From the NCBI GenBank assembly GCA_026026165.1, contig JAPEUD010000028.1:1-64000 (forward strand): DNA of 64,000 nucleotides, given 5' to 3'. A program made the translations under genes and the position numbers. Below the pieces are notes generated by a model. That model worked only from the letters and a program-made list of their open reading frames with translations, made no database searches and was not told the DNA's origin. This stretch comes from Sarea resinae (lineage: Eukaryota). Within the stretch, counting starts at the first letter, position 1, and each line of letters opens with the position of its first letter. Below, one piece after another: positions 1-64,000 of the stretch.

Positions 1-125
1 TCTATAGAGTTCTATTAGCTTCTATAGGTCTGTAGAAGCTTCTAGATGTATCTATACTGTCATGTGACATTCTGTAACAGTCTAGATACTTAAGAGTGAC
101 TAGAATTAAGGTTATAATTCTAACA
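1..125 (-). mobile_element. 5' end of a copia LTR in inverted orientation (cut off by window edge), same family as LTR 26744-27264
   Basis: The reverse complement of 1-125 matches 26744-26868 at 124/125 positions (single TG/TA difference, pos 61 vs 26808). It starts TGTTAGAA. Confidence 0.93.
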
Positions 126-444
126 AAATACCTTAATGTTTACCTTTGAAAACATTAAAGTGAAACCTTTAGCAAATTCAAAGAATATATTGCTAAAGAG
201 GAAAATTAAACACTAAAAAGGCTAAAAATATTTCACTTAGATAATGCTAAGGTCTATAATAACACTGTGTTTAAGAAATTTCATGCTGAAAGAGGCATTA
301 TAGACTCTTATAATGCACTCTATACTACTAACCCCTAAACAAAATAGCTTAGTAGAAAGGATTAATAGAACCTTACTTAATAAAGTTAGAGCCCTACTAA
401 ATCAGGCTAATATCCCTAAAAGATTCTAGAGAGAAGCTACCTTA

Positions 445-1410
445 TAGCTAACTCTAGGATTTCTAACACAGTCTCACAACTGTTGTGACACCTAGTGGAA
501 CCCCTTATAGTGCGAAATTCCTAAACAGTGTTAAAACCATGTTAAGACTGTTACAATACCTACTATAGGTCGTAGGATTACCATTGGTCGCAGAATTACT
601 ATTAGTCGCAGAGGTTCAGAACTACCCTTAGTTGCGACTGACTTTTGCACACCTATAGAAGTTGCAGAAAAAAAGTGGGAAAATTCAGGGAATTTAGCGA
701 AAAAGTAAATTGACTACAGTAGGAATCGATCCTAGAAGCATTGCGTAATCAATAATTAACATTACACTATCTAGGTTATACGACTTGTTAGAAAATCTAG
801 CCCTAGAGTGCTATATAGCCTATAGAAACCATAATTTTATTTTGACATAGAGATTTTCAAAGTTTTAACCACCTATTGTAAGTGAGACGTTCAACAATTT
901 TTGCGTATATTACGTAATTGCTTACATAGTATTTGCAAAAGTCGTTGAACGTCTCAAATATTTTTCAACTTTTACCTACTAGCAAGAAAATTATATTTAT
1001 TTTCACTAAGTCAAAATTGTGTAGCAGAACCTCTAACCTATACACTGTTACAGACCTATAGGTGCACCTAATTAGGTTGCAACACCTTATATAGGTTGCA
1101 ATGCCTTATATAGGTTCAAATCACTAGTAGGTTACAAGAATTTTAAACCCTTAGGCAGTATATATTCCCTGCCTAGTTACAGAACTTCTGAACCACATAC
1201 TGTTACAAACCTATAGGTGTACTAAAGTTGGTTGCAACACCCTATATTGGTTCTGATTAGTAGTAGGTTGCAAAAAATCAACAGGTTTCAAAAATTAGAA
1301 AAGTTCAGCACTATTCTAAAACCTATAGGAGGTTTTAAACACACTGTTACAGTGTTTAGACTGTCTTACAACCGTGTCAGAAATAGTCCTAGGGGCACTT
1401 AAGTATTCTA
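445..1410. mobile_element. Non-coding ~965-bp insertion into the copia integrase (unclassified non-autonomous element)
   Basis: Removing it restores the frame gaa gct acc tta|gct gct ata tac (EATL|AAIY); possible TA duplication at 443-444/1409-1410. It has asymmetric subterminal inverted repeats (tttctaacacagt ~460-472 vs revcomp tttctgacacggt ~1371-1383), short tandem repeats and hairpins. Confidence 0.75.
711..785 (-). pseudogene. Decayed tRNA-like sequence (Pol III A/B box) inside the 445-1410 insertion
   Basis: Minus strand reads agtcgta taacctagatag ... ctagg atcgatt cctac tgtagtca. The B box GATCGATTC fits GWTCRANNC in a T-arm-like stem. The A box and acceptor stem are recoverable only by assuming RIP transitions. 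An oligo-T run follows. Confidence 0.45.
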
Positions 1411-3301
1411 GCTGCTATATACCTCTATAATAGGACCTCTACTACCTCTATAGGCTATAAAACACCCTATAAGCTAAGGTTTAACAAAAAGCCTAACCTA
1501 GACTATATAAAAGTCTAGGGTTCTCTAGCCTATAAGAGAGAGCCTAAGGAACTAATTAAAAAATTAGATAATAGAGCTAAGCCCTATTACCTAATCAACT
1601 ATAGCTTAAATTAATACAAGCTCTTAGACCCTAAAATAGCTAAAACAATCTAGGCTAGAGATGTTAGGATTATAGAAAACACATTCTATGATTCTGCAGA
1701 AGGCTATACCCTTGACCTAGAGGCCTTAGAGGAGCTAGAGAAGGATACATCTAATCTAGAGGATAAAACACCTATAGGTGTTAAGAATTCACCTCCTACA
1801 CCTGCTGTAACAGTATAGGAAGATTATATAACAGTAGAAGATTAAAGTTCTATAGACACTAATAGTGAATCTGATATAGATAAGCTAAGTAGTGAATATT
1901 ATGCAAATATAGCTAGCACCTCTAAGCAGCAACAACACTATGCAAACTTTATGCAAAATTTCATAGTTTATAACAGTCTGTACATAAGAGAGAATCACAC
2001 TGTTACAGACACCTATAGAAGTTCTACAGATGTATCTAATCCTAAGAGCTATAAGGAAGCTCTAAAGTCACTCTATAAAGAGAAGTGGCTAAAATCAATG
2101 CAGAAGGAGCTTACTAAGCTAAAAGAGCTAGGAGTTCTAAAGCTAGTCCCTAGACTTAAAAATGCTAATATAATTAATAGCAGGTAGGTCTATAAAACAA
2201 AGCTAAACTCTAATAATACAATTCACAAAAGGAAATCTAGGTAGGTTGCTAGAGGCTTCCTATAAAAGCAAGGGGTTAACTATATAAAGACCTTTATATA
2301 CACTAGCAATCCTATAGCTATAAAACCACTTCTATTTATAGCTGCTAAACTATAGAAACATATTAGTAGGATATAGCTTCTGTATTTCCTAATGCTAATC
2401 TAGATAATCCTATCTATATAGAGCAGCTAGAGAGTTTTATAGAAGGAAAAGGCAAAGTCTATCTTCTAAACAAAGCTCTATATAGCTTAAAACAAGCTGC
2501 TAGACAGTAGGAAATTTATCTAAAGAATTTACTTATAAAAATAAGTTAAAACAATCTTAGTAGATAGCTCTATCTAGGCTAGTATATAGGTTAGGTTAAA
2601 CAGATTAGAGGCTGTATTTACTAACCCTATATAGGTTTCTAAAGTGAACAGATTATAGATATAAAATCTAATCTAGTAGTAAATCAGGTTAGTTTTTCCT
2701 TAGCACTACTATATATAATCTTAAAATAGCTTACATTTTAATAGAAATATATATAAGTTAGTGTTATAGAATTTACATGTTACAATGTTCTCTAGATTAT
2801 AATTAAAATGATTTACTAGGGTTTACCTCTATTAATTTATTATTAAAAGTAATAACTAATAGTAACACTTATTATAAAGAAAAGATCTATAAACCTATTG
2901 CCTTTATACCTCTTTTACCTCTAAACTCTATAAGAAAAATATATCTATTAAGCGCTATAACTACTTAGTAAACACTATATAACTATTTAGAGTAGACTGC
3001 TAAATTCTCTATTATCTTCTTTACTAATTGCATATATTTCTGCTAGATTATAACTCTATTAGTATAGATAGCTATATTATTAGAGTCTAAAAAGAGTGTT
3101 ACTATATATTATTACTTTAGAACATTAAGCTTAACTTACTATTAAAGAAGCTAGATATATAAAGTTCTATTACTTTTTAAATAGTATTAATAGCAGAGCC
3201 TTAGAAATAAAAAGACTTAGATAGATATAGATTAGTTACTATTTCTTAGACTAAGTAGTAGAATACTATCTTTAGTAATAGAAGTTAGCTGCCTTTTTAA
3301 T

Positions 3302-3472
3302 TATTATAGCATATATATTAGGCTTATTATATTGCCTTTAGGCAACTATAACTATATTGCTTTTACTCTATATTACTTATAGTCTACTATAGATTTGTAT
3401 TTATAGATAATTAGGTATAGCTCTTAAAGAATTAAGCACTTATTTATATATTTTATTCTATATTTTATAGCA
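3302..3472 (+). repeat. 5' LTR of gypsy A
   Basis: Direct repeat of 11850-12020 differing almost entirely by transitions; ends TA(TG)...CA. Confidence 0.92.
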
Positions 3473-6400
3473 TTTAGTATTAATAGCTACACTAGTATTA
3501 GAGATCTCTAACTACACTAGTAGTAAGAGTTTATCTCTTACTACTATTATTACTAGTGCTTAAACAACTATATAAGTTTATATAGGTAAATAGTAATATA
3601 GAATTAACACTACACTACTATAGTGCTTTACCTACTTACTTTACTCTTTATTCTCTACACTAACTCTTATCTTATTCCTTAACTCTTACTCTTTATTTTA
3701 TTTCTTTATCTCTACTAGATTGTTAATTATTAGTGTTATATATTAATAACACACTAATAAGCTAGCTAATCTAAACCTAATTAATCTGATTTTTTTAAAT
3801 AAGGTTATATAACTAGCCTACTATTTACAGTCCTTTATTAATAGATATACTACTATAATAAGAAATGTTAATACTCTAACTATTAAAAATCTGCGTTTTA
3901 TTACACTAGTATACCTAGCACTAGTAGTTATTACACTATATCTCTAGCACTAAGAGTAGAATTAAAGTTCCTATTACAATTCTATTTGCTAATTTAATTC
4001 TAACGCAGACTAACTATAGAAGAAGTAATAGTAAGCTACTAACCTTAATTCTAACTACTTTATATAATAAGTGTAACTAAATCTATTAACTTATTTCTAA
4101 TTAATAGATAAAGCACTTTGCTAAATAAATATCACACTCTTAATACATTAAGACCTTTTTATTCACTTTTATTTAGCGTTAATAACTGTGTTTAGCAACT
4201 AGATTTTATTATACAGTCCTAACCTAAGGAATGCTACTTAGTAATAAAAGAGATTAACTATCTTAAACTTTATAATAAAGGTAAAAGTAAATAGCCTTTC
4301 TACTAAAGTATATATTCTAACGCCTAAGCTAGACTATTTAGACTAACCTAAGAATACTCTAGCTTTACTAATTGCTAGATAACTACTCTCTAGGCTATAA
4401 TCTAAGAAGCTATATCCTAGAGAAACAGTAACTATTATAATAGCTACACTTCTAACTAAATAGAGGTCTTATATTAATAAGCTAAGAGCCTTAAACAATG
4501 TAAGTCCTATTAGCTATAATACCTATCTAATAATAAAGACCTATATAATAATAATTATAAAGATACTAAGGTTAATAATAAACCTAATAACTATTAGTAT
4601 TCTAATATAGTAGGACTTTTTAACCTAGATCTAGACCTAGCTTATAGTATTAGAGATATTATCTAAGTAGGCGCTTAAACTTACTTTTAGAATATACAAC
4701 TCTTTATTAAAAGTGTTAGAGATATTGCTTCTACTAAAGAGCCTTGTATTATCTAATACAACTTAAATAAGTGCCTTTATAGCACTACTTAGAACTAGTA
4801 CATTAGAGTCCTCTCTTTTACTAAGTAATAAGTGCTTAAAGATAGAAGTAGTATTAAGTAGTAGACTAACACTCTCTTTAAATAGTTTAAAGACTTATAC
4901 TTTAAAGCTATAACTGCACTTAAAGATAAAAAATACACTGTAAATAATATACACTAAGGATAAGACGCTAGTAAATACATTATAAGAGTTATACACTATA
5001 TAAAATCTGCTAAAGTGTTATCTATATTAGTGTAATTAACTATAGTATAGATATAGATAGATCTTTATTTACACTCTAATATCTCTAAGCTAAAAGAATA
5101 TACAATTATAGAGTTGTTTATTAAAAGCATTAATAATATAAAAGAAGTTTAAAAGGATAAGTATATTAACTATTGCTTTACTATATAGTAATAGACATTG
5201 TACTAGCCTTAATAGAACTAAAGTAACTTCTACTAACTATACCTAACTTCTAATTAAGGCAACTAATACTAGAAGGCTTATAACAATTAGATAATATTCT
5301 TAAACTAGGACGCTTATTAAAGAAACACTAATAATAAAGGATTACCTATACTAAGGCAGCCTTTACAACTAATAAGTAAGAATAACTATAGTAGTTTCTT
5401 CTAATAAGAGAACTATAGCAATCGCAGCTGTAGCAATATATACAGAGGCTATAGGAATAATAACTATAACTAACACTATCTAATAAACCTATATTAGTAG
5501 TAAGATCTACACTAATAATAGGACCTATATTAGTAACAAGATATATAATAATAATAAGACCTATATTAGTAATAGATAATAACTAGCTAATAAAATCAGA
5601 ACAAATAGAGCTATATACTATAAAACTATAACTAGTAACTATATAGCTAGTAGTAATAGTATAGATAGAGGTAAGCTACTTATTATAGTTCTAAGACTTA
5701 ATTAGACTAAGATAACTAGAGATTAAACTAAGAAGTTAATTAGCTCTAGCCTAATACAGACCCTAATATAGACTATAGTAATAATATAGAATACATTAAA
5801 TAAGACAATCTATAAGAAGCAAATTATATATAAGAAACATAGGATAATTAATACAACCTACCTAACTAAGTATAAGCTAATCTAGTTAATATATAGATCA
5901 CTTATAGACGTTGTTAGAAGACGTTTCTATTAAAAAATAAGCTTTATAAGCACCTCTACACAAATAACTATAAAGCAACTATTGCTAAAGAATGCGTTTT
6001 AACTAACACTGCTTTACTATATATCTCTATTTGTTTTAAAGCTTAGTCTATAAGTCCTATAACAAATAGATATACATTTAGGCCCTATAAATATACTATT
6101 ATATCTGCTAGACTAGGCTCTAACACTTCTAACGCTAATCTCTATATTAACTCTAGTTATACTATATTATTAGTAGATAGGTCTTTCTTTTAAGAGCAAC
6201 TTCTAAACATAGTAATCTAGTATATAGCAATACTAATTTATATCTATAGTATTAGTCCTAAAGCTTATTACTTTAATAAGTATATAATAGTAGATATACA
6301 CCTTAATAGTAAAGCACATAACAGATTAGACGCTATAGCTATACTTATATAAGAACTCTACCTAGTTAATAGTTTATATATAAACGTATTAATTAGCGTT

Positions 6401-9400
6401 AATATTATTACTCTAGAGAAGATAATACTTAATTTCTTTAACTCTAAGCTTATTATAAATAGTTGTAACAATATCTGCGTTCTAATAAAGATTAACACTA
6501 AATTAACTTAGTAAGTAAATAGAATTATCTAGTTATACAACTAATTTGTAATACTACCTAAGATATATATAATAATTCTAATTGCGCTCTAAGGTAAAGA
6601 AAAGTTGCTAGCAGACTATAATATAATCTTTTAACCTAAATTTAACAGCCTTACCTAATTCTATAACTATATAGTTAACACTAATATCTCTTTTATATAA
6701 GTGTATAACCTAACTAATAGTGTCATTATAATTTAGCGTTATATAAGACTAGGTATAGTTACTAAATATAAAGAAGAAGAATGCTATTACACTAACCTTA
6801 GTAACTACTATATAGCCTAGCAAATCTATAAAACTAAGAAGACTATAATAAAATCTATTTTAGAACATCTACTTCTTAATAGCGTTATAATTTAAGGATG
6901 TAGCAATATATTAGATATACTTACCTGCGTTATATAATTGTATCTAGAACTATAGACAGACTATAGCTAAACAATTAACGTCTCTTAGAACTAAGAAATA
7001 CATATTTTATTAATTAAAGGATAGGAAATAAAGACTAAAATACTTATAAAAGTCTACCTACTTAGTTCTTAAGACTAAATAGTAGTTAATAACACGTTTA
7101 ATAAGCTGTATATATAAAGAAAGATAAACTAGACTATATAACTAATGCTATTTAGATTCTCTATATTTGTAGTATAGTAAAAGGTTATAATAAATAGAGT
7201 TATATAAGAGAAAAGTCGCGTTATTATAGATATATATACACTAAACTAAATTATATAAAAAGACTCTTATCTAGTTCTACTTTAGTTAGATATTACTATA
7301 GTAGTTTAAGGCGCTAGTTTTATTACTATTATAGATACAATCTTAATGTTCTACTAGTTTAGAGTTAATAAATGTAACTAATATAAGTTGTTAGTTAATA
7401 TATATAGAGGCTAGGAATTTTTTCGTGTTACTCTAATAGGACACTGCAGATTAGTTTAGTATACCTAACAACAAATTAATTATATCTTACACTTATTTAA
7501 ACAGTTTGCTAAAGGCTATATTAATAATATAGTTATTTATTTAATTACATTAGATAAACATATTAACTATCTCTACTAGGTTTTTTACCTTCTTTATTCC
7601 TTAGGATTTTCTTTAGCACTAACTAAATCCTTTATTAGATTCCTAAGTATTATTCTTTTAGAATAATATATTAATGCCTTAGGACTAACAACAAATAAAG
7701 AGAAACTTATAGCAATTACAGATCTTATATTTCTTAACACTCTCTAAGCACTAGAAAAATACCTAGGACTTATAAGGTAGATAAGGTAGTATATTCCTTA
7801 CTACTTATCTATAGCAGAACTACTTAAGAATAAGAAGATAGAACTACTTTATAGCAAGCTAATTAAAGGAAACACATGCAGAACGTTTTCTACTAAGACT
7901 ACTCTAGTTAATCCTACTAAACGCGAGTTTCTATTATACACTATACTCTAATAAGCCTTTTCTAAACCAACGTTTTTTATCTACTACAAACTTAAACGCT
8001 AATTCTATGCTAATATTAACGCGTTTAAAAAACAAGTTAGTATTATTATATACTATATTAAAGGCGAAAAAGAACTATTTAGCTGTAACAACATTAAGCT
8101 AATTATATTCTTAAGCAAACGTTGTTCTATTACTAAAAGCCACTACTAGCTAACTAAATCTAAAGTCGCTGCGTTAGTTTTTATTGTTTGTAAAATCTAA
8201 CACCTTATTAAAGCGTCTAAGAAACCTACTATTATTTTTATAGATCACTTAGCTATAGTATAAACTGTTAAACAAACTTCTTTATTATTATTAAATATAA
8301 ACAAGTTAAATCTGCAGCTTATCTAAGCATTACAATATCTATTACAATTTAGACTTAACGTTTATTATAAACTAGGCAAACAATATATAGTACTAGATAG
8401 CCTTTCCTAACTTAAATATATAGGTAAGAAAAACAAACTAGAAGATCTAGAAGAACTAGATAATATTAACGTGTATATATACTTTGTTACACTAGTAGAA
8501 ATATCTTAAGACTTCTAATTAAAACTCTAGTAAGGTTATAAGACTAACTCTTACTAGAAGAAGATAAAGACTAACCTAGTAGAAAACCTAACTAAAGTTA
8601 ATGTTTTAGATATAAGGCTGTATTACTTATAGGACAAAATAATCTATTACTATAGAGATTATAGTGACTAACTCTGTATTCTTAAATCGCTTAAGAAAGA
8701 GATTTTTAAACTTATATATAATAGGTATTCCTATACTAGCTTCTACTACATGTTCTACTACCTTATATCTTTAGTCTATATTATCTAGATAGCTAAACAA
8801 CTCTAGATATATATCTACTATTATTAACAATATGCAGTTAATTAAACTAAATGCTATAGCCTATATAGTTTGTTGTATCTTATTATTACATTGTCTATTC
8901 TATTCTATATAATAACAATAGATTTTATCCTTGTATTACTACAAATAAATAAAGAGTATAATATAGTTCTAATAATTACAGATAAATTTACTAAATGTAT
9001 AACTCTTATACTAGGAAAATCAACCTTTAATGCTATTAACTAGGTAGAATACATAGTTAATAGACTATTAATTATAGACTAAGGCCTCTCTAGTGCTATA
9101 ATCTCTAACAAAGATCTAAAATTTATGTCTATGTTTTAGAAGGCTATGTTTTAGCGCCTAGGTATAAAAATCCTTGCTAGTATAGCTTACTATATATAGA
9201 TAGATAGTTAGAGTAAGCAGACTAATTAAACTATTAAGATAGCCCTTTGTTTTAGCCTAACTAGGTTAATATACAAGGCCTAATAGATTAAGCTATTACT
9301 GCTTATCTAAGCTAATATAAATAATAGTGTAAACTTATCTACTAGTAAAACCTCTAATAAGATAATATATAGCTTTTGTATTAGCAAAGGCAATCTTAAT

Positions 9401-11849
9401 ATTAAACTAATAAATAAGAGAACTAATTTCACTAAAGAGCGCGACGTCTTATAAAAGGATATAGCTAATATAATATTATACGCTAATATAGTTGCTAAAT
9501 TGCGTTATAATTCTTCCTATATAGAACTTAACTTAAAAGTTAGTAATAAGGCGTTCTTAAGACTCTATAAGAGATATATAATCCTAGGTCTATCTAATAA
9601 GAAACTATTATAGCAGCGTGTTAGTCTTTTTATAATAAAGAGAAAAGTAAGAGTATTAGTATATAAATAATTTCTCTCTTATATTTAAGATCTATCTAGT
9701 TATCTTAGTTACTTAACTAGAACCTACTCTAACTATAAATAACTCTAAAATAATAAATTGTACTAGATAATAATAATCTACCTCTTATAGAAGATATTAA
9801 TAATAATGCTTCTCTTTTTAAAATAGAAGCACTTCTTAATTAGCAAGCTATTTAATCTAGATATAAGTTAAAGGGTAAGATATAATACCTTATTAAATAG
9901 AGGAGTTATAGAAATAAGTTTAACGTTTAGTACAACCTAAATAACCTTAAGAATGTATCTAAACTTATCTGCATATATAATAATAAGTATAGTCTGTTCT
10001 TACAACTAAAGATAGTTGTATATTTAGCATAATATAATTATAACACTTAGGTATTTACCTTTCCTTTATTTAAAACTTCTTTGTTTAGATTTTACATTTA
10101 CTAATACTCTAGCTTACTTATAGTAAAGCATGCTTATATTTTATTACAACCTCTTTATTAACCTTTTAGGATTCCTTTTATTAAGATTATTATTATATTG
10201 TTTGCTGTAATAGTATCTTAGAACTCTATTAGATTCCTTATTTAATAGGATACACTCTTACCTTAATCTTATAGCAGAATATAGGCAGAAGCAGATTGTA
10301 ATAGCTAACCTATTTTAAAGACTAATTATAAGCTTACCTAACTATTAAGGCATTCTAGGATATACTTATAACAATTAAAAACTATACACTTAATACATTA
10401 TACCTAATAAAGTAATAGGAGTTATACTACTACACTATATTTATCTCTTAGATAACGCTATTATAGCACTTATAAGGATAAAGTTTAAACAAAATATATT
10501 AGTAAGGTTCTAGCCTATAGACTTCTAAGACAATAGAAACATTAAGCTTAAGAACTAACTTTCTATAGACCTACTAGTAAAGCGTTATAAGAACAGTGTT
10601 TAGTTCTATAAAACCTTCTGCAATATAGTAGCTTTAGTTAGAAATAAAGGATATATAGAAAGATATTCTATATAAAGAAAGTAATTAAAGTATCTTAAGG
10701 GCTAAAAGTTATATAACCTTATCCTAGATATAACACAACTATATTTAGTATAGTCTAGTATAGATATTAACTTATATAACTAGTTAGCATATCTTAATAG
10801 GCCTTTTACTATACTAGAACAAGTTGCAATTACTACTCTAAATATAATAGCACTTATACTAACTATACTAGCCTTATTTGTATTAACTGTATTAGCCTTA
10901 CTTATAACTACTCTAACTACAATTGCTTTTAACCTAGTTATAGTAATATCTTCTACTACTCTAGCTGCGATTTTTAAACGAGAAAATTATTCTTTAGAGG
11001 CTATTAATAAATAAAGAACTAAGGTAGTAAAGAAATACAATATCTACACACTTAATTATAATAGCGTTATATCTTATATTGCTAAAGACTTAAAGTATAG
11101 ATAGATAGATTTATCTAATAATACAACTAACTAGGTAGACCTATTAACTATTAAAAACAAATGCTTTAGTATTAACTCTAGTCTATATAAGAACAAATAG
11201 CCTAAGATAGTAAACAAGCTAATTGTTAGCAGCAATAATCTAAACAGTAAAAGTAAAGAGAAATAAGTATAGCAAGCTACTACTAAGCGCTTAACGCCTA
11301 TAAAGATATAATAAGTCTATTATAATATTAAGCTCTTAATACTAATAAAAAAAAGATAGAAGGCACTACTATTACACTATATAAGTATTTTAAGAATAGC
11401 ATTATTAAACGCTCTTTAGCTAGTCCTAATGTTTGCGATTTAGCGCGATAACTAGATAAAGCTAAGGCAACTATTATAAGTCTTATTATATTAAACGTAT
11501 ATCTTTGCTATTATTTCTAAAAATCAGCTAATCTAAATATAGACAAGCTAGATAAGATCTGCAACGCTATTATAACTTACTAGAAGACCTTATTATTAGC
11601 AAACACTACGCTTAAAAACTGCACTATTTACTTAGACTAACTTATAGATTGCACTAAAAAGACTGTAAATAAGAATAATAAAGAGGTATAAACAATTATC
11701 TACTTTATTCTATAGCAGTATAAGAGAATATTATTTAGCGTGTAATTAGAAGGCTAAGTAACAAACATTATTAATAATATTGCTAAGAAAAACAACAACT
11801 AGTAGTAATTAAATAAAGGTGTTAGTCTTTTTATTAAAAGAGAGGCAAT

Positions 11850-12020
11850 TGTTATAGCATATGTATTAGGCTTATTATATCACTTTTAGGCAACTATAGC
11901 TGCGTTGCTTTTACTCTATATTACTTATAGTCTACTATAGATCTATATTTATAGACAATTAAGTATAGCCTTTAAAGAATTAAGCACTTATTTATATATA
12001 TTATCCTATGTTTTATAGTA
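11850..12020 (+). repeat. 3' LTR of gypsy A
   Basis: Starts TGTTATAGCA after a polypurine tract and is followed by the TSD TTAAT. Confidence 0.92.
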
Positions 12021-12395
12021 TTAATAGTATTTTATCTAATAAAGCGCGCTTACTAGAAGACATTGTATTACTAATATATATTACTATAGAATAGTAGATA
12101 AAGAACTTACTACTTAGTTTAGTCTTTCTATAGACATTATTTATTACTAGCTTAGCTATAGTAAAAGCTTTATTCTTAGCTAAGGTATTATAATACTACT
12201 TATTCTATTTCTTATAGCGTTTATTAAAGCTCTTATAGTATTTATCTTATCTACTCTAATATAACTTTATAACCTTAGAGAGAGTAGGATGTTTAAAGTT
12301 ATAGCGCTTTATATATTACTTAGTGCGCTCTATAATTGCTGTTTAAGTAAGAGTTAGTTACTATATTCTATTACTATTAAAAAGACTTATATAGA

Positions 12396-12516
12396 GTAGA
12401 CTTAATAATAATAATAAGACTTAATAATAATAATAAGACTTAGTAATAATAATAAGACTTAAGGATAATAATAAGACTTAATAATAATAATAATAAGACT
12501 TAATAATAGTATAAGA
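12396..12516. repeat. Minisatellite (agactt-aataataataata)n within a decayed minus-strand ORF of the outer element
   Basis: About six 18-21-bp units, each starting agactta. The unit lengths are multiples of 3, consistent with a former coding low-complexity repeat. Confidence 0.75.
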
Positions 12517-15500
12517 TCTATAAAATAAATAAGTATTACTAGATACTATTATCTTATAATCTTAGATTATAACTTACCTAACTTTAGAGAATAGTAAGGT
12601 AAAGTAGAATTAATAGCTCTAATTAAGTAGGTATACACATGCTAGTTACCTTTCTAAGTTACTAGCTAGGATATTAAAGAAGTATAATAATCTAAAGAAA
12701 ACTTATAGAGGTATAATAGCTAGAGAATAGAGGTAGTAAAGTAGAGGTGTATAGGTAGTAAGAGAAAAAGTAAGCACTTAGATATATAGGTAAGTAGAAG
12801 TGTAGTAGTATAGTATACTATATACACTAGTAGTGCAACTCTATATAAGGATTAAGTTTTAGCATAAAAATTATTAAACATCTTAAATATAGTGAATGTA
12901 AAAAACAGTGAATATAAAAAACAATAAATGTAAGAAACAATAAATATAGTATATACTATAGAGTTATATAACTTTTAAAGCATTATACTTATAGCTTTTA
13001 ACTTCTTTCTTCTTTAACTTTCTTATTTCTTCTCTTAACTTACTACTTACTACTTACTACTTCTTCTATCTCTTTTACTATTAATTTTTTCACTAATTAT
13101 CTATAAACTTAATTTCTATCCTCTCTAGACATTGCACTATATAATAGTAATAGCATATAGTAACTAAGAATAAAAGTCTATACTATATTAGCTGAAATTT
13201 AGTTTTAGAAAAGAATAGCTAATTTTTCTACTAAAACTCTTTAGAAGAGCACACTTTTATTACCTTAGTAAGTTCTACTATTATATAATATAATAGTAAC
13301 TATAGATAGTAACTAATACTTAAGTTAAACGAAATTCAGATACAGATTCTTAATCTAATAAAGATTATTAATCTAATCTAATAATCTTAATCTAATTAAA
13401 TAATCTTAATCTAATCTAATAATCTTAATTTAATAAGACTTAAGATATCTAGGAAAGAGATTAAGATAGAAAAGGTAACACTTATTAGTAATAGCTTTAT
13501 ATAGAGCACTTACTAACTCTAATAGAATAATAATATAATAGATATAATTATAGACACTAAAATAGATAAGGAGACTACTATAGTATTAGCTAAATATAAT
13601 GCTAGGTTCTCTATATAAAAAGTAATAGTCTTTAGTAATGCTTTTAACTATATAACTAACTTATCTTAGAAACAATATAGGCTATATAAGAAGAGTAATA
13701 AAGATAAAATTAAGGTGTAAAAGGACTATAGCTAGTACTCTACTAAGGCTTTTACTTCTTATACTTAGAATATAAAGTCTTAGATAACTTTAGATAAGCT
13801 AACACTAATAAGGGCTAGAGTAGCAGACTAAAAAGCTAAATGTAATGCTAAGGTTGCTTTACTTAAAACAGCTACCTATTAAAAGGCTAGTAAAGATAAG
13901 AAGACTTAGATACTAATTAAGCGCTTTAAACTATTAGAAGAGAAGAGATATAAAGAGAAAAGATCTTTAGTATAGATTAAGTCTAAGATTATAGCTAGAT
14001 TAAATAAAGAGAAGTAGAAAGCTAAAGAGAAATTTAATAAAATAGCTAAGGCTAGGCTAGCTAATAGAGTCTTAGAGCTAAGCTAAAAAGTAACTGATTT
14101 TAGTAATGCTTTTTTAATTATATAACGCTAATAAAATTACAGACACTCTCTTTAAAGACTAATAATAAAGGAGGAATAGCAGATGCTTTATATAAGTATA
14201 TAGCCTCTTTTATCTGCAAATAAGAGCAAGAGATCTACACTACTTTCTAGACTAGAATCTTAATAGCTACCTAGCTCTAAAAATATAAAAATAAAGCTTT
14301 AGCGCTTTCTAGCTAATTATAAATATCCTAAGGTTCTTTTAAACTCTAGAGATATAATAGATTCTAAGAGTAAGGCCTTATTAGTTAGCAGCAATAATAT
14401 TAAGGTAGTAATTAGTAATAATAGAGTTACTCTAAAGAAAGAAAGTAATAATAGTTTTATTAATAAGTTAGATATAGAGAATAATAACAAACTAAACAAT
14501 ATTAATAAAGAAGATAAAGAGAGACTAGCTAGTAGCTTATCTAATGTAGCTATAGATAATTAAGGGGTTACTAAATTACATTACTTTTCTTAGATAATTA
14601 GTAGTAGCTTTTATTAGTAATAAGGGCTTAGGGGTTACTAAAATGCATTACTAGTCTAAGACAGATATTAGTAGCTTTTATAGCTTTTTAACTATATAAT
14701 TAGAGAATAGATTATAAACTCTTATTATTAATATACCTCTTTAATCCTAAGTAGTGTGTGTATACTAAGTTGCTTTACTTTCTTTAGTAACCTTTTACTA
14801 TACTAAAACAAGCACTAAGTAGAAGTAGTAAAACACTAATAATATATCTCTTATTATAACTAGTATTATTTGTAGTTTAGTCTCTTTCTTAGCTAGTAGG
14901 TCTGTTTTAATAGCCTAATATTAGTATTATACTACTTATACTTTACATTTACTATTACTAATTATTATTACTTTACTTAACTCCTATACTAGCCTTCTTT
15001 TTACACGTTATTAGAGAGCTAATTACAGCTAGCTATATAGTTTAACGTGTTTTGTTTGTGTTTTTACTCCTCTATATATACTTATAATATAGTCTCTTTA
15101 TAATAGTGTCTATATATTGTTATACTAGCCTCTATATCTAAGTTATATAATAGCAACTATAACTTTAAGCTAAAAGAGCTTAGCTTTCTCTACCTCTAGT
15201 ACAATTAGCTAGGAGTTAGACCTACTATTAGATATATACTCTTAATTCTATTTAAGTAATAACAATTAGTAATACAGATTAGAGTCTCTACTCTCTAAGA
15301 GAGTTAAGGCCTTTATTACACTTAGTTACACTTCTTATTATTGCTATATTATCTTTAATAGCAATAAGTTAGCTACATTTTTTACCTAGTAGACTAATAT
15401 AAAATATAGTGCTAATTTTACACGATTTAAGAATCTACTATAGGATTTAATATAGAGATATAGCAGATACTAGGAATATTTTAACTAATATATAAAAAGC

Positions 15501-17391
15501 GATAATAGATAACTAGCTGTCTGCTACAAACTATATAGCTTTATCTTAAAGCATCTATTAATAAAGAACACTAGAATATTAGTACTAAAAAACTACCTTA
15601 TAATATAGCAATGTATAAAGAAAAAGCAGTTAAGTGTATAGATAACACTTAAGATAAGTCTCTAAGTATATATTGTCTCTAATATTATAACAACAAATAG
15701 TAACACACTTTCTCTAAAAACAGTAGAAGACTTCTACTTAAGATAATCTTCTTATATTTACTTAAGGCTAATAGAAAGAACAACTTCTAAATATAGTTAT
15801 TAATCTAAATCTACTATTCTATACTATAGAGAATACTTAGTTCTAAAGGACATTATATATACTTTATCCTATTCTCTATATCTAAAGGCAGTTTGTAATT
15901 TAAAGTATATATCTCTAATTATATTTGTAATATTAAGGCAGCCTTTTTAAAAGACCTTAGTCTAATAGCAAAGGTTTCTATTACTCTAGATTGCTAGATA
16001 TTACTAAATAATCTTTTATTTATAGCAATAATAGAATACTATATCTCTTCTAACTAGTCTTACTATAAAGTGCTACTTAGTTTTAAGTATATAACTAGGT
16101 AGTATATAAAGTAACGCTTTATAGAGATAGTCTATAGTGTTCTATAGCAATACAAACTTTAGGTAAGTTCTAGTGCATTATTAAAGAATAGTGCTTATAT
16201 AATCTTAGAGGCGTTTGCTTAGCCTTACTACAAATAATACTGCAAATAATAGTATATTAAAAACAGCTCTTTATAATATCCTCTTTAAAAAAGAGGATTT
16301 TAACTAGAACCTAGCTATATCTGTTGTTCTATATATAGCATATGTTATTTAACTTGTTATAACTACACTTCTTAAGTTACTCTTAGTAATTATAACAAAC
16401 AATATAGCTATAATAATGTAAGAGGAAATAGAGCTTAGAGATATAACTAATAGTGTTATTACATTTAGTAATACACTCTAGAAAGTACTTCTATAGTAAC
16501 TATAGATAGTAACGCTCTTACTTATATATATCTTTAGGTCTACTAAATCACTATTACTATCTAGGTATTACCTTAGCGCCTTAAAAGGTTTCTTAATATC
16601 TAAGGTAATAAAGCCTTACATTCTATTTAAGATGTTTGCACTTAATAGAACTTAATATTTAATATGCTTACCTATACTCTAGTACTATAACATGCAATTA
16701 ATAAGCTAGTTTAAAGCAAAGAATTATCTTAAATTACTAAAAAGCTTTAATTAAATAACACTAAGTAGAAGTAGGTAGAGTATCTAATTACTATTCTATA
16801 ACTATTTAAGGTGTAGACTAAAGCCTTTTCTGCAACTAGTAGAGTTACAATTTATCTTACTTAGTTTATATATAGAAAACTCTTTAATTACCTTAAGTCT
16901 TAAAAGGCTTAGCTTCTTAAGAAAGATATTCTATAGAAATAAGGCTTAAGTAAAGTAATTAAGGCTTTACTATCTTACCTAAGCAAATACTATAGTGCGA
17001 CAGCAGATAGTAGTAAAGAGCTATATAGTCTTACTTATATTCTAAACCTAAAGTAAAAACTTAATACATATAAAGTAATACTATCTTATAACACTTATAG
17101 TAATATTACTAACTTCTCTCTTCTACTCTTTTAGAGTCTAGACTAGAGCGCAACTTATATAAAAAAGTATTAGCAATAGTTTCTATAGTATTACAAAGCT
17201 AACTACTAGAAATTTAAGAGTAGCACTCTATATATTACTCTAACACTAACACCTCTTTATCTAACTCTTAATTTACTTGCTTTTATAGATTAGTAGAAGT
17301 CTATATTACAGAATATAAAACTTACTAAGGCTATAAGATACCTTTCTATACTTATCTCTTCTACTACTTATTAAACACTACTTAAAGTAAG

Positions 17392-17543
17392 TGTAATATT
17401 AGGTGTAACAAGTCTGTATTACTAACTATTACTTAAGCAACTACTATATAGGAATGCACTAGCTATAGTAACTCTGCTATCGCTATCGCTATACTATACT
17501 GTAACTAGTTATACTGTAATTAGTCCTGCTAAACACTCTAACA
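17392..17543 (-). repeat. 3' LTR of gypsy B
   Basis: TGTAATATT...CTCTAACA; direct repeat of 24506-24657. Confidence 0.92.
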
Positions 17544-20500
17544 CTTAGCTTATAGAAGAAAAGCTATTGTCTTTAATAGCGTTAAATATAGTAGAATAAG
17601 AAATATAGCATAATGCTATAGGTATAAATATAGAATTTGTAGCAATTAGATTTGTATAAGCTTGTTGTAAAGTTAGTACTATATAGATACAATTTTATTA
17701 GGAGCAATTAGTTTTTATTAAAACAGTTTTATTAAAATAAGTTTAGTAAAAGGGATTTATAGAGAGCGGTTTATCGCCTCTAACACTGTTAAAATTCTTC
17801 TAGTATATCTAGAGCATTCTTAAAGGCGTACTCCTATTCCTATATAGCGTCTTATATAGGCTATCTATACTACTTAGTAAGAAACTGTTTATAGTAAGTG
17901 TTACTATATCTAACTATCTTACTTTAGATAATACATTTAACTTTCTATTTGCAATAATTGTCCTAGTTATAGCTGATTCCTTTAACTAGTCTAGAGCGTG
18001 CTAGTTCCTTGTTGAATTTGTCTTTATCTAGGCTAGAGGCTAGTTCTAGGTGTGCTGTAGAAATAACTAGGTGAATATAGAATCCTTCTAGTAATTTAAG
18101 ATATAGTGTAAGGCCTTTGCTAACTTTCTTAATGATTTGTAAAGGTCTAACTTGCTACACAACTAGTTTAGCTTTTCTAACTAATAGGAGTGTATAAGCT
18201 TTATAGAGGTGTAGCATTGCTTTACTAGAGTTAAAATTTAGTTCTATATAATAGAGATTATACAACCTTGCTATTGCTTGTTTTACTAGGGCTATAGCAG
18301 CGACTGCGTTGTAGCAGGCTATTTTGTGTTACTTAATATAGGATTATAAGAGTTGCAGTTGCGTTCTAGCTTAGAGAGCGTTGCCTAGGACGTTATACAA
18401 TTAGCAGATAGTTATTCTAAACAGGATTTTATTTAGCGCACGCTTAGTTGTATTAGCATAGGTATTATTAATATGCTTCTTAATTGTAGCAAGCGTGTTA
18501 CTCTAGTTCTCTTGCTAATTGTTAATGTAGTACTAGAGAGCGATCTTAAGTATCTAGTTTATTTGTTCTACTAGTCTATTAGCTAATAAGTAGTATATAG
18601 TTGTCGCTATTATATAGGTTCTAGCTTGTTAAAAGAGATAGGTCTAGAACTTGCTAAGAAACTAATAGTCCTAGTTAGTTATTATTACAGCAGGAAATCT
18701 CTAGTCCTTTTTTACCTGCTAGATAAACGACTTAGCCTAGTCCTTTACATTCTAGTCCTTTTGTCCTAGTAGAAAGTGTATAGCGTGTGAGAAACAATTA
18801 ACTACAGTTATAATAGTATTAAATTTAGCGTTACTATAAGTATAAATCTAGTATTTAAGTAAGTTAGTAACTAGGTCTAGATAAATAGTATAAAACAAGA
18901 TTTCTAGAGAATTAATTAGGCGAAGGTCTATAAACAAGCGATACTATACAGGCTAGTTTGTTATACATTTAAGATATAACACGATATAGTGATTAATGCT
19001 ATAACCTATAGATTTCTACTAATACTAGGCTACAAGTTTTATGTATATCTAGAGCAGCCTATAATATAACTAGGAATTATATACTAGTTAAAGAAGTTCT
19101 TTCTATATTAATTGCAGTATTACAAGGTGTAGTTGTTTGTTAGACAAGTTAATAAAGTATAGTAAGCTGTTATAGAGAGCGAATTAGCTTAGAGAGCTTT
19201 GTTACTAGTTATCTTAATTAATTTAACTATGTTATAGAAGGTAGTTACAAATCTTTTAGAGGTGATTGTTATCTTTAACACCTTAGCGCAGTTTGTTTTT
19301 ATATTTATTAGTTGCGTCTAGTAAAGTTACAAGCCTAGTAAAGTCGCGTTTATTTAATACTATTAATTCTTAGTATTCCTTAAGGCGCTTAGCAAGCCTA
19401 TTAGCATTGTGTTAATAGCGAGATAGTATGTCTAGAACGATTATATTATAGCCTTCTTTATAGATAATAGATAGGCGATCCTAGTACTAACTAAGGAAGA
19501 CAGCAGTATTAGTAAGTCTTATGTTTATCTTTGCTAGACTAGTTGTCTATAACAATTATATCTTAGAGATTGCCTTATTTGCTTAGTGATTAGTAATAAC
19601 TATTATATATAAGGCTTACTTAATAAACAAAATTGTCTTATAGACAGCCTATACTAAGGCAGTTATTTCTAAATTTATAGGCTAATAATATAACTCTAGG
19701 TCCTATAACTCTCTACTTAGGAATAAGATTAGTTATAAGTGAGTTAGTTTTAGGATTCCTAAACAGTTTGTCTTCTTATTATTATTAATCAAATTAATTA
19801 CCTAGTATATAGCGACTCTAAATCCCTACTTATAGGATGTATTAATAAAGATAAATAGCTGTTTAACTAGGTTAAAGTAGGCGAGTATTAGTCCTAATAT
19901 AAACGCATTGTATAGGTCTTTAAGAGACGCTTATTCTAACTTAGTAAATTAAAATCGATTGCAAGCAGCTATTAATTTGCAGGCACTGCCTTTAGTTTGT
20001 AGCAAGGTTTAGAGAAGTTTCTTCTTTAGTTAGGTTAACAGACTACTTCTTTATATATAGAACAGAATAAGGTAGCAATGCTATCTAGTGACACTAGTAA
20101 ATTGCTCTAGCGATTTAAGTAAGAATAGAGCTAGAAGCTTAGCTATTACCTCTACCTAGGCAGCTATAGTTGTAAGTCTAAGTTGATTTACTACTATTCT
20201 AAGTAATTTAATAGATTAGAACCTAAGGTAGGTTTTATAAGCCTTTAACGTTATACCTCTATTAGATAACAGCTGTATTGTTTTGTCTAAGTGAAATAAG
20301 TGTTTGCAGAATGTGTTTGAAAAAACAATGATATTATTAATATAGAAGGCAATAAATCTCTAGTTTATACCCTTAAAGATTTAATCTATTAACTGTTACT
20401 AGTGTGTGACACTGTTCTTATTACCTATTACTATTACTAAAATTTGTTTAAGTCTTTAATGTGTTGTTATTGCAGTATAATAGTAGTTGTCTAGATAAAT

Positions 20501-23500
20501 CAGTCTCTAGTAGTATATAGACATAGTATTAAGGCACGCTATATATAATTTGTTTGCTACTACTACTATAACGCGTTCTAACTAGAGAAGCAAGTATATA
20601 TCTGCTAGTTAGATCTTATTTAGCAGCCTTATATTAACTATAGCTTAATTTTTATAGGGTCTAAAGACTATAAAGACCTAGGCTATATAAGAGGAATAAG
20701 GGCTAGAGTGCAGCCTTTCTATATTAAGTAGAGGCTTAAATGTAGCGTTAATAATATTGTAGCCTCTTAGTGCTAGGTTAATTAGTAGTCTTAGTTTTAT
20801 CTTAGCCTTAAGCGTTAGGTCTACTAAGATCTGTATCTACTTAGACTTAGGCTTGCAAATTAGGCCTAATTAGTTATTAAAGAGTTGATTATAATAAGAG
20901 TATAAGGTGTAGAGCGCTTCTTTCTGCTAATCAGCTAGTTTAGAGTTTAAATTAACTTCTGTATAGGTAGTTGTAGTAATATCTAGAAAGATTATTCTGC
21001 TTAGGACTCTGTACTAATAGTTTAGTTTGTAGTGATTGTTTAGCTATATAAACTTAGAGTTAAATAAAACTAGCTTTAGTAATTTAAAGGCTTATATAGC
21101 GAGACTACTAGCTGCTATAGCGATTCTAGTTTAAACAGCAGCCTTAACTAATACTACGTTTAAAATGTTCTTAGCCTAACTAATAGCAATATCTTTAGCC
21201 TAATTAACACAATTAACAGTTGCGTCTTTAATTTAATTAATAGCGTGTTTAATGTTACTAAAGAATGCCTAACTAGTCTAAGCAATTCTAAAGAAACCTT
21301 AAAGTTCCTTAGATACCTACGCCTATATTAATACTATTTTATTGCTGCAAAGGCTTTAGACTGTTCTTATAACCTAGTTCTAGTAAATTAAATAGGAATA
21401 ATCTCTAAAGTTAGTAAAGTATACTTATGCTTAATCTGCTAAGACAATGCCTTTAGCTGCACAAGCAATAGCGCTAAAAGCAGTATTAGTAGAAACAAAC
21501 TTATAGTCTTATTATATATTAAGTGACTTCTTTATCTTAACTAGAATTGCTATAGTAGTCCTTAGAGAAACAATAGTAGTTAAGGCAGCCTAAACTAGTA
21601 CTTGTTTAAAGAATCTAGTCTAGTATACTCTAGTAAGAATGACTATATCCTTATATATATGTATAGTGACTGCCTAATGTTATAGATTAGCTATAATACC
21701 CTCTGCATATATAGTGTCTGTTCTAATAAGTATATCTGTACCTAGATTTAGTATAATAAAGTAAGAGCAGCAAATCTTAGCAACCTTAGTTTTAGCGTTA
21801 TAAAGGTAGAGTGTAAAAACAACTTGTTAAAAGACGTTCTAAACGCTGCTACTAACGCTCTAGATATAGGCTAGAGTTAGTAGAAGGAATGTCTACACTT
21901 ATAGATTAGTAGTAATAGCGTTGTAAAAACGTTTGTTAACACTAGAATTGCTAAAGCTAGTGTCTATAACAATAGACTTAAGAGGACCTTTAAGGTGTAG
22001 TATAGATCTATTAACCTCTAGGAACTTATAAGCAATAAGGTTATAAGTAGAGACTTGCTTAATAGATATAGTAGTAGAGCAAACAATTGTTTTTAGTTTA
22101 GGAATCTTCTTTTTATTAAAGTAGCCTAATTGTCTAAGATAAGTAAAGAGGCAATTATAAGTAGTAAAACTCTTATTACAGCTTTAGTAGTTAAACTCTA
22201 GCATAAAGGCAGCAAATACAGTGTTATACACCTCTTAGGCCTCTTTATCTTCTTTAATACTATAATCTATAAGGAACTCTTTTTAGAAGAGGACTTTATT
22301 GTTATTGTTGTTGCGCAAGTTATTCTAATAACTAGATTCTAGTGTTATTACTTCTTAGTTGTCTGATTCTTTATTATAAGGTGTATTATTACTATTAGTA
22401 ATACTATAGTACATATGTTTCTAGTTCTGTAGTAGAGTAAGACAATTAGGATCCTAATACTAACTATACTTTCTCTTATAGTAATAATAGGCTTAGAAAT
22501 TCTTACTAGCTTTAATTGCCTTAGAAATAGGCAGTAGCTAGCGCTTTTATCTATATAAAGTTTAGCAATCTTATAGTTCTTTCTTTATAAACAGCGTAGC
22601 TAAGCGACCTTAGAATGTATAGAGCTAATCTAATTAGTTTAGATATAGTAGTTATTAAGCGTTCTACTAGTCCTAATATAGAGCACGCTTAGTTAATCGC
22701 AGCAGAGGTTAATTAATAACAGGTTTATACGTTTTAATTAGGTTCTCTTTACACTTATTTAGTTCCTATATATACTTATTAAGTTTGCTAGCTTTTGCTT
22801 CTGCTTTAAGACTAAGTCGAATTTCTAATAAGAAACCTTTCTACATGCAAGCAATAAGTTTAGCTTTGTTAGAGTAGCCTACTATATACAGCATACAGAT
22901 TTTTATTAAGATATAAGCGCTTAGTTAACAGCTCTAATACTAGGTAAAGTGTTTCTTTCCTATGTTAATACGCATTGTATATTCTAATTAAAAGAACTTA
23001 GACTTAATATTTATAATCTAGGCTGTTATAGATTTAAGCATAATAGCTTTCTAGTTATTTATAAGACTAAAATACTATTCTTAAGCGACGTTATTAGCTA
23101 GGTAGTAGCGTAGAGTTATTAGGACTCTATCTTTACTATAGTAGCGTTTAGCGTCTAGAATACTCTTAATAAATAATTGGCTAGCTAATAGGTCTAGAGA
23201 GCCTGTATAAGCGAATTAACTGTTTACTTCTAGTTTTAGGTCACGATTTTTGTTACAGTGCTTGTAGAGTTAGCAGATCTCTTCTAGTGTAGCTATTAAT
23301 ATCTGCTAGTTGTTCTAGTTAGTAAAGATAAGTTAAGTAAGAATCGCGTTCTAGTTAGGCTGCCTGCTAAGAGCTTGCTGTCTGCTATTAAATCTGATTC
23401 TACTATTATTAGCACTACCTTAGTTACTTATTGTTAGATCTATGTCTAAGCGTTTAATTAGGTCTGCTTCTAGTATAAAGTGTCCTCTCTTATCTTAGAG

Positions 23501-24505
23501 AAAGTATAGAAACAGATTAATATATAGACTTATAAGAAGCGATTAAGCTAAAGATAATTAGGCTGTAAACAGTTAAGCTAATAGCTCTGTGACTAATATC
23601 TTAATCTAATTAGGATCTAAGTTAGATAGATTAACAGTACTTAGTAATAATAACAGCTGCTACTACAGTTAATATTCTTACTACTAAGCTTCTAATATAA
23701 ACTTACCTTTAAGATAATAGTGTAGAGCTGTATTAGTGTAGGCCTAGAGGCCTAGTTATAACTCGCTCTATTAGTTAGAGTAGAAGTAAAATAAGAACAA
23801 GTTAATTGTTAACTTATAATAAGTAAGAGTAATAGTTAAATAGTAGAACACTAATTAGCAAAAGATTAATCAATGTAGAAGCAGTTAAGATATAACAAGT
23901 AAAGTTAACAATTAGATTAGTAAAAGAAAAGACTAAAGAAAGATAGAAATTAATTGTTTATTAGAGATATTATAATATAATCACTTGCTTACTACCTTAA
24001 TACTATAGGAAGGAGTTAAGTTTGTGTTAATATCTTAGGTCTAACTAATAGATTAGAAGGTGCTAAATTAAGAGTGTTATAAGTAAGTAGAGAAAGAAGG
24101 CTCTAATATTAACGTGTTAGTTAAACAGAAATCAATAATATTAGACCTAATAGTAGAGGTAAGAATAAGGTTAGTCTAACTAGCAAATAACAAAACTAAA
24201 AAACAATAGGACTAAGAAACTAGGACTAAGAATAAGAAACTAGGACTAAGAAACAATAAAACTAAACAATAAAACTAATAGATTAGCTTTATAGTTAATA
24301 GAATCGCGTTCTAATAGTGTAGCAATTGTAAAGATACACTAACTCTAGCTAATAAGGCGACTAGTGTAAACGCAGTCCTAAATACTAACTAGTAGTAAAC
24401 TAATTCAGTGATTAAAAAGGTTTAGTTCTTATAGAATCACTAGTAAGAGTTAGTTTACTCTCTTATAAAGATATAATCTTAGCTAGCTTTGCTATTAATA
24501 CTAAG

Positions 24506-24657
24506 TGTAATATTAGGTGTAATAGGTTTGTATTACTAACTATTACTTAAGCAACTACTATATAGGAATGCACTAGCTATAGTAACTCTACTATTACTAT
24601 TGCTATATTATACTACAACTAGTTATACTGTAATTAGTCTTACTAAGCACTCTAATA
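24506..24657 (-). repeat. 5' LTR of gypsy B
   Basis: Direct repeat of 17392-17543. On the minus strand it is followed by the PBS-like cttagtattaatagc. Confidence 0.92.
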
Positions 24658-26743
24658 GTAAGTAATAAAATATTATAACGCTCTAAACTTACTAACTTAT
24701 AATTAGTCCTAGTAATACTCTATAGTTAAACTTCTAATTATTAAGTAAGTAGTAAGAGATATTCTAGCAGCTCTAGTCTTAATAGTTAGAGTTAAGCAAT
24801 GCTTTAATATTGTATATAATATTGTTTACTATTACTAAAGCAACTTAAACCCTAATACAATTTAGAGCCTAATAATAATTTGCTACTATAAACGCTATAT
24901 CTTCTTATAGCAGAGTCTAATAAAGAATATAAGTGCTAATAAGATAAAGAATACCTTTAATAGTAAAAATTATAATAGTAAGGTTACTAAGAGTTGCTAT
25001 ATTAGTAAAGAGAAAGATAGTAGTAAGTAAGAGTAGCTTAAGCCTATCTAAAAAACATTAAGGTAAAGAACACTATATTATATCTAATATAGTACTTCTA
25101 TCTCTAAGACTTATAACTCTTTATATAACCTAAGCTTATTAGAGAATAAATTAGGTTCTTAAGTAAGTAGTTAGAAGACTATACTAGATATAAGTAGATA
25201 AGACACTAATTCTAGTTAAGTAAACCTCTTATATAATTTAGATCTAGCTACTATTAAGATTATATCTATATTTCTATTAGAATACACTATCTACTATATA
25301 GTAGAAAAGTAACCTTATTACTATTACCTCTATTTTCTTATATTACTTATACTTTTATTATTGCCTTTTATTATTACCTAAGGTGCTATAACTATATATT
25401 ATTTAATTAGTATCTATAGACCTTTAGTTATATATTAGATTATAATAGATTACTTAGGTTAGGTTAACTATTATTCTACTAACACACTATTAGTTAATAG
25501 GTTACTAGACTAGCCTTATCTAGTCTATAAGCCTTATCTATAGAACTATTAGATTAATATATCTAGTTAGAGTAACTACCTTAGCTCTATCTATATTAAA
25601 GAAGATATAATAATTACTATATATAGATAATATTTTACTATTTAGTAAATCAGCTAATAGTATAAATAGTCTCTATTTAAGACCTCTTTAAGCACCTAGA
25701 GATCTCTAATCTAAAGGCTATAAAATTCTATCTAAGGATAGAAATCTTTAGAGATAGGCTTAATAAAAAGATTATCCTAAATTAAAAGGCTTTTATCACT
25801 AATTTATTAATAAAATTCAACAGATTAGGCCTAAAGCCTATAATAACACCTTCTAAAGGTAGTGTAAAGTTAGATAGAAACAGTCTATAAGTAAACTCTA
25901 AAGATATTAAACAATATTAAAGAGAAATAAGTAGTCTAATCTACCTAACTATTATTTCTAGACCTAATCTAGCCTATATAGTAAATCTATATGCTAGATT
26001 TATGCAAAATCCTAGCTAGTAGTTGTATTTTAAATCTCTAGATAGGATCTAGCAATACCTTATTTATATAAAGGACTATAGTCTTATCTATTAGTCTATA
26101 TAAATCACAATAAAAAGGCCTAAAACTCTAAGGTTATTGCAATTCAGACTAGAGAAGAGATTATAGCAGAAGATCTACAACAAGCTATGTTTTTCTACTA
26201 GATAATAATATATCTTCCTAGAATTCTAAACTGCAAAAAACAATTGCCTTAAGCTCTTATAAAGCAGAATACATAGCCTTAAAAGAGACTATAAAAGAGG
26301 ATTTATATATAAATTCTCTAATTAAGTAAATCCTCTTGCTAAAAGACAATATTAGCATAGAGGATTCTAAGGCTATATACACTGACAGCCTTTCTGCTAT
26401 AGAACTCGCAAAAAACCCAATGTTTTATTAAAAAACAAAGCATATTGATATACAATATCACTTTGTTAGAGACAACTATCAAAAGAATATAATTCACCTG
26501 AATTATATACCTACAGCTAGTCAACTAGCAGATGGCTTTACTAAGCCACTTAGCACTCAAAAGTGGCTAGAAGTCCTAAAGGCTATTCAGATACAGCCTA
26601 CACCTAAAGGACAAACAAGTTCTATAGGTGTAAGTTCTATAGGTGCATAAAAATGCGTACCTATAGCAACTGTTATAAAAAGCCAAGTTCTATAGGTGTT
26701 CTAAATTGCATACCTATCCTATAGAATTAAGCTTAAGGGGGTG

Positions 26744-27264
26744 TGTTAGAATTATAACCTTAATTCTAGTCACTCTTAAGTATCTAGACTGTTACAGAAT
26801 GTCACATAACAGTATAGATACATCTAGAAGCTTCTACAGACCTATAGAAGCTAATAGAACTCTATAGAATCTTATAGAACATTCTAGAAGATTCTATAGC
26901 TATGCTGACTAAGCATCACTATGTGCTGACTAAGTATTAAGGACATTCTAGAGGGTTCTAGAAGGTTCTAGAACTGTCTAGTAGTCTATAGAATCTCTTA
27001 GATATCTATAGAACTTCTATAACATAAGAGTTATATAACTATCCCCTAACTTTCTTACAAAGCATATGTTATTATCAGCTTATTGCTTACAAATCACTTA
27101 TGTAATTAGTTATCACTAGAAGTTTCTAGTAAGTTAGTCAAGTCTATATATTGACTGCCTTACACCTCTATACCTAGAATCTCTAAGTTTATAATATATA
27201 ATTATTCTATACTATACTTCTTTAGCACCTTCCTCTACTTATATCTTTGTGCTACCTTCTAACA
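26744..27264 (+). repeat. 3' LTR of the host copia element (521 bp)
   Basis: TGTTAGAA...TTCTAACA terminal inverted repeat, directly after a PPT and downstream of the RNaseH stop. Confidence 0.9.
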
Positions 27265-27442
27265 GTTACTACTAGGTCTTAACACCTACTATTAGTTTTA
27301 ACACTGTTATAACACTGTCTCAACACCTATAGAAGGTGTTTAACACCTATAAGAGGTTTCTAACACCTATAGAAGGTGTTAGATACTATTGATACTGTAA
27401 TAACACAGTGTTAGGATATATAGGGTAGGCACTTAAGTAGTC
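27265..27442. mobile_element. Terminal fragment of an element related to the 445-1410 insertion (probable target into which the copia inserted)
   Basis: Ends ggcacttaagtagtc versus ggcacttaagtattc at 1394-1408. Carries AACACCT-N5-AGGTGTT hairpins (27322-27340, 27362-27380) matching AAAACCT-N5-AGGTTTT at 1318-1336. Confidence 0.6.
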
Positions 27443-27648
27443 TTAAACAGTCTAGAATATTAAATAGTCTTATAACAATGATTTCTATATTACTATTATA
27501 AGTCTATTAAGATTTCTAGAAACTATTCTACAATTATCACTAGACTATCCTTTTTTTATTATCATCAAGTTATTATCTAACCATTGCTGTTAAAAACACC
27601 AATCTTCCTCTAAGGTACATTAATTACCAGATCTCTAAAGCGAGTGTC

Positions 27649-30600
27649 TTATTGTTTTATGTTTTGCGTAGTCTTCTTAGTAGCCTTTCTCTTCCGAGAG
27701 ATTGGCCGTCGCTTGATCGACTCCTCCCGCTCATCTCCAGATCCAACTTCAGAAGATGAAGACGTAGAGGACGAGGTTGCAGCCGGTCCAGCCTCTGAAC
27801 TGCTAGCACCGGCCATGACTCTTCTTCTCTTTGCTTGCTGTTGCAACTTCCCTAGAGCATTCTCCATGCGCTTACTTTTCCCTTCATTCCTCCGACGTGG
27901 CGCAAATGCTCCCGCTCCACTCCCCCCGGAAAAGAAATTTGTGATGTTCGCCTGCGTGCCTTCGTTCTCACGACGGTTCATATCTTTTATGACGGGGACG
28001 AGGACTTCGTCTGTTCGCTCCTGTGTCCAGCCGATTGTGGACATCAAGAAGGAGCGCAGCGCGTCAAGGTCTGGGACACCCCATGCGAAAGGCGAGGGGT
28101 CGGAATCTACTTCTGGGTGGAGGTAGGCTTCGTCAACGCGGCGATCAGGGAATGTTGGAGAGAGAAACAGTTTTGTGGCATTGCGTCGAAATTTTTTTCG
28201 AAATGGCGAAGCAGCATCTTCAGGCAACTTTACTCCCATCTGTACTTTGGCCCACCAATCCCTGAATGCATCCAACGTCCCGAACTCAGACAGGATTTCG
28301 AGGGCGGTAACCGGACCAACGTTGGGAAGGCCTTCGGTATAATCACTTCCCAGAAGATGGGCAATGCCGATGAGATGCTCGCGATCAAGGCTGAACTCCT
28401 TTTCCAAATCAGAAGATAAATAGCATTCAACAAATTTTGCCTGATTGAACATATTTTTATAGACCCGTGTGCCACCGAAAAGAAAAGTGTCACTATCGTC
28501 CGTGACAATACCGTCTACAAGTCCCAATGAGACGAGCTCAGCGCATTGCGCTTCTGCTTCCATAGGAGCGGTGACATATGGCAAACCAAACAGCCTGAGT
28601 AGCTGTTGGCACTCTGTAACCATTATATGAGACACTTCATCAGCATCGCGGCGATCCTTTTTCTGTTGATTGCGGAGCTGGCGCAGCTCGCGTTCATAAT
28701 CCTCGGCATTTTGAAGCTGTGATTTTTGATTCAAGGTAGAGGCGAAACGTGCGTGTTCCTCAGCTTCAACGGCGAGCTGACGCATAAGGTCATCATCTTC
28801 TGGATCAGAGTTGACTCCATCTAGCTCTATATCCTCGTCAAGGATACCTTGGTCGATTGAGTCTTGAGTTGGCAGTGATGGTATCGCAACAACATCGGAT
28901 TGCGTAGGTTGCGGCGACGTAACCGAAACACCGATGTTCTCGAATTCAACGTTCTCGAGATCTGGAGATGGCAATCCGGAAGAATTTTGCCTCTCACCAC
29001 CAGCAGGTCTTGCAACAGTCGGATTGCCTGTTCGGAGTGCGATAGGTTCTTCTTTATCACTCGCATCCCAGTCGAAAAACTCCTCAGTCTGTTCTTCAGC
29101 AGTAGGTACATCACTTGGCTTTTCTTTTCGCATGGATGTCTCTGGAATTGGGTTCGAATCAAGTCCCGTACGGGGAGGTTCGACCCTTGTGAGGTCCGCC
29201 ACGTCACCCATTCTGACTTCTGAGTCTACCGGTATGGTGTGTTCTATTGTACCTGTATCCTCTGCCTCAACATCAGAATTGATTTCAATCATTTCATTGC
29301 GTGATTGACCGGGCGGATCGAGCTCGACGACATCATTTGCCTTATCTTTACTCAAGACTTGAAGGATTTCTGACGGGTCTCTCTGAAAGGGCCTACTCGT
29401 ATTGTTTTCTTTGTCGGGAAAGGGTAATTGCTCATTTTTCCTTTCCCCAACGCCCCCCGAAAACCACGGAGGTAGAGGTTGTACTTTGCGCCTGGGATCA
29501 TCGTTTCCCTCTCTCTCAAACCCGCCGGCACCTTCTTCTCCGGCCGTCATGGTCTCTGCCTTTTTCCTGCCGAAAATCGATTTTCCGAGATTGATGTTTT
29601 CAAACGGAAGTGGACCCCTAAAGGAGCTTGGCTTATCTGAGAGCTTAGATGGTAGTTTGCTGGCCGGTGACGCTCTACTAGAACTCGGCTTGCCCGCAGC
29701 AACACGACTCTGATATTTCGATTTCCTTGACTCAGCGATAGCAGCATGAAAGTCCATATTATCAACGTCATTTCTAGCCTGATCATGAAAAGTCATTGCA
29801 TTCCTCGTACTGTCCAAGGTGCTCGAGGGGATAGCATTTGTATTGTCCTGCACTTCTGCTGGGCTATCCCGGTCGTTTTCTGATGTGTTCGAGAGGGACA
29901 TTTCGATTGCACGCCGCAGTTGTGCCTCTTCGTCTCCATCCTCCTGATTGCCATCGAATAGACCGTCAACATTCTGGACGTCTACGTTGCCGAGATAGTC
30001 CTCTTCGTCGTTGGCCAGGAAGAGTGAATCAGGATCTTCGATTCTAGGTTTCCTCTTGACCTGTGAATCTCGCAATGCATCCTTTTCGCGAGTACCGCGA
30101 AAAGCTTGCCTCTGCCCCGCAGTTTCAGGAGTTCTGATGTCAAGTCGTTTCGGCAAGACGTTCAAGCCTTCAATAGGCACATTCTCAAAGCCGTCATCAG
30201 CATCGTCCCATTCATCATCGTCCTCCTCTTGGAGTAGCAGCTGACCACGACTCTCTAGATCGATGGGCTTTTCCCTCTTGCCGTCATCTTTGTTGTTGGA
30301 AACGACACCAAGTGCCCAGCCACCCTCGACGCCTTCGTTTTTGACAAGGACGTATTCTTTACCCCTCTCACCGGCAACCCTCGAGCCACCATTTCCCAGC
30401 ATAGCATCCTCACCATTCATCCCGTTGATGTTCATTAACCGCTGTGTCAAATCATTCCTCTCCTTCACTCTTTCGACTTGAAATTTAGAAAAGGCCATCC
30501 TGTTTGGAAACATATCATCCAATTGTTCTTTAGAATACCCCATCCGCAGTCTACTTCGCAGTCTGGCAGCATTAAGTATATTGTATCGATCACTTGCGGG

Positions 30601-31284
30601 TAGACTCAGGAAGAACGGACTGTTAAAGTCGATTTTGGAAAAATCGTAGAGATTGATGTCTTCACCCGTATGGAATTGTCGAGCATACTCCTCGAGTTCC
30701 TCGTGAGACATGATACGCGGATCATTAGGCGCCCCCATGCTCTCGAGGGATATGTCCAGATCCGGGAGATGATAGGCGTCCTTTTTCTTAAAATGGCGAG
30801 ACTGCTGGCGTTCCTGAGATGTCATCTGAAGTTCATCTACATAGACCAGGTCGTCCGGAACTTCTTCTTCATCCTCTTGTGGGGCTGGCCCGAGTTCTAT
30901 CGCCTCCTTTCTCTTATTTTCTTCCTCCTCTGCTCTCCTCTGCATCTGTACAGCCAATAATTTTCCTGCCGTACGCACAGCGTCTTCCCTCCTTCCCTCA
31001 CGTCTCTGCTTTCTGGCGCTAATTGTCTGCCTCTTGAGCGCGGGAGCACCCCCATCGAACACAAAGACCGGCTTGATACCAAAATAAAGTAATTTGCATA
31101 TCCGACGGAAAAAGCCGACTATATGACTGTTTCGAAGAGCGTTTCCTTCCTTGTCGCGGACAGCTTTGAGAAACTGGTAGATCCAGATAGATGCGTCTAC
31201 CGCAAGCCGCTTTTTATTGAGTGTTTCCAATTTGATAGGTCGCGCGCAAGGTTGGACGACTGTCCAAAGACCAGTGACACCCAT
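27649..31284 (-). CDS. RAD2: XPG/Rad2 (Rad13) structure-specific endonuclease of nucleotide excision repair, 1211 aa, single exon
   Basis: XPG-N domain MGVTGLW...LAVDASIWIYQF...FVFDG; XPG-I domain APMEAEAQCA...TDDSDTFLFG...GSDYTEG; ubiquitin-binding-type EEAQLRRAIEMSL; PIP-box-like TQANITNFF; basic C-terminal NLS. Confidence 0.97.
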   Translation of the reverse strand: MGVTGLWTVVQPCARPIKLETLNKKRLAVDASIWIYQFLKAVRDKEGNALRNSHIVGFFRRICKLLYFGIKPVFVFDGGAPALKRQTISARKQRREGRREDAVRTAGKLLAVQMQRRAEEEENKRKEAIELGPAPQEDEEEVPDDLVYVDELQMTSQERQQSRHFKKKDAYHLPDLDISLESMGAPNDPRIMSHEELEEYARQFHTGEDINLYDFSKIDFNSPFFLSLPASDRYNILNAARLRSRLRMGYSKEQLDDMFPNRMAFSKFQVERVKERNDLTQRLMNINGMNGEDAMLGNGGSRVAGERGKEYVLVKNEGVEGGWALGVVSNNKDDGKREKPIDLESRGQLLLQEEDDDEWDDADDGFENVPIEGLNVLPKRLDIRTPETAGQRQAFRGTREKDALRDSQVKRKPRIEDPDSLFLANDEEDYLGNVDVQNVDGLFDGNQEDGDEEAQLRRAIEMSLSNTSENDRDSPAEVQDNTNAIPSSTLDSTRNAMTFHDQARNDVDNMDFHAAIAESRKSKYQSRVAAGKPSSSRASPASKLPSKLSDKPSSFRGPLPFENINLGKSIFGRKKAETMTAGEEGAGGFEREGNDDPRRKVQPLPPWFSGGVGERKNEQLPFPDKENNTSRPFQRDPSEILQVLSKDKANDVVELDPPGQSRNEMIEINSDVEAEDTGTIEHTIPVDSEVRMGDVADLTRVEPPRTGLDSNPIPETSMRKEKPSDVPTAEEQTEEFFDWDASDKEEPIALRTGNPTVARPAGGERQNSSGLPSPDLENVEFENIGVSVTSPQPTQSDVVAIPSLPTQDSIDQGILDEDIELDGVNSDPEDDDLMRQLAVEAEEHARFASTLNQKSQLQNAEDYERELRQLRNQQKKDRRDADEVSHIMVTECQQLLRLFGLPYVTAPMEAEAQCAELVSLGLVDGIVTDDSDTFLFGGTRVYKNMFNQAKFVECYLSSDLEKEFSLDREHLIGIAHLLGSDYTEGLPNVGPVTALEILSEFGTLDAFRDWWAKVQMGVKLPEDAASPFRKKFRRNATKLFLSPTFPDRRVDEAYLHPEVDSDPSPFAWGVPDLDALRSFLMSTIGWTQERTDEVLVPVIKDMNRRENEGTQANITNFFSGGSGAGAFAPRRRNEGKSKRMENALGKLQQQAKRRRVMAGASSSEAGPAATSSSTSSSSEVGSGDEREESIKRRPISRKRKATKKTTQNIKQ

Positions 31285-32372
31285 GATGACGTCGAGAGTG
31301 CTGCACTGCCAGATTCGACATCTCGACTATGGTGGTATCAGGGCGAAGATCAAAGATCAACAGCGATGATAATCTAGAGGAGGCCTACCTACCGTACGCA
31401 GCGAACCGTGTGGGTATGACTTAATGCTCTTGCGATGAGTATTACGAAGTACTTCGTACTTGCCTAGGAGCTGGAGGTACCTTACTATGTAGCAGGTCGG
31501 CAGCACAGTCACGTTAAGATCTTATCTTATATCCTAGTAGGTAAGGTACCTTATCTAGGTACTCTGGTACTCAAAACATGTACTCCAATGTGTGATAGGG
31601 CACCTCCTACTGCGCAATACTACTAGGTACCTACCTTACTCTTCGTCCCTCCTCAGTGCTGTATCTGCTTGAGGTACTAAAGGTAAAGGGACCTGTGTGT
31701 CCCAGCACTCCCGAGTACGTCATCTGTCTAGGCACCTCTAGATCCACACCCAAGAAACTGAAGCGTACGGTACCTTACGAAAGGCGATGAATGTGGTGTT
31801 GATTTTGTCTCATGCCAGCAGGAAAATTCTGGAAAATTCTGGAGGCAATACTTGAGTGCTTCGCTTTGAACCATCCGTGTGGCTTCGTATTCGAAATTGA
31901 CTGCATCTTAGGTCAAAAATAAGAACGACTAGGAAATAAGGACAACCAGGTAAAAGCCACTTCCAGGTTCGCTGCAACAATCTCCAGCAATCGACACAAG
32001 CTCCATGAAAAAGACGCGCTGACGAATTTCAAGCTGAAAAACTTCCTCAGACGCCAGGTCCTGGTGAATACATTACATTGTGAAAAGAAATGAAATCAAA
32101 ACGCGGAGCAATATTGGACTTGAATTGCTTCATCTTCTATGAACCCTGTGGTTTCCTGCGCCCGCATCGAACTCACAGCTGCCCGAGACATCGCAATCCG
32201 TTGCAGTAAGGACCCAGCAGATAGTGAGCCTTAAAGGTTTGCATATTGCCAACCTTGAAAAGGTTATGGAAGAAACTTCGATTGGTGATCATTAGCGGGT
32301 CCGAGCATTGGAGCCAATCCTTTCCATATACTGTTGACTTCGAAGTGCGTAAGGAATTTCACTTCTGACATA

Positions 32373-34128
32373 TCAAAAGCTTTGAGGCATCACCGCAGCA
32401 GGCTATAGTTTTTGAGTAGTTAGCTTGAGTCACGAGAGCCTCTGAGACCATGGTCAGCGAGTCACGTACCGGACTGTTCAACATGCTGTTCCGCTTATTG
32501 CGGCCCTTCTTGATGTGGCTCTTCAAGGCGCTCGAGTCGAGCGGTTTCAGCAGCTCAAAGCTACATAAAAGTTCTCCAGAAACCGACATCACAGCACCCC
32601 AATTGTCAAATTCACCACAATACTATTGTGAGTCAGTAATTAGGGTCCACAGTTATATATAATCGAAACTTACATTCGGAGCTGAGAACACTGTGACTAG
32701 GATTCGGTCGTTGAAAAATTCGTAGCCATCTTCTACAACCATATGCGCTCTGCATACGAGATCAAAATCATGTCGCTGCAGAAATTCCATGATAACTTTC
32801 TTCCCAAAGCAATAGCTAACGCCCCTTTCGTTCGCTTCCCAGTCCGAGTCCATGTCTGCTGGGTCACTCCAGAGTAAGTCGTTTAGCAAGCCGTAATCAG
32901 GGACGTCGGTTGGTCTAGCTATCTGTCGAATATCATCCATGTGGGAAAGGCTTGGTGAGAGCCCTCCATGCACACAGAAAATCTTGCCTGCGACGATCGA
33001 AGCGATCGGAAGCGTGTTGAAGGTGTCGATGAAGGTCTTCCAAATTTTGATGTTGCAGCGCCGTTTACACTCATCATAGAATCCATAGACGCGAGTAACA
33101 TTGGCACATTCATGATTGCCCCGCAAGAGGAAAAAATTCTCGGGAAATTTGAGCTTGTAGCAAAGAAGGAGGAGAATCGTTTCCAAGCTCTGCTTGCCTC
33201 GGTCAACGTAATCACCAAGAAAGAGATAGTTGGCGTTAGGCGGAAATCCACACATCTCAAACATTCGAATCAGATCCGTATACTGGCCGTGAACATCCCC
33301 AACAATTTTGACAGGTGGCTGTAGCTCTACCAATGCTGGTTGAGACAGGAAGACTTCCCGTGCAGCCGCACAGATGGCAGTTATTTCGGCATTTTTAAGG
33401 CAAACAGCCTTTGTAACCTTTCCAGCATAACCCGCATCTAGCAGACGAGTTATCATTTCATCTAGATCGATGGACCTGAGGGCGCCAATTTCCATACTGG
33501 TGGAGCTGCTACCGCCATCAGTGCCTGCGCTTGGAGGCGTTTCAGGCACTCGAGGATTAGAAGTATCTTCCTTTTTGACAAGGATCGATTCCTTGGCTGG
33601 TTGAGTATGCGAGGGGTGGATGGTACCCGTTGGAGCAATATCGGAGACATGATCAACTTCACCCGTTCGCTGTGCGTGTGCGACTGACTCATGGCCTCGG
33701 CCAAGAGATGCAGACTGGGTTGGAGAAGGTGGTGGGACTGGCGACTCCGAGCGTGCAGAGGTACTAGGAACAACAGGTTCCAAGGGAGGCGATTGTGCAG
33801 AAGAGGCAGAGAATGCACGGCTCGACCTTGTGGCGGCAGATTTCCCACTAGCAGTCGACTTGACAGATGCGGCGTCCGATTTATCCACGTTGCCAGAGGA
33901 TCCACCAGTTGTTCCGACTAGAGTAGACGTCGAATTTCGAGGGCTGTCGGTCTTTCCGCTACCAGGAATCTTGGAGCGGATAGAACCCCGAAATGAGCGC
34001 GCTGACTCTTTCGTATCGGTCCTGCTAAACGAGGGGTATGATTCGAGGCTTTCGCCGGGCGGCCGCCCATTTGGGTTGGATGATGCATTTGTTGAGGACT
34101 TCGAGCCTTTGGATGGTTGCTGACCCAT
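32373..34128 (-). CDS. PPZ1: Fungal PPZ-type Ser/Thr protein phosphatase; exons 34128-32674, 32622-32470, 32402-32373
   Basis: Myristoylation-type start MGQQPSK and Ser-rich N-terminus. PPP motifs GDVHG, GDYVDRG, RGNHE, HGG, and SAPN|YCGEFDN restored across a GT-AG intron. Last exon PAAVMPQSF*. Confidence 0.95.
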
Positions 34129-36156
34129 TGTGAGTAGCCTGTCTTTCTTACCACCGAAGAAAAACTTGAGCAACGTCCGTATTTAAAGCGCCGCAAAGAA
34201 CGACCGTCGCAAATCGATTCGTAGCAAGGACCTGTCTTGTCAACCACTTTGTATGGCTTGGGAAACAAAGTCGGTCTGGGCTCCTCAAGGCACTTGGGCC
34301 TGCTGAAGCAACGGGGTGTAAGTTCTCCCTGGAAACTCAAGTCAAAGACTCTCAACCGCCTTAGGGAGGCTCGAAGAGGGTCGATAGAAACCAGAGGAAA
34401 CGAGCTTCCACGAAGGACCGCGTCTTGGCTGCTTGTTCCTGTCGTAGCTGGCAGTGTGAGACAGCCTTCGAGCTAGGCTCGAAAGGCGGCGGGGAGAATA
34501 CGAACGGCGATCCTTGACTAGAAAAAACTCTAGCCAGGTTCGATGGAGAATGATCAAGATCGGGTCGGGTCAGAACAATGGCGGGAAGAGTATCGCAATG
34601 TCCGACAGCAGCAATGGAGCTGATGGCATAGATCGTGAGAAGGCGATTAGATTACTTTGGCGTTGGTTGGTAATGAGAGTAGTTTGAGAATGTCTGGCAG
34701 TGAGAAAGACCTCGCAGGATCAACGTAGCTTGGTGACACAGATGAGATAGGTCTTCCACGGTTGCCGCCCTCAAGCGATGGATGGCAAGGTAGGTGTACA
34801 GAGTCGATGCTGCGAAAGCGGATGCGCCTCAGATGGGGAAAGATGAAGTAGAGACGAGCGGCTGGGCTCTGGGTAAGGTAGGTACGATTGGTAGTATGTA
34901 GTACTTGGCGCCGTACTACTAGGTAGGTAAGGTAAGGTAGGTGAGGTGTAGTGGTGACTCCTGCTAACTTGACTTACTGTCGGAGGTCAGAGCGACATCT
35001 GATAAGACAGAGAAGTACTTCGTACGAAGTGGAGAGGTGACAGATATCGAGGGGCGACAGATGGAAGATGGCTCGAAGACTTCGAAGAAGATGGCGGCTG
35101 AGATGAGAGATCAACCAAAAGCTTCTTTTTCCTGTCCCCAAGTCGAATTTACAGAAGATGAACGATCGACACGGTCTAAGGTCGATAGAGTGCTTCCCCA
35201 AGTCTGGGAACAGAGCCTACTGGGCATTCATTGTCTTCTGTTCATAGGCCAGCGTCGCAGATCACAGAGCATGCATAGGTACGAAGAGTGAGCTGTGACT
35301 CGGTAGATGACAGTGTTGGAAAGCAGGAAAAATACCGATCAACCAGTACATATGAGTACTTCTCATTCCTGCCGGAAAAACAGCCAAACAACATTCATTT
35401 CCTTACAAATGTGCATGGCGCGGGAGTATCATTAGTACTTGCAGGGTGGGGGCCACCTGGGGATTGGGCGGGACGGCATTAGCATTGGAAAGCAACTTGG
35501 AAGATAAAAGGAGTCAAAGGGTATTCTTCAGCCCACGCGAAGAGAATTGGTGAGTACTATAGACGTGCACTTGGTTCTACTTCATCAAACATGATCAACC
35601 TTGGAGGCCCTCAACATCAGCACTCTCTTCGAATGTCAAATGCTTGTTTCAATACGAGTAGATCCAATAGGTTTCGAATCATTATTGATTACATGCTGAC
35701 TCGCAATACACGAATGAGTACTCCAGAGTATCCGTGATGGTACCCATCTATTGCTGTTCCGCTTGAATTGCCAGGCCACTAACCCATACCTTACGACTTG
35801 CCGGACTGAATGTTATTCAGTCGCATCGCTTCCACCTCAGAGCCTTCATCTCCGCTTGTACAGCAGGCCTCTGACAGTTTTTAGGAATCACTGACCCATT
35901 TAGTCAGCCCCAGAGCACATCTCAGGATCCACAACTAAACTCGTCTCGACTCTTTCATCACGGGCCCTCTTTCGGCAACGGCCACAATATAGGCATACTG
36001 CGGTACGTTTTGACGATGCACTGCCACCAGCTTGGGCTCAGTCATCAATCAAGTGTCAACGTAGGACTGATGACGCGAATCCTAAGGGAATCTTGTCTCA
36101 GTCGAGCTGTCAGACCCTTACTCCACGGTCAGCCATTAATACCATTACGTCGTCTA

Positions 36157-36534
36157 TCAATCCTTGTACGCCATCTGATGCGGTACTTTCTCGACTTCTA
36201 TTCGGGTGATGTATTGCCCCGGCACAACGACGAGTCCCAGGAATCGGCTTGTCATATTCATCTTAATGGTGTGCTGCGAGCCGTTTTCGAGCTTCCACGC
36301 GGCAGCATTAATGGTCGACGCCGAAGGACGTCGGTATTCGTAAGTGAGTCCGAGGATTATATTGCGGTCCTGCAGTATGGTCAGAGGGGGAAGCAAGCTA
36401 CTCTCGTCAGGAGGCGTATATACTCTGTCTGTGCATTTCATTTCTCCAACAAACATTCGAGTATCTGTCGTCGTGATCCTCAATGTCTTCCCCAAAAACG
36501 ACTGTAGGTACTCAGCAGCCTCAGCAATATCCAT
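36157..36534 (-). CDS. MAK31: LSM-domain protein, likely NatC auxiliary subunit Mak31/Naa38; intron 36370-36423
   Basis: Sm1 motif LGKTLRITTTDTRMFVGEMKCTDR|DRNIILGLTYEYR and Sm2 motif SRFLGLVVVPGQYITRIEV. Confidence 0.8.
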   Translation of the reverse strand: MDIAEAAEYLQSFLGKTLRITTTDTRMFVGEMKCTDRVYTPPDESSLLPPLTILQDRNIILGLTYEYRRPSASTINAAAWKLENGSQHTIKMNMTSRFLGLVVVPGQYITRIEVEKVPHQMAYKD

Positions 36535-37958
36535 TCCAAAGTCCGCAAATGGTCCGTTTTCACGAGGCTGTTTGGTACATGAAAGGAAGACCGTGTGTCC
36601 GAAATGAGTGGCAAACGTGGGCCGCTTGAGACTTGACGATGGATGTTGAAGAGTGACACTATTTTGGGTTCCGATTGCTTCTGTTGGTCGATCAGTAGAT
36701 AGGTACCTACCTACTAAGTGAGCATTCAGTTTGCGGTCCATACCACGTAGTAGATCCATGTTCACGGCTATCGCTTAGTCATCATTTCCGCGAAACTCGT
36801 CCCCCTTTTCTAGCTGACTGACGTACTACGAAGTACGCCCTCCTGGTACCTACCTTACCGTAGGGAGGTAAATAATGTACTCGTACGTTGTACCCCATCA
36901 TGGAAGAGTACTTCGTAGATTCTCCACCGATGTCCAATTACCTAGTATCTAAGTCAGATTCATGGAAGCAAAATATCATCCTTCGTCACAGCATTACCTA
37001 GAACGAATGCGTGGTAATTTTATGCTGTGCACCGGACGGTTTCCTTTATTATGTCTTCTCTCTTTTTGGGTCTTCAGGGCTGCTTTAGTGAAGATGGCGT
37101 ATTGATGCGTCAACGCTACTAAATTTAGATTTCATTTCCGTGGCAGCGAACACGCGGCGAGTCGAAATGGATCGGCTTAGCGTGGCTGGTGTCTTAGTGG
37201 CAGGGCTGATCGAGGATCTCTCCACGTAATAGTGCCGACCTATCATCGTGCTCTCACGTACCTACCTATCTATTTACTACAGAATAATGCAGCAAGAAAG
37301 AAACAAGAGACCTAGTTGATCTGCGTTCTGGCTTCTTTGACCCTTTCTGCAAACAATCGTTGCCCAGACACCCATCCAGCACCGACCGTTTAGGTACCAA
37401 CGAGCGAGTTCGGTTGACCACCTAACCTGAAGCGAGCCGACTATTGATGAGCTGGACCCTGTTCTATGGTCACCATATCTGCTGTCCGCTCGCCAATTGA
37501 TGCACTGCCTCCCCACATTAAATGTCTCTGAGGGAAGAATACTGCGCAAAGGTCGTCCATGGCTGTGAACGACAATCCTTGTCCTACGTACTCCTTGTAT
37601 ACGTAGGGTATACGCGTGTCCTTGAAGGCTTGTGGTTGGTGGGGCCATGACATAGTCGTTACTTACTCGCAGGCATTCGACGCCGACTGCAAACAAAAGG
37701 CAAGGATAGAATAGAGTACAGCCACCCACACCCATTATCCTATGAACCTTTTAAAGCATCCTCAGCTGCTCCTATGCTACCTGCAATTCTTCATCCATCC
37801 TCTCCATCATCTCGTGCCCTAAAGAAACGGAATATCTTGAGCCTCGCTTGTCTTTCCGGATAGCTTCGCTCGACCATTACAATCTTGTATCCGTCTGTTG
37901 TGATCCCTCTTACTTCCTGCGCCAGACTCTCAGTATCATCTCATTCGGTCCCGCCAAG

Positions 37959-39035
37959 ATGGGAAAAGCTGGAAGGTTTGCATGCATATTCTTGCCTATG
38001 CTATTGACACTGGCCTCCTTGATATGCATCATATTGGTTGGTCTGGGTGGCACCAACAAGTCCTCGAGTACTCTAGACGACCTCTACTTCTTCAAGGTCA
38101 GCAATAGATCTGATTGATCTTAATAGAACGAACACTTGCTAATGGCCCAATAGGCAAATACAGCAAATGTCTCCTCTGATATCTCCTCGATTGTATCCAG
38201 TGCGAGTGATGTCAGTAGCGATGCAAGCGCTATCGCCAGTGCAGTGTCCTCTCAGATCGATATGAAAGATTTCTACACTATCTACTACTGGAATTACTGC
38301 GACGGCACAATTTCCAAGGGAAAGACAACCTATGATTCTTGCTCATCTCGGAAGGCAGCCTTCTGGTTTGATCCGCTTGAGGTCTGGGGGGGCCTGAACA
38401 AGACTATTCCAGAGAGCTCGCTTCCTACCTCGCTGAAGGATGGGCTGAAGACATACAAAGCCGTTTCAAAATGGATGTTTGTAGCCTATATCATCGCGTT
38501 CGTTGCCACCGCCATCGAGCTCATAGTTGGATGTTTTGCTGTCTTCTCACGCTGGGGTAGTCTCGTTACGACCCTAGTCTCAGTTGTATGTTTACTCTCT
38601 TCGTTGCTCCGATTTGGACGCTAATTGATTGCAACTTAGGTGTCTGTCGTCTTCACTTTGGCCGCCTCACTCACTTCGACTATCATGTTTTCAGTGCTCA
38701 AAGGAATCTTCAACAAGAATCTCAAGAAATACGGCGTTGTGGGATCCATGGGCTCGGGCATGTATGTCACCACCTGGCTAGCGGTTGCGTTCTCCGTCGG
38801 TGCAACGATGTTCTGGCTCCTAAGCGTATGCTGCTGTTCGGGGCGCACAGAACGGACGGTCAAGCACCAACCTGCGCCATACACTCCATACACGTATGAG
38901 CGAATGCCGAGCCCTTTCGACAACCAGGACCCAAAACATCATCAGGACCCGAAGCATCACCAGAGCGGTGTTCCAATGACTCAGATGGAACACAGCAGTT
39001 CTCCTTATGAGCCATACAGACACGAGGGTGTATAG
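37959..39035 (+). CDS. SUR7/PalI-family tetraspan membrane protein; exons 37959-38096, 38154-38585, 38640-39035
   Basis: N-terminal TM helix; loop DFYTIYYWNYC...C...FWFDPLEVW; three further TM helices; CCC after TM4; canonical GT-AG introns. Confidence 0.87.
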
Positions 39036-39454
39036 ATGAATATAGTTATTACTCAGATGTGCATTTTAGCGACTACGGCGTTCTGGATACCTTATGCTGG
39101 TTTCCGACAGGATTTGACTGGAGGGATCATGTTGCATACAACCTGGGCTGCGATAGTGTTTTATGATGGCATATTCTAGCGCATAGATTGACGATGAATG
39201 AAATGGCAGATTCGTTCGAACTTTGGATTCCGACCTCCAATCGTGGTCGTAGAGTATTCAACTTCTTCACTCTTGTCTGAGCTCTCAGTGCTAGTATTTC
39301 GCTACTGTGGAAGTACTTTGTAGTGTAGATCAACACATGACGTATTTCTCTCGTAAACAATCTGAAAACGAGTGTAAGATTGGTAGCAAATGGATGATAT
39401 TACTCGAGTACACTTCATAGTCTTTGGCTATCATTGTTGTCATCAAAATTCAAC

Positions 39455-40721
39455 ATGTCTGTCCCAAGCTCATCCTCGTACTTGACCAATCTTTTCGGCC
39501 TGCGGGGGAAGACTGCATTGGTCACTGGTGGCACGCGGGGTATTGGTGCGGGGTTTACTATCGCTCTGTATGAACACCATCCTTCCATTATATTGCACAA
39601 GACCAGTACACGTCGCTTGAGCCTTCCAAATAACCGTTCGTGTCAAGTAGAGCCTCTGCCGGCGCGAATATAATACTCCTGCAACGCTCGCCGTCAAGCG
39701 GCCAAGACGTCAAAGACGCCGTCGAAGCCCTTGGTCGTACCTGCGATAGCTACGCTTGCGACTTGGTAGACCGGAAGCAAGTCACCGAGATTGTGGGGCA
39801 GATTTGTGGGAAGGATGGCAGAGAGGTGGACATTCTGGTCAACTGTGGGGGAATGACCCATCGATCGCCTGCGGAGGATTTCCCAGAGGAAAAGTGGGAT
39901 GAGGTACGTGGCATCTTTGCTGCTCTTTAGCGGAGATGAAGGGGTGATCAGCTTCGGGAAAACAACAACGAAGGAAGAGGTGGAGAGGCAGATATATTTC
40001 GAGGGAGTCTGGAGGTGTTACGGGGCATTATAGACTGACTGGCTCTCAATTAGATCATCCAAGTAAACTTAACGTCCTCCTTCCTCCTTGCCCGCACCCT
40101 AGCAAAGCACTGGTTAATGACCTCGCTCTCCTCTCAACCAAAACAACAAAAGAAGATCATCAACATCGCCTCTGTCCTGACCTTCACAGGCAGCGTCGAA
40201 ACCCCTGCCTACGTCGCCACTAAGGGCGCCATCGGGCAGCTGACGAAAGCGCTGTCGAACGAATGGACCGCGAAGGGTATTTGCGTCAATGCTATTGCGC
40301 CGGGATATATTGCTACAGACTTGACGGAGAGGATCAGGGAAATGCCAGAGTACGAGAAGGCGATTCTGGGGAGGGTGCCGGTATGCCTATCTTGTATTCC
40401 TGGATATTATATCAGGGAGCCCATCTATACGTTCACTTCAAACCTTCTCCTTATTGATCGCGAGAAACGATTGACTGATCAATTCCTCTTTCCAATCAGG
40501 CCAAGCGGTGGGGCATCCCCGAAGACCTAGCCGGCGCAATTATCTACCTCTCATCCAAAGCTAGGTTCGAAAAATCCCACCCCTGTGCCCCTATCAATGT
40601 TCAGAAACCGCATCTTACACGGGCAAAGAAGATTTAAAGCTGATATTATCTGCTCTTTCATATTAGTGACTTCGTGAGTGGCGAAGTACATGTCGTCGAC
40701 GGTGGGTTTTGTGGGCGATGA
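39455..40721 (+). CDS. Classical short-chain dehydrogenase/reductase, KduD (2-deoxy-D-gluconate 3-dehydrogenase)-like; exons 39455-39567, 39651-39903, 40054-40380, 40500-40564, 40667-40721
   Basis: TGGTRGIG Rossmann motif, DILVNCGG, KIINIAS, YVATK catalytic motif, VNAIAPGYIATD, C-terminal VDGG. Splicing keeps the frame. Confidence 0.9.
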
Positions 40722-41410
40722 GATGATAATGAGGATAGGAGACTGCTCGAATAACTGCAGCGGTGAGACTCGCTGGGCTGATTTTTGGAATATATTGCTT
40801 TACTGTAGATAATCGATATAGATCAATATTCTTAGGCCCCGTGGTATATACAGTAGAAGATAGAAGGTCTATAGATAGCTCCCGATAATTCGAGGGGTCG
40901 GGATTTTCCGAGAAGCAGAGACACAGACCGTGAAGAGTTGACTTCGATTACAGAACGACAGAAGTGAGTTCATATACGATAAATCAAATATGGCCAAGAT
41001 CCTATTGGTTACACCAGATCATACTCCTTACTATCAAATCATCTAGCATATTCATTTTAGGGATGGCCATTCATTTTTTGATGACGTAGCCTGGTAAACG
41101 AAAATTACAAATTCCTATGGTTTGAGTGGCTAGCACACGATATTCTCCCGTCTCTAATCTCCCAACAGAGGACAGTTCGCTGATGCAGGAAGGTGGGAAA
41201 TGAAGTCGCGCTATCGATTAGATCAGGACTATCCAAACTCCGCGTCCAGCTCCATCAAGAAACATAACCCTCCCTAGAATAAGACTAAGAAAATCCTCCT
41301 TTCTCATATCAAGGATTGCCCCCAAAGGAAATAATGGCCGTCAGCTTACAGTCATCAAAGTCATAACGATTCGTAAACCCGCCGCACGTCCTCTCCCACC
41401 CGTTACTTTG

Positions 41411-44400
41411 CTAATCGGCAAGCTCAAATTCGGCGTCTATCCGATCCCCTTCTCGGCTTTCCTGTCTCATGCCTTCCTCGATCCGAAGCGGTCGTCTCTC
41501 GATAGGCTGCGGTTGATATTGATGCCAGCAACTGTGTAATATTAGAAACATATATGCAAGCACAGACATAGTGTCCACATCAGTGGGAAGAAGCATACTT
41601 GGGGGCTTGCAGGACATATCGGTTCATCGCCTCCCGGAACCTGCTCTTATACTCCTTCGGGCTCGTGACCGTGGGCCGATTCTTGCCTCTGTCCTTGATC
41701 CAAGTCTCGAGCTTCTTGTCCCAGGTGTAGGTGCGGATACAGTCTGACAGATATCAGAATTAGCCTCAACATACAAGCTTGCGGTGATAATGATTCAAAC
41801 ACCAAGAGCAGAAGTACATACCGATGATGCCTACGACTAGTTCCTTGTTCACTTCATCGATAGCAATCATGAGACTGTAATCCATGACATTCTGTCTGGC
41901 AAGGAAGAGCGTGTCGTTCCACACACTTGCCCTAAGCAATTTCTTTGAATGCTCTCTTGTGAACAAGGGAGATTCGTAGATGAACTCGACCATGTTCTCG
42001 TCAAGGAGGACTTCGTTTTGTGCGCCGTTGGAGCGAGTGTATCTATTGCGCATAGAACCTTTGAGATCGAATATCTTTGATTATAATTAATAGATCGCTC
42101 CTTGGAGGATATCATAGTATTACGTACCCGTGTAGGGCTGCGATCGTAGAAAAGGTTCTCCATCAACAGCATATACCAATTGAATTCGATGCCAGTATTG
42201 GCGTTTTTGATGATGACTTGGTAGAAGCCTAGCATCTTTGCAATCACGGAAGGAAGCTAGGTTGACATTAAATAAAGAATCAGTTACACAGGACAGAGAT
42301 TTCTCACCTCGTGGAAAAGGGCTTCCGACATAATCTGGAAGTAAGCAGGAGCAAATTTGAGAAACGCTTGCGTCTCGATAGGTGACAATGATTTGAGAAC
42401 GAATCGGTCGTCGAGTGTCTTTAAGAAAACCGATTTGGTCTTTCCGCCTTTCGAGTCCCATTTAAGGCATCTCGAAAGCGAATCCACGATGCGCTCCGAC
42501 ACCCCACACTTCCTTCTCAGCGCATCAAATTGCTCGGCATAGAATACTTTGCAGAGCATCTTAGCCGAACCTTCTTGGAATTGGTATTTTAGATGCGTCC
42601 CCGTCGACCGTAGTAGGGAGCGCTCAATCTGGACGCGATCAGCATTGGAGGTTTCGTTCTCAACGTCGGCTTCGCCTTGGTCTTTGACTAGACCTCCATC
42701 GCTTTCGCGGATATCCCGCAATTTAGCCATATAATCTTCAGATCCCAACGCGAAGGCGATCAGCGAGCTTGGCTCGTCTTCTCGGACCACAATATCAGAA
42801 TCGGCAAACACATGGTCTGTCGCGATTAGAGGATAATCGAGTGCATCCCAACCACTCGCAGAACGCTCGGCCCAGAAGTTCGTGAGCATTTTCATCAAAG
42901 AGCTCCTCTCATGCTTTGGCAAGTCTATTTTCAGATCTGACGGCTCCGTTGGAGAAGGCGCACGCGACTCATCCGCAGAGCCTGATACTTGTAACTCTTC
43001 TAAAAGGGCGTGCTCAACATCACTCACTTCCCCTTCGGCCTCGATGTCTGAACTAGGCAGACTTTCCCTTGGCGGATTGTCTTCGTTTTCGGTAAGCTCA
43101 GTTACGCTCTCGCGCTCTTGAGACTCCTCTAAAGAGGCCTGTGAAGCGGTCGTAGGAGGCGTGTGGTCTGTAGAGTCACTCTTTACGTTCTCCCCCCTTA
43201 GATTCGGCTGTGATTCAGGGTCAGGCAGATCATCGTCTGATGGTCCTCTCTCTGCAACAGCTTCATGAACGTTACGATAGACTTCAACGATCGGCTTCGA
43301 GGATGCCATCGGAAAGGCGCGAGCTTGTTTGCTCCCCGCAGAGCGCATACGCTTCTCTCTTAATCTTTCCTTCTCGAATTCTCGGCTCAATTGCTCAAAG
43401 TGCTTGGCCAGCGTTGTGACTTTAGAGTCTTTTCTTCTGTTGGCCACTGATCGAGGGATAAAAGAATGAACTGCTGAGTGTTTTCCGGGTTTCAAAGCAG
43501 CCAAGCCCAGTCTTTCAGTGAGCTTTCTCTCCGTGCCCTTGCCGGTAGGTTCTGTAAGCGTTGCCATTGGTGGGCCCTCCAAATCAGAGCTGGACTTATC
43601 GGGCGTCACAGCCGAAGTAGATTCTGATGTATTTTCACTGGCGCTGTTGCTACTGTTACCTGGTTCACGGCGTGGATTAGTTGGATGGGAATTGCCACGA
43701 TATAACGGCGGTGATACAATCGTATCACCTCGCCGTCCACCGTGTGCAGGCCTAGGGATCCCTGAAAGTGAAGTATGACTTGACTCCGGCACAGCTCCCT
43801 GGCTAACTTTGCGCCACGTCTCAACATGCCGCATATCTGAACCTTCCAAAGCGCTAGGAGTTCGATCCGACGTATTTTCTGCCTCTTCTACTTTTCGAGT
43901 AGAGGCAGGACTCGCTGATTTCGATTCACTCCTGGTAGGTCTATGAGCGTCCACGGGTACCGCGGCAAAGTCTGACGGGACTGCTAAGTCCAACTGATGC
44001 ACCCCTTCTCTCGAAAGCTCATCAAGAGGAGCCTGAAAAGTCGATTGTCCAGAGGCGCCATTAGTGTGTTGTATACTGGTTTGTAGTGCACCCGGGTTAC
44101 CGGAATTGCCAGCCACACCTGCTTGCTCCTCTACTACGGACGTAAAAACGTCATGTGCCTTTTCTGGGGACATATGGGTTGGCTTGGCGCTCAATGTCAT
44201 GGAGTTGCCGGAAGACATCTTTTCATTCAAGTCGGTATCTGTGAGAGGCGTTTCTGTATCATCCTCAGTTGTGACAATTGAAGACACAGAATCATCACGG
44301 TCAAGAAATATTTTCTTGAGTTGAAGTGCAGCAAGTCTTCGGATATCGTTTTCTGAGGGAAAAAAGCTGCGCTCAAATTCCGCAAAGGTACTGTCCCATT

Positions 44401-47400
44401 CAGCAACCTTCTCTTGCATAGCCCGTATCGCTCGATTGAGAGGGATGATTTCGTAATACTTCGAGTCCATGTACTTGTCACGCAGCTTTCGTATAAGGAA
44501 GCTATGCTCCTCGTTTGCACGTCTCAAAAGCTTCTCTACTTCGAGTTTGCAAGCTTCGGACTTCTCGGGAACAACGCTCTCGACACTGATGCCTTTGATT
44601 CGATTTTTCACGGTCGCCATGAAACGGTTTAGCTTCTCCTCAATCCGCTCGAATTGCTCATTCTTTAGACGGAGATCATGATCAACTTTCCAAGTGACCC
44701 TTGCTCTGGGCACAATGATCTCGAATAGATTTATTGGATCGTAGTGAATTCGAATTGCGGCATCTTTGTACCCAAAATACCGAAGGTGATCTCGATGAAG
44801 ATCGTGAGGACAAACATCTGCCCTCGGATGAAGTTCGTTGCTCCAGAATGACAACTCGAGGTACTTTCCGAATGAGTACCTCCAAGTACTATCCGACATC
44901 GGTATGACCTGAGTCTCCTGATTGCAGATCCGGCAGCAGCTCCACATGAGAATTGTGTCTTGCATGCCTTGCAGCTTGCTGGGATGGTTCTGGACAAACA
45001 CACTGACTTGAGCTTCACCGTGGACGTACTGGCGATGATGATCGACCATCTTTCTATCACATCCATTGCTCATACAGACAGTATTGGCTCCCAGACAGAG
45101 GTCCTCAACGTATTGTCCAAGGGTGCAGTCGGCCTCTATTTCATCTTCAAGGTCATGCTCATTGTAGAAGTCCATGGCAAGCAAGTCAGGCCCGGAGCAA
45201 GGGACTGTTGTTGTCGTACAGACGAGGCTGTAGAGAACGACAATATTTTGATGCGCGTAAGGATCGAAGAGGTCGACACTTCCGGAGACGAATGCTTCCC
45301 ATTGACGCCTTTGCGTTCGAAAGCTATGCAGCGCTTTGTCGTACTCGGCATCATGGACAGCGTGCAAGACCTCGCGCACCTTCTTTGACGCACCGTGAAT
45401 GGTTTCATGAACCATTTCAGGCGTGATGAGGTCAAACTTTTGCGGTTCGTCCTTTTCTTCAACAGTCTGACTCTCCATGCTGTCTTCGTCTCTGAGCCGC
45501 TTCAGATAGAGGAGGCGCCGTTCCTGTTCTCGGGCCCGCATCAATAAGTACGGTTGCATAAATTTGACAAAAGGTGACGCCGACAAAATCTTTGTCTTGT
45601 GCTTCTCTACCATATCGGCGTAAGATGTTGGCATTGGTACGTCATCTGGCAATTGAAGGTCCTCCAAAACCCCGCGACTGGAATTTCCGCTGCTGAGGAG
45701 GGCACCATTTTCTGCTTCAGTCACGCTCGAGGCATCTTGAGCTCTATTTTCTGCTCCTTCCACCATTTCTGTCTTTTCGCATCGGTTTTCCTGGCCGTGC
45801 AATCTACCGCTCATCTCAACAGAACCGTCACCACAAACAGTAGAGCCAGTATGAGTAGTCTTGGTGTCCTTGCCAATATCCAAATCTGAGGACAACGTTC
45901 CACCGGTCGTGCATGAAGGGATCAGCACAAATTCATCCCTCATCAGGCAAGTCTCGAGCTTTAGATTATAGACGACATATATCATGAATTCTGTGATGCG
46001 CTTTATGGTTGCCAAAGTTTCCATTTCTGCTCCGCGGAGGACTATCGTGCAGCCAAGGTCTTTTGCGCACCCAGAAAGATACAGATATGTCTTCTTCCTG
46101 CCCCCATGGACGTAGGTCTTCACATCAAAGCTTGCACACTTCCCAAGCTGGGCAGGTTTGATGGCCAGTTTATCAATAGAAGAGATCACTCGGGCCTGAG
46201 TGCACCTCGAGATTGCTTCTATTACCGAAGGCTTAACGTTATATGCTGTAGCAATACCGGCCTCTTCTAAGAACTGAAGAGCCAAGCCGGAGACATTTCT
46301 TTGTACTAAGAGCAGCTGTGGCCTGAGCGCAGCAATCCTATTGACGATGTTCTCGAGGAACTCTCGTTCCTGCGCAATGACAGGCCCAAGGCTCATGAAG
46401 TGCTGCTGATGACGAGCGTACTCCAGCGCGAATGTGACAATGACAATCCTTGGGTGCGGAATACTTCGAGGCATACTCTTTAGAGCAAGATTTTTGGAAA
46501 AGACCACACCGGAAATGTATGATGTGTCGTCGGGCCTACCAGCGGGGATCTTTTTCAACTTGACGTAGTGCCGAATGTCCATATCATCTCCATGCTGAAC
46601 GTCGGGGTTGACGTCATCCGTGCTTTGTAGTAGGATAGGTAGCAACGCTTTCTCCCAACGATCAATGCCAGAGATACTGGAGTCTTGCAAAAGCTGGCGT
46701 AGCAGCTTCCTGACGTGCTGTAGGCTCGCATGATTGAGTTCCACCGCAGGAGCACCAGAGCCTTTCATAGAGGCGCTTCTGGTCATTCTAAATCCGCCAG
46801 GCCCGTTGGCAGTCTTTTCTTGACTTTCTGGTCCATTGGTGCTATCTAAGAAGCCCGTACCAACTCCGCGAAAGACCAGCGCCCCTTTGTAGGATCTAGT
46901 TACCGGCCTCGGATGCGTATTACTAGCTGAACTCATGTTGCGCTTCCGTGGAGTTCGGATCTGGTTTCCCACCTTTGAGCCATCGATGCTGACATCGTCA
47001 AAGCTGCCGAGGCTCTTGTCTCCGAGTTTAGATCTGCCCTTCCTTACAGCAGCTAAAAGACCCGTAATACCAGCCTTATCATTATCTGTGTGACTATTTG
47101 CCGAAGGCGTACCATTGATCGTACTCCAAATACTCATCTGTTCGTCCTCACTGGATTCTTCATCGGACATGAAAGCTGCTAATTCTGGATCTATAATGCT
47201 GTCGTTGTGGAATGCCGGTAATCGAGCAGTTTTTGGCGAGTCTTCCGTCATGTTGCGATGAAACGGGGCACGGTCATCGAACGAGTGTTTGAAGTTCCGA
47301 AAGTGTTGTTGACGCGAGTGATAACGCTTGTGTCCCGATGAGTGAGGCCTCATCCCCCCTGCGCTCTTGAGAGACCTAGAAGAGCCGGGCCGTGGTAAGC

Positions 47401-49357
47401 GCTGACGTCCGTCTATTTCTAGCACAGCAGAGCGGCGGCTAAAAGCATCGCCGGTTCTTCTGGTTGCGGGAATGGCCATAGTTGGAGCCGCAAACCGATT
47501 CCGACTCTGATCCTCCATGACTTGACTCACGGACGCCTGACTTGAGCCCTTAATGCCTGTAGTCCCAACCTTGACGGTATCTGTTGCGCTTTGTAGATGT
47601 TTGAGATCGGATATTGACATCGGCGGAGGCACTTCATCTTCTGAGAAATCCGAAGAATCATCGTCGTAACCGTTGATTATTGCTTCACAGGGTTTGCATA
47701 CTCTAAGATTGCCTGATTGATCGAATCTTTTCCCTGGGACAAGTGAGGTGCATTTTGCATCAAATATCTGTCCGCAGGCTCGACAATGGTGCTTCCGTCT
47801 GAAGGTGGAAAAGGCGTCCCCGCAGTAAAAGCAATCCTTGGCATTCTCATCTCTCATCCAATAGTCGCGACTCAAAACCTTGCTTTTTATATGAGACAAG
47901 ACGGCATTGACAGCCTCTGGGTTTGTATTCACGTTTTCAGAACCTGATACCCTTCTGCCTTGCCTGTCTCGATCTTGGTCGACACGGATATTTTGGGGCC
48001 GATCTGTCTGCTGGGTTCGTCCAATTGTTGTTTCGGTCATTTCAGAAGTGGAAGTTCTAGATAGTCGGTAACCTGGAAGATGAGACGGGCTAATGCGCTT
48101 GGATGATTCGGGTGGTATGGCATCATTGAGAACGTCTGTCGTGACACCGTGACGATTTGAATTATTGTTATTGACTGAATCTGTCATACTCTTCTCTAGG
48201 CTACCTTTAGAAACCAGATTTGGCCGGCCGCTAACACCGTTCACTTGACCGACATCGCCCGAAATGTCCTGCGTGCTTGTTGAATTCAGCTCTTTATTGG
48301 GCACAGCTGCCAAATTGGTGTCCGACTGCGATGCGAATAGGAGCTTTGAGACCGGAGGCATCAGTTCCGGTAGGGACATGCTCCTATTAGTATCATCTTC
48401 GCCTAAGTCTGCGATCGGGCCGTTAAAAGTACTGTAATTACAGTCACCCGGAGCCTTGGTGGATTCATTGAAACCACGTTTGAGATCAAGAGAGAGGGGC
48501 CCTTCGCCGGTCTTCGAGCCTGGAGGTATAGACCTAGGCTCTAAAGACGAGTTTGAGAGGGAGGCAATAGAAGCAGTCTCGGTGAATGCTTCGTCCATCG
48601 AGTCATTTCTCATGTCAGCATAACTGCTACTTGGACGTCTGTTGGCTCCGAGATCATCATCCGTGGACCGGATTGCACTGACTGTTGCAGTGCTTGGTGT
48701 TGGCTTTGCGAGGGAGGGCGGATGTTTGAGGCCACTGGGGATTCCTGATCCGTTGGATGTCTTGGAGACCTTCGAAGCCTTCGAAGCAAGAGTCGTACTC
48801 GATGAATTCTTTGTATGCGAGCCCCTGAGTCCAGTGGGCAGATTTTCGCCAGTCGAGCCGATCGGTGATTGAAGATGCGAACCAGGTTCAGATCGAAGCG
48901 TTGACAAGGAAGCGTTTATAGCATTGCTCGAAACGACAGCAGCTGGTTTTGCTTCAAAGACATCCAATCTCGAATCAGCCTGTGAGCCACTAAAATCTGC
49001 CCTCTCACTCGGCGAGCTTCGACCGCCCACTATGTCCCTTACGCCACCAACTGAAGCTCGGAAGCGGTCGTATAGGCCACTGATGCCGCCTTGTACCAAA
49101 TCACCAGCAAATCCTTTCCCTTCGCCACCAGACGAGGTCAAGGGTGGGGAAGCGAAGTCATTGAATGTTGTTAGAGTACCAGACTGAGCTGCAGCACTGT
49201 GGATTTGATCTAAAGCCTGAGATAGAGTTTCTTTATTCGTTTGCGGGACAGAAGAGAGCGAGGTTATTGAATCCCGCCTGGAGCGACGCCCGAGAGGTAG
49301 GAACAGTGTCGAAGGAGACGGGCTCGGGGCCTCGTGAGACTGCTGCTGGGAAGACAT
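41411..49357 (-). CDS. FAB1: 1-phosphatidylinositol-3-phosphate 5-kinase Fab1/PIKfyve; long first exon plus four short 3' exons
   Basis: FYVE domain ([11 protein letters not shown]...[10 protein letters not shown]); CCT/TCP-1-like domain; Cys/His-rich region; PIP-kinase motifs [40 protein letters not shown]. Last exon CWHQ...ELAD* ends at 41411. Confidence 0.96.
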
Positions 49358-50511
49358 GTTGAAGCTGCGACCGAGGCCACATCACGGACCTGAAGATGCT
49401 GGATTGATGTACCATATAACAGCAGATCGACCGGGTGTTACGTAGGTTTTTCTACCAGAAGACCCTCGACGTCCGTTACTCGTCCATCGGTGCAAAAGAT
49501 CCTGGTCTTGTTTTGTGCGAAGGAGAGGAGCCGCACATCACGTAGAATAGAACAGGCATGTAGCCGGGTGAGCCAGAATTGATTATAGATATTGTCCTTT
49601 TTCATACAGCATGGCGTGCGTGGCCTTCTGTGGACCTTGATGTTGTGATGGCGGTTGGTCGCCCAGCCAGGGCGTGTGCCTCAGATGCCATCTACGAGTA
49701 CTAGAGTACTCGTACTCCGGAGCACGTCCTACCTAGGTAGAGCCGTCACTCGCGTCGTCATTCGTCCAGATTCCACGCTCCCGCTACATCGTCAGGCTAC
49801 GGCATCAGTACCTATCAGTACGACCTGCATACCAGCATACTCCAGGTAAATGCTAAGTAGGTTGTACTTATACCCCGGAGTAGAGCCGAGCCAGAGGGGG
49901 TTCCGCCCGGAGTGTTCCGCGCCAAAGGGAAACTCATTCTATTGCCGAATCAGGTAAAGCGAAGCGCGTGAACGGCAGGCAGGCGCGTCTCACCGTGAAT
50001 GATAACAGCCCTCCAAGACTACTCCCAAGTATCTCGCACCCCAATGCGTAGAGATACTTGCGCGGTACCCCGCTTGCCGAGGGGTCTCCGGCCATTCACA
50101 CGGTTCTTGCATTGTACTTTAAGCATTATCGTGCCTTCTTACTTCACTTCCAATATGGTGCAAAACGTCAGCGTCTGCCTGTCAATAGGTGGCCGGATGG
50201 CTGACGACTATCAAAACAATTTCACGCTTCGCTGAACTATCCTCTCCAGCCCATCTACATGAGTACTTTACCTTTCGGCGCGCCACTTCACTCATCAACA
50301 ACATCCATCATCTCTTTTCTCGTCAACACACATCTCATCATCTCTTCTCTCAAACGACTTCTTCGTATCATCTGCTGCACACAGTTCGCATTTCTTTGTC
50401 CAATTCTTCGAATCTCAGCCAGCCTGCAGCCCATCATATCCATCAGTCGTCGCTTGCTTCTGATAACCTTTTTCCCCTCCGCCTCGTATCAGTCATAACA
50501 ACAATAACAAC

Positions 50512-52486
50512 ATGGACATTCTGCATCCTTGGATTGCTCAGCTAGCTGCGAACAATCTCAAAGAGGCATTAGATCACTGGCTCTATGCTGAAAAGCTCAG
50601 GAAAGATGTGAACGCCACGGAGCGCGCAAAGTGTTTCCATCGAGAAAGAGCTACATATAGATACGATGGGACGAGTTTCCGGCTCCCAATGATCACTGGT
50701 CAGACTGTACAGGTCTTCGGCGTAAGTGTCTCTTGAGATAGGAAACGGGATATCGTATATCCTGTTAGACTTCATGACTGACTCTACCGGCATACAGTAC
50801 TCATCTTTCAAGGAACCGGTGACCATGGAGTTGTCGGATTCCGTCTCGCGAATTCCAGCGCTCGTCACCGAGCGCGCTCTAAAGAAGTTTCAGCGATCGA
50901 CCTCATCAGAGGGTCGAGTGATCACTAGCCTGACCGGCGCAATGGTCCGCATAGTCGACTATGAGCTGGTGGCCAGCCCTGAATGTAGCACTCACAAAGT
51001 GCTCCATCTATACATAAAAGAGATGCAGCTACTTGGAAATGTCGAGTCCCCAGTGTTTGGTGATTTGAAATTCATTGCGAAAAGACCCGAAATCAAGAAG
51101 CTACTGCGGGATCTTACCCTCTCTTTGAGTGATCCTGAGGATTCGGAGGGCGAATTCTCGTCCGATACATCTTCTCAGAGCGACTCCGAGTACCTTCTAA
51201 ATTCAGCGCCCCGAGAAGGACAAAACGAGAATCAGGAGAACGAAGACATACTAAGTGATGATGATTACATGGTAAGATACCTGTCTTGCTCTTCTTGTCA
51301 CTCTCGCTGAAAAATGTTCGCACCATAGCAATCCAGCGCCTTTTCCGAATCGCCCATTATAAAGCGAGAAGAAACAGGGTCAGCCCTCGACGTACATGGT
51401 CAGAGTTCACCTCTCTTCCATCTCAATCGAAGCACGCTTCTTGAAGTGGAAAACTCTCCAAACCAATCTCATCCAGCTGTTCATGATACAAAAGTTCTCA
51501 TGGATGGCAGTACTGATGCGACTGGATGTACTAACGAACCTCGTGAGGGTCGAAGGACTCCCCCTGGACAAAGCCATCATCTGGACGAAAACACAGCCCT
51601 CATTGACCAGCAGATTCAAATTGAGATGGAGATGTCGTCACAAAGGTCATCAGACCAACACACCTCAGGAACGTTATACAACAAATTTACAACAACGTAT
51701 CCTGCGTACAAGGGCGATGAAGCTCATTTCAAATCTATGTGCTGCCGTATACACGAGCTCCTGAGGAGTCGCAAGATGCTCCATAAATCCCTTTGGGATG
51801 ACTTCGTGGGCCGTCACGCTTGCGAATATCGCGACCATCTCCTGGAAGTCAGTGCGGATGGAAGTGATCCTCTTCCGTACAACGATTTCTATTGCGAAAA
51901 GATTCATGAACCGATATACAATAAGCGCGTCATAACTTCTAAACGTCTCATCGAAGAGATGGAAGCGAATGGCCTCGCTGTTGCCGAAGCCACAATCACC
52001 ACGAAGAGGAGGGGTGATGAGCTCCACGCATCGCAGAGTAAGCGACGTCTTCCGGATTTACCCAGCAACATCCCAGGAGGGTACAGAGGCCAAATTGGCG
52101 ATCGTCGAAATAACGCAGAGTATGTGCACTCCGAGACTCCCAGTGCGCTGCAGTCTGAATATCGAACCTATGGTCGTCCAATTATGTCTGCAATAAAGAG
52201 CTCTTTCCCTCAAGTTATGCAATCGCAACCGAATCGTATATACTCATCTGTTGTAGATTGGCTCACCGAGGCATATTCCGCCGATTCATCAACCGAGTCG
52301 TCACCGTATCCCGACGATTCATTTAGATCAAGCTGTCGGAACTGCCCATGGAAAGGAGAAAACACGCGGTATAAAGAATTTGAGACTGCTTTTCGAAATC
52401 TCAAAAGCCTGAGACCTGCTCTTGGATCCTCTCAAGGCGGAACTCGGCGAATGAAAACGATGGAGTCCCTAGAATGGTCTTTCTAA
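50512..52486 (+). CDS. Putative EST3/TPP1-like telomere OB-fold protein; exons 50512-50721, 50798-51271, 51329-52486
   Basis: N-terminal LHPWI and ELSDSVSRIPALVTERALKKF...TGAMVRI..YEL...LYIKEMQLLG...FG pattern resembles the EST3/TPP1 OB fold, from memory. C-terminal block FTTTYPAYKGDEAHF...LHKSLWDDF...PLPYNDFY. Both introns are GT-AG and keep the frame. Confidence 0.65.
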
Positions 52487-53193
52487 TTGGCGAACTTTTC
52501 TTTCAGCTCTTGAGGTCGCATCGTTGCCTGCTAAGAGTTTTATTCACTACTGGTTCGGATGCTTGCGTGGCCGATCTACGCTTTGTTATCGCGCTTTGTT
52601 CCTGTTTTCTCACCCATCTTGTACTCCTTCAAGTGATTCGAGGCATTTTATGCTCGTCGTTGTTCGTCAGATACCCTCTCATCTTCTTCGCTCGCGCTGA
52701 GACCCCCAGGGTTGAGTCTCTCGTAAGGGAATTTCCCCTGGGGTTGAATCGCGCGAGTGGGTGGTGCCTACGACGAACGGTATACCTAGAGTGTACGCCC
52801 AAGAATCTGTCCGAATCGCCTTGCTGTTTTTGCATTTTTTCGATCGCCATGCCAGATTTCATATTTCCCTTTGTTCTTTTGGGCCAATGCATCGCGCCAC
52901 GGGTGGTGACCGGCACCGGGGCAAGGGCTTGCGGGCGATGGCGCTATGGATGGTATACCCCAGAGGCAGCGCGCCGACTGATCATTGATGGCATGTCTAT
53001 GAGTTTCCTTAGTTTGTTCCACATCGCAGTCGTCACGGACTTACTACGGTGGGATACCTTCAGAAGAGAGGAAGTTAAAGCTCGTGTATCAGCTTAGCTA
53101 TCTTACTGAAGAAAGCAGAAAGCAGAATTCTGTTCGTCATCACGACTGGTTCATTCTGCCTGCGTCTGAGATGGTGGATTGGTGTTGGTGGTA

Positions 53194-53223
53194 GTGCTGT
53201 GCTGTGCTGTGCTGTGCTGTGCT
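53194..53223 (+). repeat. (GTGCT)6 microsatellite
   Basis: Six perfect copies. Confidence 0.9.
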
Positions 53224-53788
53224 TTGCTATCTGCGATCGAATCACTACCAAAGTTGAAGTGCGTGAGGAGCCCGATTTCCTGCCTGCTTACGTGTAGTAG
53301 CATTAAGGATGAAACTCGATGAATCGATTTGGCATCGTTTGTGGGCGGATCTTCTTCTTTTCCCAGGTAATGACTTGAATTTGACTCAGACGGCGGATCA
53401 GCTTGAGAAGATGACAGAAAGGAGGCTGGGGTACGACTGGCTACTGAAATATTCTCCGTTGAGCAAGGCTATTGGCTCTTTGGAAGGTTTATACAGCTCA
53501 TAACCACAAGGACCCTTGTCTTCCTTGGCAACACACATGAAATGATGGGAAGCAGATACCTATCAACAGGTTCTCAGGAATCTATCTCTCTGGATATGAA
53601 TGACTGTCTCGACCAAGGACCCGAGCGCAAGTTAGACTGGGACAGACCAGTACTAGAATTGCTATAGGTATACAATTCCGTGACAATTAAAAGATAAGAT
53701 ATTTCCAAGCACAACGCCATAGCCGCCCCGCGTTTTGCCTTTCTACCAATACCAAAAGTGACGATTACATATAGTCCGCGAGGCAGTA

Positions 53789-54551
53789 TTAGCCCTTGCC
53801 ACTCAGAGCACACGATAAGCAAGTTCGTCCGTCCCTTAGCACGGCACACGTCTCGCATACCATTTTGCCGCATCCTCTGCATGCATGTTCGGTCCCTTCT
53901 GTCGTCATGTCTGTGTCGATGTCCATCATGACTAGGTCTTGAGAGGGGAAAAGGGGCGCATCGCAGTCTTCGCAAATAATGAGTGTTTGTTGTTGTTGAT
54001 GGGAATGAATGGGGTTATGAGCTTGTGATTGGAGGTGTCGGTGTGAGGAGGAATTAGGCAGGGACCAGAAAGAGTGGAGGGAGGGCTGAGGTGGTTCTCT
54101 GTGGGATGTTGATGGTGGATTTGAGAGTGACGGGACAGGAGATGCATGTGAGCGTTGTTGCGCCGAGAAGAGCTTGTGCAATGTTGCTTCTGTATGGCAA
54201 TTGTTAGCCTACGGATCTTCAGAGCTCGAAATTCGACGGTTCGGAGAGAGGAGATCTCTACATACCGTGTATAACGCTTTCACTGGGCCGATTATCCCGC
54301 CAACGCTTGCGCGTTCTGCTGTTGAGGAGCGTGCAGGATGTTAACTCTCCATCCAACTGCATAGCCATTGGTGCTGAGTAGAATTGCGCGTTGGAGGCAT
54401 CAAAGGGGCCGCTGGGTGTTGGGCTTTGCGACGGATAGCGGTTGAAATGCGATATGTCACTGGGGTTGAGGGTGCTGGTAGTGCTGGAGACGGAAGCGCA
54501 TGATTGTGGGGAGGAGAAGCTCGACGAAGAGCGCTTGCGTTTGTGCGACAT
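53789..54551 (-). CDS. Small probably nuclear protein with C-terminal Cys-rich zinc-binding region; intron 54190-54265
   Basis: Two ORF-track segments join in frame across GTATGT...CAG (VIH|EATLHKLF). N-terminal KRKR and LNSRTRKRWRDNRP. C-terminal CEDC...CRGCGKMVCETC...CLSC. Confidence 0.82.
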
Positions 54552-55231
54552 GTTGCCTTATGGGTCTTGAATCGTGGGTGTAGAGAGAGCAGAAGGATGA
54601 GATGCAGATTCAGTAGACTGTGCAATGGGGAATTGGCTGACGCGCACTCTTCTTTGGATGGTGAATTGGATCGGAGGAGTGTGTCTGCCTGCTGCCTGCC
54701 TGAGGTACCTCTAAGTACGCCTGGGAGGCTGGGACTTGGGCGACACGATGACGCGAGCTGGACGAGACGCGCCGTGGCCAGGTCCCGGTACTTTACGCGC
54801 GGTGATACTCGCTACCTTAGTCGTACGAAGTACTTCCAGGAGCCATTGTACGAAAAAGACTCGAGTGGTAGATCCAACGCTTTCTGCGAATTGTTGACAG
54901 ATCAATATTTGGATATTGATCAAGTCTCTGCTATTTTGTTTAGAGTCGAAGAGCGCCGAATCCTGTGTCGATAGCTTTCATTCTTGGTTGAGGGCTGATT
55001 CCAGGCCATCGGGTCACACCGGCGCGAACGCGAACCTTGAGGGGCATTGCATTGCCCCACCAATACCTCATCCCGCCGTTGATAACGGCACCAAGCTGCC
55101 AATCTACCTCAGTATCAGCTGTCACCCATCTTGCTCTACACCTTGCTCCTCTCTGTGTAGATCTCATCGATCAACATCAGATTTTGATCTCTCTCACCTC
55201 TCACTTCTTACCAGATTAGAACTCCATCTCC

Positions 55232-56442
55232 ATGGTTCGAAGAGAAGCCAGTCACGCCGGGTCGTGGTACTCGGATGACAAGCTCACCCTCTCGTCGCAA
55301 CTAGACCAATGGCTAGATCAAGTGCCGGACAGCATTGAAGGTGTTGGACCTCTCCCACCAGCGGGTGCAAGGGTCATCATCGCACCGTAAGCTGGCTTTG
55401 AACTTGCTCCGTTCAAGAGTAGCAGGCTCAGTAACGGGAACAGACACGCGGGATACGCTTATTCGGGCCCGCCCGCCGCATGGGCATATAAATCTCTCGA
55501 CCTCTCCAAAGCGTCAGCTCTTCTCTGTGAACACCCCATTGAGAGAGCGTGGCGTGATGCAAAGCTAGCGAGGCAGACAAACCTTGACAGAGAATGAAAC
55601 TTACCAGCTTTCTGTCTTTGTAGGAAACGCATCTTCCTCCTCGGTCCGTCCCATCATATTTATCTCACTGGCTGTGCGCTCTCTCAATGCAGCACCTACG
55701 AGACCCCGCTTGGCGATCTCCCGATCGACAGATCTACGATAGCGGAGCTGGAAGCAACTGGTCAATTTTCGAAAATGACCCGCTCCGTAGACGAAGACGA
55801 GCACAGCCTTGAGATGCATCTACCTTACATCTACAAAGTCCTCTCGAGGTAAGTGAAGCACTCGGCCGCGTTCTTTGAGAATACCTCCTCCCAGTAGCTT
55901 ACTCGCACATCCTCAGGTCATTCCCAAACCCTTCTGAATTTCCCCCCTTAACCCCCATCCTCGTCGGCTCCACGAACCCAAGCACCGAACGCACCATCGG
56001 CGGCATCCTAGCCCCCTATCTTTCTGACCCTGGCTCCATCTTCATCATTAGCTCCGACTTCTGCCACTGGGGTCTACGCTTCAGCTACACATACTACCTG
56101 CCGTCAGCCGAACCTGGGTCCGGGTACTCTCTGAAATCCAAAGACAAGCCTCCAACGGATCCCCGCATCCATGACAGCATCGGCAAACTCGATCAGTTGG
56201 CTATGGATGCCGTTGCGGGAGGAAAACATAAGGATTTCCTTGACATTCTGAAAGAGACGGGCAACACAGTCTGCGGACGCCATCCAATCGGGGTGGTTAT
56301 GGCCGCTCTAGAGCTGCTGAGCAAAGACTCGGAAGGCCAGGAGAAAGGGAGGTTCAGATTCGTGCGATATGAGAGGAGCAGCGACTGCGTAAGGGTTGGC
56401 GATAGTAGTGTCAGTTATGCCAGCGCATTTGCGGTTGTCTGA
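55232..56442 (+). CDS. MHO1: MEMO1-family protein (multi-exon)
   Basis: REASHAGSWY, RVIIAP|HAGYAYSGP, RIFLLGPSHH, DEDEHSLEMHLPY, SSDFCHWG, TGNTVCGRHPI, YERSS...DSSVSYASA. Confidence 0.92.
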
Positions 56443-57351
56443 GCATACAAGGCGGGATCGTTGGCAGCAATTTAGGGGGGTGATGCTAGGGGAATAATAG
56501 AGCTGCCACCATTTTCATACGTTTACATGCTTACTTAGATACCGATATTAACAAATCAGAGACAATTCATCTGTCACTTGTTTACGCATGCGTATCTTGT
56601 GGGACCAATTGACGATAAAGTGTAGAGATGCAATATGAGTGCTGTTCAGAACAGTCGATTGCAAAGCAGACAGTGTTTAGACCGACTGACGGGACAGAAG
56701 ACAGATAGACAAACGCCCTGCTGCAGCCTGCAGTTCGCACCCTGCAATATAGAAAGATCCTACGTTACGAATACCTCAAACCTGCAAATCTGCTTCTTGA
56801 ATATTAAACACTTACCCTTTATTTTCGGAATATAAAAATGGAACTCCCAACTCCCAGCTCTAATTCGACATATAAAATCCACACATACCAGACATGCAAC
56901 AAACAACAAAAATAGACATCGACAGCGATTGATCCCCATCAATTCTCTAGGCTGCATAGATGAAAAAAAAGACATTCTAGTCTCTTTTACTCGCCCTCCC
57001 CTTCCCTCCCTCTCTTTACCTTCTATGCGATCATAGACCATGAGAAGAACCTCGAATCCGATACAACCTGCCCCGCCAAACCAGAATCGTGGTACCACTA
57101 ACAGGAGGAAGCTTGAACTTAACCTCGCATATCGAAAGCCCAAAGAGCCTAGGCCAACCAGACCCCCTGTCCCTCCCTCTACCCCTTTCCCTGCCCTTTG
57201 CCCTTGTTTGAAAACGTGCTCGTGAGGTCAGTAAGATCGAGGTGACAGAGAAAACTTCTTACTCGAGAAACGAAGAAGGAAGCCGGGCTGGTTTCATCAA
57301 TATAAGCTGGCCCGGGGGGTGGGAGCCAGCGAACGAGGAAGCGGGAAAGGG

Positions 57352-57451
57352 GTCAGGTAAAGTTAGGTATGGTAGGGTAAGGTAAGGTAAGGCAAGGTAA
57401 GGTCAGGTAAGGTAGGGTAAGGTATGGTACGCAAGGTAAGGTAAGTAAAGG
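57352..57451 (+). repeat. Degenerate (GGTAA)n pentanucleotide satellite
   Basis: About 20 units of ggtaa/ggtag/ggtca/ggtat. Confidence 0.85.
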
Positions 57452-60111
57452 TTAATGGGTTCGTACGAATACAGCGTACACAGCGCACGACGCGGACGCC
57501 ATACGCCGCATGCGTACGTCGAGTTCGCATGGTGCAATGGATTTGATATGTCAGGTCATGGATCGATGGATCCAAGGATACATGGAATTGGATTCCAGAA
57601 GAGGCAGGCAGGTAGGTAGGTAGGTAGGGGAGGCTGGCTCGTACGATTGGCAGGGCATTCATGGATGCATACGAAATACTGCACAGTACAGTACGGAGTA
57701 CAGGTAGGATGAATTGGATCCATGTGGATGGAATGGATCGATATTGGATTCGGGCTAACGATACTCCGCGCTTTGCGTCTTTCAATGTTGATCTTATTGC
57801 TGACCTGTGTGGAGTGAATAAGGTACCCTGGAAGTAGAGTGGGACCGGGTCAATCGTGGAGAATACCTGAGAGTACTTGCGGTCAGCACCTCTTGCTAGC
57901 CCCTTAGGAGACACCTTGGGTGACGGAAGCTCTCCGCATTGAACTGTGTATCGCGCACTACTAACGCCCTACCATGTTCTCTCCCCACAATCTCCTTACA
58001 GCATGTACTCCACATTTTGAGAGCTGCGGGGCTAGGGCGGTGGCTGCTCTGGCTGGCTTGGCCCGAGATGTCAAAGAACGAGGTCATCATGTACCTGCTT
58101 TATAGCGACTCCGTTGGGCCGAGATTCTTTCTCTACTACTCGGTAGTCTTAGTCTTGCAAATGGGAAACGAGACCGAGACGACGGGAAGCAAGTACAGGG
58201 TCGTAATCGGTTAGCTACGCCTTTTCTCATCTCATCGCGAGGTAGATGTCGGCTCGATTGGAAAGAGGAGGATCAAGTCGGCAGGAGCCAAGAGAAGCAA
58301 TGATGCTGGAGACAATGGGGAGATGGAGGGCAAGGCAAGTAAGGCAACGGGGATGGAAGCAATTAGAGATCAGATGGAAGCAAGTGTCCGCTTGGTCCGA
58401 TGGGGATGCGCGACTCCGCAACTCCCTCATCTAGTGTCCGTGCATCTGGTGGATGATGGGAAAGAGGCCGCGTGACAGATGGCTGGCACGATCTTTCAGT
58501 CTTTGGTCACTTTGAATAAGGTCATGATGAAAGGGAGCACCAGCTCTCGACTTCCCATTCTGGCGCAAAGCGGATTATATGATGATGCTCGTCCGAGCTT
58601 ACGAGCTCAAGCTCTCCAAGCTTTCGACATCTTAGTCTCGGCCTCTGTAGGGCCTCTAACCGAGTCCTGTCTAGGGATGGTTTAGGGAGAGTAGCGGGGT
58701 TAGGGGGATTAGGTGTTTAGCCGGAGCGAGTAAGATCGAGCTGGATGAGGGAAGGGTCAAAGCCACGAGACGACCACCCCATGTGCGTCGTTCGGTCCTG
58801 GTCGAAGGTCCGAGGCTAGGTACTCCGTTCGAGATGGATGTACTCGGGCATGGATTCTGGATGGTAGATCTGCTGTCCTTTTGCTCTCATTCGTTTGCAG
58901 TAACGGACCGAAATCAAGTCCCGACTCTGCGACATCGTACTAGGCAGGGAGGTGCGAAGGACGGTAGCTAACCCATCAATCAATCAATCAATCTCTCTCC
59001 AGCCCGTTCATCTTTCTCCACTGCCATGCATCATCATACTACTACTCTACGTAGTACTCCCGTGGATGTAGAGCACATTCGGTAGATGAGCTGTCGCTTA
59101 CCGGTTGTGGGAGAAGAGAACCAGCCAACAAGTCATACTGTGCACACACGATACATAGTAGGGTGATGCTGTCGATCGTCGTCGAGATGGAACTGGAAGT
59201 GGAGAGCCTATTTCATCATGCATGATCTGCAATACGGCACTTGCTACAACCCGACGGTGCTGCAGGCGCGCTCGCCGGGGAAAGAAGACGGATCGGCATG
59301 ACGAGGTTGCATGCATCCATGGAGCGCATCAGACAAGACGATGATGATATGGATCCGTGACCGTCTACCTGCTGCTGTGCATATCGAGAGCCTGGACTCG
59401 ACGGGAGATCGGATTGCGCATGCTACCAATGCTGCTAACCCGCGGGAGGAACGGAGGAAAGGAGCCAGCGCGATCTGGTGGATGCCTTCATGAATGAAAG
59501 ATGCCTTGATGGATTCTTGCATAGCGAACAGAGGAGCGATTGGGTGTAGCGCTTAAGCCTTGGCGAAAGGACGGAAAACGGGGGGTGGGGGGCCTAGACC
59601 AAGTCGGTAATGCGGAGAAGAGACCGGATGGATCCCTCTCTGTGACACACGGAATGGCCAAGCGAAGGAGTCGTGCTGGTCATGTCTTACTAGATCGATG
59701 CACTTTCCGCTCGGGTGTGTGTCTGTGTTGACTCGGTAGAGGACGCGGTGTCTTGTGTCTGTACTGCGCAGCATATCTGGTAATTTGACGATTGCTCCTC
59801 CAATGGTGTTCCAATGGCGATGCCACTCATCTACGGTGGACAAGCACCGCATCTCCCAAAGCCAAGATGCTGCCCGGAGGGCGTCCGGAGGCCGCCCACG
59901 TCGGGCTACTGCAGGCCAGGTGCCTTACTCGGTCCACTCGTCATGATCACAATCATCGCAATGATCGTTCTACAGTGCTGTGCTCGGGCGGTACGGGCCT
60001 ACGGTAGACCTGCAGATTCTTCTCTGCTTGACCTTTTCAATTGCTTTTCTTCTGCAGTCCCGATGGTGTAGCTGAGGCATACCAAGTCACTGAGTGAGGT
60101 GCTCCCCTAAT

Positions 60112-60451
60112 CCCCGCTAACTCCACATCTCATTCGACGACGGTTCGTCACTCGTAGTCGTGCCATCATTCTACCCTACTCTACCGGCACTCCAGAGAGA
60201 GAGTGCGGCGTATTCGTACTCGAGTACTCTACCTCGTACTTCCCACCCCTTACCCGCACCCCCTCCCCGGCCTTCTCGAATCCTGGGGTAGAATGACGAC
60301 TAGCGAATAGCTTCGGTCTTCGCCCTTTAGCTTCGTCAGTCAAGCTTCCACTCCCCACCGGACCGGATTTACTATGCCCATCCTGTGATGAAACTAGACC
60401 CAGTCGATTGATAGTCTGCCATCCATGGATCCCCCTTCTCCGTCCCCCCGC
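60112..60451 (-). promoter_or_regulatory. Cluster of CreA/Mig1-type SYGGRG sites upstream of the acetate transporter
   Basis: CYCCRS at 60112, 60121, 60190, 60265, 60353 and 60446, all in the same orientation, 500-840 bp before the ATG. The motif is short and the region C-rich, so support is weak. Confidence 0.4.
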
Positions 60452-60951
60452 CGTTGTCTTTTGCGCCTCGGTCTGCGACGCGGCGCAACACGATGACAAA
60501 GTCGTCTCTAGCTTGTACATTATGATTATCCGCTCGCCATGCCATGCGCTGGGTGCAAAGGGCAAGGTCCAAGGTCCACAGTAGTCTGTACCTTAGTCGA
60601 CGGGTGCACAGATTCCCATTCTCACCATGACCCCATCCCATCATCTCCACACCCTATCCCTTCCCCCCCCCCCCCCCCCCCAGTCTATCATAAAACTCAG
60701 CCATGCCTCTTCTCCCAGTCCTCCATCCCTCTCTATCCCTTGCTTGTTTTTTTACTCTTCCACCCTCGTGGATCCCTATCAAGAATCCAAATCGAACAAC
60801 GATTTCATCTACTGTGGGAAGGCCGAGTCTGAAAGCGTCAAATTGGCATCACCTTCCTGTTCGCATATGACATTCTATTGAGCTTCGAGCCAGACGCATA
60901 TAAGAAGAGCTCCACCCCTCTTATCACCTATCCAAACACCAGCAAGCAATC

Positions 60952-62089
60952 ATGGACGCATCACAGCCCACCCAGGGCCGAACCGATGCCGTCGACGGCA
61001 TCAATGGCCACAACAAGGAATTCAACGAGCTTAACAACGGCAACACGACCTCGCACGACCATGCCACCAATATCGACAGCTTGGCAGCCAGCTTGACCCC
61101 CCAGCAGCGCCGCCGCATCTACGACTATGGTGGAAACCCGCTGGCACGCCTCGACACGGGCGATACTACACTGTACCCGGCCTTCGGTGGTGAGTTTCAA
61201 CCCGGTACCTATCGCCCACCGACGAAGAACATTGCCAATCCGGCCCCGCTGGGCTTGAGCGCCTTCGCCCTGACCACCTTTATCCTGTCTCTGGTCAATT
61301 GGCATACTCGTGGTGTCACGGCGCCCAACATCGTTGTCGCCTCTGCGTATGGTTATGGCGGTCTCGTCCAACTTCTTGCTGGCATGTGGTATGTTATGAA
61401 ATCACTCGTCTGTCGCTGATCACATGTTGACCTGTCTGTCTCAAACAGGGAAATGGCCGTCGGCAACACTTTTGGTGCCACAGCATTGGCTTCCTATGGC
61501 GGTTTCTGGATCTCTTTCGCTATCACCCTGACACCTGGCGGCTTTCAGATCGTGCAATCTCTTGGTGGCGAAGACACACAGTTTTACGACTCGTTTGGTT
61601 TCTATCTGATGGTGAGCCCCTGAGCCTGTCCAAAAGCACAAAGACTGGGTCAAAGTGATCAATCCAGTACAAATAAACATCTGACAATGGTCTTCAGGGC
61701 TGGTTCATCTTCACCTTCTTGCTCCTCCTGTGCACACTCCGCTCCACCCTCGCCTTCTTTTTCCTTTTCTTCACCCTCGACCTGACCTTCCTCCTACTGG
61801 GAATCGGCTATCTCCATCGAGAGAATGGCGCACCTCGCGTAAGCTGCATTAAGGCCGGCGGCATGTTTGGGCTTCTTTCTGCGTTCAGCGCGTGGTATAA
61901 TGCGCTGGCCGGTATTGCGGACCGGAGTAACAGGTCAGTCTCTTCCAGTCCAGTCGGCCCTGTTTGGTTTCAGATGTATCTGGCTAACATTCCGTTTGCA
62001 GCTTCTTCCTTATCCCTGTCGTGCATTTCCCTTGGTCAGACGTCGGTCGGGAGAGGAGGGAAAAGGCCAACAGCGTGTCGTCTGCATGA
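60952..62089 (+). CDS. ADY2: GPR1/FUN34/SatP (AceTr) family acetate transporter; exons 60952-61388, 61449-61611, 61698-61933, 62002-62089
   Basis: AFGGEFQPG and the signature NPAPLGLSAF; YGGLVQLLAGMW|EMAVGNTFGAT..SYGGFW; GWFIFT; AWYNALAG; HFPWS. Confidence 0.92.
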
Positions 62090-62519
62090 TTTCCGCATTT
62101 CCGATAAATCTTCGGCTGATGCGCGTTCTCTGTTTTTCTTTATAATGTCTCTTTTGTCACTCTTTCACAAGTATCACGGGAAAACGGAAAACGAAGCGCC
62201 GCGTGATTGGTAAATTTACCTCGAACGGGATATGCTCGTCTCGGTGCGCCACCATGGGTTTTGGTCTAGGCTGGCTGGATTGATTCTCCGGATTACCCCT
62301 GGTTCCAGGGAGGGTTGACCTGATGGAGAGTGTACAACTCCCCGTCTGTCTGTCGGTCTGTCTTTCATGTGGTCTTTCCTCGTTGGACATTGTTTGATTG
62401 CCTGATTTCCTGCGCCTGATCTGGATACGAGTCTGAACGAGTATGAATTAGTCTAAGCTGTCGTCGTGGGACTGGTCATCCCCCTTCCCGTCGCGTCGGC
62501 CGGTTGTGTAATAATCAAT

Positions 62520-63165
62520 GAATGATTCATCCATCTATTCATTTATCCATCCACCTCGTCTTCGTTATCGTTACCGTCCTTCACTCGCCACATGAGCTAG
62601 ATGCTATTTTTTTCTCTTGGAGGCGGACTGTGTACCATCCATCCCCATATCCCCATCCACGTCCACATTGCCCAATCCCGTCCACATTCATATCCACATC
62701 CACATCCCCATCCCCAATTGCCACCCACATATCCGCGTACAGTATACGGCCTGTCCTGACTCTTGAGCAAGCGATGGGCGATCCATCCATCCATCCATCC
62801 ATCCATCCAATTAATCCGCATGAAATTAATGAAAAGTTACGCCCGTTCCGTCTCTGCTCATCCCATCCCATCTATCCGCTCAGCCAGTTTGATCATGTCA
62901 GCCCTAGTATATCTCTCATATATCCCTCTCCCCCCCCCCCCCCCCCCCCTTCTACCAATCCCTCCTATACCTCACCCCTAATCATTCCTCCTATGCCTCA
63001 CCCTTACGTCTATCTCATCCCTTTCATATTCCCTAACACGCGTTCTCTAGCGAAGCCAAAAAAAAATACCAAAAATCAGATGAAAATAAAATAAAATAAA
63101 AACAAAAAGCAACCACAACAGACCTTTACTGAACTTTTCCAAAAAAAGAAAAAAGAAAAAAAAGA
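62520..63165. repeat. Low-complexity tract: (CCAT)n, CCCCAT repeats, poly-C and A-rich runs
   Basis: (CCAT)n at ~62782-62808, poly-C at ~62930-62949, A-rich runs at 63058-63165. Confidence 0.8.
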
Positions 63166-64000
63166 TACTAATACGCTCGATCAAAGAAGCTCGAAAGAGT
63201 AATGAATACCTAGGTCTATTTAGGGGTGATTGATGTCTCCTAAATATCTCACGAAGTCGATTGACAGGAAGAACAAGGCTCAAGTCAAGAGTAAGGAACA
63301 AGAACAAGAATAAGACACACAAATCGACTCAACCCGATATTGAAATAAAAAAAAATGCTTCGACTCCTATCTAGCTAGCTAGCCTTTCTTTATGATGCCA
63401 GGATGATACTGGTACATCTACAATGTCGAATTGATAGACTCATACGAGATTAGACGGATAGATCCTCAAAACGAGAAGGTAGACAGTCAAGCAGTCTTAA
63501 GCTCAAGACACAACCACGAGAACAAATCGAGTAGCACAAAGCCACGGGACGTAGATGAGATTGATCGATCCTTGATTGATTGATATGATGATATCTGGTG
63601 CATTATTGCAGTCGGGACGATACAGTGTTCATGCGATTGAACACACGCACACACGTGCACGCCCCAAATAAGAAGGGTAAAAAAGCTAAATATAAAAGGG
63701 AAGGGTATCTCCTTTGCCGAGTTTTTTCTTTTCCTTCACGATCGAAGCAAGCAAAAAGGTGTAAGATGTAAATCGTTTCGGACGGTCGGTTGGTCGATTC
63801 AAATCCCTACAATGCATCGGACCCTATATGGATTGATCACATCGCATCCAGCTGTGAGAGAGCCCTAGGACACGCAGCTGCGGAAGGTCGTCGCCTTTAG
63901 ATTTCGGAGATTCCGAGACGTTCAGTAGGACCCCTCTGACACTCGCTCCTAGTAAGGAGGACGAGTCGAAAAGCTGATCCGGCTCCGCACTTCGGAGAAG

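Follow-up and report, generated by a model that had tools for sequence, protein, structure and literature searches.

A RIP-inactivated hAT transposon of the histone H3-like-carrying kind, nested in a copia element of Sarea resinae

Ordinary fungal hAT transposons of the Ac/Hermes superfamily, such as Restless and Tfo1, are characterized by an 8-bp target-site duplication, short TIRs and a DDE transposase ending in a C-terminal dimerisation region; to our knowledge, Restless and Tfo1 carry no histone-like gene and no counterpart of the central ORF described below. A hAT bearing a histone H3-like gene (H3L) was described in Pyrenophora tritici-repentis (Ptr) by Manning et al. 2013 (PMC3538342), and its consensus is provided in supplement 2 of PMC6710886. 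The latter study (Dhillon et al. 2019) reported hATs with H3-like genes in Mycosphaerellaceae, where the H3-like copies were read as intronless retrocopies and the central ORF is unmentioned. In the literature searched, no report of an H3L-hAT from Sareomycetes was found.

We analysed a window of 64,000 nucleotides from the genome of Sarea resinae (Sareomycetes), in which a sequence-only reading had recognized an unclassified mobile element of ~7 kb with three genes, inserted in a copia RT and itself interrupted by two gypsies. The architecture was borne out and the unclassified status was not: an 8-bp target-site duplication, a short TIR and a transposase of hAT type assign the element to the histone-H3-like-carrying hATs (Manning et al. 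2013; Dhillon et al. 2019), and a match to a known family was what the reading had itself named as a refutation. We put at roughly 0.9 the probability that the element, hereafter family A, is a RIP-killed hAT transposon of this three-gene, histone-carrying kind (Table 1). It shares with ordinary fungal hATs the 8-bp duplication, the short TIR and a hAT-type DDE transposase core, to which it adds a histone-like gene and a central ORF. A second H3L-hAT family with the same layout (family B) is present in the genome, which also contains a hAT (C70) with no H3-like gene found within the 10 kb examined.

Table 1. Features of the family A element and of its surroundings (positions in the 64,000-nucleotide window)
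Feature	Position	Strand	Remarks
Host copia, 5' part	137..2566	+	contains a nested TIR element at 455-1392
Left 8-bp target-site duplication	2567..2574	+	GCTCTATC; 8/8 match in 8/9 two-ended copies
Whole hAT element, family A	2575..25583	.	7.0 kb without the two gypsies; co-linear with C115 and C108 copies
Left TIR	2575..2583	+	(T/C)AGG(C/G)TGGC in less mutated copies
Subterminal motif (13-mer)	2587..2599	+	RIP-worn form of the GGGTT repeats lining the termini of relatives in Ptr and metagenomes
H3L exon 3	2983..3086	-	loop 2, helix 3; end uncertain, stop possibly RIP-made
H3L intron 2, 53 nt	3087..3139	-	phase 1, codon matching H3 D106
H3L exon 2, part after gypsy A	3140..3301	-	histone fold helices 1-2; PF00125 E 0.048 (C108 copy)
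Gypsy A, inside H3L exon 2	3302..12020	+	5-bp duplication TTAAT
H3L exon 2, part before gypsy A	12026..12052	-	
H3L intron 1, 58 nt	12053..12110	-	phase 1, codon matching H3 T45; splice search on C108/C115, by eye on window copy
H3L exon 1	12111..12333	-	RIP-altered start codon (by eye); long divergent N-terminal tail, about 75 residues
Central ORF, divergent from H3L	13445..14563	+	conserved helical block ~13793-14044
hAT transposase 5' exons (start approximate)	15200..17386	+	catalytic core 15965-17074
Gypsy B, at donor of last transposase intron	17392..24657	-	5-bp duplication GTAAG
Transposase last exon, hAT dimerisation region	24716..25030	+	profile match E 0.076
Second subterminal motif copy	25455..25467	+	direct orientation
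Right TIR, imperfect	25575..25583	-	
Right 8-bp target-site duplication	25584..25591	+	
Host copia, 3' part and LTR	25592..27200	+	

Removal of both gypsies leaves 7,014 bp, matching the length first proposed and co-linear at 91-92% with the C115 and C108 copies, which contain no gypsy. Two LTR elements interrupt the window copy, and further inserts are present in other family A copies, a pattern that could suggest several unrelated insertions mimicking one element; the C115 copy refutes this idea, which we consider of negligible likelihood, as it runs uninterrupted over 7.0 kb at 92% identity, with identical ends and its own 8-bp duplication. The ends are fixed across the copies compared, and gene-less copies of ~490 bp have the same ends as the 7.0-kb element: these are deletion derivatives mobilised by the family A hAT.

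The exact 12-mer from which a 12-bp target duplication had been deduced is present (2565-2576 and 25582-25593), yet the collection of copies recommended by the sequence-only reading gives a duplication of 8 bp, with 8/8 identity in eight of the nine two-ended copies (the exception being C62, with 2/8). The inner TA of the 12-mer at each end is element sequence, conserved in every copy (with TG in that on C2), and its outer TA matches are absent from most other copies. hAT had been excluded on the strength of this mis-sized duplication. A TIR, initially overlooked, also exists: in the best copies it is a weak repeat of 9 bp with one mismatch and one RIP-compatible difference, compared with 20 bp or more in relatives. 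The exact 12-mer, the weak TIR and the near silence of Pfam would all suit a gene-carrying element of a new class that duplicates 12 bp and lacks a TIR, but the 8-bp duplication of other copies refutes such a class, and the plus-strand hAT transposase and the existence of known relatives leave it very improbable. The 13-mer previously seen near both ends in the same orientation was recovered and, from what is established of hAT biology, would be a candidate transposase binding site.

The longest gene had been proposed as a minus-strand ORF; it is instead a plus-strand hAT transposase, the minus strand there being occupied by the RT of gypsy B. A hAT profile yielded four co-linear plus-strand matches in the window, including 15965-16159 (E 6e-7), 16206-16487 (1.6e-5) and 16541-17074 (1.3e-18), with none on the other strand and none in the reversed control. 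Two catalytic Asp positions could be read by eye, and the Glu position carries a RIP-type change in all copies read. The dimerisation domain PF05699 was matched under the cut-off in one of three copies (C108, E 0.021) and not on the window copy; the family A dimerisation region can be aligned, at E 1e-8 to 1e-6, with regions of family B scoring above this cut-off. Submitted as whole frames, family A returned no Pfam family in 11 of 12 cases and one weak histone match in the remaining frame. RIP damage affects all family A copies read, and comparison of the window copy with other copies gave transition:transversion counts of 465:48 and 531:46.

KDZ/Zisupton elements also generate an 8-bp duplication. 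No KDZ transposase domain was matched by Pfam among the frames sent, a search of low sensitivity on RIP-damaged frames, and the long ORF is accounted for by the hAT profile. We agree with the earlier exclusion of LTR elements, LINEs, Tc1 and MULEs: a MULE (9-11-bp duplication, Mutator transposase) was rejected given the 8-bp duplication and the hAT transposase, and a LINE or LTR retroelement given that there is no LTR or poly-A tail and that all three ORFs are otherwise assigned. An RT search of the element returned no match but adds little, since it also missed the gypsies of the window.

As first perceived, the copia RT is split by the insertion: it is continuous across the 12-mer, with RVT_2 matches at 2137-2561. 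Both LTR elements were confirmed with their 5-bp duplications, and their LTR pairs are 89% and 88% identical. Gypsy A is matched co-linearly by a pol ORF that includes an RT (RT at 7211-7837, further matches to 9667); the gypsy label is weaker for gypsy B, whose RT region is matched at 20033-20677 (E 1e-9, minus strand). The window copy of family A inserted in a copia RT, was itself the target of two gypsy insertions and has been inactivated by RIP. A gypsy B insertion common to copy C101 was rejected, as C101 has a different solo LTR ~20 bp away. Nearly all family A insertions lie within one copia family. A centromeric nature of the copia nests was considered; they are located at the borders of AT-rich blocks, which is explained by nested growth from a seed copia.

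The minus-strand ORF on the left of the element was confirmed and identified as H3L, with the donor anticipated near 3135 found at 3139. In the C108 copy, exon 3 matches PF00125 with an E-value of 1.2e-4 (26.6 bits in a separate run, barely above the cut-off). A splice search of nine H3L regions recovered the D106 intron in eight and the T45 intron in six, and both were also read by eye in Ptr and Cercospora and in the second Pseudocercospora copy; the first Pseudocercospora copy looks intronless. The H3L genes of Sarea, metagenomes, Pyrenophora, Cercospora and Pseudocercospora have two common intron sites that are missing from host H3, whose introns are at R8, G44 and Q120; over the stretch tested, the CenH3 intron is at V71. 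By hand count, an intron site of basidiomycete H3 genes falls about one codon away from D106. Only 36 of 88 aligned residues are identical between H3L and host H3, and the tails differ widely between families. Canonical H3 and CenH3 were rejected as identities for H3L in view of this low identity, the other introns and the location of host H3 and CenH3 elsewhere. The family B H3L exon retrieved no candidates when used in a word-based protein search. Among five metagenome loci, three have sufficient left flank and all three show the same layout, with a divergently oriented H3L; two loci, L084 and L085, form one element, and L085, which also contains the transposase, exemplifies the intact relatives. 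In intact relatives, the H3L dN is 0.34 against a dS of 3.6.

The middle plus-strand ORF, recognized from the start, lies head-to-head with H3L. A profile built from central-ORF proteins from outside Sarea detects it at a single site in the window (E 4.6e-7, against 0.96 at best in the reversed control), although these proteins were first found with a Sarea-containing profile and the result is not fully independent. The N-terminus of the Ptr chimera P0008 matches the family B central ORF (E 0.003), and direct comparison of the family A and B central ORFs was not significant (BLASTP E 0.44, hhalign probability 0.4%). The central-ORF dN in intact relatives is 0.47-0.56 for a dS of 1.7 to saturated, and the spacer has no similarity. 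With the family B central ORF, a word-based search retrieved its own record only among 434 candidates, and the ESM Atlas gave no usable match. An AlphaFold model of one relative (8-row alignment) shows long helices at residues 77-185 at a pLDDT of 64.8 and pTM of 0.26, with nothing found by Foldseek in the PDB at E <=0.001. Under-cut-off Pfam matches to PhoD, the sole matches, in two of four proteins were taken as chance. Central-ORF matches are patchily distributed, and one relative is labelled as a Lecanoromycete lichen fungus.

The Ptr element resembles family A by the order and orientation of H3L, central ORF and transposase, by a homologous central ORF, by H3L introns at T45 and D106, by GGGTT-type subterminal repeats and by the presence of non-autonomous derivatives; by eye, the first 22 nt of the C139 copy and the H3L-side terminus of the Ptr consensus agree at 20 positions. 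It differs by its size (5.6 kb vs 7.0 kb), its largely intact state (family A being RIP-dead), its long, near-perfect TIR and its host, a Dothideomycete. Its transposase is about 30% identical to that of family A, whose H3L is far more divergent with a longer tail, and its derivative is a 2.3-kb chimera, whereas those of family A are the ~490-bp elements. The Mycosphaerellaceae hATs (PMC6710886) share with family A the 8-bp duplication, RIP-inactivated H3-like copies, an intact host H3 and both H3L introns, the latter visible by eye in the consensus from Cercospora and in the second copy from Pseudocercospora; they differ by a size of about 9.5 kb, hundreds of copies, an 18-20-bp TIR and one or two H3-like copies.

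Two histories could compete with long inheritance of these genes. Host H3 may have been captured independently and passively in each fungal lineage (“transduplication”), the copies drifting without function, as stated in PMC6710886 and, for the drift, suggested in PMC3538342. The transposase tree (11 rows, family A rows compositionally deviant), which does not group the H3L-bearing elements together, lacks resolution at its deep nodes (51/53), and the intronless Pseudocercospora copy and very different tails are also compatible with such captures. However, the two common introns missing from host H3, the homologous central ORF at the same place, the terminus near-identical to Ptr, a dN far below dS and the low identity to host H3 make this scenario improbable. 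Alternatively, the common layout could stem from more recent horizontal spread between classes, as the Ptr-like terminus and the patchy distribution of central-ORF matches might suggest; we consider this rather unlikely because identity among the three transposases (family A, family B and Ptr) is only ~30-35% and synonymous sites are near saturation even between Pyrenophora-like relatives. Old horizontal transfers are possible.

A dN far below dS, together with common introns absent from host H3, argues for one old three-gene hAT lineage rather than independent recent captures. It is well supported, by inference, that H3L and the central ORF are long-standing genes of this lineage, having come down together with the transposase and been maintained by selection acting on the element. 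When active, the plus-strand transposase would bind the short TIRs and subterminal GGGTT-type repeats, excise the element and reinsert it with an 8-bp staggered cut; such chemistry is established for hATs, and the 8-bp duplication itself is observed here. More tentatively, the job of H3L and the central ORF might be chromatin-related, H3L being a tail-altered histone variant that would affect how the element is packaged or silenced, and the central protein, with its basic helix and acidic tail, possibly helping to handle H3L. We speculate that an ancient hAT lineage, spanning at least Dothideomycetes and Sareomycetes, could encode a two-part chromatin module, a variant H3 and a dedicated partner of no known family, whose remodelling of nucleosomes, on the element itself or at its targets, would allow the element to evade silencing or to direct its insertion to pre-existing repeats; such steering would fit the landing of family A nearly always in one copia family.

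The Sarea element is itself a dead member of a described kind, in a class without a prior report found. What matters is the reinterpretation: hAT-borne H3-like genes have been treated in the two papers as separate, partly recent captures, and the common introns, conserved unnamed central gene, common termini and purifying selection speak instead for a long-established transposon lineage maintaining a histone variant. This reinterpretation, for which intact relatives such as L085 are available, opens a direct test of whether transposon-encoded histones serve to manage the chromatin of the host. If true, the chromatin module would represent a transposon-encoded histone system, not passive gene capture.

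The sequence-only reading had proposed an unclassified mobile element with three decayed genes, inserted in a copia retrotransposon between 12-bp target duplications. The analysis confirmed the flanking 12-mers, two nested LTR elements (gypsy A and gypsy B) and a copia reverse transcriptase (RT) that continues beyond the insertion, and splicing out both LTR elements left 7,014 bp that recovered other copies in the genome, namely an uninterrupted one on contig C115, matching over 7,003 bp at 92% identity, and one on C108 at 91%. The element can nonetheless be classified, since it belongs to a known kind of hAT transposon carrying a histone H3-like gene (H3L); we refer to it as family A. Additional long copies or fragments are present on at least C101, C62, C133, C63 and C107. 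At least four contigs (C1, C2, C139 and C57) bear ~490-bp elements in which both family A ends are joined, and C92 has part of such an element. Differences between copies are nearly all transitions (transitions to transversion-type differences of 465:48, 531:46 and 327:6), as expected under RIP. The copia inserted first, the hAT second and the gypsies last, and family A displays cut-and-paste footprints, non-autonomous derivatives and death by RIP.

Alignment of the family A ends revealed a constant TA at each terminus except in the C2 copy, which has TG. Outside this dinucleotide the target duplication measures 8 bp, identical at 8/8 positions in eight of nine two-ended copies. The exception, on C62, may lack a duplication because a fragment of a related subfamily (L079) abuts its right end. 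The 12-mer thus resolves into the 8-bp duplication, the terminal dinucleotides of the element and two chance TA matches. Terminal inverted repeats (TIRs), thought to be missing, are visible in less mutated copies as an imperfect 9-bp repeat, and a 13-mer noticed near both ends is a worn form of a GGGTT-type subterminal repeat.

Coordinates of the features (window positions unless a contig or locus is named)
Feature	Position	Strand	Remarks
Family A hAT	2575-25583		bounds corrected by end alignment
Gypsy A	3302-12020	+	breaks H3L exon 2
Gypsy B	17392-24657	-	inserted at donor of last transposase intron
Central ORF	13445-14563	+
Central-ORF match	13793-14044		17-protein profile, E 4.6e-7; sole place in window
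Transposase match 1	15965-16159	+	profile, E 6e-7
Transposase match 2	16206-16487	+	profile, E 1.6e-5
Transposase match 3	16541-17074	+	profile, E 1.3e-18
Transposase match 4	24737-24988	+	profile, E 0.076
19-bp tandem repeats	12379-12511, 13374-13430		H3L/central-ORF spacer, likely the shared promoter region; copy number varies
TIR-bounded element	455-1392		~940 bp, within copia; multicopy in genome
Hairpin (74 bp)	883-956		in TIR-bounded element
Copia LTR piece	1-136		inverted relative to LTR at 26733, 96% identical; probably another nested LTR cut by contig start
Ordinary genes	27649-49381		start ~450 bp beyond copia LTR; RAD2/XPG-like, PPZ-type phosphatase-like, Fab1-like kinase (assigned by eye)
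Family B copies	C56:199.1-206.6k, C56:212.9-220.4k, C79, C82, C60, C124, C13		L072-L078, L102
Divergent H3-like genes	C60:225511 (L056), C60:235724 (L057), C13:140750 (L063)		both C60 genes carry D106 intron
Related subfamily pieces	C62:192.9-194.3k (L079), C54:81.6-82.1k (L081)		69-78% identical to family A
Different solo LTR (~160 bp)	L004:5887-6045 (C101)		same small transposase intron as gypsy B, ~20 bp off
Unrelated hAT	C70:104047 (L080)		no H3-like gene within 10 kb fetched

Pfam by itself was weak on family A, and the transposase was located with a profile of six public transposases, retrieved with a less damaged relative from the Sarea resinae genome as query; PF05699 is present in five of the nine public hits from that query, among which Penicillium and Pyrenophora are named. 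The matches in the window are co-linear and all on the plus strand, reversed frames used as control giving none, so the long minus-strand ORF proposed for this region does not stand. That call probably arose because the RT of gypsy B runs on the minus strand.

The other minus-strand ORF gave weak PF00125 matches in the C108 copy (E 1.2e-4 and 26.6 bits). A search through every donor-acceptor combination, with the host H3 as the scoring reference, placed two phase 1 introns within the codons matching T45 and D106 (sites are numbered by the matching H3 residue), and the spliced product is identical to host H3 at 36/88 residues. This splice search found the D106 intron in 8/9 H3L regions and the T45 intron in 6/9; it found neither in the C13 fragment and picked another site in the window copy and in one C60 copy, the T45 donor and acceptor of the window copy being still visible. 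The intron sites of host H3 are R8, G44 and Q120, and that of CenH3, within the stretch tested, is V71. Among the 31 H3 intron sites listed in the accessible part of Yun and Nishida (2011, PMC3029354), a hand count, possibly off by one, found no T45, and the sites closest to D106 lay one codon downstream, in basidiomycetes only.

A second family in the same genome, family B (~7.5 kb), has its own TIR, the gene layout of family A and 8-bp duplications in four copies (read by eye). Its transposase is ~33% identical to that of family A, its RIP damage is lighter, its H3L bears a tail of ~105 residues and a ~430-bp internal inverted repeat lies between H3L and the central ORF. A database record identical to the family B central protein carries the label Sarea resinae, class Sareomycetes. 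The divergent H3-like genes on C60 and C13 possibly represent further such families.

The central protein, predicted to form long helices and ending in an acidic stretch in its intact relatives, had no credible match in Pfam or PDB, and direct pairwise comparison of the family A and family B versions gave no match. The N-terminus of P0008, a Pyrenophora tritici-repentis (Ptr) protein, matches the family B version (E 0.003), and a profile of all three found 29 representatives, those named being from Pyrenophora (three species), Alternaria, Boeremia, Lojkania and Wetmoreana, the last of which we take to be a Lecanoromycete; the others carry no species name. A profile of 17 non-Sarea proteins matches both the window and family B (best E 0.96 for the reversed control), in a partly circular test, these proteins having first been retrieved with a Sarea-containing profile. 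P0008 fits the chimera described in the accessible text of Manning et al., with a central-ORF N-terminus joined to a transposase C-terminus.

A metagenome scan with 361 candidates yielded five loci, and a divergent H3L stands beside the central ORF in all three with sufficient left flank, two of which (L084 and L085) are one element. L085 also has the transposase and both element ends, and L085 and L087 both contain the T45 and D106 introns. Among intact relatives, rough Nei-Gojobori estimates, all near saturation, gave dN 0.34 vs dS 3.6 for H3L (152 codons). For the central ORF, dN was 0.47-0.56 and dS ranged from 1.7 to saturated, and no similarity was seen in the spacer.

As far as the accessible parts of the sources go, Manning et al. 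(2013, PMC3538342) reported a Ptr element of 5.6 kb in which H3L accompanies a transposase and a central ORF, and Dhillon et al. (2019, PMC6710886) found 9.5-kb RIP-killed versions with 8-bp duplications in six Mycosphaerellaceae, considering the H3-like copies retrocopies and the Ptr element an independent case of recent date. In the part of supplement 2 of the latter available to us, read by eye, the Ptr consensus has the layout of family A and both introns. The two introns are also visible in the H3L of Cercospora and in a second Pseudocercospora copy, one of the donors having been altered by RIP, whereas the first copy from Pseudocercospora appears to be without introns. The H3L-side end of the Ptr element is identical to that of the C139 copy at 20/22 positions. 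We infer, with good support and a probability of about 0.8, that a single old hAT lineage has H3L and the central ORF among its core genes. The transposase tree did not resolve this point, its deep support being 51/53. A literature search covering few subscription journals found no paper treating these elements as one lineage and no report of them beyond Dothideomycetes.

Fifteen other family A insertion sites or isolated ends were compared, some ends possibly from one copy. In 13 of them, the flank within 300 nt matched the copia family of the window or its nested TIR element, 11 matches being strong and two weak, at differing positions. The same test gave 0/5 for family B sites and 0/230 for AT-rich controls, which were taken from repeat regions elsewhere and are not a random genome sample (Fisher p 0.001-0.008). 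The copia family has at least ~14 internal copies and at least ~45 LTR-sized matches. The nests of copia and family A border AT-rich blocks, and the bias therefore needs no targeting, being explained by the persistence of insertions in whichever repeats were present at the time. Solo LTRs of the same copia lie within two family A copies (C108 and C57).

Binding of element ends and insertion by an 8-bp staggered cut are established for hATs, and the family A transposase would act in this way. It is a speculative and rather doubtful extension that H3L functions in chromatin and that the central protein is its handler. The interest of these elements lies in the evidence that histone genes on hATs are an old feature under selection.
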